NCBI GenBank assembly: GCA_965277715.1 | Contig: OZ255836.1 | Span: forward strand, 2,432,001-2,496,000 | Direction of reading: 5' to 3' | Length of the DNA stretch: 64,000 bases | From: Gammaproteobacteria bacterium | GTDB taxonomy: Bacteria; Pseudomonadota; Gammaproteobacteria; JBCCGL01 | Shown here: positions 1 through 64,000 of the stretch, one piece after another | How positions within the stretch are numbered: the first letter of the stretch is position 1 | Layout: the number at the start of each line of letters is the position of its first letter | The notes under the pieces: generated by a model | Told to the model about the DNA's origin: nothing | Databases searched by the model: none | The model's input: only the letters and a program-made list of their open reading frames with translations | Program-made: the position numbers and the translations under genes

Positions 1-542
1 TGTGCAAGGATGGACAACTCACCGAACTGGCTGATGGCCAGTTCGTCGAGATTAACGGTGCCACTTGGCAGGCGCATCTGGTGCCTGATAATGCCAATAA
101 TCGCGCTACGGAAAAAGTGCCACTTGAGGGTATTGACTGTATGCAGTTGCAGTTTCAGGTAAGCCATGATGAGGAGCACGTCACCCTACATGCGCAATTG
201 GATGGCGGTTCACAAATCGACTTCGGCGAACGCACTCATCACTATTTGTTATTGATTCTGGCAAGAAAACGTTACCAAGATTGGGGGCAGGGTTTTGACG
301 AAGCGGCCCAGGGTTGGCTAGACATGGACACGCTATGCAATATGCTCGGCATGGAAGCATCCCACGTTAATATCCAGATCCATCGGGCTCGCAAACAACT
401 CAAAGAGGCGCTGCTCAGCATCGTTGATATCGGTGATCTGATTGAACGCCGGGTGGGCAGCTTGCGGGTGCGCGCTCGGCGATTTCAAATATACAAGGGG
501 TCACAGCTAGAAGCTTCACTACCTTCCCTTCCAATGCAATAA
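1..542 (+). CDS. FHA-domain/HTH partner of the TOMM kinase-cyclase (5' part lies outside the window)
   Basis: Frame is open from position 3 (CKDGQLTELADGQFVEINGATWQ...). C-terminal HTH-like segment (LCNMLGMEASHVNIQIHRARKQL...LIERR). Sits directly upstream of the kinase fusion, as in known TOMM kinase/cyclase loci. The FHA domain itself is inferred, not seen. Confidence 0.7.
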   Translation, partial: CKDGQLTELADGQFVEINGATWQAHLVPDNANNRATEKVPLEGIDCMQLQFQVSHDEEHVTLHAQLDGGSQIDFGERTHHYLLLILARKRYQDWGQGFDEAAQGWLDMDTLCNMLGMEASHVNIQIHRARKQLKEALLSIVDIGDLIERRVGSLRVRARRFQIYKGSQLEASLPSLPMQ

Positions 543-557
543 GGGGTTTGAATACCT

Positions 558-3500
558 ATGGTTGAAATTCCAGGCTATCAAGATATGCATCTCATCGGCC
601 AGGGCGCCACCGCCCAGGTGTACCGGGCGGTACAGGTGTCCACCGGCCAACTCGTCGCCATCAAGATGTTGAAATCTGAACTACAGACCCGAGGTGTCGA
701 TCAGAGTGAACATCGTTTATCGCACGAATTACGCCTGTGCGCACAATTGCATAATCCTTACATTGTGCGGCTGATGGATCAGGGTATCTGTGCCGACGGC
801 TCCCCCTATGTCGTTTTCGAATATATCCCCGGCCATTCCCTGGCACGTCACATCGTCCAGAGAGGCCCGCTGGGGCCATCCCAAGCCAAAGAGTTGATGC
901 TACAAGCCTTGGACGCGCTGGCCTACGCCCATACCAGTGGCATCATCCACCGTGATCTGAAGCCACAAAATCTGATGGTCACACAAACAGGGCCACGCCT
1001 GACATTGAAGGTGCTGGATTTTGGTATCGGCATTTGGCTGAATCCACTACAGGTGAATGGCTCTGAGCGCCTGTCCCTGGCGCACGAAAACCAGGGGACA
1101 CCCGCCTATTGTGCCCCTGAACAGCTCAAGGGTGAAACGCCTGGTGTTCAATCCGATTTGTATGCCTGGGGATTGATTTTTATCGAATGCCTGACCGGCA
1201 AGCCCGTAGTAACGGGTGCGACTACCGCCGAGATCATCCGTCGCCAATTGTCTGCTGAAGAGGTTGTTTTGCCGTCGTTCATCGCCCAGCACCCAGTTGC
1301 CCACCTACTCAGAGGCGTTTTGAATAAAGATCCCGTGCGGCGCACGACCGACGCAGCGGTACTCTACGAGGCGTTGGCCGGGTTGAATTTTGCTGACATG
1401 CTGCCACCGACACACTCCATGGAGTACCCGCGTGAGGATCAGGACACCCAGACAATCCCTAACCCTGAAGCCATTCATCACACGGAGCTACGCCCACTCA
1501 CACTGCTTTGTTGCAAACTGAAAATACTGACAATCGGCGACATCCAGCCACCCAATCCGGCAGCTCTGGAGCAATTACTGGCCGACAAATTGGCAACCAG
1601 CCAAGCACTATTGAGTCGCTTTGGTGGTTATCCCGCCAACGCCCTCGGCGGGGGGGTGATGGCGTATTTCGGCTACCCTTACCACACTGATCAGGGTGCG
1701 CGCCTGGCCGCCCGCACCAGCTTGGAATTGCGCCGCACCATACAATCCTGGAACTGGGAGCTGGCACCACAGGGCCTGCGCTGTGTCATCCAGCAGGCTA
1801 TCCATAGCGGCGTAGCTCCGCTCATCAAGGACAAGCCCTTGATCAGTGAGTTGTCCAATGTTGTCCTAGGCATGCTGTTTATGCCTGCCACTGACCAGAT
1901 TCTGGTCAGCACCACCAGCCATCGTTTGCTGCAAGACTACGCCAAATTCACGCTTTCTCCGAACCCCTTGCAGCTGGAGACGGATGAGCAGATTGCGATT
2001 TACCTGTTAAAGGACGAGCAAGCCGTAGATCAACCACTTTATCAAGACATGGAACTGTTCGGCAGGTGTAAAGAGTTGGAAGTATTGCAGCAATGGTGGA
2101 ACGACTCCACAGAAAGCAGTCAGGCAGTGGTCGTGCTGGGGGACGCCGGTATGGGCAAATCAACTCTGGTCAAGTCTTTCACAGAACAGATCAGGGCCAC
2201 AGGTAATCCTTGCCTTTTTTTGCGCTGTCTACCCGAGTACCACCAAAGCGCCTTGCACCCCATCCTGAAAGGATTGGAGCAGGCCCTGGGTTTGACCCGC
2301 TCAGAAAGTGTTGAGGCACGTCGCACACGGTTGCACCAGTCCTTGACAGATGCCGGGGTGGACGATGCCAGCACTTTCGAGGTGCTCTGTTATTGGCTGA
2401 ATGTGCCCAGCGCCAATCCCGAACAACGTCAGCATTTCTCTCCAGAAAGGCAGAAGCAATTGCTTTACATGGCGCTGTATCCGTTAATTCTTACACTTGG
2501 TCGACAAAGAGAACAACAAGACATCCTATTGCTGGTCATCGAAGATATCCATTGGTTGGATTCCGTCAGCCTGGAATTCATCAAGACGCTACAGCAACAG
2601 ACCGACGGTGGACGAATGCTACTTTTGATGACATCCAGACCCCGGGAGAATCTGGATGAATTACTGCAGTGGATACCGCATCAACTGCCATTGCCGCCTT
2701 TGGCCGAACCTGCCAGCCTAACTCTGGCACAGTGGTTTCTTGGCGAACGGGCCAATGATCTGGCGCTGGTGCGCAAGCTAGTGGAGCGCAGTGGGGGCGT
2801 TCCGCTGTTCATTCGGGAACTGGCGCACATGGCCGATAGCAGCCAGTTAGATACAGAGTTGCCACTGTCCCTGACAGATATTCTGGGTAGCCGTATCAAC
2901 GCCCTGAGGGACGCCAAGGCCACGGCGCAATGGGCCGCCGTGCTCGGCGACAACCTCCAGACAGACTGGCTGGCGGATTTGATGAGCGCGACGTCGGCCC
3001 AGGTGCAAACCCAATTGCACAGCCTGTGCGAGACCGGCCTGCTGTACCGGGAACAGGACAGCCCGGAGCACGGCTATGGCTTTACCCACGCTCTGTATCG
3101 GGACGCCGCCTACCAGCAGATCACCGCTCACCAACGGTGCGAGATGCACAATCGAGTAGCCCGACTGTGCGAAAACCGGCTTAGCCGGGACGAACACCTC
3201 GATGCCGCCCTCATTGCGCGCCACTATGCCAAGGGGCGCAGTTTTTTAAAAGCCGCACGTTTCGCCCTCCAGGCAGTGCGTGACAATCTGGGCATGGCTT
3301 TATCTCAGCAGGCACTGGAAATGATCTCGGAGCTGTTGAAATGGTCCGAGAACTTGCCGGACTCCGAGCGGCACAACGTGCAATTGCAAGCCTATGAGCT
3401 ACGCGGGCAGGCATCGACCCACCAGCTGGGCTGGGCACATCCCACCGTGTTGGACAATGTGCAAAAGACGCAAGAATTTATGCAGCAAAAGGCGCTGCTA

Positions 3501-4451
3501 TCAACCCACAAGGTAAAGGCGGCAACCCTGTGGTCGCTGGGCACCTTCTATCATGTATCCAGTCAACGCGCCATGGTCCATCAGGTTGCTGGCCAACTGG
3601 TTGATATGGCGGACAACTTGCTGGACGATGGCCTCGCCATTCTGGGGGAGTGCCTGCATGGTCAAGGGCACTGGATCGATGGTCACTACGACCAAGCGGA
3701 GGAAAACCTGTGCAAGGTTCGCACTCTGTATGACCCGGCGCAGCATCAGATTCTGGCGCGAGACTATACGCTGGATGCCCATGTCTGGGCGACTTCGTCC
3801 CTAGGGCTGGTGCGCTGGTTTCAGGGGAAAGCGGATGACGCGCATCAATATACCCGACAAGCCACCGAACGAGCCAGGGCGATGGGGCATATGCCATCTC
3901 TGGGTATTGCTATGATGTACCGGGCTTATGTCCATCAGTACGAGCAGGATCGTAGTAAAACCAATGAAGTTGCCACTGAATTACTGTCTCTGGCAAACAC
4001 CTACGGCCTTTCGGCGGTTATGGGATACGCCTCGGCATTAGTGGGGTGGGCGACCGATGACCTGGAGCGAATTACCGCCACCTTGGGGCAACTCAAGGGG
4101 CTCGGTTGTCTACTCGGCGTAACCTATCTGCAATCCATGGCGGCAGAAGTTAGCCTGCGACAGGGCGACACAACGCAGGCACTAGACCTGCTCAACGAAG
4201 GCCTACAGATAGCGCAGGAAACTGGTGAACAGTATTTTTTGACCATTCTTTATCAACAAAAGGCCCATTGTCTTTTGTCTGCCGGCCTTCCCGCCCAAAG
4301 CGTGCTGCAATGCTTGGATCGCGCTCGCCAGCTGAGCCAAGTGCAAGCCATCAGGCCGGACAGCTACCAGTACCTGTTTGAGGATTACCGGGACGATCAG
4401 CGGTTGGCGCCATATTGGTCGCCGTCGCGGCACCAAAAAACAGTAGTGTAA
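558..4451 (+). CDS. TOMM system kinase/cyclase fusion (Ser/Thr kinase + degenerate class III cyclase + P-loop ATPase + TPR-like)
   Basis: IGQGATAQVY, VAIK, HRDLKPQN, DFG and GTPAYCAPE kinase motifs; cyclase-like MAYFGYP; Walker A GDAGMGKST; Walker B LVIEDIHWLD; GGVPLF; helical C-terminus. Confidence 0.9.
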   Translation: MVEIPGYQDMHLIGQGATAQVYRAVQVSTGQLVAIKMLKSELQTRGVDQSEHRLSHELRLCAQLHNPYIVRLMDQGICADGSPYVVFEYIPGHSLARHIVQRGPLGPSQAKELMLQALDALAYAHTSGIIHRDLKPQNLMVTQTGPRLTLKVLDFGIGIWLNPLQVNGSERLSLAHENQGTPAYCAPEQLKGETPGVQSDLYAWGLIFIECLTGKPVVTGATTAEIIRRQLSAEEVVLPSFIAQHPVAHLLRGVLNKDPVRRTTDAAVLYEALAGLNFADMLPPTHSMEYPREDQDTQTIPNPEAIHHTELRPLTLLCCKLKILTIGDIQPPNPAALEQLLADKLATSQALLSRFGGYPANALGGGVMAYFGYPYHTDQGARLAARTSLELRRTIQSWNWELAPQGLRCVIQQAIHSGVAPLIKDKPLISELSNVVLGMLFMPATDQILVSTTSHRLLQDYAKFTLSPNPLQLETDEQIAIYLLKDEQAVDQPLYQDMELFGRCKELEVLQQWWNDSTESSQAVVVLGDAGMGKSTLVKSFTEQIRATGNPCLFLRCLPEYHQSALHPILKGLEQALGLTRSESVEARRTRLHQSLTDAGVDDASTFEVLCYWLNVPSANPEQRQHFSPERQKQLLYMALYPLILTLGRQREQQDILLLVIEDIHWLDSVSLEFIKTLQQQTDGGRMLLLMTSRPRENLDELLQWIPHQLPLPPLAEPASLTLAQWFLGERANDLALVRKLVERSGGVPLFIRELAHMADSSQLDTELPLSLTDILGSRINALRDAKATAQWAAVLGDNLQTDWLADLMSATSAQVQTQLHSLCETGLLYREQDSPEHGYGFTHALYRDAAYQQITAHQRCEMHNRVARLCENRLSRDEHLDAALIARHYAKGRSFLKAARFALQAVRDNLGMALSQQALEMISELLKWSENLPDSERHNVQLQAYELRGQASTHQLGWAHPTVLDNVQKTQEFMQQKALLSTHKVKAATLWSLGTFYHVSSQRAMVHQVAGQLVDMADNLLDDGLAILGECLHGQGHWIDGHYDQAEENLCKVRTLYDPAQHQILARDYTLDAHVWATSSLGLVRWFQGKADDAHQYTRQATERARAMGHMPSLGIAMMYRAYVHQYEQDRSKTNEVATELLSLANTYGLSAVMGYASALVGWATDDLERITATLGQLKGLGCLLGVTYLQSMAAEVSLRQGDTTQALDLLNEGLQIAQETGEQYFLTILYQQKAHCLLSAGLPAQSVLQCLDRARQLSQVQAIRPDSYQYLFEDYRDDQRLAPYWSPSRHQKTVV

Positions 4452-4612
4452 TGGCGTGTAATAGGCACACAGGAAGTGATTCGATAAGCTGATCTCAGGT
4501 TTCTGCTGTACGACAGTAGTTTCCCTGCTAATGAGAAGTCAAACAACCACCATCGAATTTGACACCATTGGTTTATCTATCTCCTTTATTAATAAAACCT
4601 AGAGTATCTGAA

Positions 4613-4954
4613 ATGAACGACGAACAATCTGTCTATGATAAATTTCTAAAATTTCGGGCAGTCATTATTCAAGCCATTGCGCTGGCATGGAAAGATGACA
4701 AGTTCAATAATTTGCTAAAAGAAAATCCAAAAGTCGCACTTAAAGAGGCTTTCAATTATACCTGTCCTTTCGATATCAATATTGGAACCAATCCGAACAA
4801 TGCCTCATGGAAGACTACCATTCAGGGAAGCTGGATGGTCAGCACACAAAATGAGCTACAACTGGTGTTGCCGCCCAAGCCAGAAAATAAGTGCGATGAA
4901 ACCTGTGCACTCGTCAATTACAACGTTAATCATCTCACTTTTTTAAACAACTAA
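4613..4954 (+). CDS. BMA_0021/BMA_0022-family TOMM precursor 1 (NHLP-like leader)
   Basis: FLKFRAVIIQAIALAW.D..F...L...P..AL...F.Y.CP motif and LVLPPKP. ATG at 4613 chosen over TTG 4559. Confidence 0.8.
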   Translation: MNDEQSVYDKFLKFRAVIIQAIALAWKDDKFNNLLKENPKVALKEAFNYTCPFDINIGTNPNNASWKTTIQGSWMVSTQNELQLVLPPKPENKCDETCALVNYNVNHLTFLNN

Positions 4955-4985
4955 TACCACCAACCTTATTTAGGGAGTGTCTCTG

Positions 4986-5342
4986 ATGCCACGCAATAAC
5001 GAATTACCCTCTTACCAAACCCTGATTGAGTTTCAGGAAATTTATCTCCGCGCCATCGCCTTGGCTTGGAGTGATGATACGTTCAAAAAACAACTTCTGA
5101 ACAATGCCGAGACAGCTTTTCGAGATTATTTCGGTTACGTCTGCCCATGGAATGTAGCGCTGTCAGTAGTTGAGCCTTACCCAACTGATGACTATAAATG
5201 GAATAGTGATCTGATGTACTGGAACCTGCCAAAAAACTCCATCAAGATCGGTATACCGACAAAACCTGATGAAGATAATCAGCCTATAGCACTGGCCGCC
5301 TATAATGACGCAGGGCCAACCTACTTGTTTACCTGCTGTTAA
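4986..5342 (+). CDS. BMA_0021/BMA_0022-family TOMM precursor 2
   Basis: EFQEIYLRAIALAW...; C-terminus ALAAYNDAGPTYLFTCC is typical of this family; AGGGAG RBS before ATG 4986. Confidence 0.85.
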   Translation: MPRNNELPSYQTLIEFQEIYLRAIALAWSDDTFKKQLLNNAETAFRDYFGYVCPWNVALSVVEPYPTDDYKWNSDLMYWNLPKNSIKIGIPTKPDEDNQPIALAAYNDAGPTYLFTCC

Positions 5343-5547
5343 CCCTTCCCTCTACACCCCATTCATTGCCTGGGTAACCAGGCAATGGGCCTTAGTCCGT
5401 TATCAGATCGTTGACGCTCTACTTATGTGGCGCGATATGACGTTAAATAGCGTCAAAAATACTCATTTACGCCCAGTAAAGCGGTCATTTTTACCTTATT
5501 TCGCACTTGTCTGAGCGAATTTCAACCACCTGCTGACGTTTCTACTT

Positions 5548-7641
5548 ATGCTGTCACTGAATCATAAACCACGTTTCGCTTCTGACCGTAAAGTCATCCT
5601 GCTTGATCAGAAAGTTTACATCATCGCCCCTCGCCAAACCACGGTACACAGGGCACCAGCCACCATCGCTTTATGCCAACACATAGACGGAAAGAGCAAG
5701 GTGACCGAACTGCTGGACAAACTGGCCTCAAAGCACGCTGAGCCAGAGCTTTTATACCGATTGCAGCAACTGCTTGAACACGGTCACATCGAGCTGCAGC
5801 AGACAGCGCCACCGGTCGGTGCGAACGATATCCTCGATCATTGGCGGCAAGACCTGCAAATGCAATTTACACAAACCGCTGGCCAAGCCATTTCTCTGTT
5901 TTTTCTCTCCGATCCGTTCAACCAAGATGCCATCATCCATCTGCGCGAAAGTTGGAAGGCCGGGGAAAGATTAATCCTGGCCCATCCTTATGGAGAAACA
6001 CCTTGGCTGAGTACACCACTGGGGCAAGGCGGGCCATGTCCTTTCTGCCTGCTGTTCTGGTTGCGCCACAATCGGCCAATGCAGCGTTTCCTGGGGCGAC
6101 AACGCCAAGCCGTGACGCTACATCCGGGCCACCCCAAACCGGCTAACCAGCAGGTATTGAACACCCTGTTAGAACAACTGCTGACCCGGTTGCAACAAGA
6201 CATGTCCAATGGCTGGGCCAAACTTATCGCCTGGGATGCGAGTCATGAGGGCGCACAATCCCACACGTTGCAGCAGCGGCCCCAATGCGGACTATGTGGT
6301 AACCCCGGCTGGCTGGCAGAGCAGGCTAGCCAATCACTCCAACTCCGCCAGGGGGCCATTGCCACCCAAAGCGCCGGGCTGCGTAGCGAAAAACCCGGTC
6401 AAACCTACCAGCGTCTTAGCCATCTGATCAGCCCATTGTGTGGCCCGGTGGCCTACTTGCACCCCATGCCGGGTCGCCATGCCGATTCACGCTACGTGTA
6501 TGCCGCTGGCTACCTCAACTGCCCGAAGCAATTGAGTGGAGCGAATGACTTCGACAAACTATGTGCTGGCAAGGGCGACCACTCCGAACAGGCTCGCACC
6601 AGCGCATTGTGTGAAACCATCGAGCGATTCAGCGGGCAGTATCAGGGCGACGAACCTCGCAAGCGTAGCCGTCAGGCCGATCTGACGGAGCCCAGCTATG
6701 GGTTTGACGCCTTGCAACTTTTCAGCGCTCGGCAAAAGGCTAGGCGCAGTCAAATCAATCAAACCACCAGCGACCCGCGCAAACAAATCCCCCTGGGTTT
6801 TGATCCTTACAGTCTAATCGATTGGACCCCGGCCTGGTCTCTCAGCAACAAACAGCACGTTTGGGTACCGCTCGGTTACTGCTATGCTGAGGCCCCGCTG
6901 CAAAGCGGCATCGCCTTTGGTATTCACAATCCAAATGGCAGTGCCGCAGGCAGCCATCTGGATGAGGCCATCTTGCAGGGATTGCTGGAATTGATCGAAC
7001 GGGATGCAGTGGCTATCTGGTGGTACAACCGCCTGCTTCGGCCTAAGGTAGATCTCGCTGATTTCGCCATTCCATACTGGAATACCCTGGCAGCAGAGTA
7101 TGCCGATCAGGATTACGATTTTTGGGTGCTGGACCTGACCCACGACCTGGCGACACCTTGCTTCACAGCCATCGCCCAACACCGCCAGCAGGCGCATTAC
7201 GCCATCGGCTTTGGCTGCCACCTGGATCATCGCATTGCCATCAACCGCGCCATCACCGAGCTGAACCAATTGTTCGACCCTGGTGCCAATCGGATTAACC
7301 CTTGGAATCAAGACCTCCTGGTCAATAGCGACTTTCTGCACCCTGATCCTGCGCAAACTCCCCGCCGCCGCACTGACTACGTAGAGCCAACCATCCGTTC
7401 AACGACCGAAGTGCTTGAGTTTTGTACCCGGCGCATAGAACAACAGAGCATGGAAGTGTTGGTGGTCAACAAAAGCCGACCGGATCTTGGCCTCAAGGTC
7501 GCTCAGGTGGTCATACCGGGATTGCGCCACTTCTGGCCCAGATTCGGGCCGGGGCGCTTGTATGATGTGCCAATGAAGCTGGGGTGGCGGCAGACTGCGC
7601 TCGCCGAAGGTGAGCTCAATCCAGCGTTGTTGTTTTTGTAG
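5548..7641 (+). CDS. Fused TOMM cyclodehydratase (leader-binding/E1-like + YcaO)
   Basis: CPFC and RPQCGLCG Zn motifs; AGKG...A..SALCE.IERFS; NGSAAG..L.EAILQGLLELIERDA; PGLRHFWPRFGPGRLYDVP; LNP C-terminus. Confidence 0.92.
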   Translation: MLSLNHKPRFASDRKVILLDQKVYIIAPRQTTVHRAPATIALCQHIDGKSKVTELLDKLASKHAEPELLYRLQQLLEHGHIELQQTAPPVGANDILDHWRQDLQMQFTQTAGQAISLFFLSDPFNQDAIIHLRESWKAGERLILAHPYGETPWLSTPLGQGGPCPFCLLFWLRHNRPMQRFLGRQRQAVTLHPGHPKPANQQVLNTLLEQLLTRLQQDMSNGWAKLIAWDASHEGAQSHTLQQRPQCGLCGNPGWLAEQASQSLQLRQGAIATQSAGLRSEKPGQTYQRLSHLISPLCGPVAYLHPMPGRHADSRYVYAAGYLNCPKQLSGANDFDKLCAGKGDHSEQARTSALCETIERFSGQYQGDEPRKRSRQADLTEPSYGFDALQLFSARQKARRSQINQTTSDPRKQIPLGFDPYSLIDWTPAWSLSNKQHVWVPLGYCYAEAPLQSGIAFGIHNPNGSAAGSHLDEAILQGLLELIERDAVAIWWYNRLLRPKVDLADFAIPYWNTLAAEYADQDYDFWVLDLTHDLATPCFTAIAQHRQQAHYAIGFGCHLDHRIAINRAITELNQLFDPGANRINPWNQDLLVNSDFLHPDPAQTPRRRTDYVEPTIRSTTEVLEFCTRRIEQQSMEVLVVNKSRPDLGLKVAQVVIPGLRHFWPRFGPGRLYDVPMKLGWRQTALAEGELNPALLFL

Positions 7642-8152
7642 AAAGGATATGAATGTAATGGGCATATAAAAGGACTGTCGATATCGTTTATTCCACAGCA
7701 TGTGAATAAAGAGTTCAATCTCATTTTATAATCCTGTAAATGCTAAACGCTGATCAGCGATGAAGCGGTATTTTAAGATTACTGTGTAGCTAAATTTTTC
7801 TGGAGCCGTGGCAATCGATTGCTGTACGATCATTAGAGGATGAATCAATCGACACCCTTGATTAGGTTTTTCGCTCTTCAGACGTTGAGCTAATATTTAC
7901 TTGTATCTCACGAGCTTTTTTGACCAATTCTTCTATTTCTTTTCTGCCACTTATTCCTCCACACCGTTAGGTAGTTTGTCTTCGGCACTTAGTTCGGCGA
8001 GTTTCTATTCTAGAGCCAGCCACAAAATTTCAAAAGCATGGGAGAGTAGTACTTGATTAAGAAGCGAGGCACCACCTACATTGTTTAATGACCGAATTAA
8101 TTTAAAGATGCAGTAAACGCCTGGTGAAGCGAAGAGAAACGAATTTTAACCG

Positions 8153-8245
8153 TTCTATAAGCCAATAAAAAAGCCTCCGGTATACGAGGCTTTAACAAAA
8201 AATACTTTGTTTATACTAAATAACTAGCCTGATCCGAATGGCACT
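8153..8245. repeat. Third copy of the orphan-cassette leader plus a 10-bp MITE end stub
   Basis: TTCTATAAGCCAATAAAAAAGCCTCCGGTATACGAGGCTTTAAC...TAACTAGCCTGA is identical to 13902-13981 and 16146-16225; GAATGGCACT at 8236-8245. Confidence 0.9.
8167..8193 (-). terminator. Rho-independent terminator-like hairpin in the leader repeat (also at ~13916-13942 and ~16160-16186)
   Basis: Minus strand AAAGCCTC-GTATACCG-GAGGCTTTTTT: GC stem followed by a U tract. Confidence 0.65.
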
Positions 8246-8323
8246 CAGGACGCTGAACAATAACTACTACTAACCCAGAACGGCAAAGCCCCATACCAAA
8301 CGGGGCTATATTCACACAAAACT

Positions 8324-8359
8324 CTATTTGATTGATATTAAATTGCATTGACCCCTTTT
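8324..8359. repeat. 36-bp direct repeat (variant TIR), second copy at 25351-25386
   Basis: CTATTTGATTGATATTAAATTGCATTGACCCCTTTT is identical at both sites. Confidence 0.9.
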
Positions 8360-8426
8360 TCGGGTTGGGTTATTTAAGAGCGAAAACCTTCGAGTGATCG
8401 GGTTTAATCGCTCTCAAATGAAAGAA

Positions 8427-8711
8427 TCAACTATAAACTTGCATATCAATAATTGTCCCTGGTCTTGCACCATCTGAGGATGTAAGAACCCAGAACTTGT
8501 TCTGTTGAGCAAATTGCGCAGACTCGAACTGCTCCTTTGTAACTCCTAAATTCGAGCGAAATTTACCACTGTTGTCAAGTATAGAAATCATATACTGTGG
8601 GTATCCAGGTGACGACATGTTGCACGTTATCGTTACGTGCCCCCAAAATAATTCGTTGCTGCTAACGGTTTCGGCTGCTTCAGCAGGTGTTGGTGTATTT
8701 TGATTAGCCAT
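8427..8711 (-). CDS. Hypothetical 94-aa protein (cassette-like cargo)
   Basis: AGAGGA RBS before ATG; plausible globular composition; no family recognised. Confidence 0.6.
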   Translation of the reverse strand: MANQNTPTPAEAAETVSSNELFWGHVTITCNMSSPGYPQYMISILDNSGKFRSNLGVTKEQFESAQFAQQNKFWVLTSSDGARPGTIIDMQVYS

Positions 8712-9075
8712 TTCTAAATCCTCTGTTTTTAAAAAAATGTGTAAATTACATTCAGGAATTTATTCTTTTGTTAGATTAAAATCCTGTTACAGATAATAGC
8801 CTATTGGTCTCTATTTACTATTACACTCTATTACACTATTAAAACTAGAAGATTAATGTTTTTCATTGGTCAGAAAGACGCATTTTTGTCATAACAGCCT
8901 GTTATCGAGGAACGAATCCTCGATAACAATATTATGTGGAATCGCGATAATTTCGCGAGACTGAGCTCACAAAGACACACTAAAATATTGATTAATATGA
9001 CAAAACCCTACGAAGGAAGGAAAAGAGGAAAAAGGATCAGAAAAGGAAAAGAAGAAAAGGAGAGAAAAGAAGGAA

Positions 9076-10394
9076 GGTTCTTCCCCGATTATTGTGAAGC
9101 CACTGGTTCCCTATCCAGCTTTCCGCAGTAAAACAAAATACTCCGCCGGTAGCTTTCAAACGAACGAAACCCTCTTGCATTCGATTTGACTGTCTGAATT
9201 TTTGAATTCAAACCCTCTGACACGGCATTACTTATTGTGTGCTTAAACCATGTCAATATGTTCGGCATGTGCGTTTTTATCATCTTGGCCACTTTCTTTA
9301 TGCTGTCCAATCGGCACCGAATTGCCCACGCATACCATGCGCTAAAGAAACGCTTTGCCCAACCCGCTGTCTTATACGTCCAAAAATCACGAAACAGTTC
9401 TTTTATCGCCCAGGCTCGGGCTGTCAATAACTGATCATGCTTGAGTGACTCAAAGTGCTCGGCTGCTTTGTTAGACAAATTTTCTTCATTTTTTAACCAG
9501 TGATAACGACTCTTTTTCAACCGGCTATCGCCCTGTGACAAAAGGTCTCTATGTTCATCACGACGGACCTGATCCACCGCCTTATTCAGGTGTTGGCTAA
9601 TATGAAAACGGTCGTGAACAATCGCACTGTCTGACAGTTTTACCTCAACAGCATTAATGAACGCAGGCCACCTATCAATCGCGACAGCTTTCACCTGTTC
9701 TCGCTGGTTATCCGTCAGCGCAACCTCCAACGCCTCCTCACAGGTTGCCTGGGTGCGATCTTTCACTCCATCCAATACTCGCCCTCCATCGATATCATTG
9801 ATGAGCGTCACATAGTCATGCCCTTTACGGTGGGACTTCTCATCAATACCCAGGTACTCAATTGTCACCAATTCCCGACGCGAAAGTCCCCGCTCGACAG
9901 CGCGGGCTTTGATGGCTTCCACTGCGTTCCAGCTAAGCCCCAGTAACTTACGCGCCTCTTCGACGCTACGTGAGGCTTGCAACACCCTGATGGAAAATAA
10001 TTCAAACAACAACGTAAAACGACTGCGCTTGCTTGCCCAGGGTAACACCATACTTTTAACACCATGCTCCAGACAATTTACTCGGGGAATGCGACTGTGT
10101 AGGCGCGTTTCAAACTGCATAGTATCCAGGTGTCTCCAGGATCGCTCTTGTGAACGGTGATCATAGAACGGACTCACTTCGCCACAGTGCGAACAAGGGC
10201 CGTGGTTGCCGCTAAATGCCAACGAAATGGATACTTTTAACCCTGAAGGGTCTAAATCAACTGATGTCACTGACCAGTCATCTGTCAGGCCCAGGAGCTG
10301 GCTGTAGTGTTCTTCAAGGCTCGATAGCACCGGAGTCTCTCAATAGCAAAGGGGGGATGAAATACTATAACCTCACACAAACCGGGGAAGAACC
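9076..10394 (-). mobile_element. ISL3-family insertion sequence with 8-bp target duplication
   Basis: Ends GGTTCTTCCCCGATT / AACCGGGGAAGAACC; AGAAGGAA duplicated at 9068-9075 and 10395-10402. Confidence 0.93.
9089..10330 (-). CDS. ISL3-family transposase
   Basis: Zn finger CSHCG...WRHLD...RVNCLEHG; GIDEK; AIDRW; HDRFH; SNAVSEGLNSKI. Confidence 0.95.
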   Translation of the reverse strand: MLSSLEEHYSQLLGLTDDWSVTSVDLDPSGLKVSISLAFSGNHGPCSHCGEVSPFYDHRSQERSWRHLDTMQFETRLHSRIPRVNCLEHGVKSMVLPWASKRSRFTLLFELFSIRVLQASRSVEEARKLLGLSWNAVEAIKARAVERGLSRRELVTIEYLGIDEKSHRKGHDYVTLINDIDGGRVLDGVKDRTQATCEEALEVALTDNQREQVKAVAIDRWPAFINAVEVKLSDSAIVHDRFHISQHLNKAVDQVRRDEHRDLLSQGDSRLKKSRYHWLKNEENLSNKAAEHFESLKHDQLLTARAWAIKELFRDFWTYKTAGWAKRFFSAWYAWAIRCRLDSIKKVAKMIKTHMPNILTWFKHTISNAVSEGLNSKIQTVKSNARGFRSFESYRRSILFYCGKLDREPVASQ

Positions 10395-10404
10395 AGAAGG
10401 AAAA

Positions 10405-11411
10405 GGGGTCAATCGTATTTAATATTTTTCAAACGGTTGCAAACCTGCTCAAACACGCCCTTCAAGCTGCCGTCTGACAGCCCACTCTTTACATAATCAA
10501 TTGCAGGAGAAAGGCTACTCAACCAGCGTTTTTAACGGCATATCCCCCAATTGCTGACAACAATATATCGCTACTTTACGAGGCAGATTCGCCCGTTGTC
10601 TCCCCCGCTGTCGCGTAAGTACATCACTCGCGTTAACGCCAAACACCGCTGCCACTGCATCGACTATAGCTGCACCGTTTGGCTTGCCCGTCACAATACG
10701 GGACAAGTCCCCCGATATGTGCATCGACTCCCGGTTTTCGGCAATATACGTCTTGAAGGATTTGTCACCCAGTATCGTCGTCACATTGCCTTTGTTATAA
10801 AAACGGCTAATGTCCTCATCAATACCTTGACCAACATATGTCTTATAAGCAACGTAACGTTGTTTAGCGCCGAGTGCACTATAGGTTGCCTCTCGATACA
10901 ACCATTCCGGTGCTTTGGCTTGGTTGATGTAAGCGTGGTAACTCGACCAGGAATAGCTATCGAGCTTATCCGCTGTTACACCCTTTACTTCTATTGGGTT
11001 ACGATGAATGTAACGGCTTAAGGGTAATAAATAGTCGTCTGCATCCACAATAATCGCTTTATAACGACCGCGAAAAAGAGGCCCATCCGTGCGTCTAAGC
11101 CGGTTGTAGCGTTGTGTGTAGATACCATTGATATGCCGCATGATGCGATCCAGGTTAGCACGAGGGGTTTCGATCAATAGATGATAATGATTACCCATCA
11201 AACAGTAAGCGTGGATGCAGGCATCAAAGCGTTTATGTGCTTCATTGAGCGTTTGTAGAAATGCCTGGTAGTAAACTTCGCCATGAAAGATGGTCTGTCT
11301 GGCTTTGCCACGATTCATAACGTGGTAGTAGGCATTTTCGTATTGTATTCGAGTAGGTCTAGGCATCGTTTAAATTTATACTATTTTGAAAATATTAAAT
11401 AGGATTGACCC
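10405..11411 (-). mobile_element. TIR-flanked Y1/HUH (RAYT-related) transposase element, copy 1
   Basis: GGGGTCAATCGTATTTAATATTTTTCAAA at 10405 and inverted TTTGAAAATATTAAATAGGATTGACCC ending at 11411 enclose the gene. Confidence 0.85.
10515..11366 (-). CDS. Y1 HUH transposase (REP-associated type) with C-terminal HTH, C-terminally truncated
   Basis: MPRPTRI...YHVMNRG; YCLMGNHYHLL (HUH); GPLFRGRY; YIHRNP (catalytic Tyr); WSSY. A ~23-bp deletion versus copies 2 and 3 gives an early stop. Confidence 0.9.
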   Translation of the reverse strand: MPRPTRIQYENAYYHVMNRGKARQTIFHGEVYYQAFLQTLNEAHKRFDACIHAYCLMGNHYHLLIETPRANLDRIMRHINGIYTQRYNRLRRTDGPLFRGRYKAIIVDADDYLLPLSRYIHRNPIEVKGVTADKLDSYSWSSYHAYINQAKAPEWLYREATYSALGAKQRYVAYKTYVGQGIDEDISRFYNKGNVTTILGDKSFKTYIAENRESMHISGDLSRIVTGKPNGAAIVDAVAAVFGVNASDVLTRQRGRQRANLPRKVAIYCCQQLGDMPLKTLVE

Positions 11412-11606
11412 GAATGGCACTTCCTTAAGGCGTAAGCAACTGATAGTAAAGAGTTTATTTATTCTTTCTAAGAAACAAAAATGATATTTTGAAAGTTGCC
11501 GCCAATGATAACCGGGATAGTTTTACAAATATTGCTTTCAAAAACCATATGCCAAGTTATCTTAACCAAACACGTAATACCAATACTTTCAAATACTTAC
11601 AGCTTA
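11412..11606. mobile_element. IS4-type MITE (right TIR lost)
   Basis: Starts GAATGGCACTTCCTTAAG; body nearly identical to 16229-16436 and 25125-25333. Confidence 0.85.
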
Positions 11607-11617
11607 CGAAAAAGGGG

Positions 11618-12493
11618 TCAATCGTATTTAATATTTTTCAAACGGTTGCAAACCTGCTCAAACACGCCCTTCAAGCTGCCGTCTGACAGCCCACTCTTTA
11701 CATAATCAATTGCAGGAGAAAGGCTACTAACACGACTATATCCAAACATATCAACCAGCGTTTTTAACGGCATATCTCCCAATTGCTGACAACAATATAT
11801 CGCTACTTTACGAGGCAGATTCACCCGTTGTCTCCCCCGCTGTCGCGTAAGTACATCACTCGCGTTAACGCCAAACACCGCTGCCACTGCATCGACTATA
11901 GCTGCACCGTTTGGCTTGTCCGTCACAATAAGGGACAAGTCCCCCGATATGTGCATCGACTCCCGGTTTTCGGCAATATACGTCTTGAAAGATTCGTCAC
12001 CCAGTATCGTCGTCACATTGCCTTTGTTATAAAAACGGCTAATGTCCTCATCAATACCTTGACCAACATATGTCTTATAAGCAACGTAACGTTGTTTAGC
12101 GCCGAGTGCACTATAGGTTGCCTCTCGATACAACCATTCCGGTGCTTTGGCTTGGTTGATGTAAGCGTGGTAACTCGACCAGGAATAGCTATCGAGCTTA
12201 TCCGCTGTTACACTCTTTGACTTCTATTGGGTTACGATGAATGTAACGACTTAAGGGTAATAAGTAGTCGTCTGCATCCACAATAATCGCTTTATAACGA
12301 CCGCGAAAAAGAGGCCCATCCGTGCGTCTAAGCCGGTTGTAGCGTTGTGTGTAGATACCATTGATATGCCGCATGATGCGATCCAGATTAGCACGAGGGG
12401 TTTCGATCAATAGATGATAATGATTACCCATCAAACAGTAAGCGTGGATGCAGGCATCAAAGCGTTTATGTGCTTCATTGAGCGTTTGTAGAA
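11618..12493 (-). pseudogene. Y1 HUH transposase copy 2 (5'-deleted, frameshifted near 12215)
   Basis: Near-identical to copy 1, split over two frames; stop TGA overlaps the TGACCCC TIR; homology ends at 12493. Confidence 0.9.
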
Positions 12494-12555
12494 CTGAACG
12501 CTAAAAATTGAATGAACGATTAAAAAATTGTTGAATTTAACTGCGGGTCCATATA
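12494..12555 (+). mobile_element. Isolated right end of the IS1111/IS110 element
   Basis: CTGAACGCTAAAAA...TTGTTGAATTTAACTGCGGGTCCATATA matches 21779-21840 and again abuts TGACCCC. Confidence 0.8.
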
Positions 12556-12615
12556 TGACCCCTTTGACCTTTCCCCTTTGACCTTTTTTTGTGTTCTGGC
12601 ATTGCCAATGGAGTG

Positions 12616-13020
12616 CTATTTGAATTGTTTTTTTAAATCAGAAAAAAATGCCAACGCAATTATCGCCCCATCGCTCATTAAGAAAATAGTTTTTGTGATT
12701 CGCTCTATCGGCGCAGATATCTCAATACCACTAAATGGCGCCAAGAAAATCAAGATAGAAATATCAATAAAAAGTAATAGCCATATCGCCCAACGGTTCA
12801 AAGATACAAGCCCTGTATAACAAATAAAACTTACGGCCAAAACTGCCCAAAATAGATATTCTGCTCCAGGAACTATCGAGCCGTATCCATCAATACGCAG
12901 AAGACTCTGGGTATTTTCATCAAAACTCTCCCAATAGACATCTCTGAAGAATGTCCACACCATGTTCGCGCTAAATGAGGTCAGCACTAAACATCGAAAG
13001 ACGGTTCTTGTTTCAACCAT
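12616..13020 (-). CDS. Putative membrane immunity protein (orphan cassette 1)
   Basis: Directly downstream of an Rhs-CT; several hydrophobic segments; AT-rich. Confidence 0.7.
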   Translation of the reverse strand: MVETRTVFRCLVLTSFSANMVWTFFRDVYWESFDENTQSLLRIDGYGSIVPGAEYLFWAVLAVSFICYTGLVSLNRWAIWLLLFIDISILIFLAPFSGIEISAPIERITKTIFLMSDGAIIALAFFSDLKKQFK

Positions 13021-13037
13021 GACTAATCAACTTTCGG

Positions 13038-13868
13038 TTACTTGCAGGAACACAGACTAGGCCCTCCAGAAGAATTACCACCATAATACGGATCATTTCC
13101 CTGACAAAATGAGCCGGGGACAGGCTGAGACGGAGGCGGCTGAACTGGGCATGAGCAACTAGGTTGTTTTCTGCGCGATGGCGGCCGCTTCGAATGTGGT
13201 ACCCTTGGATCATTCAAATTCTCAAGCAGTTCATGAAGAGGCCTGTTAAATCCAGGCGTCCGATATATCTCTCCATCAGGGTCGAAATAGATAAGCGGGT
13301 TCGCAAGCACATACAAAAACAAATTAGCATCTCCTGCTTTAAAGTTCTGTATACCAAATTGTTCTATAACTCCGTGAATACCTAACGGATCAACTGATAT
13401 ATATCGCCCAATGCTTGGATCGTAATACCGGAAGTAGTTGTAATGCAGTTGTGATTCACTGTCGTAATACTGCCCAACAAACCGCAAATTCACAACAACA
13501 TCTTTACCGTTGCCATCTGGATCACTTTTACTCAGCGTATCACCAAATGCTTCACCCTCCCAACGCCATACAATATTCCCACCTGAATCCATCGCAAAAC
13601 GGGGCGTCATCAGGTGATCAGTGTGAAGGTAGTAGATTGTATCGCTATCTGCAATAGCATCATATTCAATTTGTGCTATAGGCGCATAATCCAGTCAGAT
13701 ATAATCCTTTATAGGTTCTCCTCGCTCATTCGTTTCACTTATCAGCATTCCCTGAAAATCATAATATTAGACGGTGGTGCTAATAGTATTATCCGTATTA
13801 ACCACCACTTTACGCGTGCGCTGCCCCATCGCGTTATGGATGTAAGTCGCCTTTAGTGCGCCTTCGAT
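13038..13868 (-). pseudogene. Orphan Rhs core remnant + C-terminal toxin (cassette 1)
   Basis: Core copy of 26484-26080 with two nonsense changes (near 13696 and 13769); NLRFVGQY, RYYDP, DPLG...DPDG; distinct Pro/Cys-rich CT (open 13038-13610). Confidence 0.88.
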
Positions 13869-13985
13869 TCAGATCAAAAAAACAATAGCTTGTTATTACC
13901 ATTCTATAAGCCAATAAAAAAGCCTCCGGTATACGAGGCTTTAACAAAAAATACTTTGTTTATACTAAATAACTAGCCTGACCCC
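13869..13985 (-). repeat. Conserved leader of orphan cassettes 1 and 2 (copy at 16113-16228)
   Basis: Identical ~117 bp running from GGGGTCAGGCTAG to the same Rhs junction (ATCGAAGGCGCACTA). Confidence 0.9.
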
Positions 13986-13997
13986 TTTTCTTAGAGA

Positions 13998-14065
13998 GCT
14001 TAAGGAAGTGCCATTCGGGTCAGGTGTTGAATTGCTAGTTTTAATGGTTCCTCCCCGGTTTGTGG
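13998..14065. repeat. Stubs of a MITE right end and an ISL3 end
   Basis: GCTTAAGGAAGTGCCATTC-GGGTCA (13998-14022); GGTTCCTCCCCGGTTTGTG at 14046 resembles the ISL3 end at 10394. Confidence 0.7.
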
Positions 14066-14085
14066 GGAAAAAAGGGGTCAAGGCA

Positions 14086-14293
14086 GAATGGCACTTCCTT
14101 AAGCTGTAAGTATTTGAAAGTATTGGTATTACGTACTTGGTTCAGATAACTTAGCATATGGTTCTTGAAAGCAATATTTGTAAAACTATCCCGGTTATCA
14201 TTGGCGGCAACTTTCAAAATATCATTTTTTTTCTTAGAAAGAATAAATAAACTCTTTACTATCAGTTGCTTACGTCTTAAGGAAGTGCCATTC
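14086..14293 (-). mobile_element. IS4-type MITE (inverted copy)
   Basis: 18-bp TIRs GAATGGCACTTCCTTAAG / CTTAAGGAAGTGCCATTC; flanked by GGGGTCA (14074) and TGACCCC (14299). Confidence 0.9.
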
Positions 14294-14327
14294 TAGCCTG
14301 ACCCCTTTTTCTTTGTTTTCATTTTTC

Positions 14328-15104
14328 TCACGTGAGTATAACATCAACAGCTTTACCTCCTTCTAATTCAATTTGATCAAAACTAGCTAAGCATTTTTTT
14401 AGTTTTTTTTGCAAATGGGGTTTCAAATAAGGATAGACATTTTTTTCAGGTATGCGTTTTAGTCGCAGAAAAATGCATAGAGAGTATGCAAATTCGATTT
14501 CACTCAAGTAACCAATACATTGAGATTGCCAACCTATAGATTCAATATCTGAATCTTGGCTAAAAGTAAATGCAGAGTTTAATGAAAAAACCCCAAAACC
14601 TATAAAAACATCGATCATATCTATTGCAAACTCCCAATTTTCTTCTCCCCCAGGCGGATAACTATTTATTGTAGAACTTAAACAACAAGCTAGCTGGTGA
14701 GAAAGTATGGCTATAAGTTTCATAGGGCTATGCAACAAAGAAGGGGCATATGAAATTATAGTTTTATGATTATCTTCATATATATCGCCCAATGGATATC
14801 TGGGGCTATTTGATATAAGAATACCTGGAGAAACACAATCATCTGGCTCAGAATTTTGCTCACGTAACTCAAAATCCCACTCTTCCATCCCAGCGTGTTT
14901 TTTCACAAATGAAAAAATTTGTTCCGGAAAGTCCTCCGATTCATTTACTAAAATAGGAAAAAAATCATCTGTTGGCAAGATTAATTCTGTCTTCTCTAAA
15001 AAATAATCTTTTCCTAATTCAGATAGAAGCCACTTATAAGTTTCTATTTGAAAATAAATATCTTCATCTGAAAGAATTTTATTCTCTTTAAATAAACTAA
15101 ACAT
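14328..15104 (-). CDS. Hypothetical 258-aa protein in the immunity position (cassette 2)
   Basis: Long AT-rich ORF; LIAILSHQLA resembles a degenerate HExxH; D..VF.GFG.F..N and GYLSE motifs. Confidence 0.7.
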   Translation of the reverse strand: MFSLFKENKILSDEDIYFQIETYKWLLSELGKDYFLEKTELILPTDDFFPILVNESEDFPEQIFSFVKKHAGMEEWDFELREQNSEPDDCVSPGILISNSPRYPLGDIYEDNHKTIISYAPSLLHSPMKLIAILSHQLACCLSSTINSYPPGGEENWEFAIDMIDVFIGFGVFSLNSAFTFSQDSDIESIGWQSQCIGYLSEIEFAYSLCIFLRLKRIPEKNVYPYLKPHLQKKLKKCLASFDQIELEGGKAVDVILT

Positions 15105-15209
15105 TACTAATACTACTCTTAATATTTAACTAACGTTATTAAATCAACCCAAGCTTTCTGCCTATTAATTTCTAAGAGATTAAAAACGCTTACAACGACC
15201 TAAAACCAT

Positions 15210-16073
15210 TTAAGAACAATACCCAGTCTCATCGGCGGGGAATCTAGGTGGCCAGGTCTGAGGTGGCCAGGTGTTCTTTGGATCTGGAAACTCTGGTAAT
15301 TTTGGCCATACTTGATCTGGGTCTGGAAGGTTTTGCCGAGTTCGCTCTCTATACTCACCTTCTCTCACTTTTTGCTCCTGCTCTCGCTGAGCTTTTCGAG
15401 CTTCTCTATTAGATGGTGTACGTACTGGTATATTCCGCAGAGAAGTATAATTCTCTCCCATACTTGGATAAAATCTGCCACGATGCCAAGTACCAGAACG
15501 CCCTCCATAGGAACCAGATGTCCGAGGATTGCTTGTGGTTCTTCCTCTCGACAAACCATAATAGTCACTCCAGTAAAGTGGATTTCCCTCAACATACCCG
15601 TAAGTATTAATCCCACCATATAGTCCAATCGGATCGTGGGTTATATACCTTCCAGTAGTAGGGTCATAGTATCGGAAGTAGTTATAGTGAAGTTGTGATT
15701 CACTGTCATAATACTGCCCAGCAAACCGCAAATTCACAACAACATCTTTACCGTTGCCATCTGGATCACTTTTACTCAGCGTATCACCAAATGCTTCACC
15801 CTCCCAACGCCATACAATATTCCCACCTGAATCCGTCGCAAAACGGGGCGTCATCAGGTGATCGGTGTGAAGATAGTAGATTGTATCGCTATCTGCAATA
15901 GCATCATATTCAATTTGTGCTATAGGCGCATAATCCAGCCAGATATAATCCTTTATAGGTTCTCCTCGCTCATTCGTTTCACTTATCAGCATTCCCTGAA
16001 AATCATAATGGTAGACGGTGGTGCTAATAGTATTATCCGTATTAACCACCACTTTACGCGTGCGCTGCCCCAT
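15210..16073 (-). CDS. Orphan Rhs core + C-terminal toxin (cassette 2)
   Basis: HTDHL.TP, NLRFAGQY, RYYDP, DPIG...NP...DYYGL, then a unique Arg/Pro-rich CT. Confidence 0.88.
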   Translation of the reverse strand: MGQRTRKVVVNTDNTISTTVYHYDFQGMLISETNERGEPIKDYIWLDYAPIAQIEYDAIADSDTIYYLHTDHLMTPRFATDSGGNIVWRWEGEAFGDTLSKSDPDGNGKDVVVNLRFAGQYYDSESQLHYNYFRYYDPTTGRYITHDPIGLYGGINTYGYVEGNPLYWSDYYGLSRGRTTSNPRTSGSYGGRSGTWHRGRFYPSMGENYTSLRNIPVRTPSNREARKAQREQEQKVREGEYRERTRQNLPDPDQVWPKLPEFPDPKNTWPPQTWPPRFPADETGYCS

Positions 16074-16228
16074 CGCGTTATGGATGTAAGTCGCCTTTAG
16101 TGCGCCTTCGATTCAGATCAAAAAAACAATAGCTTGTTATTACCATTCTATAAGCCAATAAAAAAGCCTCCGGTATACGAGGCTTTAACAAAAAATACTT
16201 TGTTTATACTAAATAACTAGCCTGACCC

Positions 16229-16436
16229 GAATGGCACTTCCTTAAGACGTAAGCAACTGATAGTAAAGAGTTTATTTATTCTTTCTAAGAAAAAAAATGA
16301 TATTTTGAAAGTTGCCGCCAATGATAACCGGGATAGTTTTACAAATATTGCTTTCAAGAACCATATGCCAAGTTATCTGAACCAAGCACGTAATACCAAT
16401 ACTTTCAAATACTTACAGCTTAAGGAAGTGCCATTC
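16229..16436 (+). mobile_element. IS4-type MITE, complete, with 11-bp target duplication
   Basis: Perfect 18-bp TIRs; TAGCCTGACCC duplicated at 16218-16228 and 16437-16447. Confidence 0.93.
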
Positions 16437-16562
16437 TAGCCTGACCCCTTTTATTCTTAAAAAAAAGCCAAGAGATTCACGCCCGAAATCAGACGAAGCA
16501 TGGACTCGCGAACTGTCTGACTTCTTATTGGGTGTGAATAAACTTATCGAACAGGATGATTT

Positions 16563-16868
16563 TTAATCTTCAAATGGGGTGAGAATACTCTCAGCTTCAC
16601 TTTGCCTTAGAAAGCGCGTAAATAATTCCACCCCATCTTCGATGCTATCTTCGATAGGAAATACACGTTCGACCTGATGAAATTTCCACGCAACTTTAAC
16701 TGAATCTGAAGTAGTAAATTCAGATTCGTGTTTCCCAGCAACTTTTTTTGCTTTTTCTTCGGCTTCAGCTTCATCAAGGGCTGAAACCAATAAAATGCGT
16801 TCTTCCCATAGCGGCGGCTCTGAATCACTTCGTTTGCTTTTATACATAAGGCTAACTGAGTAATACAT
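16563..16868 (-). CDS. DUF4288-like immunity protein (cassette 3)
   Basis: Y.VSL.Y...LWEERILLVSA....EA.EKA...V.WKF..V..VF.I...DG.ELF.RFL pattern; 8 bp after the toxin stop. Confidence 0.7.
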   Translation of the reverse strand: MYYSVSLMYKSKRSDSEPPLWEERILLVSALDEAEAEEKAKKVAGKHESEFTTSDSVKVAWKFHQVERVFPIEDSIEDGVELFTRFLRQSEAESILTPFED

Positions 16869-16876
16869 ATTAAGTC

Positions 16877-17761
16877 CTATTTTTGGAATCGTTTATCGTT
16901 CAATAATTTCCATGCCTTTTTGTATTCCTTGCTGTTACCCCGTCTTATTTCTTCAAGTGTTTTGCCTCTAAGGTTTTCGGGGAATTCGCGATTGATACTG
17001 CCCTTACAGTTTTTTCCAATCCAGTCATCAGCTTTGCTACCAAACTTATCAAGTGCATCTTGTGCAGCTTTTCTCAGTTTCGGATCAGACAGCGCGTCCA
17101 TTATGTTTCTTATCTGACGGGTATTACCACGCGCTATAGCTTGCATCAATGCTGCACGAAGTGAATCAAGACCGGTTGGGTCAATAAAGTTAACGGGATT
17201 CTGTTCAGCATAGCCATACAAATGGTTTAGCGAACCATACAGCCCTTCCGGCGAGATAAGCCCCATTTGGACAGCGATTTGCAACTGTGGGTCACTGTAG
17301 TCGCGTAGGATACCAATTGGGTCAGCAGTTAAATACCTTCCGAGACTGGGGTCATAGTATCGGAAGTAGTTATAGTGAAGTTGTGATTCACTGTCATAAT
17401 ACTGCCCAGCAAACCGCAAATTCACAACAACATCTTTACCGTTGCCATCTGGATCACTTTTACTCAGCGTATCACCAAATGCTTCACCCTCCCAACGCCA
17501 TACAATATTCCCACCTGAATCCGTCGCAAAACGGGGCGTCATCAGGTGATCAGTGTGAAGGTAGTAGATTGTATCGCTATCTGCAATAGCATCATATTCA
17601 ATTTGTGCTATAGGCGCATAATCCAGCCAGATATAATCCTTTATAGGTTCTCCTCGCTCATTCGTTTCACTTATCAGCACTCCCTGAAAATCATAATGGT
17701 AGACGGTGGTGCTAATAGTATTATCCGTATTAACCACCACTTTACGCATGCGCTGCCCCAT
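16877..17761 (-). CDS. Orphan Rhs core + C-terminal toxin (cassette 3)
   Basis: Rhs homology begins at 17768; DPIG...NP...DPTGL; CT ends CKGSINREFP..L..KTLEEI...AWKLLND.RF.K. ATG 17761 chosen because upstream sequence is palindromic non-Rhs DNA. Confidence 0.88.
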   Translation of the reverse strand: MGQRMRKVVVNTDNTISTTVYHYDFQGVLISETNERGEPIKDYIWLDYAPIAQIEYDAIADSDTIYYLHTDHLMTPRFATDSGGNIVWRWEGEAFGDTLSKSDPDGNGKDVVVNLRFAGQYYDSESQLHYNYFRYYDPSLGRYLTADPIGILRDYSDPQLQIAVQMGLISPEGLYGSLNHLYGYAEQNPVNFIDPTGLDSLRAALMQAIARGNTRQIRNIMDALSDPKLRKAAQDALDKFGSKADDWIGKNCKGSINREFPENLRGKTLEEIRRGNSKEYKKAWKLLNDKRFQK

Positions 17762-18049
17762 CGCGTTACTGCGCACCTGTCCATGGCTTACGCCGCTATC
17801 GCGCTTCAGCCCTGGCCAGTTTGTTGGTCGCTCCTGCGCGTCCTGCGCTCGCGACATTAGTGCATCCCTGCACGTCGCCCACCCACCCGTGTCAGGAACA
17901 GGGTGGCTCCAGCCAGCCCAAAAAGCGTGCTGTCTTCCACTCCCCCTGTCCCTGGCACTCCCCATTTTTTAGTCGCTAATGTGGCTGGGGCTTCGATTAG
18001 CCAAGGTGGCGTCGGGTAGAGCGGCCTTCCTGTGTCTCCCTTTACCTTA

Positions 18050-18131
18050 GCACCGTGCTCGGGTCGTCAAGGCCAAACCCTACGGGTGCTCCGCTGTGCT
18101 GCGCAGCCTTGACAACCCTGCGCTCGATGCA
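18050..18131 (+). promoter_or_regulatory. Long imperfect hairpin containing TTGACA, Frpo/ssDNA-promoter-like
   Basis: GGGTCGTCAAGGC (18061) pairs with GCCTTGACAACCC (18106-18118); lies upstream of a strong RBS. Confidence 0.45.
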
Positions 18132-18181
18132 CGGAAAAGGCAGCCCCAGGAATCCCTCCGGGGCATTAGCAGGAGAAACAA

Positions 18182-18394
18182 ATGAAACATCATCTAATTC
18201 TTACACCGCCTCAAGCCTTTATAGATCGTTGTGAACAAGACGGGGTTAAACCCGAACGGGTATTGAAAGGGTTTATTGCCGATCTGTGTGAGTTGTATGA
18301 AGGGGATTATCTGAGCAATGGCAGTGATGAGCGAATGAAAGCAGAGGAGTACTACAACCGGGTAGGGTATCAGTACTGGAAGGAGTGCAAATAA
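18182..18394 (+). CDS. Conserved small hypothetical protein (plasmid/ICE-like)
   Basis: AGGAGA RBS; second, inverted copy at 23185-23365; followed by hairpin GCCGGGG-TTTAT-CCTCGGC. Confidence 0.75.
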   Translation: MKHHLILTPPQAFIDRCEQDGVKPERVLKGFIADLCELYEGDYLSNGSDERMKAEEYYNRVGYQYWKECK

Positions 18395-18619
18395 TCATCG
18401 TCCAAGGGCCGGGGTTTATCCTCGGCTCTTTCCCGGCGTTGGTATTGGGGACTGGCGGCTAAAGAAAAAAAGCACTTGCAAAGCGGATGAATTTAGTGGA
18501 AAAGGTGTGTCTAGGTAAAATTTTTAGAGGTATAGGGTTGTATCAGGGGAATTGTGCGTTAAGTGATTGTCCTTACTGGGAAAAACCGGCGGCGAACGAT
18601 GAGTGGGCATCGGAGCAAG

Positions 18620-19161
18620 TACTTGCTGGGCAGTATTTTGATCAAGAAACCAAACTGCACTATAACTACTTCCGGTATTACGATCCAAGTACAGGGCGAT
18701 ATGTAACTCATGATCCGATTGGGTTATACGGTGGATTTAATACTTATGGATATGCCTATCAAAATCCACTTTATTGGATAGATTTATTCGGCTTGGATGT
18801 TATTTGTGAAGATGGTGTAGTAAAGCCAACTGATCCAACTCTTCTTGATATTTTGAAAAAAATAGATGAAAAATACCCAAATAAAGATGTCAATGTTACA
18901 AGTGGCACTAGAACACCGGAGCATCAAGAACGGCTTAGGCCTGGTACTGGGTACGGTACTAACGGTACAAAAGTAAGTGATCATGTCAAAGATCGTGCTG
19001 CAGATGTTAAAGTTGATGGTGTTTCATCATCTGATGTTGCAGATCTTGCAAGGGAATTAGGAGCGTCTGGAACTATACCATATAAAAACCACACACATGT
19101 TGATACAAATCCTAATAGGCAATATCATCCTAGGCCATCAGCTTTGCCATCATCACAATGA
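18620..19161 (+). CDS. Orphan Rhs-CT with peptidase M15-like (D-Ala-D-Ala Zn peptidase fold) toxin (cassette 4, inverted)
   Basis: LAGQYFDQET...DPIG...DLFGL, then VTSGTRT, SDH...AAD and HTHVD motifs; 29 bp identical to the main rhs at 26068-26096; ORF open from 18487. Confidence 0.82.
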
Positions 19162-19604
19162 AATTAATTAAATTTTTATTTTTAATAATTAATTTATTTT
19201 CTTTCCATGCTAATGCTGATGAGGTGTTTCCTTTAGAGCTAGAGAAGGTTGATAGGCTTCAGTGGTATGGCAATATTTTTAAAATGGAGATGGGCCCATT
19301 GGATATGAGTAACAATATTCGCTATAGGATTTTATATATGAAGGAGGAAGCTTATCTTGTATATTTTGAAAAGCTATACGAGGATGATGAGGGTTTGATT
19401 CGACTTCGTGATAGTTATTTCGTTAATTTTTTTGATGTATTAAAGAATATAGATAGATCATACGATTTTGTAACCATAGATTTTTTTTATTGGATTTCAG
19501 AGTCAGTGATCAAAGTTAAGACTAATAAGGGGTTTTTTATTATTTATTCTGAAAATGATAAATGGTTCGTAACTGCTCACCCCCGAAATTCCCAGTTAGA
19601 ATAA
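19158..19604 (+). CDS. Putative periplasmic immunity protein (cassette 4)
   Basis: ATGA overlap with the toxin stop; signal peptide MKLIKFLFLIINLFSFHANA. Confidence 0.78.
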   Translation: MKLIKFLFLIINLFSFHANADEVFPLELEKVDRLQWYGNIFKMEMGPLDMSNNIRYRILYMKEEAYLVYFEKLYEDDEGLIRLRDSYFVNFFDVLKNIDRSYDFVTIDFFYWISESVIKVKTNKGFFIIYSENDKWFVTAHPRNSQLE

Positions 19605-19631
19605 TAAATACAAATGAAAGGGATCATATAT

Positions 19632-21191
19632 CAATGGCACTAAGTTAAGCGGTTTTAGCGGGTAAAATAAACGAAAAAATAACTGTAATAAACCCAATAA
19701 AAAAGGCTGAAATGTTATAATTTTGTATGAAAAATACAACCTTATTTCTACCCGGATTCAACATCCAAACACTCCGCAAAACACCCCGTTCAGCCATTCA
19801 AATCTTGCACGATAAGATAGCAAAAATACGTCACAAATCACTGAGTGAACTACCTGTTTTTCTTGGCGATATTATACCCACGAATATTCTTAAACCGAAT
19901 GATTTTGGTGTGAATAGTCGTCGACGTATTTTCAGTAAAGAAAATACTTTCTGGTTGTTTTTTTCACAAATAATGAACGCCGATGGTGGCTGTAAAGAAG
20001 TCGTTAGACAACTGCAAAATGTCGCCCACAACCAAGGCATTCCCATACCTTCATCATCCACCTCCGCCTATTGCCAAGCACGTAAAAAACTACCCATGGA
20101 CGATCTTAAAAACGTATTTTCAGGGACGTGTCGATTATCGCCACCTCAACCCAAAGCGCTCCAAGGTCGACCGGTTATCGTTGCCGATGGGACAGGCCTA
20201 TCCATGCCCGATACGCCCGCGAATCAACAAACTTACCCACAACCGAAATCACAAAAACAGGGATGCGGATTTCCTCAAGCACGGCTTTTAGCTTGTTTTA
20301 ATCTTTATAGCGGTTTAATTCTGAGCTATGCACTAGGAAATAAAAAAAGTCATGAGCTAAGACTTTTAGAAGAACAATGGGATACCTTCAATGAAGGTGA
20401 CATTTTCTTAGGTGATAAAGGTTTTTGCAGCTTCTACGATATTGACTGCCTCTCTCGACGAACGGTTGACAGTGTCGTTACATTGGCGCGGAGAACGCCC
20501 AGCACTGCCTCCCAGGCCAAAAAGAAGATAGCCGATAATGACCTTCATATTGAATGGCAAAAACCTAAACACACAAAAGCGACCCGTTACACAAAAGAGC
20601 AGCATAGCGACCTTCCAAAGACCTTAACTTTACGACAAATACACGTCAGTATTGTACGAAAAGGATTTAGGACGAACCATTTTTATATCATCACGACACT
20701 ACTTGATGCTCAGCAATATCCCGCTATAGAAATTATCGACCTCTATGCACAGCGCTGGAATGTGGAACTGTATTTTCGCAATATTAAAACCACCATGGGT
20801 ATGGATATATTACGCTGTAAAACACCTGATATGGTTCGTAAGGAAATCATCATGCACATGATTGTTTACAACACGATCAGGCACATCATGTGTGTCGCTT
20901 CATACCGACATGACACACCGGTTGATCGGCTAAGTCTTAAAGGTGTTTTGCAAACACTCCGACAAAGCACTTCATCACTTGGTAGTGGGCAGAGTCCAGC
21001 ACAAAAAAGACGGCAATATCTTGATTATTTATATGCAGCGATTGCGGATGATCGTGTGCTTCATCGACCTTTTAGATTTGAACCAAGAGTGGTAAAAAGG
21101 CGACCTAAACCACGGGCATTAATGACTCGACCAAGGAACGTTTTAAAAACTGAATATTGGCAAGCTAAAGCGGCTTAACTTAGTGCCATTG
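19632..21191 (+). mobile_element. IS4-family (IS4 subgroup) insertion sequence
   Basis: Perfect 19-bp TIRs CAATGGCACTAAGTTAAGC; flanks are not duplicated. Confidence 0.92.
19727..21178 (+). CDS. IS4-family DDE transposase
   Basis: ADGT, GFPQAR, LGDKGF, LY..RWNVELYFRNIK (YREK), EPRVVKRRPK. Confidence 0.93.
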   Translation: MKNTTLFLPGFNIQTLRKTPRSAIQILHDKIAKIRHKSLSELPVFLGDIIPTNILKPNDFGVNSRRRIFSKENTFWLFFSQIMNADGGCKEVVRQLQNVAHNQGIPIPSSSTSAYCQARKKLPMDDLKNVFSGTCRLSPPQPKALQGRPVIVADGTGLSMPDTPANQQTYPQPKSQKQGCGFPQARLLACFNLYSGLILSYALGNKKSHELRLLEEQWDTFNEGDIFLGDKGFCSFYDIDCLSRRTVDSVVTLARRTPSTASQAKKKIADNDLHIEWQKPKHTKATRYTKEQHSDLPKTLTLRQIHVSIVRKGFRTNHFYIITTLLDAQQYPAIEIIDLYAQRWNVELYFRNIKTTMGMDILRCKTPDMVRKEIIMHMIVYNTIRHIMCVASYRHDTPVDRLSLKGVLQTLRQSTSSLGSGQSPAQKRRQYLDYLYAAIADDRVLHRPFRFEPRVVKRRPKPRALMTRPRNVLKTEYWQAKAA

Positions 21192-21549
21192 GCCTCTGAT
21201 CACCACTGCCTTGTTTACAGCAATGGGCGATCCGGGTTTTTATAAAAACGGGCGTGAGTTTTCCGCCTTTTTGGGTCTCGTTCCTCGTCAATATAGTTCG
21301 GGGAGCAAAACGCAACTCAAAGGTATCAGTAAACGCGGGGACGAACACGTGCGCACTTTGTTGATACAGGGGGCGCAAGCGGCATTAAGTCGAATGCCTA
21401 AACACGATGATGGGCTAAGTCGTTGGGCCTGTCGTGTCAAAGCACGTCGGGGCCATTGTGTGGCGGCGGTGGCATTGGCCAATAAGCTCGCCAGAATTAA
21501 CTGGGCGGTAGCGGCTAATAATACAACTTACGTGTATAAAACAGCTTAA
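21192..21549 (+). pseudogene. IS110/IS1111 transposase C-terminal fragment
   Basis: F.NGREFSAFLGLVPRQYSSG.K..L.GISKRGD...RTLLIQGA...A.VALANKLARI.WA; cut at the IS4 end. Confidence 0.9.
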
Positions 21550-21840
21550 TAACGTCGTTGAAGATTTCTTACCACGAGGTAGCGAAAGAGCAGTAAATGG
21601 TATAACAGGTTAAACCGGCTCAGACAGAACCTGGAGGGGGTCATGGTCTTCACAGACCGATTGCTTGATGAGGTGTCTGAGCACGGTTCCCATTATGGCT
21701 CTGGACGGATAAACAAATACAATCCGTCCTATTGAGAAGCCGAATATATGACTGCTAACCTTATTTACTGTGGCTGCTCTGAACGCTAAAAAATGAATGA
21801 ACGATTAAAAAATTGTTGAATTTAACTGCGGGTCCATATA
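21550..21840 (+). ncRNA. IS1111 right non-coding end, predicted bridge/seek RNA
   Basis: Stem GCTCAGACA(21618)/TGTCTGAGC(21674) with inner hairpin GGTCT-TCAC-AGACC; second hairpin GGACGGAT/ATCCGTCC; TTGAAT -35 and GGGTCCATATA end. Confidence 0.6.
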
Positions 21841-21882
21841 TGACCCCTTTTACTGATCCCTTTTCTCTTTTCTCTCTCATTT

Positions 21883-22449
21883 TTAATCTTTAAGTCTTTC
21901 ACTATAAGGATCTTTAGCTGCCACAGATATTGTTAGCCCTATACATTGAACAAAAATCAATATTCCTAACATACGAAACAAAAACCCTTTGTGGCCTTTC
22001 ATCAATAAAATTGCTAAATACTTTTTTGCAAATATATGCCCTAAATTCGATGCACGTTCATAATATTGCAACGCCCTTTCTTTATCTGATGTTACACCAC
22101 GCCCTATATCGTATATCCAACCAAGCCGAAACAAAGCAGGTGAATATTTATTTTCTGCTGCTTTAAGATACCAAATTTTAGTTTCTTCAAAATCACCTTG
22201 CTTCGCATAGAGTTTAGCTAAATAAAATTGCGCCTCTGAAGATCCAAGTTTCGCCGCATGCTTATAATAGAAAAAAGATTTTTCAAAGTCTTTTTCAACC
22301 CCTAATCCCTTCTGATACATCCAACCAAGAAAAACTTGACTAGGGACAGAACCTTCTGCAGCTAGTTTTTTGTATATTAAAAAGGCTTTTTTGTATTCTT
22401 CATCATAGTAATGCTGCTCAGCAATTGTATATTGATCTTTATTTGACAT
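21883..22449 (-). CDS. Sel1-repeat (TPR) immunity protein (cassette 5)
   Basis: Repeated LG..Y..G.GV.KD..KA..YY..AA..G Sel1 units. Confidence 0.88.
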   Translation of the reverse strand: MSNKDQYTIAEQHYYDEEYKKAFLIYKKLAAEGSVPSQVFLGWMYQKGLGVEKDFEKSFFYYKHAAKLGSSEAQFYLAKLYAKQGDFEETKIWYLKAAENKYSPALFRLGWIYDIGRGVTSDKERALQYYERASNLGHIFAKKYLAILLMKGHKGFLFRMLGILIFVQCIGLTISVAAKDPYSERLKD

Positions 22450-22468
22450 AAGTTTAAATGCTCATAGT

Positions 22469-22960
22469 AATTAAACACTACTAGGCGGTTTAGGAGGTAA
22501 AGTTGGATTACTAGGATCAACCGGCGATGCTGGTGGATCATAAGGCTGTTCAGCAGGAGGAGGATTTCGATTAGGAAGTCTGGGTGGTCTAGGCGAACCA
22601 GCCCCCCCCCATCTTGTGCATCATCAACCTGTTTAGAAAGAAGCCTACATAAAAGATATGCGATCATTGCGCCTTTGCTTGGCCTCTTTGGAGGTTTGCA
22701 CTTATCTTTTTCTTTTGGTTTCTTATTATCACTGGTAGAACACTGCTGAGCTGCTAAACCAAATAAATCAAAAAAACCAAATAAATTAAAAAAATTAAAA
22801 AAAGATTAGTGGATTACTCCCAACATAAGCATAAGTATTAATTCCTCCATAAAGACCTATAGGATCACTATTTATATATCTCCCTGTCGTGGGACCGTAA
22901 GTGCGGAAGTAGTTGTAATGTAAGTTGGTTTCACGATCAAAATACTGCCCAGCAAGTACT
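22469..22960 (-). pseudogene. Orphan Rhs-CT, disrupted (cassette 5)
   Basis: LAGQYFDRETNLHYNYFRTY...DPIGLYGGINTYAYVGSNP, then an AT-rich micro-duplication (~22757-22805) and a poly-G frameshift; Pro-rich CT. Confidence 0.8.
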
Positions 22961-23365
22961 TGCTCCGACGACCACCTACACCAACAAAACCATTTTCACC
23001 TGACACAACAATCACTTAACACACAATTTCCCAGGGACAACAACACACCTCTAAAAGTTTTACCTAGACACACCTTTTCCGCTAAATCACCCCATTTTGC
23101 AAGTACTTTTTTCTTTTAGCCGCCAGTCCCCGATACCAACACCAGGAAACAGCCGGGGATAAACCCCGGCCCTTGGGCGGTGGTTATTTGCATTCCCTCC
23201 AGTACGGATACCCTACTCGGTTGTAGTATTCCTCTGCTTTCATTCGCTCATCACTGCCATTGCTCAGATAATCCCCTTCATACAGTTCGCAAAGATCTGC
23301 GATAAACCCTTTTAACACCCGTTCGGGTTTAACCCCTTCTTGTTCACAACGATCTATAAAAGCTT
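22961..23365 (-). repeat. Inverted paralog of 18214-18620 (5'-truncated small ORF + hairpin + spacer)
   Basis: Reverse complement matches AAGC(C/T)TTTATAGATCGTTGTGAACAAGA...GGGGACTGGCGGCTAAAGAAAAAAAG...TCGGAGCAAGTACTTGCTGGG. Confidence 0.85.
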
Positions 23366-23556
23366 TATGGTATAGATGGGTAAAATATCAGATTTTAATA
23401 GGGTAAAAATATTTTTTGTTATGATCAGAGCGTGGCAAAAACATCGGAAAAATGAACAATATTATGATCGATAATTTGGGAATTTATACGATCAGAAAGC
23501 GGTACGCTACAAGAAAGTCGCACGCTACAATATTTTTATGAATCTGCGTTCTTATT

Positions 23557-23973
23557 TTAAATATCAAACCCCAAAGAAATTTTTAATTTTGAAAGACGAT
23601 CAAGTAGTTGCCAGTCAAATATATCAGCATAACTAATATATTTATCTTTCTCGCCAAAAATAACTAAGGAAAACCTCCCTCCAGACAAGAACAATCCAGA
23701 CCAATATTGATCGTCTTTTTCAAACTCTTCTAAAATCCCCGCTATTAAATCAGTTCCACATAACCCCTTTTCGTTTTCCAGTCTTAAACAGCAATATGAA
23801 TGGTCATATTTTCCATCAAGCCTTTTGCCTTTAGGTGTTTTTCGCTGACTATTTGCTTTCCATATGCGAAACGGATTAATACCAAGCTTTTTTGCTGCAA
23901 ACTCAAGATTTTCTTCAGGATGTTTAATTTGAAATGAAATTTTAAATTTGTGATTTACCATACCCAAACTCAT
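23557..23973 (-). CDS. DUF4279-like immunity protein (cassette 6)
   Basis: ISFQIKHP...LG..P...W......TPKG..L.G.Y..SY..; L..L..L.I.L..D C-terminus. Confidence 0.65.
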   Translation of the reverse strand: MSLGMVNHKFKISFQIKHPEENLEFAAKKLGINPFRIWKANSQRKTPKGKRLDGKYDHSYCCLRLENEKGLCGTDLIAGILEEFEKDDQYWSGLFLSGGRFSLVIFGEKDKYISYADIFDWQLLDRLSKLKISLGFDI

Positions 23974-23975
23974 AA

Positions 23976-24072
23976 ATTATTCACACAGGCCTGTAGGTCT
24001 ATTCGTATAATCATCCGCTGGGCCATGATTTACAGAAGGTCCATCGGGATTGCTAGTTATTACATCGTCATT
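23976..24072 (-). pseudogene. C-terminal remnant of a toxin gene cut by the Y1 element
   Basis: NDDVITSNPDGPSVNHGPADDYTNRPTGLCE* ends 2 bp before the immunity start. Confidence 0.55.
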
Positions 24073-24098
24073 AGAGCAGAAAAAAGAAAAGAAAAAAA

Positions 24099-25124
24099 GG
24101 GGTCAATCGTATTTAATATTTTTCAAACGGTTGCAAACCTGCTCAAACACGCCCTTCAAGCTGCCGTCTGACAGCCCACTCTTTACATAATCAATTGCAG
24201 GAGAAAGGCTACTAACACGACTATATCCAAACATATCAACCAGCGTTTTTAACGGCATATCCCCCAATTGCTGACAACAATATATCGCTACTTTACGAGG
24301 CAGATTCGCCCGTTGTCTCCCCCGCTGTCGCGTAAGTACATCACTCGCGTTAACGCCAAACACCGCTGCCACTACATCGAATATAGCTGCACCGTTTGGC
24401 TTGTCCGTCACAATAAGGGACAAGTCCCCCGATATGTGCATCGACGGTTTTCGGCAATATACGTCTTGAAGGATTTGTCACCCAGTATCGTCGCCACATT
24501 GCCTTTGTTATAAAAACGGCTAATGTCCTCATCAATACCTCGACCAACATATGTCTTATAAGCAACGTAACGTTGTTTAGCACCGAGTGCACTATAGGCT
24601 GCCTCTCGATACAACCATTCTGGTGCTTTGGCTTGGTTGATGTAAGCGTGGTAACTCGACCAGGAATAGCTATCGAGCTTATCCGCTGTTACACCTTTTA
24701 CTTCTATTGGGTTACGATGAATGTAACGGCTTAAGGGTAATAAGTAGTCATCTGCATCCACAATAATCGCTGTATAACGACCGCGAAAAAGAGGCCCATC
24801 CGTGCGTCTAAGCCGGTTGTAGCGTTGTGTGTAGATACCATTGATATGCCGCATGATGCGATCCAGGTTAGCACGAGGGGTTTCGATCAATAGATGATAA
24901 TGATTACCCATCAAACAGTAAGCGTGGATGCAGGCATCAAAGCGTTTATGTGCTTCATTGAGCGTTTGTAGAAATGCCTGGTAGTAAACTTCGCCATGAA
25001 AGATGGTCTGTCTGGCTTTGCCACGATTCATAACGTGGTAGTAGGCATTTTCGTATTGTATTCGAGTAGGTCTAGGCATCGTTTAAATTTATACTATTTT
25101 GAAAATATTAAATAGGATTGACCC
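24099..25124 (-). mobile_element. TIR-flanked Y1/HUH transposase element, copy 3 (gene 24103-25079, frameshift near 24445)
   Basis: Same TIRs as copy 1; the first 223 aa keep HUH and YIHRNP; a 4-bp deletion separates the C-terminal HTH. Confidence 0.88.
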
Positions 25125-25333
25125 GAATGGCACTTCCTTAAGGCGTAAGCAACTGATAGTAAAGAGTTTATTTATTCTTTCTAAGAAACAAAAATGATAT
25201 TTTGAAAGTTGCCGCCAATGATAACCGGGATAGTTTTACAAATATTGCTTTCAAAAACCATATGCCAAGTTATCTTAACCAAACACGTAATACCAATACT
25301 TTCAAATACTTACAGCTTAAGGAAGTGCCATTC
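25125..25333 (+). mobile_element. IS4-type MITE, complete
   Basis: 18-bp TIRs; flanks AGGATTGACCC / AGGGTTGATTC look like a decayed 11-bp duplication. Confidence 0.9.
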
Positions 25334-25399
25334 AGGGTTGATTCCTTTTACTATTTGATTGATATTAAATTGCATTGACCCCTTTTATGCAGAGCGCTA

Positions 25400-25570
25400 T
25401 CACCTAGACAATAAACTACCCACAATAAATAGAGTGCAGCAAAAAATTAACACTAATACTGAAAAACCCACAAAACCAGATAAGTCACTATTTTCATCAT
25501 ATTGTTTCTTGAACAAATACTTTCCTAAAATATTTCCTATAAGCCTAGAAAAAAAATAAATAAATTCCAT
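25400..25570 (-). CDS. 56-aa membrane protein, putative immunity of the main Rhs (below ORF-track cutoff)
   Basis: MEFIYFFSRLIGNILGKYLFKKQYDENSDLSGFVGFSVLVLIFCCTLFIVGSLLSR*; TAAGGG RBS-like sequence; first gene after rhs. Confidence 0.6.
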   Translation of the reverse strand: MEFIYFFSRLIGNILGKYLFKKQYDENSDLSGFVGFSVLVLIFCCTLFIVGSLLSR

Positions 25571-25620
25571 ACCCTTACTTAAATTTAAATAGCTAAAAAA
25601 ATAGACATATAAAATATACT

Positions 25621-28600
25621 TTATTTACAATGTGGGTTACCAGAGGTTCGGTTACCTAGATACGGAATCGCTGGAAAACGGCCATCCTCATCTGGTATAG
25701 GAAAATTAGAAGCCCCTATTTTACCACTAAATTTTATTCCTGATTTTATTGGGAAAGCCACGTATACAGGACCTGCAGGTATACTAAGATATCCAAGATC
25801 GGCAGCTATATTTCTAACTAAGTTAATAGTATTAGCATGTTGTATCTGTGAATTAGTACTACCTCCATATGGATTTCTCATCATAGGCGCAGTATGTGCA
25901 GGGAAAAATGTACTTGCACCGAATAAGCCGTATATGTCACTCCAATATAGTGGATTCCCTTGAACATAGCCATAAGTATTAAACCCACCATTGAGTCCAA
26001 TCGGATCACTCTGAGTATACCGTCCAGTGGTAGGATCGTAAGTCCTAAAGTAGTTGTAATGTAAGTCGGTTTCTTGATCAAAATACTGCCCAGCAAACCG
26101 CAAATTCACAACAACATCTTTACCGTTGCCATCTGGATCACTTTTACTCAGCGTATCACCAAATGCTTCACCCTCCCAACGCCATACAATATTCCCACCT
26201 GAATCCGTCGCAAAACGGGGCGTCATCAGGTGATCGGTGTGAAGGTAGTAGATTGTATCGCTATCTGCAATAGCATCATATTCAATTTGTGCTATAGGCG
26301 CATAATCCAGCCAGATATAATCCTTTATAGGTTCTCCTCGCTCATTCGTTTCACTTATCAGCATTCCCTGAAAATCATAATGGTAGACGGTGGTGCTAAT
26401 AGTATTATCCGTATTAACCACCACTTTACGCGTGCGCTGCCCCATCGCGTTATGGATGTAAGTCGCCTTTAGTGCGCCTTCGATAAATAACTGATCCCAA
26501 CGGTTCGCGTCGTTATAGGTTCTCGTTTGACTAGGCTGTACAGGCACAACCGCGTTGTTACCCCGGAAACGTTTTTCGACGAAATTAAGCCGGTTACTGT
26601 CAGGCGAGTAGTCGTAACGGGTCATTTCCAAGTCATTTCTAACACGGCTCGTTCGGTTACCATTTAAGTCGTATCCATATGAGTCTGAAGTGCCACCTTT
26701 GATTCTGTCATCTATTAGCCTATCTAAGGCGTCATACTGATAACCACTGTCTTGAGGTGTTGTAGTGCGACTGAGGATATTGCCATTGGCATCGTAACTA
26801 TAGTTGCGTGAGTCGATAGCACCTGTGTTCTGGCTTACCAAACGCCCCTGTAGATCGTAACTACGGCTCTCTTGTAAACCATTACCTATAGTACAACTCA
26901 ATAAACGATTATCACCCCGGTAGGTAATACCGTTAGCTACTGTGTGATCCGAACCATTTATCTCCGCACCTATCGAATCTACTCTGCGCACTCCATCCCT
27001 ATTAATTGTTATCGCTCGACCACTGGGGTAAGTCATGCCAATTAAGTTATCACCGTTATCGTAACGGTAGCGCGTAACATATTCCTGACTTAATTCTACC
27101 TTAGTCATACTGACAACATTGCCATGCGCATCGTAAGCGTAACTGTAGGTGCCACTTTCATCTTCAACACCGCAAAGCCTTCCCGTGCCATAAGGACAAT
27201 TGTCATAAGTGTATGTCACATTCTCAGAACTATCCGGGAACGTTTTCGACACCAATCGCTCAAGCTCATCATAGATATAATCGACAACAATACCTCTTGC
27301 ATCTGTCATTCGGGTTAGGTTATTAACCAAGTCATAGCTATAGCGAATCTCTCCGCGATCTGAACTAGACTCTTTGGTTCTTCTAGCCAACAGATCATAT
27401 TCATAGCGGGTTGTCACACTATTTGGCGCGACAACCTCGGTAACCTGATCACGCGTATCATAGGCATAGCGAGTGGTGCCACTTAGTCTATGTACATTTG
27501 AAATTTTTCTATCAGCCCGGTCGTAACTATCACTCTCAGTATTCCCATTAGGATCAGTGACACTAATACTGTTGTTATTTTTATCCCAACCAAAACGAGT
27601 TATAGAATCCTCATCATCGGTATGCGGAACTGCTATACGCTCCAGACGATTACGGTTATCAAAGTATTGTTGGAGCGTTAAGGCAAGACTACTATCACGA
27701 TTAAGACTGTCAGTTTTAATCAAATTATTATAGGCGTCATACACCATTCGTATTTGCTGGCCCAAGTTATCAGTAACACTTGAGAGCCTCCCTTTAGCAT
27801 CATACACAAATGTCATTACAATGCCGTCCGGTGTAATAGTTTGCGTGTTTTGCCCCGCCTCGTCGTAGCTATATTGCGTAATTTTTACATTACCTGCCTC
27901 ATTCGCCGGTGGAGTCTCAACAACGCGCTCAACGAGCCCCTGGTTATTATAGAAATAAGCGGTGTCCAAACCTACCGGATCAACCATCCGGGTAACAAGG
28001 CCACGAGTATCATAACTCATTGTCGTTGTGTGCCCTAAATGGTTGGTAATAGAGGTAGCATTACCCTTTTCGTCTCTGATCCAGTTAGTCGTGTGGCCAC
28101 GGGGGTTAGTGATTTTAGTTAATAGACTGTGCTTATCGTAAGTATAATTATAAGCCGCTTGATTAAAACTTTCTTGTATACGCAGGATATTGCCTAACGC
28201 ATCAAAATCTTTCTCCATAATCGAACCATTTGGGCGCGTTGTGCTAACAGGCAAGCTATTTTCATCACGTTCAATAGTTGTGGTTCTATGTAAGAAATCT
28301 GTTACGCGAGTTGGGTAGTTTCTATCGTCCGTCTCTTGAATTACTCTGTTGCCGTTAGGGTCGATATAAATATTTTCAACATCTCGATTCAACGGCGGAC
28401 CATCAGCCAACTGTGTAGGTGAGGCAGTTTCAGCATCAGAATCCAGTAACCCTATAACGTGGCTAATTTGAAAACTCAGTGTACTGCCATCTGGCAAATG
28501 GGCACGCTTTACGCGTCCAGAAAAATCGTATTCGTATCTCTTTGTGTTACCGCGTTGATCCGTTTGTGCACTCATCAGGTGAGCTTGCCCTGATTGATAC

Positions 28601-30756
28601 TCAAAGCTTCTCCTGTCACCATTGGGCTCGATGACTGTAACAAGATTTCCGGCTGCATCATGCTCGAATTGCGTAATCCGACCCAGAGGATCCGTAATAC
28701 GATTTATTTTCTCATTGCTGTACTGCAAGCTATAAAATTTGCCAGTAGGGTCCAATATTTCAATTAGACGCTGCTGCACATCGTATCGATAACGGGTACT
28801 GTTATCATTTCTATCCAGCATTTCGACCAGTAACCCAGCGCGATCAAATCGATAGCGATCACCATTTGGCATGCGCCGCTCTAATGTACCGTCCGTTTGG
28901 CGGCTTAAAATGGAAAAGTCCGCTCCGGGAGAAGTAAATGCACCGCGCTGCCCCGAAACAGGCGTAAATACCATGCTGTTAGAGCTGCCATCAGTTAGTA
29001 GAACACGGCCACTGACATGCCCCTCATACAAACGCTGTAAACCACGTAACGCCCAACCCGCGCCAAACACGCTGTCTTGGGCGTTATTGACTATCACTTC
29101 TCCAGTAACAGTTTCCGATCTTCGTGATATAGGAAAGTAACAAGCAATATCAATTTCATAGTCATAAAGACCCGTAGAAAATGCACTGGCATCAAACTGC
29201 AAGGACTGACGTGTCGGCTCAAATTGACCCCGTATGTTGCTAGGTTCAATGCGCACTTCGCTATGCAGCGTCCGCCCCGTAATGACACCACCAACACTTA
29301 AATTCAAAGACATGCTGTCTGGCGGTGGCGCCTGATTGCCGAAACCAGTTACTAAAGGCAGGATAGGACTAGGATCTGCCGCATTTGTATTGTATTCGAG
29401 AGTCAAGGTACGCGTTCGTTGCAAACTATAGTAAGTGGGCAGTGTATGGCTTTCACTAAGATTACCAGTTTCCTTATTAATGACACACGCACCGGATTCA
29501 CCACTGCTGCCACTATCACCACTCCCTGCACCGGGGCCACCACCGCCGCTACCACAACCGCTACCTGAGCTACTATTACTGCTATCCGAACCAGGCTCGC
29601 TCATTGGGGGTTGCGGCACAACTCCATGCCAGGAATTGGCGTGTACAACGCCACCAATTGAATCAATAGTTTGGCCATCACTACTGACCAAACCCTCACC
29701 TACTTTTTCAAACTCACCCGTATCGTGGTTTAAACCAAAAAAGTCCATGCGTGAACCCGGTGGAAAATTTTCAAGATTCGGAAAACTAATCGGCACAGGC
29801 TCTGGGTAACTCACACCAAATGGCTGTATAGCAATATAAACCGAAAGACCTATATCTTCTGGCAATGGCCGTGGCCCAAGCGCTGGATCGTGTATAGCGC
29901 TAATACTGATATCCCCAACAAATGGCTGCCCGGTTTGGTCATTGATGGCCATTCCTGGCGGGATCATCAACGTAACTGGCTCCTCCACATCGGTAAATGG
30001 ACTACTCATCGGGCTACTGGTAATCATGGATATTTGTGTGGGGTTGACTGTATCGGCGCTGGCAATGTCAAGTGGTAATAGGTAAATAGGCGGGGTGAGG
30101 TGATTACGTGCTCCGGGAATCAACTCAATTTGCTCAGGTACGGTTGCAAACTGACCAAGGCTGATATCGACACTGCTACCATCCACTAACAACCTAACGC
30201 TACCAGAAGCAGGGATATTATCGAGAAGGTAGTCCCCATTTTCATCCGTTGTCACCTCGACACCTGCAATCTCTAATCTCACTCCAGGCAGTGGAGTATC
30301 AGCAGTGCTGAGCACTCGACCGTAGAGCTGTGTCACTCCGACAGGCTCTGGCACGGTAATAGTTAGCGATTGCTGAGTATGAAAACGACCATCACTAGCA
30401 GATACCACTAACCCATGTGTACCCACCTGGGTAACTGCAGGTGTAAATCGTAACGTGCCAGTGTGCGTGTCAAAAGCCATATTATTTGGCAATGGCATGG
30501 GGCTGGCATCATAGGTGATAGTTGCGCCCTCGGGGTCGGTAGCACTTAGTTGTAATACCAATGTGTCACCCAATGGCGCGTTTTGATCCTGAACAGCGGC
30601 AAATACTGGTGGCAAATTGCCTGGATCATATGCCACTTCGACGGTGAACTTCTGCGTAACCCGGTGCCCGTATCCATCCTCGACAACCGCCGTTACCGGC
30701 GCCGTTTGCACCACAACTGGTGTCCAACTAATTACACCTTGGGCATCGATATACAT
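25621..30756 (-). CDS. Large Rhs/YD-repeat polymorphic toxin with Ig-like and carboxypeptidase-regulatory-like N-terminal domains
   Basis: ISWTP and LRFTP Ig repeats; GRVL...PLPGV.L; many YD repeats; Rhs core HTDHL.TP, NLRFAGQY, DPIG...DIYGL; variable CT. Confidence 0.93.
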   Translation of the reverse strand: MYIDAQGVISWTPVVVQTAPVTAVVEDGYGHRVTQKFTVEVAYDPGNLPPVFAAVQDQNAPLGDTLVLQLSATDPEGATITYDASPMPLPNNMAFDTHTGTLRFTPAVTQVGTHGLVVSASDGRFHTQQSLTITVPEPVGVTQLYGRVLSTADTPLPGVRLEIAGVEVTTDENGDYLLDNIPASGSVRLLVDGSSVDISLGQFATVPEQIELIPGARNHLTPPIYLLPLDIASADTVNPTQISMITSSPMSSPFTDVEEPVTLMIPPGMAINDQTGQPFVGDISISAIHDPALGPRPLPEDIGLSVYIAIQPFGVSYPEPVPISFPNLENFPPGSRMDFFGLNHDTGEFEKVGEGLVSSDGQTIDSIGGVVHANSWHGVVPQPPMSEPGSDSSNSSSGSGCGSGGGGPGAGSGDSGSSGESGACVINKETGNLSESHTLPTYYSLQRTRTLTLEYNTNAADPSPILPLVTGFGNQAPPPDSMSLNLSVGGVITGRTLHSEVRIEPSNIRGQFEPTRQSLQFDASAFSTGLYDYEIDIACYFPISRRSETVTGEVIVNNAQDSVFGAGWALRGLQRLYEGHVSGRVLLTDGSSNSMVFTPVSGQRGAFTSPGADFSILSRQTDGTLERRMPNGDRYRFDRAGLLVEMLDRNDNSTRYRYDVQQRLIEILDPTGKFYSLQYSNEKINRITDPLGRITQFEHDAAGNLVTVIEPNGDRRSFEYQSGQAHLMSAQTDQRGNTKRYEYDFSGRVKRAHLPDGSTLSFQISHVIGLLDSDAETASPTQLADGPPLNRDVENIYIDPNGNRVIQETDDRNYPTRVTDFLHRTTTIERDENSLPVSTTRPNGSIMEKDFDALGNILRIQESFNQAAYNYTYDKHSLLTKITNPRGHTTNWIRDEKGNATSITNHLGHTTTMSYDTRGLVTRMVDPVGLDTAYFYNNQGLVERVVETPPANEAGNVKITQYSYDEAGQNTQTITPDGIVMTFVYDAKGRLSSVTDNLGQQIRMVYDAYNNLIKTDSLNRDSSLALTLQQYFDNRNRLERIAVPHTDDEDSITRFGWDKNNNSISVTDPNGNTESDSYDRADRKISNVHRLSGTTRYAYDTRDQVTEVVAPNSVTTRYEYDLLARRTKESSSDRGEIRYSYDLVNNLTRMTDARGIVVDYIYDELERLVSKTFPDSSENVTYTYDNCPYGTGRLCGVEDESGTYSYAYDAHGNVVSMTKVELSQEYVTRYRYDNGDNLIGMTYPSGRAITINRDGVRRVDSIGAEINGSDHTVANGITYRGDNRLLSCTIGNGLQESRSYDLQGRLVSQNTGAIDSRNYSYDANGNILSRTTTPQDSGYQYDALDRLIDDRIKGGTSDSYGYDLNGNRTSRVRNDLEMTRYDYSPDSNRLNFVEKRFRGNNAVVPVQPSQTRTYNDANRWDQLFIEGALKATYIHNAMGQRTRKVVVNTDNTISTTVYHYDFQGMLISETNERGEPIKDYIWLDYAPIAQIEYDAIADSDTIYYLHTDHLMTPRFATDSGGNIVWRWEGEAFGDTLSKSDPDGNGKDVVVNLRFAGQYFDQETDLHYNYFRTYDPTTGRYTQSDPIGLNGGFNTYGYVQGNPLYWSDIYGLFGASTFFPAHTAPMMRNPYGGSTNSQIQHANTINLVRNIAADLGYLSIPAGPVYVAFPIKSGIKFSGKIGASNFPIPDEDGRFPAIPYLGNRTSGNPHCK

Positions 30757-30957
30757 ACCTATACATCCGCATGCGAGAGTGCGAGACGCAGGGTTTGGTT
30801 GGTAACCATTTGAAATAGCATATAAAAAAATACTTTTTTCGTTTAACCACGGTCATTACGGAAGCATTTAAAACGCGTGTAATAGCGCCCTATCTTCAGT
30901 ACATTAGATGCCCGTAACTGACGCCATTGATTATTAAATTTAACCAGGCAAACCACT

Positions 30958-31881
30958 ATGCCAAACAGCCGTGCCCGACCCTATCTACTCATTCTGATCG
31001 CCGGTATTATCTGGGGCAGTACCTTTTCGCTGATATTAATCGCCACCCAGGATGGCACGCATCCGCTGGCGCTCGCGACCTGGCAATCACTCATCAGCGC
31101 CGTGGTGTTCGCCATTTTTTGCCTGGCAACCCGTGTAACTTTGTTCAGCATTGCACAGCTTCGCCATTACTCAGTACTCGCGGTTATCGGCATCTGTGCG
31201 CCCAATTTACTCTACTACAACGCGGCCCCCCATTTATCGGCGGGCATTCTCTCCATTACCATCGCCACAGTACCGTTGTTCACTTACGCAATTATGTGGT
31301 TGATGCGCTATGAGTCGCTACAGACAAAACGGGTACTGGGCGTGATACTCGGTATGCTGGCAATTTTATTACTGGTACTACCCGATCAGGGCTTAAACAG
31401 TGATGATGCCAGTTTCTGGATTTTGTTAGTGGTGTTATGCGCGATTTTTTATGCCACTGAAAACGTCTATATTGCTGTTGGCGTCAGCGATGATATTGAT
31501 ATACGTGAAATATTGTGTGGTTCAAATATACTTGCCGCAATTGTGTTGGTGCCCATCACTTTATGGCTGGATGTCAGCACACCGGTTAGTTGGTTGTTGA
31601 CACCTTCAGGGTGGGCGATCTCCGCCACGGCGGTTTTAAGCGTATTGGCTTACACGCTGTTTTTCTACGCAATCAGAACGTCAGGCCCGGTGTTTGCCAG
31701 CCAGTGCGCCTATGTCGTGACTCTTTCGGGTGTTATCTGGGGCATTATTATTTTTTCTGAACAACACACGGTGTGGATATGGTTATCTGTATTGGTAATG
31801 ATGGTGGGTATGGCACTTGTCACGCCCTCAAAACACGATAAAAATACATCAATTGATAACCACACGGGTGAATGCAGGTGA
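30958..31881 (+). CDS. DMT/EamA family transporter
   Basis: About 10 TM segments in two EamA repeats (IWGSTF...). Confidence 0.9.
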   Translation: MPNSRARPYLLILIAGIIWGSTFSLILIATQDGTHPLALATWQSLISAVVFAIFCLATRVTLFSIAQLRHYSVLAVIGICAPNLLYYNAAPHLSAGILSITIATVPLFTYAIMWLMRYESLQTKRVLGVILGMLAILLLVLPDQGLNSDDASFWILLVVLCAIFYATENVYIAVGVSDDIDIREILCGSNILAAIVLVPITLWLDVSTPVSWLLTPSGWAISATAVLSVLAYTLFFYAIRTSGPVFASQCAYVVTLSGVIWGIIIFSEQHTVWIWLSVLVMMVGMALVTPSKHDKNTSIDNHTGECR

Positions 31882-33884
31882 GTGAATATATTGGCCAAAG
31901 CTGGCATGAAATCGAGCATTTCTCTATCCCTTTAAAAAATGGCTGCACGCTCAGCGCCCGCGCATGGATGCCCACTAGCGCCGCAACGACCCCGGCGCCC
32001 GCCATCTTGGAATACCTGCCGTACCGCAAGCGCGACGGCACAGCCCCACGCGATGAATCAACCTATCCGGTATTTGCCGCCGCCGGTTACGCCGGTATCC
32101 GCGTGGATATTTCCGGTACGGGCGAATCCGATGGCGACTTCGACGACGAGTACTCACCCCGCGAACTGGCGCAGGGTGTTGAGGTGATCGAATGGATCGC
32201 CGCGCAGCCCTGGTGCAGCGGCGCTGTGGGCATGATGGGCATCTCCTGGGGCGGTTTCAACAGCTTGCAAATCGCCGCGTTAAGCCCACCGGCACTCAAG
32301 GCTGTCATCGCCATTGGCACCACTGTGGATCGCTACAATGATGATATTCACTACAAAAACGGTTGCCTGTTGTATTCAAATTTCTGGTGGTCAAGTGTCA
32401 TGCTGTGCTACGCCTCGCGCCCGCCAGACCCACTGCTGGTGGGTGAAAAATGGCGCGATATGTGGTTGCACCGTTTAAATACGCAGCCGTTCCCATTGGC
32501 CATTTGGCTGGCACACCAGCGACGTGACGACTTTTGGCGGCACGGGTCCATTTGTGAAAACTACGCCGCTATCACCGCGCCCGCACTGGTCATTAGCGGC
32601 TGGGCAGATGGATACCTCAACGCACCGCCCGCCGCAGTAGAAAACCTCAGTGCCTGCGCTAAAGCGATTAACGGCCCCTGGATTCATAAATACCCCCACT
32701 TTGCCTACCCCCACCCGCGCATGGATTTTCATGCAGAGGCATTGCGTTGGTGGGATCACTGCCTAAAAGGTATCGACAACAATATCGAATCACTGCCCGA
32801 CTACCGCGCCTACATTTCTGAAAATGTACGACCATTGAAACGGCGTGACCAGGAACCAGGGCGCTGGGTGGCAGAACAACAATGGCCCCCGGCAAATAAA
32901 TCGACCCAAACACATTACCTGGCCGAATATGGGCAGATGGCTACGTCACCACCGGCCCCCAAACTCCTGTCTATTTGTTCACCGCTGGATTGCGGCACCG
33001 CCAGCGGCGAGATCTTCACCTTGAAGCCAGATGCTGATATGCAAAGCGATCAACGCATAGACGATGCGGGGTCGCTTTGTTTCGATACAGAGATTTTAGG
33101 TGAGGCAATTGAAATACTTGGCCGCCCCATTATTCGTCTGCGCGTCGCTATCGATAAACCATTAGGCAACCTCGCCGTGCGATTAATCGACGTACACCCG
33201 GACGGCGTTGGTTTTCGCGTTAGCTGGGGAGCCATCAACCTCGCACACCGCAACGGCAACGAACACCCGGTACCTATGACACCCGGTGAATATGCCGACA
33301 TTGAACTGGTTTTGGACGAATGCGGTTACCGTTTTTTAACCGGGCATAAACTGCGCATAGCGATTTCAACCAGCTATTGGCCGATGCTGATGCCGCCCCC
33401 GGAAGCGGCCACGGCAACCATCGAACTGGGCGGCAACACCGCCATTACCCTGCCCGTACGGGAAGGGGGAGACGAACACTCCGTGCCAGAACCGGAAAAC
33501 CAACACCCACTGCCCGACTACCCCATGCACAAGGCAGCGCATTGCGAGCGCCGCGTTGACCGCGACCTGCAAAACCACAGCACACGCTACCTCATCGTCG
33601 ATGACACAGGTGAAGACGAAATGCCAGGCCACGGTTTGCGCACGCGCCACCGCCATGAAAGCCAGTGGTCTATCGCCCTCGACGACCCACTCAGTGCCCA
33701 ATCACACAGTGTTTACACCTGCTGGATGTCGCGCACAGACTGGTCGATTCGCACCGAATCAGAAAGCGAATGGGCCTGTGATACCACCCATTTTCACATC
33801 AAAGCCCGTGTATCGGCGTTTGAAAATGACCGGCTAATTAATCAACGCGAATGGAAACAGTCGATTTTGCGTGATGGTATGTAA
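31872..33884 (+). CDS. CocE/NonD family hydrolase (peptidase S15-like)
   Basis: LEYLPYRKRD, GTGESDG, GISWGGF, GWADGY, GPW.H.YP. Confidence 0.93.
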   Translation: MQVSEYIGQSWHEIEHFSIPLKNGCTLSARAWMPTSAATTPAPAILEYLPYRKRDGTAPRDESTYPVFAAAGYAGIRVDISGTGESDGDFDDEYSPRELAQGVEVIEWIAAQPWCSGAVGMMGISWGGFNSLQIAALSPPALKAVIAIGTTVDRYNDDIHYKNGCLLYSNFWWSSVMLCYASRPPDPLLVGEKWRDMWLHRLNTQPFPLAIWLAHQRRDDFWRHGSICENYAAITAPALVISGWADGYLNAPPAAVENLSACAKAINGPWIHKYPHFAYPHPRMDFHAEALRWWDHCLKGIDNNIESLPDYRAYISENVRPLKRRDQEPGRWVAEQQWPPANKSTQTHYLAEYGQMATSPPAPKLLSICSPLDCGTASGEIFTLKPDADMQSDQRIDDAGSLCFDTEILGEAIEILGRPIIRLRVAIDKPLGNLAVRLIDVHPDGVGFRVSWGAINLAHRNGNEHPVPMTPGEYADIELVLDECGYRFLTGHKLRIAISTSYWPMLMPPPEAATATIELGGNTAITLPVREGGDEHSVPEPENQHPLPDYPMHKAAHCERRVDRDLQNHSTRYLIVDDTGEDEMPGHGLRTRHRHESQWSIALDDPLSAQSHSVYTCWMSRTDWSIRTESESEWACDTTHFHIKARVSAFENDRLINQREWKQSILRDGM

Positions 33885-33893
33885 GCCTCAGCG

Positions 33894-34033
33894 TTATCTA
33901 ACCAACTCTGCCTGCGCCATCACTGGCTGTATTTCTTCCCGAACAGCCTGACGTACAATCTTTAACATAGACTGTTGTTGCATATAGTCTGTGGGGGCAT
34001 GATTAATCAGTGTTTGGTAATTACCGCCGCCTG
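33894..34033 (-). pseudogene. BrnA-type antitoxin C-terminal remnant
   Basis: AGGGNYQTLINHA..DYMQQQ.ML.IVRQAVREE resembles the BrnA YQTxIN motif; no start or N-terminus. Confidence 0.45.
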
Positions 34034-34044
34034 CAAGGAAAAAC

Positions 34045-35604
34045 TCACGACCCCACCAACAACGACCGCCCCTGCATTTCAACAGGCTGCTCCACCCCCA
34101 TAAGCTGCAAAACAGTCGGCGCAATCGACGACAACCCACCACCATTCGCCAACCGCCACACCTCGCGATCAATCACCATACAGGGAACGGGAAACGTCGT
34201 GTGCTGCGTATGCGGCCCATGTGTCAATGGATCGACCATCATGTCACAATTGCCGTGATCAGCGGTCAACACCACCGAATACCCCTGCGCACGCGCCGCT
34301 TCAATCACCCGACCCGCCTGACTATCCAGTGTCTCCACTGCCTTAACGGCTGCCGACCAAACACCCGTATGGCCCACCATATCGCCATTGGCAAAATTGA
34401 CCACGACAAAACCGTATCGATTGGACTCCAAAGCATCGATCACCGCATCGGCGAGCGCAGACGCACTCATCTCGGGTTGTAAGTCATAAGTAGTCACATC
34501 TGGCGAGGGGATCAACGCACGCGACTCACCTGTATAGGGCGTTTCCCGGCCCCCATTAAAGAAAAACGTCACGTGCGGATACTTCTCCGTTTCTGAGGCG
34601 TGAAACTGCGCTATGCCAGCCGCTTCAAGCAGCGCACCCAGAGTAACGGCCGGTACTTCCTTATCAAAAGCAACCGGAAACGGGTAATCCGATTGGTATT
34701 GTGTCATGGTCGTCAATAACACCGGCTCAAACTCGAAGGCTTCTCCATCAGTACAAACCAGATTGCGATCGAAATGGCAGAAGTCAGCCAATGCCAATGC
34801 CTCACTCAGTTCGCGTGGACGGTCATTGCGAAAATTGAAAAACACCACCTGATCACCACCGGCCATCGCCTCAAAGGCGGGCAGAATAATAGGCTGGATA
34901 AACTCATCGCCCTCACCTGATGCCCAGGCGGAGGCAATACCGTCTGCGGCATTGGGTGCGCTGCGCCCCTCGCCCTTTACCAGCGCCGCCCAGGCAGTGC
35001 GCACACGCTCCCAGCGTTTGTCTCTATCCATCGCGTAAAACCGCCCACATATACTGGCTATCCCACCACCCGCCTCACTCAGCGCGGTTTCCAGTGCAGG
35101 CAAAAATTGATTGGCGCACTGCGGTGAGGTGTCCCGGCCATCGGTAATCATATGCAACAGTGGCCTGACCCCTTCACGCCTGCTCAGTTCAATAAGCCCC
35201 AACAGATGGTTGAGGTGGCTGTGTACCCCACCGTCAGATACCAGGCCCAGTAAATGCAAGGGGCGACCGCTGTGTTTTGCCGCACGCGCAGCGGCCCGTA
35301 GCGCCGTATTTTCATAGAAGCTGGCATCGTCGATAGCAGCGCTGATAGCCACCAGATCCTGGCGCAGGATACTGCCGCAACCCAGTGTCATATGCCCTAC
35401 TTCAGAGTTGCCCATTTGCCCCTCTGGCAGGCCCACCGCCGGGCCTGATGTTTCGATTGTGGTCATTGGATTGCGTGAAAATAACGCATCAAAATTGGGT
35501 GTATCGGCAGCGATAACAGCGTTATCCCGCTTGGCCGGGTTAACCCCAAAACCGTCGAGGATAACCAGCAAAGTGGGCTGCCGTGGTGCGCGTGATTCAA
35601 GCAT
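34045..35604 (-). CDS. gpmI: 2,3-BPG-independent phosphoglycerate mutase
   Basis: LVILDGFG, GQMGNSEVGH, GR.YAMDRD, ETEKYPHVTFFFNGG, DMVGHTG, TADHGN. Confidence 0.97.
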   Translation of the reverse strand: MLESRAPRQPTLLVILDGFGVNPAKRDNAVIAADTPNFDALFSRNPMTTIETSGPAVGLPEGQMGNSEVGHMTLGCGSILRQDLVAISAAIDDASFYENTALRAAARAAKHSGRPLHLLGLVSDGGVHSHLNHLLGLIELSRREGVRPLLHMITDGRDTSPQCANQFLPALETALSEAGGGIASICGRFYAMDRDKRWERVRTAWAALVKGEGRSAPNAADGIASAWASGEGDEFIQPIILPAFEAMAGGDQVVFFNFRNDRPRELSEALALADFCHFDRNLVCTDGEAFEFEPVLLTTMTQYQSDYPFPVAFDKEVPAVTLGALLEAAGIAQFHASETEKYPHVTFFFNGGRETPYTGESRALIPSPDVTTYDLQPEMSASALADAVIDALESNRYGFVVVNFANGDMVGHTGVWSAAVKAVETLDSQAGRVIEAARAQGYSVVLTADHGNCDMMVDPLTHGPHTQHTTFPVPCMVIDREVWRLANGGGLSSIAPTVLQLMGVEQPVEMQGRSLLVGS

Positions 35605-35622
35605 ATAAGTACCTATTAAAAA

Positions 35623-37818
35623 CTATTGATCGGTATCGTCAGTAATCAAACGCGTACTGCGGTGAAAGGTTAAATACGCCCAAATCCATTCCATCGCCAC
35701 GGACAGACGATTGCGCGCCCCAACCAGAAAAAGTATGTGCACCACGCCCCACAGCCACCAGGCCAGCGGGCCGCTGAATTTAATCCAGCCGAAGTCGACC
35801 ACCGCCGACTGGCGGCCAATCGTGGCGAGGTTGCCGATATGCTGATAGCGAAACGGGGGCGGCCCACGGCGCAGCTCAATAGCGGCGGCAATGGCGCTGG
35901 CAACGTAGACCCCACCCTGCTTGGCGGCGGGTGCAAGGCCCGGCACCGGGTTGCCATTCCAGGCGTTTACCAGGGCGGTATCACCAACGGCAAAAATTTC
36001 TGCGTATCCAGGCAGCGACATATCTTCACCGACAACCAATCGCCCGGCCCGGTCAGACTCGCCCTCCACCCACTGCGCAGCAGGTGATGCCGCAACACCC
36101 GCCGCCCAGAAAACAGACTCTGCGGGTACATGCACATCGCCGATATGCACACCACCGGCATCGATCTGCTCAACCCGGCAGTTCAGCATTACCTCCACAC
36201 CCATCGATTGCAGCGAGTGCAATGCCACTTCAGAGAGTTTCTCCGGGAACGGCGGCAGCAGGCGTGCCCCTGATTGCACCAGAATCACACGCGCTGTCGC
36301 GGGATCAATTTTCTCGAACTCGCCGGTCATGCCATGCCGGGATAATTCGACGATAGCGCCCGCCAACTCAACCCCCGTGGGGCCACCGCCGACGATGACA
36401 AAGGTCAGCAGCTTGCGCTGAAGCTCTGGATCGTCGATGTTTTCTGCACGTTCGAAAGTGCTCAACAGGCGCGTACGCACCGCCGTGGCGTCTTCGATGC
36501 GCTTCAAGCCCGGCGCAAAGGGCGCCCATTCATCGCGCCCAAAATAACTGTGCCTGGCGCCCGTGGCGAGCACCAGATAATCGTAGTAAATCGACTGCCC
36601 ATCCATATCGACATAACGGTTTTCCTTGTCGACCGCCCGTACTTCACCGTATAACACACGCGCATTGGCCTGCCCGCGCATCAAACTGCGGATCGGTGTG
36701 GCAATATCAGAGGGCGACAACCCAGCGGTGGCAATTTGGTACAGCAATGGTTGAAAAAGGTGGTAGTTGTGTTTGTCGATCAGCGTGACGCGGCACGCCG
36801 TATGGCGCAGCTTGCGCGCCGTGGTTAGCCCGGCAAAGCCCGCCCCGACGATCACCACATGCGGCAATTGATCCAGCGGCCCGGCGGGCATGCCGTAGAG
36901 CTGGGGAAAACGCTTACGGCTTATGCGGTTCAGCACACCATCTGCGGCGATGGCACCGGCACCGTGCAACAATAAGATAACCGACAAAATCAGCGTGTAG
37001 AAATAGTCATTCTGCAAGAGTGGCGCCACACTGCCATCAGACCAGGCAAACAACAACAACACCCCCATCAGGCAACTGGCTGCACGCACGATCAAGCCCA
37101 ATACCAATAGCACCGCTACGGCATAAGTCAGCCCGTCGATCAGCAGGCTGGCACCGCTCTGAGGGAAAAATGGTACGGCAAACTGGAAATGTAAAAAGGT
37201 CGACTGCACCGTATCAGGCACTGCCTGCGACTGCACACCGAGCAATAACAGGCAGGCGAGAAACAGACGCAGCAACAATAAAAATGTCGGCTGAATCGCA
37301 GTTTTACAATACGCCAGCGCGGTGTTCAGTTGCCTGGAAAACGGCAGCGCCGTATCGACAATACCGCGCCCAATAAAATGATCCAGCGAAATCGGCCCCG
37401 CGCCACGCACGGCATACCAGGCAAATAATACCGCCCAGAACACATGCTCATTGAGGGCCTGGTATTCGAGCTGTACCACTAAGCACAAAACCAGCAGCGG
37501 CAGAGCGGCAAGACGCGTGGCAAAGCCAAATACCAGCAATACAGGGGCAATCAGTTCAATGCTGATACCGAGGTAGGCAGCCGTCACCGGATCCATCCAC
37601 GAAACCGGGTACTCGTAGCGTGATAAATTGAGCGCCGTTTGCCAGTCGGCAATTTTTATTAACCCGGACACCCAGAACGACTGCGCCAGAAAGATCCGTA
37701 GCGCCAAATCAAAAAAGGGATGCGCCGCAACGCCTGCGACCGAGAAATAATCGCGTACCGCACCGATATGGCTGGCCCACCGGCTGTTCGATGTGTACTT
37801 TATGTTCTTGCTTCTCAT
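35623..37818 (-). CDS. DoxX-domain / type II NADH dehydrogenase fusion
   Basis: N-terminal DoxX (FWVSGLIK, ELIAPVLL..G..TR, GAGPISLD); C-terminal NDH-2 (VVIVGAGFAG, FQPLLYQ, GGGPTGVE, WAAGV, GNLATIGR). Confidence 0.88.
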   Translation of the reverse strand: MRSKNIKYTSNSRWASHIGAVRDYFSVAGVAAHPFFDLALRIFLAQSFWVSGLIKIADWQTALNLSRYEYPVSWMDPVTAAYLGISIELIAPVLLVFGFATRLAALPLLVLCLVVQLEYQALNEHVFWAVLFAWYAVRGAGPISLDHFIGRGIVDTALPFSRQLNTALAYCKTAIQPTFLLLLRLFLACLLLLGVQSQAVPDTVQSTFLHFQFAVPFFPQSGASLLIDGLTYAVAVLLVLGLIVRAASCLMGVLLLFAWSDGSVAPLLQNDYFYTLILSVILLLHGAGAIAADGVLNRISRKRFPQLYGMPAGPLDQLPHVVIVGAGFAGLTTARKLRHTACRVTLIDKHNYHLFQPLLYQIATAGLSPSDIATPIRSLMRGQANARVLYGEVRAVDKENRYVDMDGQSIYYDYLVLATGARHSYFGRDEWAPFAPGLKRIEDATAVRTRLLSTFERAENIDDPELQRKLLTFVIVGGGPTGVELAGAIVELSRHGMTGEFEKIDPATARVILVQSGARLLPPFPEKLSEVALHSLQSMGVEVMLNCRVEQIDAGGVHIGDVHVPAESVFWAAGVAASPAAQWVEGESDRAGRLVVGEDMSLPGYAEIFAVGDTALVNAWNGNPVPGLAPAAKQGGVYVASAIAAAIELRRGPPPFRYQHIGNLATIGRQSAVVDFGWIKFSGPLAWWLWGVVHILFLVGARNRLSVAMEWIWAYLTFHRSTRLITDDTDQ

Positions 37819-38158
37819 TTGATTTTCCCGCCTATAAAAACGGCTGTATATCGACAGCAATTTATTGCTGCTGCTGAATAATTTCTATTGCTACGTGTAA
37901 TTGTAGTCCGCGTTGCACACTCATTGGAATCCTTACACTGCCCAAATGACACTGAGCGGCGACAAAAGCGGAGAATATAGTACACCGTCCACTTTCTATT
38001 GGCAGGTTCAGTGTTGCGTTGTTGACGCTGAACAAGACGCACTGGCGCGACATAGTGGTTCTATGGCAAGCTAGTGCGCTAGCTGAATCCGTCAATATAA
38101 GTTAGACGGTGTACCAGAGTAGCGCCCCTTCAGACGGTGGTTCGCCCCATCGCCAATA

Positions 38159-39175
38159 ATGAGACACCCAATAATGATTGATATGCAACCTACCGAACGC
38201 GTTTGCGCACGCGCACTTTTTGGCATCGAAACCCCGCTAATGGTGCCCGCGTTCCGCGAGCGCGACGAGCATGTGCCAGAAATCGACCCCGCCTACTGCT
38301 TTAACCACGATGCCACACTGGCCATTCTGGCGGGTTTCGCCAGTGACCGCCGGGTAATGCTACAGGGCTATCACGGCACCGGTAAATCGACGCATATCGA
38401 GCAGGTGGCGGCGCGCCTTAACTGGCCGTGTGTGCGGGTCAATCTGGATGGGCATATCAGCCGTCTCGACCTGGTGGGGCGCGATGTTATCGCAATCCGC
38501 GACGGTAAGCAGGTCACCGAGTTTCAGGAGGGCATCGTGCCGTGGGCGTTACAGCGGCCCGTCGCGCTGATTTTTGATGAGTTCGATGCGGGTCGCCCGG
38601 ACGTGATGTTTGTTATCCAGCGCATTCTGGAGCGCGACGGTAAATTCACCCTGCTCGATCAAAACCGGGTTATCAGCCCACACGCCGGGTTTCGCCTGTT
38701 CGCCACCGCCAATACGGTCGGTCTCGGCAACCTCAGCGGTTTGTACCACGGTGCACAAGTGCTCAATCAGGCGCAAATCGACCGCTGGAATATTGTTGCG
38801 ACACTCAACTATCCGGCACGCGCCGATGAGGTCGACATCGTCGCCTCACGCGTGCCCAATTTCGGCACACACGGAGGCCATGAGGTGATCGGGCGCATGG
38901 TGGCGGTGGCCGATTTAACCCGGCAGGGGTTTGCCGCCGGTGATATATCCACAGTAATGTCACCGCGCACGGTGATTACCTGGGCAGAAAATATGGAAAT
39001 TTTTGGCGAGATGGATCGCGCCTTTCGCCTATCGTTTCTCAATAAGTGCGACGAGGCCGAGCGCTCGATTATCGCCGAATACTACCAGCGGGCCTTCGGC
39101 GAGGAGTTGGAATACTCGATCGCCAATGAAACGCCCAATGCAACACCCAGCCATCAACAGGCAAGCGCCGCGTGA
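38159..39175 (+). CDS. cobS: CobS-like MoxR AAA+ ATPase
   Basis: GYHGTGKSTHIEQVAARLNWP, FDEFDAGRPDV, SPRTVITWAEN. Confidence 0.85.
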   Translation: MRHPIMIDMQPTERVCARALFGIETPLMVPAFRERDEHVPEIDPAYCFNHDATLAILAGFASDRRVMLQGYHGTGKSTHIEQVAARLNWPCVRVNLDGHISRLDLVGRDVIAIRDGKQVTEFQEGIVPWALQRPVALIFDEFDAGRPDVMFVIQRILERDGKFTLLDQNRVISPHAGFRLFATANTVGLGNLSGLYHGAQVLNQAQIDRWNIVATLNYPARADEVDIVASRVPNFGTHGGHEVIGRMVAVADLTRQGFAAGDISTVMSPRTVITWAENMEIFGEMDRAFRLSFLNKCDEAERSIIAEYYQRAFGEELEYSIANETPNATPSHQQASAA

Positions 39176-40890
39176 ATGAGCAGGTGCAGCGGCGCCGCAT
39201 TGAACGACACTGCGCCGCCACTATCCGCGCACTGAGTGGCGTCAGCAACGCCGAATTTCGCGCCCAGCGCCTGCTGCTCAACGAGCGCACCTTTGCGCTG
39301 CGCACACCGCACCTGAGCGTCGACGTCATCGCCAACCCGCTGGCGCGCAGCCGGGGTGTCGCCGATGCGATGGCATTGCGGCTGTGCTACAGCGACCACA
39401 CACTGCACCACACACTGGCACCGCGCACCCCCATCGCCGCCATCGTATTCGATATTCTCGAACAACTGCGCGTGGAAATGCTCGCCCCACCCAGCCTGCC
39501 CGGTGTGCAGCGAAACCTGAACGAGGCGTTCGATCTATGGTGCCTGGAAGCGCGGGGCACCGGCCTGACCGAAAACGAGATTGGCCTGATGGTATTCAGC
39601 ATCACGCATATCGTGCGCTCGCGGCTGCGCAATGAAATGCTCGACGATGAAATCGATATGCTCATCGAGGTGAACCGCTTTCGCCTGGCGCCACGCGTCG
39701 GTGTCGAGCTATCGACACTGCGCAGCGTGCGCCACGATCAGGCCGCTTATGCCCAACTGGCATTGAAAATTGCCCATGTTATCGATGAAATCTGCGATAA
39801 CAGTGGTGAGGGCGAAGCACTGACAGACGCCGCTATCGCCTCGCGCTACCGCATGTTGCTGCCCCCCACCGATGATGAAATCAGCAACAGCGCGCTGCAC
39901 GGCAATGGTGCAATCGACCTCGCCGGATCCAGCTCAGACGACAGCGCCAGTGACTACCAGGTATTCACCCGTGAACACGACGTACAAATCGAAGGCGCCG
40001 CGCTATACCGGGAAAAACAACGCGCCGCACTGCGTGAACAACTGGATGATTTAATTGCCGCACAGGCAATCAGCGTGCCGCGCCTGGCCTTGCGTTTGCA
40101 ACGCCTGTTTGCCATTGAGCAGGCATCCGGCTGGAATTTTGGCGAGGAAGAGGGCTACCTCGACGGGCGGCGTATCAGTCAACTGGTCTCAAACCCCGCC
40201 TTCCGTCATATTTTCCGGCAAACCCGCTATACCCCGCACAGCGATGTCGTTGTCAGTTTTTTAATCGACAACTCCGGCTCGATGAAACGACAGCGCTTTG
40301 AGGCCGTGACGGTACTGGTGGATATATTTGCCCGTGCGCTGGAACTGGCAGGCGCCAAAACTGAAATACTGGGGTTCACCACCAATGCCTGGAGCGGTGG
40401 GCACACCATCAACCAATGGCGGCGCGCTGGCCAGCCTGAACCTGCGGGGCGCATGAACGAATTACTGCATATCGTCTATAAGGATGCCGATACCAGTTGG
40501 CGACGTGCGCGGCACTCAATTGCCGCCATGCTAAACCCACAGCATTTTCGCGAAGGGCTGGACGGTGAAGCACTGGCCTGGGCAGCGCAGCGACTCAGCG
40601 CCCGGCCTGAATCACGGCGCGCATTAGTGATGATCTCTGATGGTGCACCGATGGACACCACTACCCTGAACATCAATGACAAGGGCTATCTTGATCGCCA
40701 CCTGCACCACGTTGCCCACAGCATTGAAACGCGTGGAGAGATTGAACTGCGGGCTATCGGCATCGGCCTGGACATGGGGGAATTTTTCAAACGGTCGATT
40801 GCACTCGACCTGACCGGCACGCTCGGCAATCGTGCGTTTAGCGCCCTGGAACTGTTGTACGCCGCACGACCACCCGCCGATTTACTGTGA
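39172..40890 (+). CDS. cobT: CobT-like VWA protein
   Basis: EEG.LD..R, LIDNSGSM (MIDAS), EILGFTT, DGEAL.WA, ISDGAP.D. Confidence 0.82.
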   Translation: MNEQVQRRRIERHCAATIRALSGVSNAEFRAQRLLLNERTFALRTPHLSVDVIANPLARSRGVADAMALRLCYSDHTLHHTLAPRTPIAAIVFDILEQLRVEMLAPPSLPGVQRNLNEAFDLWCLEARGTGLTENEIGLMVFSITHIVRSRLRNEMLDDEIDMLIEVNRFRLAPRVGVELSTLRSVRHDQAAYAQLALKIAHVIDEICDNSGEGEALTDAAIASRYRMLLPPTDDEISNSALHGNGAIDLAGSSSDDSASDYQVFTREHDVQIEGAALYREKQRAALREQLDDLIAAQAISVPRLALRLQRLFAIEQASGWNFGEEEGYLDGRRISQLVSNPAFRHIFRQTRYTPHSDVVVSFLIDNSGSMKRQRFEAVTVLVDIFARALELAGAKTEILGFTTNAWSGGHTINQWRRAGQPEPAGRMNELLHIVYKDADTSWRRARHSIAAMLNPQHFREGLDGEALAWAAQRLSARPESRRALVMISDGAPMDTTTLNINDKGYLDRHLHHVAHSIETRGEIELRAIGIGLDMGEFFKRSIALDLTGTLGNRAFSALELLYAARPPADLL

Positions 40891-40944
40891 CCGCCAAAAT
40901 ACGCTACGCTTCGCAACCCGAGACCTGACGAGTAAAAAACCGCC

Positions 40945-41784
40945 GTGCGCATCACCAGCAACGACTACCTGAAATGGAAAAATAAAGCCATCACACTGAT
41001 GGGCATGTCAGGCGTGGGCAAAACCACACTGGCGGGCAAGTTGTCGTGCGATAAATGGTTTCACTTTTCCGGTGATTACCGCATTGGCACCAAATACCTG
41101 AGTGAACCGATTCTCGACGATATAAAAAAACAAGCCATGCAGGTTGACTGCCTGCGGGAACTGCTGCGCAGTGACTCCATCTACATTGCCAGCAATATCA
41201 CCACAACCAACCTTGCGCCACTGTCGAATTTTGTCGGCAAAATTGGCCGTTGCGACCAGGGTGGCCTGCCCTTAGCCGAGTTCAAACGCCGCCAGCGGTT
41301 ACACCACCAGGCAGAAATTGCCGCGATGCAGGACATCGTGCCATTTATTGAAAAATCGCGCGATATTTACCGCTACCCACACTTCATTAACGATGCCGGT
41401 GGCAGCGTCTGCGAGCTGGATCATCCACCCACCCTCGCGCTACTCGCCGAGCACACTTTAATTATTTACATTGAGACCGATCAGGCGCGTGAACAAAAAA
41501 TGATCCAAAGCCAATTGGACAACCCCAAACCACTCTACTACCACGAAGCCTTCTTCGATGCGCAACTCGCAGCGTATTTATCGATACAGCAGCTATCGTG
41601 CGCTGAAGAAATTCAGCCAGACGAATTTGTACGCTGGATTTTCCCCAGACTGATCGCGGCGCGGCGCCCACGCTATCACGCCATCGTGCAGCAATACGGC
41701 TACGCTATCGAGGCAAAAGACGTAATCACCGTGCGTGACGAACAGGATTTTCACGCCTTAATCACCACAGCTCTCAACCGGTAA
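40945..41784 (+). CDS. Conserved P-loop ATPase/kinase-like protein coupled to metA
   Basis: GMSGVGKT Walker A; DYRIGT; DAGGS.CE. Confidence 0.8.
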   Translation: MRITSNDYLKWKNKAITLMGMSGVGKTTLAGKLSCDKWFHFSGDYRIGTKYLSEPILDDIKKQAMQVDCLRELLRSDSIYIASNITTTNLAPLSNFVGKIGRCDQGGLPLAEFKRRQRLHHQAEIAAMQDIVPFIEKSRDIYRYPHFINDAGGSVCELDHPPTLALLAEHTLIIYIETDQAREQKMIQSQLDNPKPLYYHEAFFDAQLAAYLSIQQLSCAEEIQPDEFVRWIFPRLIAARRPRYHAIVQQYGYAIEAKDVITVRDEQDFHALITTALNR

Positions 41785-41790
41785 AACGCC

Positions 41791-42852
41791 ATGCCATTGA
41801 TCCAAAACAGCGATTTACCCAGCTTCCAGCGCCTGCGCGATAGCGGAGTCGAAATCCTCGAACCGATGCGCGCCGAGCAACAGGATATCCGCGAGCTGCA
41901 TATCGGCCTGCTAAACCTAATGCCAGATGCCGCCCTGGAAGCCACCGAGCGGCAATTCTTTCGGTTGGTGGGTTCCTGCAACCGCATTGCACAATTCCAT
42001 ATTCACCCCTTCACTGTTTCAGGTGTGGTGCGCGGCGAAAAGGCACAGGCGCATATCGACGCCTACTACCAAGACTTCACCGAAGTGCGCCGGGAAGGGC
42101 TGGATGCGTTGATTATTTCAGGGGCCAACCCGGCTAATGCAGACATCACCCGTGAAGGTTTCTGGGATCAATTGCTGGACGTGATCGACTGGGCCGGCCG
42201 CGATGTGTGCTCTACTTTTTACTCCTGCCTGGCCACACACGTCGCCCTCCAGCACTACCACAACCGCCCGCGTGTGCGCTTACCCCAAAAGCGCTGGGGC
42301 GTTTACTCGCACCGCGTCTGCGATGCCCGCCACCCGCTGGTCACCACAATCAACACACGATTCGATGCGCCCCACTCACACGTTTACGACAGTAGCTGCC
42401 AACAGGCGCGTGATGCCGGCTGGCACGTACTGGCTGAAGGGGAGGTCTCCGGTCTGTATCTGGCGGTGAGTGCCGACCGGTTTCGCCATGTGTATTGTCA
42501 GGGCCATCCAGAATATGACATCAATAGCCTGCTAAAAGAATACAAGCGCGAAATCAACCGCTATACCGGGGGGAGTCGTGACAAACCGCCGCTACCGGAA
42601 AACTATTTCCCACCCGCAGCACGTGAACAACTCGACTGTTTCTTACAGAACCTGGACACCGCGCTGGACAGGGGCACAGCAGCGCCCGCCTTTCCCGAAG
42701 CAGCGTTGTTGCCACTGCTGGATAACACCTGGAGCGACACTGGCCGGGCAATATTCAATAACTGGCTGGGGCTGGTTTACCAAATAACCCACCGCGACCG
42801 CCGAATCCCCTTTATGGCCGGTATTGATCACAACAACCCGCTCGGCCTATAA
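41791..42852 (+). CDS. metA: Homoserine O-succinyl/acetyltransferase (MetA family)
   Basis: LHIGLLNLMPD, TERQF.RL, PHS, QGHPEY, F.NWL. Confidence 0.92.
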   Translation: MPLIQNSDLPSFQRLRDSGVEILEPMRAEQQDIRELHIGLLNLMPDAALEATERQFFRLVGSCNRIAQFHIHPFTVSGVVRGEKAQAHIDAYYQDFTEVRREGLDALIISGANPANADITREGFWDQLLDVIDWAGRDVCSTFYSCLATHVALQHYHNRPRVRLPQKRWGVYSHRVCDARHPLVTTINTRFDAPHSHVYDSSCQQARDAGWHVLAEGEVSGLYLAVSADRFRHVYCQGHPEYDINSLLKEYKREINRYTGGSRDKPPLPENYFPPAAREQLDCFLQNLDTALDRGTAAPAFPEAALLPLLDNTWSDTGRAIFNNWLGLVYQITHRDRRIPFMAGIDHNNPLGL

Positions 42853-42961
42853 CACTGTTTTCCCTCTATGGCTGAACTTTTAGTCGACAGCCTTATCTAC
42901 CCGTATCGGTAGCCTATGTTACGCAGTTGTAAACGCTTAATAGAATGAACACCCGATATTT

Positions 42962-43444
42962 ATGAAGACCCGGCGCTTCCCCCTTTACCTTGCGACCCTA
43001 TGTACTTTGCTGTTGTGCATAAACAATCTGGTGGTGGCCAATACAACCCGCGATTTTGGTCTGTATGTCGTTCACTGCAATGTGATTCCCGCCAGTGCTC
43101 TCGATAGTGACGTGGCGACACAATTTAATATCGCCCGATCAGCACAGCGCGGCGTACTGACACTCGCCATTATGGAAAAAGCCCGTACCGACGCCGACGG
43201 CAATACCTTGGATCACTCGCTGGGCCGTTCGGTACAAGGGCAGATAACCGCACACTGGAGTGGTTTAAACGGCAAAATGGGGACGATTCCCGTTCGTGAG
43301 GTTCGCGAGCAAAGTGCCATTTACTATATTGGTGAATTCGACCTGCCCAGCACCGCGATAATGACATTTGACATTCTGGTTAGCGTCGACGCAAACCGCC
43401 CGCCCTACCGTTTCAGTTTCAACCGGAAATTTAACCCGGACTAA
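42962..43444 (+). CDS. DUF4426-like exported protein
   Basis: Signal peptide; FG.Y.VH.N; REVREQSAIYYIGEF. Confidence 0.75.
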   Translation: MKTRRFPLYLATLCTLLLCINNLVVANTTRDFGLYVVHCNVIPASALDSDVATQFNIARSAQRGVLTLAIMEKARTDADGNTLDHSLGRSVQGQITAHWSGLNGKMGTIPVREVREQSAIYYIGEFDLPSTAIMTFDILVSVDANRPPYRFSFNRKFNPD

Positions 43445-43657
43445 ACCCCATTTATTTACCTGTGTGCAAGTAAATACATGGGGCTTAGCTCATTGAATCA
43501 TAACGGAAATAGACAAAAACACTAAGTAATCCACACCGTGTGTCACTGAAACGCACAAACCTTCTACACTTGTGTTATCTTCCGCCCGCGCCGGGATTCT
43601 ATCGGATTTAGACATGCCTGGTGCAAATCATCAATAACCGAAAACCTGGAGTATTTA

Positions 43658-44002
43658 ATGGCTGCAAAGAAACCGGCCCCAAAAGCCGCTGCTGATGTCA
43701 AAAAACCGCCGACAAAATCGGAAATCCTCAACCATATTGCCAGTGAAGCGGAGTTAAGCCGTAAAGAAGTATCAGCGGTGCTCGATTCACTCAGCGGGCT
43801 GATAGCGAAAAACCTCAAACCACGTGCTGCCGGTTATTTCACCATGCCCGGCCTGTTGAAAATCAAAGTGGTCAAGAAACCTGCCACCAAAGCGCGCAAA
43901 GGTATCAACCCCTTCAACGGCGAGGAAACCGTATTCAAAGCCAAGCCAGCACACAAAGTGGTAAAAGTGTTACCGCTCAAAGGGCTAAAAGACATGGTGT
44001 GA
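43658..44002 (+). CDS. HU-family DNA-binding protein
   Basis: TKSEI...IA, ARKGINPF.GE, KAKPA. Confidence 0.92.
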   Translation: MAAKKPAPKAAADVKKPPTKSEILNHIASEAELSRKEVSAVLDSLSGLIAKNLKPRAAGYFTMPGLLKIKVVKKPATKARKGINPFNGEETVFKAKPAHKVVKVLPLKGLKDMV

Positions 44003-44077
44003 GCATCACCCCATCGATGCAGCGGGCGGCACAGCGCACGACTGGCCGCTCTTTACCATTGTTGGCAATACACAGTA

Positions 44078-44542
44078 TCAGTTCATTGCACGTAGTTTGG
44101 CCTGGATAAACTCCTGATGCGACAAGTAAATCAACTCCGCTATTTTGCGCAGAACATAATCCTCGTATTTATCGATTTGATCATCGGCCAGAGCCACACA
44201 CCACAACTGCTGCATTAGGCGGCGCTTCTGCTCAGGCGTGTAATTGTCGTGAATCAAACGGGTAAACCCGTGCAGTGAAGTCGACTCGGTGCTCTCACGT
44301 TTGGCGAGTTGAATCAACGCATCGATAGCCGTATCGGCAATCTGCAGATTTTCCCGCAGCAATACGGCGATGCGCGCCTGCTCGCTGTCGCTAAAGTCAA
44401 AATCGGCACGGCCCACTTCGATCAGCAGAGCGGCGGCGGCAATATTAATGGCTTGTTGCGCCGCTGCACTGCCATCGCCATCGGCTGGCTGTGGCTGGAT
44501 ATGATCGGAAAAAAATTGTTTGACGGCACTCAACACGCGCAT
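44078..44542 (-). CDS. TerB-family protein
   Basis: AAALLIEV.RAD, W.VA.AD..ID.YE...RKIA.L.Y. Confidence 0.85.
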   Translation of the reverse strand: MRVLSAVKQFFSDHIQPQPADGDGSAAAQQAINIAAAALLIEVGRADFDFSDSEQARIAVLLRENLQIADTAIDALIQLAKRESTESTSLHGFTRLIHDNYTPEQKRRLMQQLWCVALADDQIDKYEDYVLRKIAELIYLSHQEFIQAKLRAMN

Positions 44543-44827
44543 TCTCTCAATAGGTAAGTTATATTCAAACGATTAGAGTCTACACAGAAAACACTCCCTG
44601 TGATAATGGCATGGATTTTGTTGCTTTCTTGTAACACGTTTTATATAAACAGGGCTGCAAAATCAGTGTTTACTAGGAGTCTATCGGGTTTAGGCGCTCG
44701 TAAAGATTATCAATATTCTGGGTAAAGTAGCCGATGCGCTTAATGATCAAACCACTGGATCCACTTTTTGGGAAAACTGCTACTATCCACCCGTGCTGCA
44801 AACAGTAACGGATTAACCACTTACACC

Positions 44828-45697
44828 ATGCCAATAACCCTACCCATTATCAGTAAACTCAGTACCCCGATAAACATCCTTATGGCGCTGCTGATCGGTT
44901 ATGTATTGGCGCAACTGACCCTCGACCTGTTGCCACGCCCCCCACAAAATACCCTGGGCGAGCGCACAACACCCAATCAACAAATTGCCCGCGTTTCATT
45001 ACAGGGAGTCGCAGAAAAAATTTCCAACGCGCATTTGTTTGGCCGCGTCGGTAGCGCGCCGGTCGTCAAGGCGGCACCCGTTCAGCAGACAGTACCGGAT
45101 ACCAAGCTCAACCTTACCCTTAATGGTGTACTGGCCTACAACCCGGCACAAAAGGCGATGGCGGTAATCAGCTCAAACGGCAGACAGGAAGAGGTGTATG
45201 CGATTGGCGATAAGATCGTCGGCAACACCACGCTACAGGCGGTGTACCCGGACCGGGTCATTATCCGTCGCTCGGGTAAAGATGAAACCCTGCGCCTACC
45301 GGATAAAAGCGCAGCGCTCGGCGTTATCAATACGCAAGTACCGGAAACCAACATTAACCAAAGTGGCAGTGACCTCGACAACTTACCCCGCTCAGCAAAA
45401 GCGTTGCGCGAGCGATTATTGAAAGAACCGACGATGCTGACTGACTTGATCAGCCTACGCAAATACAAGCGCAATGGTGAGCAACTCGGCTTTCGCATTC
45501 AGCCAAAACGCAGCCCGGAACTGCTGAACAGCTTTGGTATTCAGCCAGGTGACGTGATTACATCCGTCAATGGCATCGCGCTGAACAACGACCGCCAGGG
45601 GTTTATAGCATTGGGTAGACTTCGCCAGGCCAAAAGTGTCGATTTGATTGTTCTACGCGGCGGAGCGGAAATCCCTATTTCGGTATCGCTGGAGTAG
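44828..45697 (+). CDS. gspC: Type II secretion protein C (with PDZ)
   Basis: TM segment, HLFG, T.LNL.L.GV, HR domain, C-terminal PDZ (G.QPGDVITSVNG). Confidence 0.88.
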   Translation: MPITLPIISKLSTPINILMALLIGYVLAQLTLDLLPRPPQNTLGERTTPNQQIARVSLQGVAEKISNAHLFGRVGSAPVVKAAPVQQTVPDTKLNLTLNGVLAYNPAQKAMAVISSNGRQEEVYAIGDKIVGNTTLQAVYPDRVIIRRSGKDETLRLPDKSAALGVINTQVPETNINQSGSDLDNLPRSAKALRERLLKEPTMLTDLISLRKYKRNGEQLGFRIQPKRSPELLNSFGIQPGDVITSVNGIALNNDRQGFIALGRLRQAKSVDLIVLRGGAEIPISVSLE

Positions 45698-45780
45698 TGA
45701 GTGAATACTGTGCAAACTAACGTAATTGGGCCTGCGTTTAAATCAAGGCTAACAATACAAGCTAAGCTGTGGAATGATAA

Positions 45781-48720
45781 ATGATTTTTAGCCACGGTCA
45801 CCCCTGTGATCACTACCCAGACAACAGGAATTATCGACTCTTGACTTCGCACGCCTGGCAATCGACGTTGCTGACACTGGTGCTATTGTATAGCACAGCC
45901 TTTAGTGCCGCTTTTGCACAAGAAGGCGAGTTTACCCTCAACTTGAAAAATACCGACATTCACTCGCTGATTGGCACAGTCTCCAAACAGACTGGGCGCA
46001 ATTTTGTGGTCGACCCACGCGTCAAAGCGAAAGTAACGGTTATTTCTTCACAGGCGATGAACAGCGATGAGCTTTATGAAGTGTTTTTGTCGGTATTGCA
46101 GGTGCATGGATTCTCCGCAGTACCCACAGGTGATGTGATAAAGATTGTACCGGATGTCACCGCCAAACAAGGGCCAGTCCCCAACTTGGGTATCGGTGAT
46201 GGGCGCGACCAACTGGTTACCCATGTTATCCGTGTTGAAAACGTCCCCGCCGCCCAGTTAGTACCCATTCTGCGGCCACTGGTGCCACAACAGGGCCATT
46301 TGGCTGCCTACGCCTCAACCAACTCCCTGATCATCACCGACCGGGCGGCCAATATCACCCGTCTGATAGGCATCATCGAGCGCATTGACCGCCCCGACAA
46401 TGAAGAAATTGAATTTATAAAATTATTTCACGCCTCGGCAACCGAGGTAGTACGTATTCTCAACGTGCTACAAAAGCCAGGTGTTGGCGGGCAGGGCGGT
46501 GCGACAGCCGGCGCAATACGGCTGGCGGCAGACGAGCGCACCAACAGCATCCTGATCAGCGGTGATCGCGCCTCCCGGTTGCGGTTGCGTGGATTGATCG
46601 CCAACCTGGATACACCGCTGGAATCAGGCGGTAATACCAAAGTTGTGTACCTCAAATATGCCAATGCAGCCGACATGGTGGCAATTCTGGTCGGCGTTTC
46701 AGCCGGGCAGGCCAAAGTGGGGGCAACAACATTGACCGGTGGTGGCACCAATGCGGCGGCAGCCACTGGCGCTGTTGCCGCAGCGACGGCTACAACAACG
46801 GCCCGGCGCAGTGGTACACCCGGCGCCAGCTCGGTCGACATTCAATCGGATGAACACACTAACGCATTGATTATCACTGCATCACCAGACGAAATGCGCA
46901 ATATCCTCGCGGTCGTGCGCCAACTCGACATACGCCGTGCCCAGGTGTTGGTTGAGGCGATTATTGCAGAAATATCGGATGACAAAACGCGGTCATTGGG
47001 AGTCAGCTTTGCCGCCGATGGCCGCAGCGGCAACAGCCCGGTCGGCGTCAGTAACTTAGGTGGCGCCAGTGCCGAGGCGGTAGCATTGCGGGCAGGTACG
47101 GCTATAGGGTCAGGCCTATCGTTGGCGCTTGGCAATTTTGATGGCGGTGGGTTCGATTTTGGGTTTTTAATTCGTGCGATATCTTCTGATGCGGCAAATA
47201 ACATTCTCTCCACCCCCAGCCTGGTAACCCTGGACAACGAAGAGGCGGAGATTGTCGTCGGTCAAAATGTACCATTTGTTACCGGGCAAACCTCATCGGC
47301 TAATAACGACAACCCTTTCCAGACGATTGAGCGGCGGGATATCGGTATCACCTTAAAGGTAAAGCCACAGATTAATGAAGGTTATTCGATAAAAATGGAA
47401 ATCGAACAGGAAGTATCCAGTATCGGTAGTACATCGCAGTCAACGGCAGATATTGTTACCAATACGCGCTCAATTAAAACCACCGTACTGGTCGAGGATG
47501 GGCAAACACTGGTGCTGGGGGGACTGATCGACGACACCCTGCGAGACACACAGGAGAAAGTGCCACTACTGGGTGATATTCCTTTTATCGGTCGCCTGTT
47601 TCAATTCCGCAATACGGTTAAAACCAAACAAAATCTAATGGTTTTTTTACACCCCACAATCCTGCATGACCGGGGTACGGCTGACTACTATAGCGGTGAA
47701 AAATACGGTTACCTGCGCTCTCAGCAATTGGTCGCAGACGAAAAGGGCATTGGTTTATTGGAAGGCGCAAACCCTATATTACCGGAAATCGAGGTATTTT
47801 TTCAGGGGCGCGTACCTCCACCGGCATTATCGCCACAACCCGACAATACAACCACAACACCCACCGCACAGGCATTGCCGCTGACCGATGTTCAGGTAGA
47901 GCCCGCAAAGATCATACCCATACTAAAGCCAGTGCAAGACTTCACCTCCACCAAAATTGAACCAGAACCGGAGGTAGAGGCAGAAGTAGAACCAGAGGCA
48001 CAGGTAAAGACAGAGACAGAAATAGAAATAGAAATAGAACCAGAAGTACAGGTAAAGGCAGAAGCGGAAATAGAAATAGAACCAGAAGTACAGGTAAAGA
48101 CTGAGGCGGAAATAGAAATAGAACCAGAGGCACAGGTAAAAGCAGAGGCGGAAATAGAAATAGAACCAGAGGCACAGGTAAAAGCAGAGGCGGAAATAGA
48201 AATAGAGGCACAGGTAAAAGCAGAGGCGGAAATAGAAATAGAACCAGAAGTACAGATAAAGGCAGAGACAGAAATAGAAATAGAACCAGAGGTACAGGTA
48301 GAGGCAGAGACAGAAATAGAGCCAAAGGCAGGATTAATAACACCAGACCAGGCATTACAATCCCCAGCGAACAACAAAGCCACAATAAGCAATTTACGGG
48401 TTGGTATTAGCCCGGCGTTTACCCGTGTAGTAATGGATATGGATGACGATGCCGCTGGCCGTGTGGAGCGTGTGTTTAACACGGATGGCTCGGTTTCAAT
48501 CACCCTGAACGACACGCAATTTAGCACCGGCTTTGTCGCCCCGAACAACCCTATCGAAAAAATCAAACAAATGGTGCTCGACCAAAGAAATAACGACGTT
48601 TACATTCATGTAGTGCCGTACACGGCATCAGTATTTACCTACCAGACGCTGCCGCAGAACAGCGCAGGACACTACCGCTTTCTCATCGATGTAAAACCTG
48701 ATACCCACCAGGACAGTTAA
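45781..48720 (+). CDS. gspD: Type II secretin with C-terminal acidic repeat linker and AMIN-like domain
   Basis: N0-N3 domains, LDIRRAQVLVEA, NILSTP, VGQ.VP, KVPLLGDIP.IGRLF; extension after ~aa 680. Confidence 0.92.
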   Translation: MIFSHGHPCDHYPDNRNYRLLTSHAWQSTLLTLVLLYSTAFSAAFAQEGEFTLNLKNTDIHSLIGTVSKQTGRNFVVDPRVKAKVTVISSQAMNSDELYEVFLSVLQVHGFSAVPTGDVIKIVPDVTAKQGPVPNLGIGDGRDQLVTHVIRVENVPAAQLVPILRPLVPQQGHLAAYASTNSLIITDRAANITRLIGIIERIDRPDNEEIEFIKLFHASATEVVRILNVLQKPGVGGQGGATAGAIRLAADERTNSILISGDRASRLRLRGLIANLDTPLESGGNTKVVYLKYANAADMVAILVGVSAGQAKVGATTLTGGGTNAAAATGAVAAATATTTARRSGTPGASSVDIQSDEHTNALIITASPDEMRNILAVVRQLDIRRAQVLVEAIIAEISDDKTRSLGVSFAADGRSGNSPVGVSNLGGASAEAVALRAGTAIGSGLSLALGNFDGGGFDFGFLIRAISSDAANNILSTPSLVTLDNEEAEIVVGQNVPFVTGQTSSANNDNPFQTIERRDIGITLKVKPQINEGYSIKMEIEQEVSSIGSTSQSTADIVTNTRSIKTTVLVEDGQTLVLGGLIDDTLRDTQEKVPLLGDIPFIGRLFQFRNTVKTKQNLMVFLHPTILHDRGTADYYSGEKYGYLRSQQLVADEKGIGLLEGANPILPEIEVFFQGRVPPPALSPQPDNTTTTPTAQALPLTDVQVEPAKIIPILKPVQDFTSTKIEPEPEVEAEVEPEAQVKTETEIEIEIEPEVQVKAEAEIEIEPEVQVKTEAEIEIEPEAQVKAEAEIEIEPEAQVKAEAEIEIEAQVKAEAEIEIEPEVQIKAETEIEIEPEVQVEAETEIEPKAGLITPDQALQSPANNKATISNLRVGISPAFTRVVMDMDDDAAGRVERVFNTDGSVSITLNDTQFSTGFVAPNNPIEKIKQMVLDQRNNDVYIHVVPYTASVFTYQTLPQNSAGHYRFLIDVKPDTHQDS
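47959..48323 (+). repeat. Imperfect ~42-bp coding tandem repeat (EPE[AV]QVKAEAEIEI)
   Basis: About 8-9 copies of GAACCAGAGGCACAGGTAAAAGCAGAGGCGGAAATAGAAATA with GAAATA sub-repeats. Confidence 0.92.
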
Positions 48721-48724
48721 GCAA

Positions 48725-50254
48725 ATGGATGCCAGTACAAGCAGTGAAGGTATCGACCAAGCACCGACCCCCACACGCAGTCGTAGCCTGCCCTATGGGT
48801 TTGCCAAACGCCACGGGGTGCTGGTTGAGGAAAATGCCGAAAACCATATTCGCCTGGTGCACCGCGCCGATGTAACCAGCGTGGCACTGCTGGAGGCGAG
48901 GCGTGCACTGGGTAAACCACTGCAACTCAAAGAAGTCCCCAGTGACACTTTCAATGCATTGCTAACCCGCCGCTACGAGAGCGATTCAGGCCAGGCGATG
49001 GACATCATGGATGACCTGGGTGAAGAGCTCGACCTCAATCGCCTGGCGGAATCGATGCCTGAGCCAGAGGACTTAATGGAGTCTGAAGACGATGCACCGG
49101 TTATCCGCTTAATCAATGCCATGCTCACCGAGGCAACGCGCAAAAATGCCTCGGATATCCATATCGAACCCTTCGAGAAACGCCTCAATATCCGCTTTCG
49201 CGTCGACGGTGTGATGCGCGAGCTGTTAGAACCGCCACGGGCTATCGCACCCTTGATTATCTCGCGTATCAAAGTCATGGCAAAGCTGGACATCGCCGAA
49301 AAACGACTGCCCCAGGACGGGCGTATATCGTTGCGGGTGGCGGGTCGTCCCGTCGATGTGCGCGTCTCGACCCTGCCCTCTGGCCACGGCGAGCGCGTAG
49401 TGCTGCGCTTGCTGGACAAACAGGCCGGAAGGCTCAACCTCGAACACCTCGGCATGGCCAACGAGACACGCGAGCATCTCGACAGTATCCTGAAAATGCC
49501 GCACGGCATTATGCTGGTAACCGGCCCCACCGGCTCGGGAAAAACCACCTCGCTCTACGCCGCGATTACCCAGCTAAACAACAGCCGCAGCACGATTCTA
49601 ACGGTCGAAGACCCCATCGAATACTATTTGGATGGCATTGGCCAAACCCAGGTCAATACCAAAGTTGAGCTGGATTTTGCCCGTGGTCTACGCGCTATCC
49701 TGCGCCAGGACCCGGACGTGGTAATGGTCGGTGAAATCCGTGACCTGGAAACCGCAGAGATCGCCGTACAGGCAAGCTTAACAGGCCATTTAGTCCTGTC
49801 CACACTGCACACCAACAGCGCTGTCGGGGCGGTTACCCGCCTGCGCGATATGGGCGTCGAGCCTTTTCTGCTGTCGTCCAGCCTGGTTGGGCTAGTCGCG
49901 CAGCGGTTGGTGCGCATACTCTGCCCACAGTGCAAACAAGCACATACACCGAGCGCCAAAGAGTACGAAACACTGGGTGTCGACCCCACCACATTAGATG
50001 CCCCAGCGGATATTTACACCCCCAAGGGCTGTGAACAGTGTAACTACTCGGGTTACGCGGGGCGTAGCGGTATTTATGAAGTCGTGCCAATCAACGAGCA
50101 GTTGCGCACGATGATCCACGATGGTGCCAGTGAATCTGAGCTGGAACAACAGGCGCGCAGCTACACACTGGGCATCAATGATGATGCGCGCCGCCGGGTT
50201 TTACTGGGTGAAACCTCGCTGGAAGAAGTGTTGCGCGTCACCCGCGAAGCCTGA
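48725..50254 (+). CDS. gspE: Type II secretion ATPase
   Basis: ASDIHIEP, GPTGSGKTT, EDPIEY, RQDPD, CxxC Zn motifs. Confidence 0.96.
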   Translation: MDASTSSEGIDQAPTPTRSRSLPYGFAKRHGVLVEENAENHIRLVHRADVTSVALLEARRALGKPLQLKEVPSDTFNALLTRRYESDSGQAMDIMDDLGEELDLNRLAESMPEPEDLMESEDDAPVIRLINAMLTEATRKNASDIHIEPFEKRLNIRFRVDGVMRELLEPPRAIAPLIISRIKVMAKLDIAEKRLPQDGRISLRVAGRPVDVRVSTLPSGHGERVVLRLLDKQAGRLNLEHLGMANETREHLDSILKMPHGIMLVTGPTGSGKTTSLYAAITQLNNSRSTILTVEDPIEYYLDGIGQTQVNTKVELDFARGLRAILRQDPDVVMVGEIRDLETAEIAVQASLTGHLVLSTLHTNSAVGAVTRLRDMGVEPFLLSSSLVGLVAQRLVRILCPQCKQAHTPSAKEYETLGVDPTTLDAPADIYTPKGCEQCNYSGYAGRSGIYEVVPINEQLRTMIHDGASESELEQQARSYTLGINDDARRRVLLGETSLEEVLRVTREA

Positions 50255-50256
50255 CT

Positions 50257-51471
50257 ATGCCAGCCTTTGAATACACCGCACTGGATGCGGCGGGAAAAGA
50301 ACAAAAAGGCGTCCTGGAAGGCGATACCGCACGGCAGATTCGCCAACAACTGCGGGACCGCAAACTCAGCCCACTCAGTGTTACCGAAGGCAGCAGCAAA
50401 TCCTCACAGACCCGCACCGGAAGCAGCTTTCGCGGCGGCATCAGCACAACCGATCTGGCATTGATCACCCGGCAGCTCGCCACCTTGTCCTCGTCCGGCA
50501 CACCGGTCGAAGAGGCACTCGCTGCGGTCAGTCGACAAACTGAAAAACAACGCATCAAAACCCTGCTGTTATCGGTGCGTGGCAAAATCCTCGAAGGTCA
50601 CTCGCTGGCAGTCAGTCTCGGCGAGTTTCCAAAGGTATTTCCGGAAATTTTTCGCGCCACCGTTGCGGCGGGTGAACAGTCCGGCCATCTCGACGGCGTA
50701 CTGGAGCGTCTCGCAGACTACACCGAAGACCGTCAATCAACACGCGCCACTATCACCAAAGCCCTGCTCTACCCGGCGGCACTGGTATTTGCCTCCATTG
50801 CCATCGTCGGCCTGCTACTGGCCTATGTTGTCCCCAAGGTAGTCACTGTATTCGATAGCCTGGACCAGACGCTACCGTTACTGACCCGCATACTGATCCA
50901 GACCAGTGACCTGGTGCGCGAATGGGGTTTTGTATTTGTCATTGCACTCGTCGTAGGTATTTACCTGTTTCAGCGGGCGATGCAAAACGATGAAGTGAAA
51001 TACCGTGTGCACACATTCCTGCTGCGACTCCCTATTATCAAACGCCTGATTCGCGGTTTTAACAGTGCCCAGTTTGCCCGCACCCTGAGTATTTTGGCCT
51101 CCAGCGGCGTGCCCGTACTGGAAGCACTGGGCATCGCCTCCGATGTACTCACCAGCAGGCCGATGCGCGCCGCCGTGCAAAATGCCGCCGTCAAAGTGCG
51201 CGAGGGGGCCAGCCTGAGCGGCTCACTGGAGAAAACCGGCTATTTTCCACCGATGATGTTACACCTGATTGCCAGTGGTGAATCGTCGGGTCGGCTTGGG
51301 CATATGCTCGATAAGGCTGCCTCCCACCAGGAGCGCGAACTCAATACCCATATCGCCATCTTTCTCGGCTTGTTTGAGCCGGCCATTGTCCTAGTCATGG
51401 GGGGCATCGTGCTATTTATCGTACTGGCGATATTGCTGCCCATTTTTGAATTAAACCAACTGGTCAACTGA
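50257..51471 (+). CDS. gspF: Type II secretion inner-membrane protein F
   Basis: MPAFEY.ALD..GK, AGEQSG.L, GESSG.L, EPA. Confidence 0.95.
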   Translation: MPAFEYTALDAAGKEQKGVLEGDTARQIRQQLRDRKLSPLSVTEGSSKSSQTRTGSSFRGGISTTDLALITRQLATLSSSGTPVEEALAAVSRQTEKQRIKTLLLSVRGKILEGHSLAVSLGEFPKVFPEIFRATVAAGEQSGHLDGVLERLADYTEDRQSTRATITKALLYPAALVFASIAIVGLLLAYVVPKVVTVFDSLDQTLPLLTRILIQTSDLVREWGFVFVIALVVGIYLFQRAMQNDEVKYRVHTFLLRLPIIKRLIRGFNSAQFARTLSILASSGVPVLEALGIASDVLTSRPMRAAVQNAAVKVREGASLSGSLEKTGYFPPMMLHLIASGESSGRLGHMLDKAASHQERELNTHIAIFLGLFEPAIVLVMGGIVLFIVLAILLPIFELNQLVN

Positions 51472-51499
51472 CCATCACCGGGCGATAAAAACCACCGGT

Positions 51500-52447
51500 A
51501 TGAATACCCCTACCCCGATCAGCTACACAAAAATGCCGCTGGATCGTGCCAACAGTCAGCGTAAAGACGCACAATGGGTGCAGGCACAACTCAGTAAACG
51601 CACAGCGCAAATCGTCTGCCTGCACAGCAATCGAAACCTGATAAAACCATACAGTACGCTGGCATCAGCGGCCTATATCGACAGATCAAATGCCGATAAG
51701 CTATTGCCCCTAGCAAGCGAGACGGTGTTTCTTGGATTGCTGGGTGATACCCCTTATTTTGCTATTGACCTTAGCCATTGCGAGGTATTCAACCTCGACC
51801 TCAATGAAGGTGAATTTATCGACCTGCGCCAACTTGGCCCACTGATCAACGCCGAGGACGCGGCATTACTCGCCTACGCACGCGGCCTGACTTACTGGCA
51901 CGCACACAACCATTTCTGTGCTAACTGCGGCAGTGCAAGCCTCAGCATACAGGGCGGTCACGCACGCACGTGCAGCAACCCTGGCTGTTCACGACAAATC
52001 TTTCCGCGCACTGACCCCGCCGTTATCATGCTGGTTGAAGACCTCTCTGACGCGGGCAACCCCAAGTGCCTGCTGGGCCGCAATAAACGCTTTGCCGCAC
52101 GGATGTTTTCCACGCTGGCGGGTTTTGTCGACCCCGGTGAAACACTGGAGGAAACAGTCGTGCGTGAGGTCTATGAAGAAGCTGGTATCAGCGTGGGCAA
52201 TGTGCGTTATCAGGCGTCACAGCCGTGGCCGTTTCCGGCATCAATTATGCTGGGGTTTCGCGCTACCGCATTGTCTACCCGTATCAACACAGATGTTGAT
52301 GAGATAGAAGAAGCTTATTGGTTTAGTGCGCAGGAAGTTCGGGGGTTTGGCGAGTGGAGCGACGGTGGCAGCAATAATTGCCTGCCACGCAAAGACTCTA
52401 TCGCACGTTATCTTGTAGACACCTGGGTACAGGATGTGTTGCGTTAA
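51500..52447 (+). CDS. nudC: NAD(+)/NADH diphosphatase
   Basis: FC..CG Zn ribbon, FPRTDPAVI, AGFVDPGETLEE.V.REV.EE, SQPWPFP. Confidence 0.93.
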   Translation: MNTPTPISYTKMPLDRANSQRKDAQWVQAQLSKRTAQIVCLHSNRNLIKPYSTLASAAYIDRSNADKLLPLASETVFLGLLGDTPYFAIDLSHCEVFNLDLNEGEFIDLRQLGPLINAEDAALLAYARGLTYWHAHNHFCANCGSASLSIQGGHARTCSNPGCSRQIFPRTDPAVIMLVEDLSDAGNPKCLLGRNKRFAARMFSTLAGFVDPGETLEETVVREVYEEAGISVGNVRYQASQPWPFPASIMLGFRATALSTRINTDVDEIEEAYWFSAQEVRGFGEWSDGGSNNCLPRKDSIARYLVDTWVQDVLR

Positions 52448-52618
52448 TTAACCCTCGGCATCGTCTGTGGGTGCACTCTTCTTCTCGTGCAGTGTTGAAA
52501 TATAATCTTCCAGTACCTGGCGTATTAACTGGGATTTTCTCAGCCCTTGTCCATGTGCATGCGATTCAATCGCCTGATACAGTTCGCTGGGTAGGTTGAC
52601 GGATACAGCATTCATCAT
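52448..52618 (-). CDS. 56-aa ribbon-helix-helix (CopG-like) protein (below ORF-track cutoff)
   Basis: MMNAVSVNLPSELYQAIESHAHGQGLRKSQLIRQVLEDYIS...; classic RHH pattern. Confidence 0.65.
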   Translation of the reverse strand: MMNAVSVNLPSELYQAIESHAHGQGLRKSQLIRQVLEDYISTLHEKKSAPTDDAEG

Positions 52619-52756
52619 TGGGAGTTCACCTGTGTTTAACCAACGCGTAGTCTAATTGAAACTTTTTCACGGCACAATTTAAGAATATCTGCCAACGCCC
52701 TCCCCCTCTATACTGCCACTACAGTGTTTTATCCAAACCAATCATAGACTTATGGT

Positions 52757-54175
52757 TTAAATACCGCCAAACGCCGAAATATCCCCCGCCAACTGTCCCA
52801 ACGTAATCGGCGATATTGGTGGTCGCACCCGGTAATAATCCATTTTTTCCATCGATACACCGCGCACTTCGGCGATCAGCTCCGCAACAGTATTGCCACA
52901 CTGACGCCCCTGGCATGGCCCCATACCACAACGAGTGAAGGCTTTGGCCTGATTGGGACCAGGGCAGCCCAAGCGTGCCACGGCGCGTATTTCAGCGGCG
53001 CTGATCTCCTCGCAACGGCAGATAATCGTTTCATCTACTGGCTGTATAAAGTGGGGTAATGGGCGGTAAAGTGCATCCAGAAATGCGCGTATGGCGGTGT
53101 GCCTGCCCAGTGATTTGCGTAGCGCGACAACATCTCTATCACGCTGTTTTTGTGTAATTGCACCCAGTGTGTATGCAGCGTGCAATGCAGCAATTTGCCC
53201 CTGCAAAGCGGCGGCACGCGCCCCGACAACGCTGCCACCATCGCCTGCCAGTAAAATACTTTCCACGCTGCTCTGCCCCCATTCATCGGTTTGCAACTGC
53301 CAACAATATTGCTGTTGATGCCACTGTGCATCGCAACCGGCGGCCAGTGGTAGGTGTAGATTGGGAATGACGCCCTGGTGGAGCAGTAAAGTATCCGTTT
53401 CGATACTTTGCCAGGCACCTTCTGTTTTAAAGCGAACACTATGCAGACACTGATCACCTTCTGCTGTGATAGCCGTAACGTGTTTGTAGATGGGGACACG
53501 CGCCCGGCGGAGGGCTAACAGCATTGACGCGCCCTTGAGTAAATAGTCATACGCCAATACAGCGCGTGGCAATAGCGGTAATGCAGTCCGCAAAGCACCC
53601 GCAGCCTGGGTATCGAGTAAAGCGCGCACCTTCACGCCTGCGCGCAGATACTGCCAGGCCAGTAATATCAATAGTGGCCCACTGCCCGCCAGGACGACAC
53701 CGTTATCTGGCACCAGTGCTGCCGATTTCAACAAAATCTGCCCGGCACCGGCGCTCATTACTCCCGGTAGTTGCCAGCCGGGTAGCGGCATGGGGCGCTC
53801 TTGGGCACCTATGGCGATCAATACTCTGTCGGCACGGATAAAGTGGTTAAGCGAATCGATCAGCACACCCAGTTCGCACTGTGTCGGTGATATTTTATCC
53901 AGCGACCAAACTGTTGCCTGCGCTTTATAGTCGACCCTGGAATCGATAAGTGACTGCCTGAACGTGTTGATAAGTGACTTACCGTGACGGTAGTCGTTGC
54001 CGAGTAATGATGGATCGGGCAGATTATTGTGCTCGGTGCCACGGTAGATTTGCCCACCGGGGTGTTGCTGCTGATCGAGCACTAATGTATCGATGCCCTG
54101 TTGTGCCGCACAGCGTGCAGCGGCCATACCCGCCGGGCCTGTGCCGATAACCACTAATGGATAGTGTTTTTTCAT
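52757..54175 (-). CDS. HcnB/OoxA-like FAD oxidoreductase with BFD-like [2Fe-2S]
   Basis: GTGPAGM, GGQIYR, ERP.PLPGW.LPGVM, CRCEE, TRCGMGPCQGRQC. Confidence 0.9.
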   Translation of the reverse strand: MKKHYPLVVIGTGPAGMAAARCAAQQGIDTLVLDQQQHPGGQIYRGTEHNNLPDPSLLGNDYRHGKSLINTFRQSLIDSRVDYKAQATVWSLDKISPTQCELGVLIDSLNHFIRADRVLIAIGAQERPMPLPGWQLPGVMSAGAGQILLKSAALVPDNGVVLAGSGPLLILLAWQYLRAGVKVRALLDTQAAGALRTALPLLPRAVLAYDYLLKGASMLLALRRARVPIYKHVTAITAEGDQCLHSVRFKTEGAWQSIETDTLLLHQGVIPNLHLPLAAGCDAQWHQQQYCWQLQTDEWGQSSVESILLAGDGGSVVGARAAALQGQIAALHAAYTLGAITQKQRDRDVVALRKSLGRHTAIRAFLDALYRPLPHFIQPVDETIICRCEEISAAEIRAVARLGCPGPNQAKAFTRCGMGPCQGRQCGNTVAELIAEVRGVSMEKMDYYRVRPPISPITLGQLAGDISAFGGI

Positions 54176-54217
54176 TTTGCTGCTTGCATGGGAGTTGTGC
54201 CTCGATGTATTGCCTGT

Positions 54218-54541
54218 TTAATCAATGCTGCGCCCGCCTTGTGCCGATGGGGTCAGTGCTGCGGCTCCCTGTTGGCGTTTGAGTTGCATACCCTCCCGCA
54301 CTGTGACCATGCAGGCGCGCTGATTGGGTTTGCCGTCGATGTCCATTAAACAGTCGAAGCAGACGCCCATCATGCAAAAGGGGGCACGAGGGCTGGATGA
54401 GACCGGTGTTGTTCTCAGCGTGTTGTTTCCCGTTAGTAGCATCGCGGCAGCCACCGGGATATTGCCCGGTACTTCCAGTTTTTCACCATCGAGTGTTAAG
54501 CACACTGTCTCAACACGCGCATTATCAAGTTGTTTAAACAT
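54218..54541 (-). CDS. HcnA-like [2Fe-2S] subunit
   Basis: PFCMMGVCFDCL..IDG....AC. Confidence 0.9.
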   Translation of the reverse strand: MFKQLDNARVETVCLTLDGEKLEVPGNIPVAAAMLLTGNNTLRTTPVSSSPRAPFCMMGVCFDCLMDIDGKPNQRACMVTVREGMQLKRQQGAAALTPSAQGGRSID

Positions 54542-54641
54542 TGAACCTAAATTCCTCAGTTGAATCTACTGCGACCACCTAATGCACAGCATCTAAAGCG
54601 CTTTTACCAGCATTTCAGCTTCAGCACCTTAGACGCCCTCG

Positions 54642-55757
54642 CTACGATCCAACTGCGGAATTCAGGTTGAACCGCTCCGCACTGAAATGCTCTAACAGCG
54701 GATGTGCCGCCTCTCCACTGATCCACCCGGCCACCGGCCCGGCGTGTACCGCAGCTAACGTGACGCCGCTGTGACAGGCGATGCCAAATGCACCGGGATA
54801 GTGCTGTGATTGTTGGTATATCGGTTTGCCATCGGGGGTCATCACGCGCAGTGCGCTCCAGGCGCGTACCAGTTGCACACCGGCAAGCTGCGGAAACATG
54901 TAGACGGCGCGTGCGGCAATTTTCTGCATTATTTCACCACTGCTTCGATCATCCAAACCAACGCTCTCACTGGAGGTGCCAATTTGCAAACCACCTTCCT
55001 GTGTTTGACGCACATGCAGCGTGGGGTAGTGCAGGAAAGGTTGTATGCGCTCGGTGATCAACAACTGACCACGGTTAGGACTTACCGGAATATGCAGGTC
55101 GAGCATCCTGCCAAGGCGCTGGTTGTCCAGCCCGGCACACAGCACTGCCTTGCCGCCAGTAAACGCACCTTGCTGTGTGTGGGCAATAAACTCACCACCA
55201 CGCTGTTCGATACGCTGGATATGCCGATTGGGTAGATAATCAACCCGGTATGCATCCATCTGTTGGTGCAATGCACGCAACAGGTACAGGGGATTAACGT
55301 GGCCATCGTGGGGGGAATAACTGGCACCAACTACATTACTGGATATTTGTGGAATACGTTTTTTCAGCGCAGCGTGGTCGAGCATGGTGTATTCAAAATC
55401 GTTATTCGTGTGCTCGCGCACGCGAACCATTTCATCGCTACGATCCTGCCATTCGGCATCAGAAATACAAAACTCCATACCACCAGGCCGACAATAAGCG
55501 GTATCCACACCACTGGCTTCGCGCAGCTCGGCATCGAATGCGGGCCATAAATTGGCAGCGTCATAAGACCAGCGCGCATAGGGCGCGTAATCACAGCCCT
55601 TGCCCTGCACCCACACCAAACCAAAGTTCCCCCGCGCCGCACGAAAAGCCCTGTCACCCTGATCGAGCACCGCGATACGCAGACCGCGCCGCGCCAGACC
55701 ATAGGCAATAGCAGAACCAATCAGGCCGCCACCGGCGATAATGCAATCGTAGTTCAT
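54642..55757 (-). CDS. HcnC/OoxB-like DAO-family oxidoreductase
   Basis: GGGLIG, ARGNFGLVWVQGKG, LRVMTPDG, HSGVTLA. Confidence 0.9.
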   Translation of the reverse strand: MNYDCIIAGGGLIGSAIAYGLARRGLRIAVLDQGDRAFRAARGNFGLVWVQGKGCDYAPYARWSYDAANLWPAFDAELREASGVDTAYCRPGGMEFCISDAEWQDRSDEMVRVREHTNNDFEYTMLDHAALKKRIPQISSNVVGASYSPHDGHVNPLYLLRALHQQMDAYRVDYLPNRHIQRIEQRGGEFIAHTQQGAFTGGKAVLCAGLDNQRLGRMLDLHIPVSPNRGQLLITERIQPFLHYPTLHVRQTQEGGLQIGTSSESVGLDDRSSGEIMQKIAARAVYMFPQLAGVQLVRAWSALRVMTPDGKPIYQQSQHYPGAFGIACHSGVTLAAVHAGPVAGWISGEAAHPLLEHFSAERFNLNSAVGS

Positions 55758-55977
55758 TACTTAGTATCAGGCGTAGATAACGTTCATCATCAACAAGCAT
55801 TAATTCACATTAAAACTGCAATCCGCAGGGTGCAATAACATACACATATTCTGATTCCTCAAAATGGATTGTTTTAACATTTAACCCTCACCGGCAAAAA
55901 GAATTCCAAAGCATTGCGAGTGAAACCCCCTACCCCCACACAACCCGCGTGGAAACAGATTCAAAATTGACAGTAAA

Positions 55978-57159
55978 CTACCCTGCCACCGACATACGCC
56001 GCACCACCCAAACCGAAAAACCACTACTAACCGCCGCCACCACTATGGCCACAGTGTAACCTCCCGTTACATCGTACAACACGCCCGCCAACCACGGCCC
56101 AAGCAACCCTACCAACCCCCAAGCGGTAAACACCCGCCCATAGACCCTCGACGAAGCCTGAGCACCAAAATGTGCGATCACCGCAACCGGATAAAGCGCA
56201 ATAATCGCACCGTAACTAAAACCGACCACGACCAACCCTGCCAGTAACCACCGGGCATCCCAGGGCAACACACACAACACTAATACCGTAGCGGACAGCA
56301 GCGGCAGCAACGCCAACAAAGTGCCAATACGCACCCTGTCCGCCAGGACCCCGGCAGAGAGACCGCCAAGCATATTACCGAACGCAATCACAACCGCCCC
56401 GCCTATCGCCAACGATGCGCTGCCACCTGCGGCACGCACGATACCCGTCGCGTGGCCGATCACCATTAACCCCGCCAACGCACCACTACCGTAACCCAGC
56501 CACAACAGGCGTTGCAGGTGTACATTATCCGTCGACACCGCTGCATTCGAGGATTCAGGCACAAAGCGGGCACGGGATTGGTACAGCAGCACCCAGGCTA
56601 TAACCCCGGCCAACAGCAGAATCAACGCCGCAGTGCCCATGGCTGCGGCAATGCCACCCCGCGCCAACGCATAGCCGAACACAAACGGCGCCAGCGTTGC
56701 CCCCAGTGCATAGCACGCCGTCACCGTGCCCATCGCCAGGCCCCGGCGCGTCGGCATTGCCTGCGCACTTATTTGCAGCGCAAAGCCATACCCCACGCCG
56801 TTGGCGCTGCCGAAGATCACACTGTAACCCAGCGCAGTCAGCCACAGCATTTGCGACTGCCCGGCAATCGCGACGCCGACAGCGGCGGCGATACAGGTTG
56901 CCAATGCCAGCGCGGCAGCGGGTAAGCGCGGGTAAATACGGTGGCCAAACAATACGCTAACAGTGAGGCACAGCAATGCGCCCGAGTAGATCAAGCTAAT
57001 CTGTGCACGGTCTGCTGCCAGCAGTTTTTCCAACGGCTGTAGAAACACTGAAAACGCGTGTATCGAGCCGAGTACGGTGGTTAGTGTGATGGCAGCTAAC
57101 AGCGTCAGCAGGGGGCGTATTACGGGTGGGTCAGTTACAGGTAAATTGGGGGCTTTCAT
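55978..57159 (-). CDS. MFS transporter (OFA/MCT-like)
   Basis: About 12 TM segments; GSIHAFSVF; RRGLA.G. Confidence 0.85.
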   Translation of the reverse strand: MKAPNLPVTDPPVIRPLLTLLAAITLTTVLGSIHAFSVFLQPLEKLLAADRAQISLIYSGALLCLTVSVLFGHRIYPRLPAAALALATCIAAAVGVAIAGQSQMLWLTALGYSVIFGSANGVGYGFALQISAQAMPTRRGLAMGTVTACYALGATLAPFVFGYALARGGIAAAMGTAALILLLAGVIAWVLLYQSRARFVPESSNAAVSTDNVHLQRLLWLGYGSGALAGLMVIGHATGIVRAAGGSASLAIGGAVVIAFGNMLGGLSAGVLADRVRIGTLLALLPLLSATVLVLCVLPWDARWLLAGLVVVGFSYGAIIALYPVAVIAHFGAQASSRVYGRVFTAWGLVGLLGPWLAGVLYDVTGGYTVAIVVAAVSSGFSVWVVRRMSVAG

Positions 57160-57226
57160 TACACAGATTTTTCGCGCTCAGTGTCACCTTCCAGAATAAC
57201 GCAAAGAGAGCAGTAAATATGCATCT

Positions 57227-58363
57227 TTGCTAAGATATACCATCCCGCCAGCAAGTATGCTCACCGCAATGTCCAGCAACGCCGACCACCTGCAACACTG
57301 TATTCAAAAAGTCGCCACCGGCCCTGAATACAGCAAAAACCTCAGCGTCGCAGAGGCATACACTGCTATGCAGTACATCCTGTCTGGTGAAGCTGATCCG
57401 GTACAGGCGGCTATTTTCCTGGTAGCACTGCGCATGAAACGCGAAACCGATGCGGAAAATACCGGCGTATTGCAGGCGATGATCAATGCCAGCCAGCGGG
57501 TAGTCTGCGAGGTTGATGAGTTGATTGATATCGCCGACCCTTACAACGGTATGCTGCGCGGCCTGCCTGTCGCCGCGTTTGCCGCCCCACTACTGGCCGC
57601 CTGCGGGCTGCCCGCTTTCACGCACGGCCTCGAAGCCGTCGCCCCCAAATTTGGCATTACCCACCGGCAGGTGTTGCGGGCAGCGGGAATCGGGGTCGAT
57701 GACACCCCGCAGCAAGTGGCCAAACAACTGGCCGACCCCGCGATTGGCTGGGGCTACCTCGATCAAACGCAGGCCTGCCCGGCACTGCACGCCCTGGTGC
57801 CCCTGCGCCAACGCATGGTCAAGCGCACGCTGATCACCACCCTTGAGGGCTTGCTCAAACCCATCAGCGCAAAATGCCACACCCACTTACTCACCGGTTA
57901 CATACACAAGGCCTACCCAACAACCTATGCCACACTCGCGCAGTACGCCGGTTACGCAACAGCGGCGATTGTACGTGGTGTTGAAGGTGGGGTTATCGCC
58001 TCCCTGCACGCACCGGCAAAATACTATCGTTGCCAACAACAGGGCGATGCCCGCTTCGTGCCGCTGGATCCCGCCGCGCTCGGCGTGCAACACCCCAGCC
58101 GGGTAGTGCCCCTGCCAGAGGCACTCAAACCAACAGATGACACCCAGCCACTGGACACGTCTGAGGCGGCAAAACGGGCCGCCGAACAAGGCGTGCAGGC
58201 GCTGCAAAACCGTGAGGGAATAGCCCGTGACAGTTTGATTTACTGCGCGGCGGTGGCGCTACACCACACCGGTAAATACACTGATTTATCTACCGCCGCC
58301 GGGCAGGCGCGCCGGGCACTGGCCAGCGGTGCGGCTTATCGACACTTCACTGCGCATTGTTGA
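57227..58363 (+). CDS. Anthranilate phosphoribosyltransferase-like (glycosyltransferase family 3) protein
   Basis: IQKVATGPEYSK.L, ALRMKRET, DPYNG, GVEGG; start may be 57257 or 57269. Confidence 0.78.
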   Translation: MLRYTIPPASMLTAMSSNADHLQHCIQKVATGPEYSKNLSVAEAYTAMQYILSGEADPVQAAIFLVALRMKRETDAENTGVLQAMINASQRVVCEVDELIDIADPYNGMLRGLPVAAFAAPLLAACGLPAFTHGLEAVAPKFGITHRQVLRAAGIGVDDTPQQVAKQLADPAIGWGYLDQTQACPALHALVPLRQRMVKRTLITTLEGLLKPISAKCHTHLLTGYIHKAYPTTYATLAQYAGYATAAIVRGVEGGVIASLHAPAKYYRCQQQGDARFVPLDPAALGVQHPSRVVPLPEALKPTDDTQPLDTSEAAKRAAEQGVQALQNREGIARDSLIYCAAVALHHTGKYTDLSTAAGQARRALASGAAYRHFTAHC

Positions 58364-58425
58364 TCGAAACCGATCCCGCTATTATCCCACCCTACTTAAC
58401 CCGCAATGCAACGGTACACTCCCCT

Positions 58426-58818
58426 GTGAAATTCGGCCTCCTCGTCAACGCCAGCCCTTATACCCACCAGGCCTCAGATACCGCCTGGCACTTTGCCTGT
58501 GCCGCCATCGACAAGGGCCACCAGATACTGCGTGTGTTTTTTTATCACGATGGCGTCTACAACGGCTCACAACTGCTGGTGCCACCACAGGATGAAGACA
58601 ATATCGCCGGGCGCTGGTCGGTGCTTGCCGGGCAACACGGGATTGATCTGGTGCTGTGCATTGCCGCTGCACAGCGGCGCGGTGTGCTTGATGAGAGCGA
58701 AGCCAGCCGTCACAGCAAAGATCACTACACTATCGCTCCGGGCTTTCGCCTCTCTGGCCTTGGCCAGCTTATCGAGGTCAGTATTGAAGCGGATCGACTG
58801 TTAGTGTTTGGCCGTTGA
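58426..58818 (+). CDS. dsrE: Sulfurtransferase DsrE/TusD
   Basis: FFYHDGVYN, LCIAAAQRRG (active Cys), GF.LSGLGQL; GTG start. Confidence 0.92.
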   Translation: MKFGLLVNASPYTHQASDTAWHFACAAIDKGHQILRVFFYHDGVYNGSQLLVPPQDEDNIAGRWSVLAGQHGIDLVLCIAAAQRRGVLDESEASRHSKDHYTIAPGFRLSGLGQLIEVSIEADRLLVFGR

Positions 58819-58819
58819 T

Positions 58820-59221
58820 ATGAAAAAAAACACCCTTATCATCAATCGCACCCCGCCTCATGGCAGCATTTACGCCCAGGAGTCGCTGGACGTTGCGCTG
58901 ATGGGCGCCGCTTTTGACCAATCTATCTCACTGGCCTTTATCGATGATGGCGTGTACCAGCTACTGCGTGACCAGGCACCCAAGTCCATCGGGCGAAAAC
59001 ATTTTGCCGCCGCGTTTCGCGCCCTGGATGACTATGGTATCCAACACCTTTACGTTGAAGCTGATTCATTGCAAAAACGTGGCCTGAAGCGGGATGACTT
59101 GATCGATATACGCTGGATCGATGCGACCGACAACGACACAGAAAAGCCTTCCATCACCCTGCTCGATCAGGATGCACTGCGCGACCTGATCGACAAACAA
59201 GATACTGTACTCAGTTTTTGA
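58820..59221 (+). CDS. dsrF: DsrF/TusC
   Basis: PHGSIYAQESLD, AFDQ, FIDDGVYQL, SL.KRGL. Confidence 0.9.
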   Translation: MKKNTLIINRTPPHGSIYAQESLDVALMGAAFDQSISLAFIDDGVYQLLRDQAPKSIGRKHFAAAFRALDDYGIQHLYVEADSLQKRGLKRDDLIDIRWIDATDNDTEKPSITLLDQDALRDLIDKQDTVLSF

Positions 59222-59230
59222 GCCTGTTTT

Positions 59231-59563
59231 ATGTCCGTTGAATTAAATAACATCCGCTACCCAACTGACGAAGAAGGCTACCTCGATAACCTCAGTGACT
59301 GGAGCGAGGCACTGGCTGACGCAATGGCCAAAAAAGACGGCTATGCACTCAGTGAAAACCACTGGGAAGTGATTCGCTTTCTGCGCGAGTATTATCAGGA
59401 ATACCAGATAGCACCGGCCGTGCGCATTTTGACCAAAGCCATTGGCCGCCGCCTGGGTAAAGAAAAAGGCAATAGCAAATACCTGTATGAATTGTTTCCG
59501 TATGGCCCGGCGAAGCAGGCGTGCAAATACGCCGGGCTACCAAAGCCGACTGGTTGTATATAA
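59231..59563 (+). CDS. dsrC: DsrC (both C-terminal cysteines present)
   Basis: DEEGYL, HWEVI.FLR, LFPYGPAKQAC-X10-C(I). Confidence 0.92.
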   Translation: MSVELNNIRYPTDEEGYLDNLSDWSEALADAMAKKDGYALSENHWEVIRFLREYYQEYQIAPAVRILTKAIGRRLGKEKGNSKYLYELFPYGPAKQACKYAGLPKPTGCI

Positions 59564-59574
59564 CCCTAACCCCC

Positions 59575-60261
59575 ATGCCGCTGCTAACCCTTGTTTTTAC
59601 CCTGCTGTTTTATGTAGCCACCGCTGTGTTTTTTTTCGGTTTAAGCTACCGTATTTACCGTTATGCAAAAACCCCCGCGCCGCTGCGCATACCATTAATG
59701 CCCGCTCCGCGCAGTTATGCCGGTGTTGCGTGGCGGTTATTTAAAGAAGTGATTCTGTTTAAAAGCCTGTTTAAAGCCAATAAGCCGACGTGGCTATTCG
59801 GCTGGTGCTTTCACGCCGCGCTGGTATTTATTTTACTGCGCCACTTGCACTATTTTTTTGACCCGGCACCGCTGTGGATGTATCAGATACAAACCTACAG
59901 CCGTTTTGCGGCAAGCGTGATGATGCTCAGCCTGCTGGGACTATGGGGGCGACGCCTGCTGGTTGACCGGGTGCGCTATATTTCCGCACCGTCAGACCAT
60001 TTGATGCTGGCGCTGATAATCGCCCTTGGCGCCACTGGTATGGCGATGAAATCCGCCGGTCAAACCAATCTGTTTGCCGTTAAAGAATTTATCCGTGGGC
60101 TGTTGTACTTTGACAGCCAGGCGTTGCCCGCCGACTGGCTGCTGTGTACTCACCTCGGCTTACTCGCCGGGTTAATGATCATCTTCCCCTTCAGCAAATT
60201 ATTGCACGCCCCCGGTGTGTTTTTTAGCCCCACACTGCACCAGCGGGATAAAGGCCGATGA
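59575..60261 (+). CDS. dsrM: DsrM (NarI-like cytochrome b)
   Basis: TPAPL.IP..PAP, FH..L, LRH, PSD.LML, PFSKLLH. Confidence 0.9.
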   Translation: MPLLTLVFTLLFYVATAVFFFGLSYRIYRYAKTPAPLRIPLMPAPRSYAGVAWRLFKEVILFKSLFKANKPTWLFGWCFHAALVFILLRHLHYFFDPAPLWMYQIQTYSRFAASVMMLSLLGLWGRRLLVDRVRYISAPSDHLMLALIIALGATGMAMKSAGQTNLFAVKEFIRGLLYFDSQALPADWLLCTHLGLLAGLMIIFPFSKLLHAPGVFFSPTLHQRDKGR

Positions 60262-61745
60262 GCACTGAGGCAGGTAACCAGGCTCCCGTGCGTGAATACC
60301 CACTGATCCCCAAAATAAAAATCGGCGCGATGCGACACAGCAAACCCTTTACCGCCAGTGCTGAGGTGCAACAAAAGCTTGGTTATCCCGGCGAACTGAT
60401 CGATGACTGGCAGCAGGTGGCGGTGAAAAAAATGGGTGAGCTGGTGAGCCAGTCACGGGGGCTACAGGTGTTTATGGATAGCTGCGTAAAATGCGGCGCC
60501 TGCACCGATAAATGCCACTACTACCTGGGCAGTCACGACCCCAACAATATGCCCGTGGCACGCCAGGATTTATTTCGCAGCGTTTACCGTCGCCACTACA
60601 CCCTGGCCGGGAAATTGTTCCCCAAACTGGTCGGCGCCCGTGAGCTGGACAAAGCCATGCTCGACGATTGGTACAACTATTTCCACCAGTGCTCGCAGTG
60701 CCGTCGCTGCGCGGTGTTCTGCCCCTATGGCATCGATACCGCAGAAATTTCCATGGCGGCGCGGGAAATACTCGATACCGTCGGCGTAGGGCAAAAATAC
60801 AGTAATAACATCGTGCTCAAGGCAAAAACTACCGGCAATAACCTGGGTATGCCACCCGCCGCACTGGCCGATACTCTCGCTGGGTTGGAAGAGGATATTG
60901 AAGCGGAAACCGGCGTTGCCGTGCGGTTACCGCTGGATGAAGCCGGTGCCGATATGCTACTGGTTACCCCTTCAGCCGATTTTTTTGCCGAGCCGCATGT
61001 CGACAGCCTGATCGGTTATGCCAAGGTACTCCACCAAGCGGGCATCACCTGGACACTCAGCTCAACGGCCAGCGAAGCGGCCAATTTTGCCTTATTTACC
61101 GGCGATACAGACAGCATGCAAGCCCTGGCACAGCGCATCGCTGACGCAGCGCAAAGCCTCGGCACCCGGCGCATTGTATTTGGCGAATGCGGCCATGCCT
61201 GGCGGGTTGCGTACAATTACTTCACCCACCTGGCGGGGCCGCTGGATTTTCTCGACCCGCGCTACCCCGTGCCCCAGCACATCTGCGAAATCACCTACGA
61301 CTTAATTCAAAAAGGTGCTTTAAGTTTCGATAAATCGGCCAATGACGATAAGGTATTGACTTACCATGACTCCTGCAACGTGGCGCGGGCCTCACGCATG
61401 GGCGGCATCCCTGGCGGGCAATTTACCCTGCCCCGCGCCATTATCAGAGCCTGTTGTAACCACTTTTACGACATGGCTGAAGAGACCATTGGCGAACAGA
61501 CATTCTGTTGCGGCGGCGGCGGCGGCCTGCTCACCGATGAATTGCAGGCGGTGCGCACAAAAGGTGCACTGCCGCGTATGCACGCCTTGCAGCAGGTGGT
61601 GGAAAAATACGGCGTGACCCATATGGCGGCGATCTGTGCGATTTGCAAAAGTCAGTTTATGTCCGTGATGCCAGAGTATGGATTCAATCGCGATCAAGTG
61701 CTGGGGGTACATCAACTGGTGAGTAATGCAATTGTTTTGCAATAA
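60258..61745 (+). CDS. dsrK: DsrK (HdrD-like Fe-S protein)
   Basis: CVKCGACTDKC, CSQCRRCAVFCP, GECGHAWR, HDSCN, CCGGGGG, CAICK. Confidence 0.92.
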   Translation: MSTEAGNQAPVREYPLIPKIKIGAMRHSKPFTASAEVQQKLGYPGELIDDWQQVAVKKMGELVSQSRGLQVFMDSCVKCGACTDKCHYYLGSHDPNNMPVARQDLFRSVYRRHYTLAGKLFPKLVGARELDKAMLDDWYNYFHQCSQCRRCAVFCPYGIDTAEISMAAREILDTVGVGQKYSNNIVLKAKTTGNNLGMPPAALADTLAGLEEDIEAETGVAVRLPLDEAGADMLLVTPSADFFAEPHVDSLIGYAKVLHQAGITWTLSSTASEAANFALFTGDTDSMQALAQRIADAAQSLGTRRIVFGECGHAWRVAYNYFTHLAGPLDFLDPRYPVPQHICEITYDLIQKGALSFDKSANDDKVLTYHDSCNVARASRMGGIPGGQFTLPRAIIRACCNHFYDMAEETIGEQTFCCGGGGGLLTDELQAVRTKGALPRMHALQQVVEKYGVTHMAAICAICKSQFMSVMPEYGFNRDQVLGVHQLVSNAIVLQ

Positions 61746-61783
61746 CCTGATCAGTGCCATCCTGCACAGATTCTGTTACCAAT

Positions 61784-62680
61784 ATGCTTAAAGACTTAGA
61801 ACAATTTCTCCAGAGCCTGCATATTGAACGACGCAGTTCGGGCCATACGCTAAGCAACTACCGGCGCGATCTAATGGCCTTTCTACAGTATTGCAAGCAG
61901 TATGAACTCACTGAGTGGTCGCAGATAATGGATGGCGACGTGCGTGCTTTTGCCGCTGCCGAACGCGGGCGTGGTCTCGGCAGCCGCAGCCTGGCGCGGC
62001 GTTTGTCTGCACTGCGCTCGTTTTACGATTATCTGCTGCGCATGGCCCAGGTTGAACATAATCCGGCCAAAGCCGTACGTGCGCCAAAGGCCGACAAAAC
62101 CTTGCCCAAAGCGCTTGATGTCGATGACATTGGGCAGTTGCTGGACGGCCCACCCAGTGAATCGGCATTATCAGTGCGCGATTTGGCTATCGTCGAATTG
62201 CTCTACGGGTGTGGTTTGCGCTTATCCGAATTGGTTAATCTGGATTGCCAGCATATTGATGTTTCAGGTAGCAGCGTACGCGTTACCGGCAAAGGCGAAA
62301 AAACGCGTCTTGTGCCACTGGGTAGCAAGGCGGTGGCGGCGCTTGCCCGCTGGCTGCCAGTGCGTGAGCAATGGGTGCGCAATGGTGAGCGGGCACTGTT
62401 TGTATCTAAGCGCGGCGGTATGCGCCTGGGCGCCCGGTCAGTACAGCAGCGCTTAAATTGTTTGGCACGGGAGCGGGGTATTTCACGCAAGCTGCACCCG
62501 CATATGTTGCGCCATTCCTTTGCCAGTCATTTACTGGAATCCAGCGGTGATTTGCGGGCAGTACAGGAACTGCTCGGCCATGCAGACATCGCCACTACGC
62601 AGATCTATACCCACCTCGATTACCAATACCTGGCTAACCTATACGATAAGGCGCATCCACGTGCGCGCCGTAAGCCATGA
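61784..62680 (+). CDS. xerC: Tyrosine recombinase XerC
   Basis: LY.CGLRLSEL, GKG.K.R, HPHMLRHSFASH.LESSGDLRAVQELLGH, TTQIYT. Confidence 0.93.
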   Translation: MLKDLEQFLQSLHIERRSSGHTLSNYRRDLMAFLQYCKQYELTEWSQIMDGDVRAFAAAERGRGLGSRSLARRLSALRSFYDYLLRMAQVEHNPAKAVRAPKADKTLPKALDVDDIGQLLDGPPSESALSVRDLAIVELLYGCGLRLSELVNLDCQHIDVSGSSVRVTGKGEKTRLVPLGSKAVAALARWLPVREQWVRNGERALFVSKRGGMRLGARSVQQRLNCLARERGISRKLHPHMLRHSFASHLLESSGDLRAVQELLGHADIATTQIYTHLDYQYLANLYDKAHPRARRKP

Positions 62681-62747
62681 AGCATGGGCCATAAACCTGC
62701 CTGGCTGATGGTGTTACTGTAAAAGTCCCTCTCTTTAATTTTAGGAA

Positions 62748-64000
62748 TTAAAGCAAATCCCACACGCCGTCGAATTCATCTTCGCCACTATCCTGCCGCT
62801 TATCCGGTTTTTTTGCAGAGGGCGCGGGTGCTTCGGGAATGACAAGACCCCGCCCGCCAACACTGGCTGATTGGATTAAAAACTGACTAAAAGAGCCCGT
62901 CTGCTCTACGATACTGGTCAGTTTATATTTCAACTCACGACCACCCACCTGCACGGCGACGGTTTCCTCCGCATTAAACATATATGACTTGGTAATCAAC
63001 GATGCCACCTGCCCTATTGGCTTTATCTCCGGCAACATCAAACACACCTGGGCACTCAAGGCCATTTTATTAGCGTCAGCCTTACGCTCGACGGTAACAG
63101 GCACCACACGCGGCGAGATAATTTGCACGCCACACAACAGTGTATTGTCTTTGTCAAACTGCATCCAGCGAATGACGCCAATGCACCACTGGGTGGACAC
63201 TTTATCCTCAACGGCCTCTTGCCGGGCAAGCAGCCCGCCGACATGCACTGAGGTGCTTCCGTCACCGGTCCACTTTAAACCAAAGCCGCCGGAACTCTTA
63301 TTGACCACTCTCCAGGTCTGATTGATAACAGATTCTGCCGGCAACATTGTGCCGACAGGTTTTTTATCCTGGTAAGCAGGCGGCGATGGGGTGTTACTCA
63401 CCTGAAACTCTTCCCAGTTGAGTGTGTTGCTCTTAGCTTGTTCCTGTTTTTTGGCTGACTGGGCGATAAACCCGGAAAAACCCTGGTGTGCTGATTGTTC
63501 CGTTTCACGTACTGAAGTGGATAAGCTAACCAGACCATAATCCTCTTGCACGGGTGCCTCGGCGATCGGCTCTGGCCCAGAAGATGTGCGTAAATAACTG
63601 AGGCGCTCGTAGATATCGGTTAACCCTACTTCCACCGTGACCTCTTCGTTGCGTATGGCGCGTGCCGATTGGCGCTGGGCCTGCATACCCCAGTTGGTTT
63701 GCAGGCGGAGTAATGCGTTGCGGGTGAGCTCCGTATCCTGTACCAGCGGTGAATCGATCTTAGGCATGGTATCCAGCTTTTTCGCTAACAGCCCCATTAA
63801 ATCCCCCAGATCCAGCACACGGATGTACGCGTCCTGTGATGCGTGCAGAAACTTCAACTGCATCGGTGGGGTGTCGGTGCTCAAATTAATACCAAATAGC
63901 TGTCCAGTGTCCTTTTGCCTGTTTCTAGCCCCCAGTTTGATTTCTGTCACCCAGGTTTCCAATACATGATATACGTGGATTATCTGCCCTTTACGCAGGC
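62748..64000 (-). CDS. Hypothetical protein with PilZ-like C-terminal region (FimW-like); 5' part outside the window
   Basis: R...R motif, VNKSSGGFGL, W.IG.IRW; frame is open to the window edge. Confidence 0.6.
   Translation of the reverse strand, partial: LRKGQIIHVYHVLETWVTEIKLGARNRQKDTGQLFGINLSTDTPPMQLKFLHASQDAYIRVLDLGDLMGLLAKKLDTMPKIDSPLVQDTELTRNALLRLQTNWGMQAQRQSARAIRNEEVTVEVGLTDIYERLSYLRTSSGPEPIAEAPVQEDYGLVSLSTSVRETEQSAHQGFSGFIAQSAKKQEQAKSNTLNWEEFQVSNTPSPPAYQDKKPVGTMLPAESVINQTWRVVNKSSGGFGLKWTGDGSTSVHVGGLLARQEAVEDKVSTQWCIGVIRWMQFDKDNTLLCGVQIISPRVVPVTVERKADANKMALSAQVCLMLPEIKPIGQVASLITKSYMFNAEETVAVQVGGRELKYKLTSIVEQTGSFSQFLIQSASVGGRGLVIPEAPAPSAKKPDKRQDSGEDEFDGVWDLL

Follow-up and report, generated by a model that had tools for sequence, protein, structure and literature searches.

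Rhs toxin-immunity modules ending at the tip of a TIRtron terminal inverted repeat suggest that a Y1 HUH transposase helps to bring modules in

Introduction

In the C-terminal displacement described for Rhs proteins (PMC2935791, PMC3150448), a main gene is accompanied by orphan core-CT-immunity modules, an organization shared by the locus analyzed here. The displacement models use core homology only, whereas at our locus the 3' junction falls at a fixed motif. Jackson 2009 (PMC2935791) left open how the circular intermediate first originates, and the main texts of both papers contain no mention of "transposase". Two questions meet at this locus, namely the role of the widespread TIRYT enzymes and the source of the 3' junction of a new module whose homology is confined to its 5' side, and our finding gives a defined site and a predicted nick zone for both.

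TIRYTs, or TIRtrons (PMC3733652), constitute TnpA-REP subclass 2.1.2 (PMC6006769). Like the element of our locus, they combine a Y1 HUH domain with a Bac_DnaA_C tail and have terminal inverted repeats (TIRs) that start with GGGG[AT][CG]A, overlap the gene end, and occur as dimers or clusters. The available sections of these two papers give them no known role, target, or cleavage, and they describe neither an oriented association with toxin-immunity modules nor orphans that start at a one-TIR stump, both reported below; "rhs" is mentioned in neither main text. The E. coli TnpA-REP/BIME amplification, as described in the accessible part of PMC3333891, shares with our proposal a 5'-phosphotyrosine chemistry and a nick-extend-rejoin model that gives tandem copies, but it involves a REP hairpin, a GTAG guide, and cleavage between C and T, whereas the TIRs here have no hairpins.

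Two other systems are comparable. According to the accessible parts of PMC3575428 and PMC5714925, ISCR1/IS91 elements by class 1 integrons, which act by one-ended rolling-circle capture, also place an HUH transposase beside captured genes and duplicate conserved segments in the array. ISCRs, as described in that part of PMC3575428, have ends, oriIS and terIS, that differ from each other, and no inverted repeats, unlike our element, a REP-class Y1 with two near-identical TIRs whose cargo consists of toxin-immunity modules. The gene cassettes of integrons (attC/IntI) share with the locus an array of variable modules, a short conserved site behind each, and targeting of that site by IS1111-type elements, but here there is no hairpin site and no nearby integrase, and 5' ends are set by gene homology.

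Results

The 64-kb stretch of DNA analyzed here (the window) contains what its predicted domains identify as a Rhs polymorphic toxin locus with orphans, each built of a core, a variable CT, and a downstream small ORF. PF05593, PF03527, and TIGR03696 (YD repeats, Rhs-associated core) matched the main Rhs gene and four orphans, and the orphans share 400 to 570 bp of core homology with the main gene. The latter (25621..30756, on the minus strand, as are all features below unless stated) comprises Ig-like N-terminal domains, the core, and CT0, and is apparently 5'-truncated, no long frame being present upstream. It is followed by a 56-aa candidate immunity gene, Imm0 (25400..25570), assigned by position only, and, past a first TIRtron, by a CT 3' fragment with a 138-aa candidate immunity gene (23557..24093). 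Then come a second-lineage leader with a Rhs core remnant, a broken CT, and a Sel1-repeat candidate immunity gene (21883..23365, the gene at 21883-22449), and an inverted module (18182..19626, plus strand) consisting of a 70-aa ORF, a Rhs core remnant with a Peptidase_M15 CT (18487-19161), a candidate immunity gene (19158-19604), and a TIR tip (19617-19626). Orphan 3 (16563..17768) has a core fragment, CT3, and a DUF4288 candidate immunity gene (16563-16868), and orphan 2 (14328..16112) a core fragment, CT2, and a 258-aa candidate immunity gene (14328-15104). The segment 12616..13988 holds a type T leader (13870-13988), the broken orphan 1 core with CT1, and a 134-aa candidate immunity gene (12616-13020). 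The last segment (8149..8711) bears a 94-aa ORF of no known family (8427-8711) with no toxin gene in front, a type A site (8324-8359), and the last type T stump with its terminator (8149-8245). The label "immunity" rests on position, with a family match only for the DUF4288 (16563) and Sel1 (21883) genes; seven small ORFs matched no PHROG family, and the Peptidase_M15 match of one CT is the sole domain support for a CT as a candidate toxin.

The Y1 element is a known TIRYT/TIRtron. It has a Y1_Tnp domain with HUH, a Bac_DnaA_C tail, and GGGGWSAS TIRs without a REP hairpin. Three copies are present, as the sequence-only reading had stated, but the ~28-bp repeats said to flank all of them include a left TIR in only two, both clipped by a MITE. 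All three are broken: copy 1 (24094..25124) by a 4-nt deletion, with a frameshift near 24444 and its right TIR joined to a toxin-domain fragment; copy 2 (11609..12493) by a 1-nt insertion that shifts the frame and a 5' truncation that removed its 5' part and left TIR, the right TIR being intact; and copy 3 (10401..11411) by a 23-nt deletion that breaks the tail of its 283-aa frame. Y1_Tnp (PF01797) was found in copies 1 and 3 (E 2e-15) and the Bac_DnaA_C tail in all three copies, PF08299 scoring 35.2 bits in the tail of copy 2 and 34.0 bits in that of copy 1 (cut-off 31.5); the NF047646 match reached 58 bits, below its cut-off of 80, and a comparison with PDB sequences gave no match. The Y1 sequence has H60-Y61-H62 and YIHRNP, both kept in copy 3, and the tyrosine of YIHRNP is presumably the catalytic one. 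The TIRs, of ~28 nt, start with GGGGTCAA, seven of the eight letters of the GGGGWSAS consensus, and the type T TIR, GGGGTCAG, has all eight. That the Y1 stop codon lies within TGACCCC holds for copies 1 and 2.

AAAGGGRTCA has 13 matches in the window, all within 8349-25385 and none elsewhere, against a shuffle mean of 0.18 (0/100 shuffles reached 13). The claim that AAAGGG(G/A)TCA follows seven of eight cargo or immunity genes was confirmed, at 12 to 111 nt past the stop: 14 nt (stop at 25400), 19 (21883), 12 (19604), 111 (16563), 19 (14328), 50 (12616), and 68 (8427). The gene with its stop at 23557, as had also been noted, is the exception and marks the sole module without the motif. Orphans 1 and 2 indeed share their start, a common GGGGTCAGGCTAG leader. 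Not all 13 matches count as separate sites: the 11-nt target duplication of a MITE (16218-16228 / 16437-16447) doubles the motif in part, some copies are short tandem duplications (21841/21854), and targeting of the TIR tip by an IS4 element, an IS4 MITE, and an IS1111-type IS explains some of the copies.

Two attributes proposed for the motif, that it is the 3' boundary of toxin-immunity modules (in the window and in other genomes) and that it forms the TIR tip of the Y1 element itself, were borne out. Its description as an integron-like site was not. Folding at seven solo sites was not significant (z from -0.9 to +0.1), an attC-type pair (GTTRRRY plus RYYYAAC within 120 nt) occurs at only two of eight sites, and no IntI-type integrase is found among the 24 ORFs within the locus and to its left; among 24 further ORFs, the only integrase-family gene (61754-62680) lies 36 kb off, amid housekeeping genes. 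Module 5' ends are given by Rhs-core homology, with no second dedicated site. We conclude that the motif is the tip of the TIRtron TIR and not an attC-like site. The suggested genome-wide count, run in five other genomes, found WAGGGGTCA, taken overall, no more often than its backwards control (33 vs 62, 26 vs 33, 95 vs 70, 21 vs 36, and 54 vs 54), which means that it does not form a dispersed repeat family.

Several mobile elements occupy TIR tips. Site type A (25351..25386), a diverged tandem copy of the TIRtron left TIR, is identical to 8324-8359; beside it, an IS4-type MITE of ~209 bp (25125..25333, unstranded) is inserted 11 nt inside the left TIR of copy 1. Site type B (21841..21863) is a doubled TIR tip with an IS1111-type IS directly behind, an IS110-family remnant (21192..21840, plus strand) comprising the transposase 3' end and the downstream non-coding region; its left end is absent from the window. 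This non-coding region has GGGGTCA (21637) followed by CGATTG (21658), which match the TIR read outward and occur jointly in 1/20000 shuffles. In IS1111-type elements, according to the accessible part of PMC11187229, target-matching segments lie downstream of the transposase, top-strand complement first, a rule that the remnant follows as judged from its letters. Adjacent to it, an IS4-family element with an intact transposase (19632..21191, plus strand) has one end just inside a TIR tip. Site type T (16113..16452), a TIR stump with a terminator-like leader, is interrupted by a MITE (16229-16436) whose 11-nt target duplication is exact, and two facing TIR tips (14299-14308 and 14071-14080) surround an inverted MITE (14086-14293) in 14071..14310 (unstranded). 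A TIR tip with a 62-nt IS1111-type end (12494..12565) is joined to internal sequence of TIRtron copy 2, a truncated MITE (11412..11606, unstranded) separates copies 2 and 3, and an ISL3 element (9078..10395, transposase 9089-10330) adjoins the right TIR of copy 3. Three of seven sites (12565, 21850, 19617) open shared DNA only because an IS1111-type IS entered the TIR tip, and a reading of the type B sites as cassette switching was rejected on this account.

For other genomes, loci were fetched by Rhs and not by Y1; after removal of 6/136 immunity rows that were cut short without the motif, and of 17 cores, counted over all sets, for which no immunity gene was called, 130 immunity candidates were left, from loci that are not fully independent, several coming from the same genome or array. 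GGGG[AT]CA within 150 nt past the stop was found at 21/130 (reverse complement, 1/130; shuffle expectation, 2.6), compared with 8/440 control genes and 2/92 AT-rich controls (Fisher p 7e-9); the strict motif is absent from 109/130. A Y1 gene within 3 kb downstream of an immunity candidate lies on the same strand in 19 cases and on the opposite strand in none (15 loci), against a background of 57/92 co-oriented upstream genes (62%). When loci were fetched by Y1, 7/7 Rhs-bearing ones read Rhs-Imm-TIRtron, and 70/77 close Y1 relatives had no Rhs homology in the fetched DNA, which for many was a short contig, and had mixed neighbours. In a Nitrospirota sample (one cut-short immunity row and five cores without an immunity call dropped), the motif was found at 3/56 immunity genes (0.95 expected); the apparent Rhs-motif link is weak there, and Rhs arrays thus clearly form without the motif. 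The linkage is found again, its orientation fixed, in genomes unrelated to this one.

In five genomes (14/74 pairs), different immunity genes meet common downstream DNA 4 to 8 nt before the motif; the immunity genes have no common sequence that an inserting element could recognise. Tandem [core-CT-Imm-TIRtron] units occur in loci L118 and L242, with the right TIR within ~7 to 45 nt of the next orphan's core, an arrangement that may reflect one-ended mobilization of neighbouring DNA as in ISCR/IS91, and mini or deleted TIRtrons precede cores in L101, L172, and L230. Among perfect tandem duplications in 2.1 Mb of loci, 46/71 contain the motif, most starting 6 to 12 nt outside it, in agreement with what the nick-extend-rejoin model predicts for TnpA-REP (in the accessible part of PMC3333891). 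These starts overlap only partially with the junction offsets and have no common dinucleotide by eye. A quick tree from biased sampling (49 rows with too little upstream DNA left out) indicated that Rhs-linked Y1s are not one clade, with 10 changes, at least 3 of them forced. A search for empty sites, in which flanks matched substantially in only one other of 121 and one other of 58 genomes, yielded no usable case, and a CDI-toxin control gave only two weak matches in 299 genomes. Our literature search retrieved no prior report of the oriented link or of TIR-tip targeting by an IS4 or IS1111-type element; the oriented TIRtron-Rhs link is the new part, and the element itself is known.

In Aliikangiella maris, a cultured strain with an intact Y1 enzyme (L004, 10001-10972), 7/21 TIR matches belong to stumps that have a single TIR and are fused with Rhs coding DNA: seven different upstream sequences meet one transposase-less stump at the motif. 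All seven carry a derived GGGT beside the motif where transposase-bearing ends have other letters, which confines the crossover to ~9 nt, and an 18-nt matched block further inside the stump is used in none of the seven junctions. The derived letters could have spread later by gene conversion. At least five transposase-bearing left ends are also present, several behind non-Rhs genes.

Discussion

Rhs modules that end at the element tip, here and in many unrelated bacteria, suggest that Y1 helps to bring in modules. What the sequences show is the anatomy, the enrichment, the orientation, and the junction positions, and the steps that follow are proposed from these. The TIRtron would be an IS-like element found at many unrelated places and repeatedly recruited at the 3' boundary of Rhs modules, its left (promoter) end always facing the immunity gene, so as to act as a one-sided recombination site. 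Y1 would nick the coding strand ~4 to 11 nt outside GGGGTCA and stay on the TIR side as a 5'-phosphotyrosine, and the bound TIR end would then be joined to another 3'-OH. With the extended flank of the element itself as the source, the outcome would be a short tandem duplication; with DNA directly behind an immunity gene that is coming in or being copied, it would be a new junction between immunity gene and TIR. RecA-type recombination in the Rhs core would make the other junction, and the old toxin-immunity module would be replaced or displaced by the new. Runs that extend further from the right TIR might give the tandem [core fragment-CT-immunity-TIRtron] units, and internal copies would decay to one-TIR stumps that still accept partners, with enzyme supplied from copies elsewhere. 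From the sequence patterns, we put at about even the chances that the 3' junction is the work of Y1 at the TIR tip, and the 5' junction that of homologous recombination in the core. We more tentatively entertain, at a little below even, that a REP-class Y1 HUH enzyme has been repeatedly co-opted, its TIR tip being welded past a new immunity gene with Rhs core homology on the other side. Capture of toxin-immunity modules would then be site-specific on one side and homologous on the other. TIRYTs would thereby gain a first function, and the intermediates left without explanation in the C-terminal displacement model would have an origin. The three IS1111-explained sites and the breakage of all three window copies weigh against capture by Y1, as do the 70/77 Y1 relatives with no Rhs homology, the 109/130 immunity genes lacking the strict motif, the Nitrospirota counts, the scatter of Rhs-linked Y1s in the tree, and the merely partial overlap of junction offsets with duplication starts.

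TIRtrons might instead be passengers: ordinary multi-copy ISs landing left end first behind short, AT-rich, co-oriented genes, sites that are safe and perhaps single-stranded in transcription or replication. Rhs arrays would gather them, other ISs would later destroy them, and core-to-core homologous recombination would carry the scars, the enzyme moving no modules. We consider this the main alternative, though less likely than capture by Y1. The 70/77 TIRtrons away from Rhs, the A. maris left ends behind non-Rhs genes, the polyphyly of Rhs-linked Y1s, and the occupation of the same niche by REP-type RAYTs (L236, L263, L264) all fit, as does a summed contig depth over Y1 of ~10 to 40 times that of unique modules in run X1, which hints at many copies but is not a copy number. 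Yet 7/8 genes in 17 kb would have to have been struck while the other 47 kb has no motif, the 19:0 orientation contrasts with the 62% background, the AT-rich control genes gave only 2/92, and seven partners on one identical single-ended, transposase-less stump are left unexplained. Even if the TIRtrons are passengers, the literature search gave no earlier account of the oriented link or of tip targeting by IS4 and by an RNA-guided IS1111-type element.

Two further explanations appear improbable to us. Homology-anchored illegitimate recombination is a mechanism from natural-transformation work; applied here, the core would pair and host enzymes would resolve the far end at the shared G-rich motif, so that the TIR matters and Y1 catalysis does not. 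This agrees with junctions in a 9-nt shared block and with sites that persist though all three window copies are broken, but the 18-nt block unused in A. maris (0/7) argues against it, and it accounts neither for the donors' TIR origin nor for the motif-anchored tandem duplications. About equally improbable is an integron-like two-site system, in which Y1 would excise motif-to-motif cassettes as circles and reinsert them at another motif, much as relaxases recombine between two oriT sites. HUH relaxases can recombine at oriT sites (accessible part of PMC5714925), and orphans lie between directly repeated motifs in the window, L010, L017, L117, and A. maris. However, the sites have no hairpin, the 15/20 joints listed include no clean motif-to-motif excision of a single module, and the leaders made of stump and core are identical in front of CT and immunity genes that differ, which means that a change of CT must still go through the core.

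A GGGATCA inside the main Rhs gene (26492-26498), 8 nt from the start of the orphan homology, was considered as a cryptic exchange site but found no support, its spacing being unlike that of the T end and the T leader having no open frame into the core. Sequencing runs cover parts of the locus, and one of them, X1, may be the source of the window. Contigs of run X4, from another study, cover the main Rhs gene and orphan 2 and leave the CT1, orphan 3, M15, Sel1, and 23557 modules uncovered, a hole that proves nothing on module absence. They contain joints from 14302 and 13992 to 24095, from 16452 to 21829, and from 12562 to 23366, all weak, with sides of <30 letters inside repeats. Also weak are an X1/X3 contig joining the core to a type B site at 12563 through unknown DNA, and an X4 contig of Imm2 whose match ends at 14306, next to the motif, leaving 9 letters unaccounted for. 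Over orphan 2, the X4 contigs differ from the window by few changed letters.

Results

The 64-kb window contains 13 matches to the motif AAAGGGRTCA, always within 8349-25385, against a shuffle expectation of 0.18, and the stop codons of seven of the eight small genes lie 12-111 nt upstream of it, which bears out the sequence-only reading that cargo and immunity genes are followed by this motif ("immunity" is throughout an assignment made from gene position). The apparently 5'-truncated main Rhs gene (25621-30756) precedes orphan modules composed of a core fragment, a variable C-terminal toxin region (CT), and an immunity gene. The locus also contains three copies of a Y1 HUH transposase gene, each broken, together with one IS4, four IS4-type MITEs, IS110-family remnants, and one ISL3; the right terminal inverted repeat (TIR) of copy 1 is fused to a CT fragment.

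The Y1 protein combines Y1_Tnp and Bac_DnaA_C domains and its element is bounded by TIRs of about 28 nt, both of which match the TIRYT/TIRtron described by Di Nocera 2013 (PMC3733652); it also matches subclass 2.1.2 of Quentin 2018, given there the TIR consensus GGGG[AT][CG]A[CG] (PMC6006769). Among 77 loci fetched with Y1 homologs, from the best 80 of 574 matches, the anatomy, as far as listed, is largely constant: GGGGTCA lies about 47 nt 5' of the start codon (ATG), and TGACCCC is found at the stop codon. The motif is therefore the tip of the TIRtron TIR and not an attC site. The suggestion of integron-like boundaries was not supported, since folding revealed no hairpin at the solo motif sites of the window and the closest gene of the integrase family lies 36 kb from the locus; nor did genome-wide motif counts exceed the control in 5 other genomes. 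Among housekeeping genes, at 61754-62680, lies the gene for a 308-aa tyrosine recombinase whose size and domains are XerC/D-like.

Part of the motif pattern in the window is explained by secondary inserts. The MITE is inserted 11 nt into TIR tips, with an exact 11-nt target duplication at 16218/16437, and three other genomes (L147, L198, and L009) likewise have IS4-like ends 10-11 nt inside the motif. In all, four genomes show IS4-type elements and their MITE inserted into TIR tips, the window cases lying at 16229-16436 and 19632-21191. Downstream of its gene, an IS110-family remnant has a noncoding region containing GGGGTCA then CGATTG, i.e., the TIR read outward, an arrangement reproduced by 1 of 20,000 shuffles and in the segment order described for IS1111 seekRNAs (PMC11187229). 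The guide-like segments of this IS1111-type region (21550-21840) match the TIRtron TIR, so that sites 12565, 21850, and 19617 are TIR tips struck by this IS, apparently an RNA-guided one programmed against the ends of another element; the simplest reading of site 12565 is as the left tip of copy 2 of the TIRtron. Once these inserts are accounted for, nearly every module in the window terminates at the left end of a TIRtron, whether preserved or wrecked.

The link between TIRtrons and Rhs is general, not universal. Rhs homology was found at 7 of the 77 Y1-fetched loci, all 7 showing the order Rhs-immunity-TIRtron on a single strand, with an IS gene intervening in two; the other 70 had no Rhs near the TIRYT, and neighbors were mixed (68 scanned). 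Reciprocally, Rhs loci were fetched through their core from 57 metagenome contigs and from a 300-genome class sample (its 30 best loci plus additional regions). GGGG[AT]CA followed the stop within 150 nt in 21 of 130 immunity candidates (12/49 and 9/81; shuffles, 2.6), counts whose rows are partly interdependent, versus 8 of 440 control genes from the same DNA and 2 of 92 AT-rich controls, an enrichment at Rhs loci. The reverse complement followed 1/130, and 109/130 lacked the strict motif; in a Nitrospirota sample, the motif followed 3/56 (expectation, 0.95). A Y1 gene lay within 3 kb downstream of 19 candidates (15 loci) on the same strand and of none on the opposite strand, the upstream gene being co-oriented in 57/92 TIRYTs in general. 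At three of these 15 loci, REP-type RAYTs take the place of TIRtrons. Rhs-linked Y1s are dispersed on a quick tree. REP-type RAYTs with GTAG-like hairpins fill the same slot behind Rhs immunity genes in L177, L236, L263, and L264, co-oriented too wherever a Y1 gene was detected.

In 14 of 74 immunity-gene pairs with common downstream DNA, the shared stretch opens at the motif in each of the two flanks. Five genomes, including that of the window, contribute these pairs, with homology beginning 4-8 nt before GGGG. Many of the remaining 60 have Y1 coding or Rhs core DNA in common. The clearest case of junctions at the tip is Aliikangiella maris, in which a 29-nt left-TIR stump joined to Rhs-coding DNA accounts for 7 of 21 TIR matches. 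The DNA preceding the stump differs every time, and all seven carry identical derived letters beside the motif, which the transposase-bearing ends lack. An SMI1/KNR4 immunity-family gene lies immediately upstream of another A. maris TIRtron (L077:238-702). In L118 and L242, repeated core-CT-immunity-TIRtron units place the right TIR of an intact TIRtron about 7-45 nt from the next orphan's core.

The 2.1 Mb of these loci hold 71 perfect tandem duplications, 46 of them with the motif inside; 52 motif-bearing units in 35 loci start mostly 6-12 nt outside it. An assembly artifact is possible; similar scars occur in assemblies titled complete (L037 and L053). Stacks of short tandem duplications are anchored just outside TIR tips (L007, L010, L013, L025, L029, L041, L045, L106, and others), and many contigs terminate there. 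When contigs from three studies (four runs) were mapped onto window 12400-27600, depth over Y1, IS4, and IS110 pieces was many times that over unique modules, although contig depth is not copy number. The frameshift of copy 1 is absent from other Y1 copies in these contigs, which makes the supply of an intact enzyme in trans probable. Contigs of run X4, which belongs to another study, span the main Rhs gene as well as orphan 2 and differ from the window at few letters; the contig joints listed are short-sided, lie within repeats, and carry little weight.

Discussion

Cleavage by Y1 HUH enzymes yields a 5'-phosphotyrosine and a free 3'-OH; for TnpA-REP, tandem copies were proposed to arise by nicking, extension, and rejoining (PMC3333891). 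We consider it an even bet that TIRYT would nick just outside its own TIR and transfer the TIR end to another 3'-OH: on the element's own extended flank, this would yield small duplications, and on DNA just past a new immunity gene, anchored by Rhs-core recombination, a new module. Such nick-and-transfer would explain why the orientation is fixed, why the gap following the stop varies, why the immunity genes have no sequence in common, and how one-ended stumps come to be used again. Oriented TIRtron insertion followed by decay is a weaker but serious contender. Seven insertions of a transposase-less, single-ended piece cannot be the work of an ordinary IS, nor can recombination between cores produce the A. 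maris joints; these were therefore formed in a stretch of about 9 nt at the tip, barring later gene conversion among stumps. Y1-independent resolution at microhomology seems improbable, and we assign a similarly low likelihood to excision from motif to motif. The capture proposed for TIRYT would resemble one-ended capture by ISCR elements (PMC3575428 and PMC5714925), although the window element is neither an ISCR nor an integron.

The TIRtron itself is already known, as are arrays of Rhs orphans (Jackson 2009, PMC2935791; Poole 2011, PMC3150448); their association is real, recurrent, and apparently unreported. The word "rhs" is absent from the main texts of Di Nocera 2013, Quentin 2018, and Bertels 2017 (PMC5581495), as is "transposase" from Jackson 2009, Poole 2011, and a 2026 Stenotrophomonas Rhs preprint; one preprint contains both RAYT and rhs, handled separately in the text available. 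No paper on the link was found in the literature searched, and since supplements and most subscription journals lay outside the search, a prior mention is possible.

Other features of the window deserve mention. An in-gene GGGATCA of the main Rhs gene (26492-26498) is separated by 8 nt from the point at which orphan homology begins, and the 9 letters after it recur, maybe by chance, in the type T end, a TIR stump with a terminator-like leader. Segments 18182-18754 and 22824-23365 form an inverted pair, 83% identical, comprising a 70-aa ORF without known family and the remains of an Rhs core from a second lineage. To the left of the locus, a RiPP-like cluster (558-7641) encodes a kinase/AAA ATPase, two BMA_0021-family TOMM precursors, and a YcaO protein. 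A gene for a 979-aa type II secretion secretin contains internal tandem repeats of 42-48 nt (47976-48320).

Follow-up and report, generated by a model that had tools for sequence, protein, structure and literature searches.

The locus considered here raises the question of whether a broken insertion sequence, left without most of its transposase gene, may still carry the RNA that selects a target for its family and, if so, which DNA that RNA would read. The locus lies in a 64,000-nt window (the whole stretch of DNA that was analysed, contig OZ255836.1, positions 2,432,001 to 2,496,000 of the forward strand), and all coordinates below are those of the window. The answer proposed, which we regard as probable on the evidence of comparative sequence analysis, is that the locus is a decayed 3′ piece of an insertion sequence of the IS1111 group that keeps a complete guide-RNA gene at 21604-21763, with two guide-bearing regions recognized by homology, and that intact copies of the element would insert to the left of GACCCCT. 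The features on which this proposal draws are collected in Table 1.

Table 1. Features of the IS1111-type remnants, of the guide-RNA gene and of the adjoining DNA, in window coordinates.
Feature	Position	Strand	Basis or remark
IS4-family element interrupting the IS1111-type copy	19634..21191	+	ORF 19727-21178 matches PF01609 and PF13006; inverted ends
3′ remnant of an IS1111-type insertion sequence	21192..21841	+	left limit, IS4 right end stops at 21191; right limit, homology with relatives and empty site of L003
Transposase C-terminus (Transposase_20)	21211..21549	+	PF02371, E 2.7e-16; without the N-terminal DEDD domain
seekRNA / bridge RNA homologue	21604..21763	+	small hairpin, target-binding hairpin, donor-binding multiloop with second hairpin; covariance model
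5′ strand of the target-binding internal loop, predicted to read the right half-site on its top strand	21634..21644	+	same columns as the strand that reads the right flank in relatives; pairs with 21840-21847 over 8 nt without mismatch
3′ strand of the target-binding loop, predicted guide to the left half-site (7 nt) and the first 2 nt of the right half-site	21660..21668	+	likeness to relatives
Putative guide to the left end of the element, with the family-wide CAU	21687..21693	+	CAT/TAT columns of the alignment
Predicted donor-side guide, repeating the last 6 nt of the right end and the first 3 nt of the right flank	21744..21752	+	identical to 21836-21844
Right subterminal inverted repeat	21826..21837	+	aligns with the right repeats of relatives
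Right half of the target site (GACCCCTT)	21842..21849	+	common to the second remnant and at least seven other contig flanks, at least to 21848
Second remnant, last 63 nt of the same element	12494..12556	+	left side fused to a truncated Y1 transposase gene; GACCCCTT from 12557

The larger of two remnants in the window lacks the left part and the left end of the element, and holds the last 112 codons of the transposase followed by a non-coding tail. The long non-coding region 3′ of tnp is thus present, extending for 292 nt from the stop codon (21547-21549) to the right end. The sole Pfam match of the 112-residue ORF is PF02371, at 60.2 bits against a cut-off of 21.3, and the N-terminal DEDD (RuvC-like) domain, PF01548, is absent from this copy, the gene being severed by the IS4 element at 21191/21192. 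As the IS4 element adjoins upstream and only the C-terminal domain is present, the IS110/IS1111-type copy is merely a 3′ piece. A left end was sought by way of the reverse complement of the subterminal repeat, for which the only exact matches in the window were the two right ends; with up to three mismatches there were 48 matches where 55 are expected, and neither a left end nor a left flank was found. The copy is therefore a dead fragment, immobile by itself, and without catalytic domain and left end there is no working recombinase at this locus. In the protein collection the nearest full-length transposases are 80% identical, 341 aa long and carry both PF01548 and PF02371, and 341-aa homologues with both domains continue from this identity downward; a protein 96% identical to the window piece is itself truncated, at 211 aa.

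Both remnants adjoin GACCCCTTT, and their right ends are copies of one repeat, alike over 69 nt at 98.6% identity and over 93 nt at 90%. A first-pass annotation, made from the bare sequence, had noticed that the right end joins TGACCCC twice, and GGGTCCATATA does occur at 12545 and at 21830, with TGACCCC after each. At the larger remnant GGGTC of the right subterminal repeat and GACCC of the target half-site are complementary (21830-21846), such that the right junction forms a 5-bp hairpin with a 7-nt loop. No target duplication of the IS4 element (19634-21191) is visible, and its left flank (19616-19633), read on the minus strand, resembles an IS1111-type right junction with its flank at 14 of 16 positions; taken together, the likeness and the missing duplication suggest either that two IS1111-type copies were rearranged by way of the IS4 element or that this is a second site, of a TGATCCC variant.

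Relatives of the element were gathered from plasmids by tblastn with the 112 residues (50-57% identity), and 18 loci were taken, 16 of which have a homologous tail. L009 lacks the homologous tail; L020, which has an internal duplication, was left out of the alignments and kept in the tables of flanks. Genome and metagenome contigs yielded distant relatives only, L001 (52%, itself interrupted) and L002 (43%), and these were not used. At the DNA level a search of the plasmids gave one weak match only, and the right end was not found in viral contigs.

That the tail encodes a structured RNA is indicated by its fold, in which the 298 nt from 21550 reach -100.7 kcal/mol against a shuffle mean of -70.3 (z -6.27; none of 200 shuffles as good). 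The covariance model, built from the 16 plasmid relatives with the window left out, matches 21604-21763 over its entire length (model positions 1-159 of 159; 83.3 bits, E 7e-20), and no other match in the window is better than E 0.19. On the alignment of the 16 relatives the consensus structure pairs 92.1% of cells, whereas shuffles give 73.7%, with none of 500 reaching the value of the alignment, and the paired cells fall to 28-46% when the partners are slid along the alignment. Compensatory changes that alter both sides are seen at 17 of the 23 pairs. A comparison with Rfam returned four matches, all far below their gathering scores (E 0.64-4) and to unrelated families, and no family fits. 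The suggestion of the first-pass annotation that this is an IS1111-type bridge or seek RNA is therefore borne out, by the covariance model and by covariation among relatives, at the level of homology.

All 16 tails share one plan. A small hairpin is followed by a long one, which is closed by an apical stem and interrupted by an internal loop, and then by a conserved strand containing CAU, a second hairpin, the conserved CCGRAU, about ten variable bases and GCA. The stem that had been drawn at 21618/21682 reappears as 21618-21625 / 21675-21682 in the minimum-energy fold, and the two strands of the loop within it had been placed rightly, GAGGGGGTCA at 21634-21643 and GATTGCTTGA at 21659-21668. 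The first-pass annotation had named one observation that would speak against its reading, namely that the strand GGGGGTCA be paired in a stem rather than lie in the target loop. In the single-sequence fold seven weak pairs, worth 6.2 kcal/mol, do join the two loop strands; these pairs are missing from the family consensus, in which the strand lies in an internal loop, with the two-pair helix 3 on one side and the apical helix 4 on the other. As the seven pairs are not conserved and occur only in the single-sequence fold, the strand is taken to be free at the level of the family.

Which strand reads which DNA was addressed in a table of 17 elements. It comprises the window, L020 and, of the 16 aligned relatives, the 15 that have a right end (L005 lacks one). 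Both loop strands, the 5′ one with a length of 11 nt, were taken by coordinates, as were the right junction and the segment that follows CCGRA; the left flank was taken for 15 elements and is missing for the window and for L013, for which no left end was found. The reverse complement of the 5′ loop strand matches the right junction of its own element with a mean exact run of 7.12 nt, compared with 3.07 nt for the junctions of other groups. Runs of at least 7 nt occur in 10 of 17 elements (8 nt in the window) and in none of 230 cross-group pairings, and because no cross-group pairing reaches 7 nt the match of guide to flank exceeds chance. The strand of the window in particular has a run of at most 5 nt with the junctions of the 16 other elements. 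The strand GGGGGTCA occupies the position that reads the right flank in relatives, as had been expected of it. One mismatch in length remains, in that the window guide has five G against four C in the flank, leaving a G:T wobble. The rule is not free of short runs: own-flank runs are below 7 nt in 7 of 17 elements, with runs of 5 nt or less in L016 (where the run is 2), L019, L004, L008, L012 and L018. These elements may occupy poor or rearranged sites; either the rule that joins guide and flank has exceptions, or the copies with short runs lie at rearranged sites.

The other strands were assigned in the same way. The 3′ loop strand agrees with the left flank of its own element at 4.93 of 7 positions (n=15), as against 1.97 in 168 cross pairings. 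In the segment after CCGRA the first six bases repeat the right end, at 6/6 in 14 of the 17 elements, and the next three equal the first three bases of the flank in 8 of 17, the window included, compared with 2.2% of cross pairings. It had been noted from the window alone that ATATATGA stands at both 21744-21751 and 21836-21843; this match falls within the 9-nt segment of Table 1, and the same position repeats the right junction in every relative. In two close relatives, L014 and L015, one base of the flank differs, and a matching change is found in both the loop strand and the donor-side segment. At alignment columns 101-103 CAT is present in 16 of 17 sequences and TAT in L017; by our own reading, the strand that contains it in L003, L006 and L012 can pair with the bases that open the left end.

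The geometry of the site is given most directly by L003, for which an empty site is available on two other Cupriavidus plasmids (L021, L022). The half-sites abut there, and the element sits exactly between them. The right end and the left flank finish in the same base in 13 of 15 elements, which amounts to a 1-nt overlap. The 3′ loop strand corresponds to seven left bases and the first two right bases, at 9/9 in L003 and L012 and at 7/9 in L004, L011, L016, L017 and L018. By the boundary of L003 the right end in the window lies at 21841 and the right half-site at 21842-21849, and the 3′ strand of the window (21660-21668) ends in GA, the first two bases of that half-site. The full site of the window element is thus predicted to be 21660-21666 followed by 21842-21849. 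The first-pass annotation had put the boundary one base further left; the best placement is 21841|21842, although the 1-nt overlap leaves both defensible. Its way of joining the loop strands, with an overlap, into a single target is consistent with the empty site seen for L003. A core of two bases, AT, was considered as well, for which the left guide would sit in another register and two extra bases would come between the half-sites; it was ruled out, as the half-sites of L003 abut. A search for empty sites by gapped motif on five rhizobial plasmids found none, and the left flank of L015 matched itself only. For L006 an 89% homologue of the site (L023) lies at a different locus and is a hint only.

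The model that may be constructed from these correspondences has two recognition regions. In the target-binding loop the 5′ strand (21634-21644) would pair with the top strand of the right half-site (…AT GACCCCT) and the 3′ strand (21660-21668) with the bottom strand of the left half-site. In the donor-binding multiloop the 3′ strand (21744-21752), which repeats the right end with three bases of the flank, would serve as one donor guide, and the 5′ strand (about 21687-21693) would read the left end. Intact copies of the family would then insert directly to the left of GACCCCT, with the one-base overlap (T). We infer that the element family is still active, that the RNA is made and is bound by the transposase, and that the left half-site corresponds to 21660-21666 read as DNA.

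Further right junctions of the element were obtained by comparing 21100-21950 with contigs of four sponge-metagenome runs. The contigs follow the element to its right end and diverge after 21848, 21850, 21851 or 21854 into at least seven different sequences. With the two window junctions included, all right flanks share GACCCCT and most share GACCCCTTT. Had copies been found at sites unrelated to GGGGTCA, the first-pass annotation would by its own account have been contradicted; instead at least seven other right flanks all carry GACCCCT. Insertion at one specific sequence is seen for the right side only, from the two window junctions and at least seven contig flanks. Upstream of 21191 the contigs carry different, non-IS4 sequence, and therefore copies uncut by the IS4 element exist. 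The window copy differs from the runs at seven positions, of which 21304, 21500, 21535 and 21598 differ from all four runs, 21733 and 21743 from the three runs that cover them, and 21312 from run X5 only; these differences fit a decaying copy or a difference between strains.

The guide itself varies among the contigs, in that its G run (21636-21640) counts three, four or five G. The run at 21636 is one base shorter in both of the two X6 contigs and in part of X5 (depth 4375 of 11856); in X1 it is one base shorter in 129 of 618 and two bases shorter in 194 of 618; X4 has no shorter form. By inspection, the form with four G is complementary to nine consecutive bases of the junction. One X6 contig joins a MITE end and its outer flank, as found at 16443 of the window, to the interior of the element at 21620, and this join is either another truncated copy or an insertion of the MITE.

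The motif read on the right side is common in the window. GGGGTCA or its complement occurs 19 times, against about 8 estimated by chance, and 11 of the 19 occurrences are preceded by a run of A and form part of repeats, namely the inverted ends, of about 33 nt, of three Y1_Tnp + Bac_DnaA_C elements and the 54-nt ends of a 240-bp MITE. All of these ends contain the full right half-site GACCCCTT. The left guide, in contrast to this, matches the Y1 and MITE ends in register at 3-4 of 7 positions, about what the fixed last base and chance would give. The predicted 15-mer (21660-21666 with 21842-21849) has no site in the window with two or fewer mismatches. With three mismatches there are seven sites, four of them MITE ends, and with four mismatches fifteen, five of them ends of Y1 elements; the 22 sites with up to four mismatches compare with a shuffle mean of 15 and a maximum of 23 in 20 shuffles, an unremarkable count. 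One Y1 end resembles the left guide if one extra base is allowed, a bulge without precedent in the relatives. No insertion inside an otherwise intact TIR was seen in this material. The statement that the RNA is programmed against the Y1 TIR motif therefore goes too far: the right half-site GACCCCTT is indeed shared, but the left guide is mismatched, and the MITE ends share the half-site equally. The cognate site may be part of a repeat located beyond the window. A bolder reading would have the IS1111-type element home, by its guide RNA, on the 8-bp terminus GACCCCTT of unrelated co-resident mobile elements (the Y1-DnaA_C transposons and the 240-bp MITE) as a parasite of transposon ends, with the G run of the guide, at three, four or five residues, acting by its length as a natural slippage switch between related targets; we consider this unlikely.

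The co-resident elements are of some interest in themselves. Fusions of an IS200-like Y1_Tnp domain with a DnaA C-terminal helix-turn-helix are found at 10401-11416, 11610-12493 and 24095-25386, one intact, one truncated and one frameshifted, and are bounded by their inverted ends of about 33 nt, which start GGGGTCAAT. Such ends are not usual in Y1 transposons. The MITE, of about 240 bp, lies at 14069-14310, with further copies at 11412-11642, 16229-16463 and 25125-25349, and copies are nested in the ends of Y1 elements.

Other explanations of the match between loop and flank may be weighed against these data. It could be proposed that the loop strand 21634-21644 reads the end of its own element, the GACCC of the flank being the complement of the subterminal GGGTC, and so would pair with the repeat of the left end. 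Such a proposal draws on the pairing of 21830-21834 with 21842-21846 in the fold, by which the target half-site resembles the left subterminal repeat. However, in the 16 relatives the same columns track the variable right flank and not the conserved subterminal repeat, and the segments that read the ends sit elsewhere, in the multiloop; the proposal is accordingly held to be very unlikely. It is also conceivable that the two junctions of the window descend from one old insertion that was later duplicated and that the match with the guide is a chance 8-mer. By our own count the 21 nt past TGACCCCTTT are still about 62% alike at the two sites, as a duplication would leave them. However, the metagenome contigs supply at least seven further right flanks that differ from one another, and the absence of any 7-nt run from the cross pairings (0/230) speaks against a chance match, so that this explanation retains hardly any credibility.

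A third possibility places the choice of site with the protein, which would recognize the hairpin-like ends of repeats, the match with the RNA being incidental. The sites are indeed the ends of repeated and partly palindromic elements, and in most right flanks the shared T residues that follow GACCCC extend past the reach of the guide. However, among elements whose targets are unrelated the guides change together with the flanks, and the published reprogramming of ISEc11 was achieved by a change in the RNA (PMC11187229). Selection by the protein is for these reasons judged highly improbable, and recognition by the RNA, with the loop strands reading the two half-sites, is the explanation carried forward.

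The arrangement is close to that of known systems. In IS1111 elements the guide RNA is located downstream of tnp, the segment that matches the top strand precedes the one that matches the bottom strand, and the two matches overlap on the target (PMC11187229). In ISEc11, ISPa11, ISKpn4 and ISPst6, for which the seekRNA has been shown experimentally (Siddiquee et al. 2024, PMC11187229), the long non-coding region is likewise 3′ of tnp, and the order of strands in one hairpin and their overlap in the target are those predicted here. These elements have subterminal inverted repeats, of which the window copy keeps the right one, and they insert site-specifically, as is seen here for the right junctions, with little or no duplication. 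In contrast to that group, the window copy is a fragment, its target differs, and the C-terminus of its transposase is distant from the plasmid relatives used (50-57% identity).

As is proposed for the RNA of the window, the RNA of IS621 has separate guide regions for target and donor, and in both of them one strand reads the top and the other the bottom of the DNA (Durrant et al. 2024, PMC11208160; Hiraizumi et al. 2024, PMC11208158). Handshake guides, bases that match the other DNA after exchange, are described there for IS621 (PMC11208158), and the three flank bases copied in the window segment resemble them. The RNA of the window differs from that of IS621 in lying in the right end and not the left, and in carrying its donor guides in the multiloop, where the donor-binding bases are found in many IS1111 orthologues (PMC11208160). 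Further, the overlap of donor and target appears to be 1 nt here (13 of 15 elements), as compared with the CT dinucleotide reported for IS621. An association of an IS1111-type element with a small repeat family that offers many sites is likewise described for Coxiella burnetii, in which IS1111 uses the QMITE2 palindrome as its insertion site (Wachter et al. 2018, PMC5896051); the repeat family, the motif and the host, here a sponge-associated bacterium, all differ.

Two of the plasmid relatives, IS1111-type elements too, are likewise aimed at other repeats, as the Pseudomonas mandelii relative (L006, with L023) is located within an IS5-family transposase gene and the Cupriavidus relative (L003, with L021 and L022) in sequence that is repeated on several Cupriavidus plasmids. 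IS4321 and IS5075 are said to be IS1111-family elements that land in the ends of other mobile elements. Their site lies in such an end, whereas the window element shares only the right half-site with the ends of this kind.

With this locus an uncultured sponge symbiont contributes one more natural pair of guide and target to those of the IS1111-type RNA-guided recombinases. The mechanism has been published since 2024 and the copy is dead, and therefore the window element is an ordinary fresh example that opens no new question. The comparison of 16 plasmid elements maps its clade, with a loop strand for each flank, a 1-nt overlap of end and target and a donor segment that copies three bases of the target, and such a map helps to decode other members. 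Among the neighbours of the locus is a 300-nt block present in four copies of 89-92% identity (13381-13680, 15625-15924, 17313-17612 and 25997-26296), in a region that also contains an ORF with an RHS domain (15210-16073) and a peptidase M15 ORF (18487-19161); the array looks like Rhs-type toxin tips with orphan cassettes.
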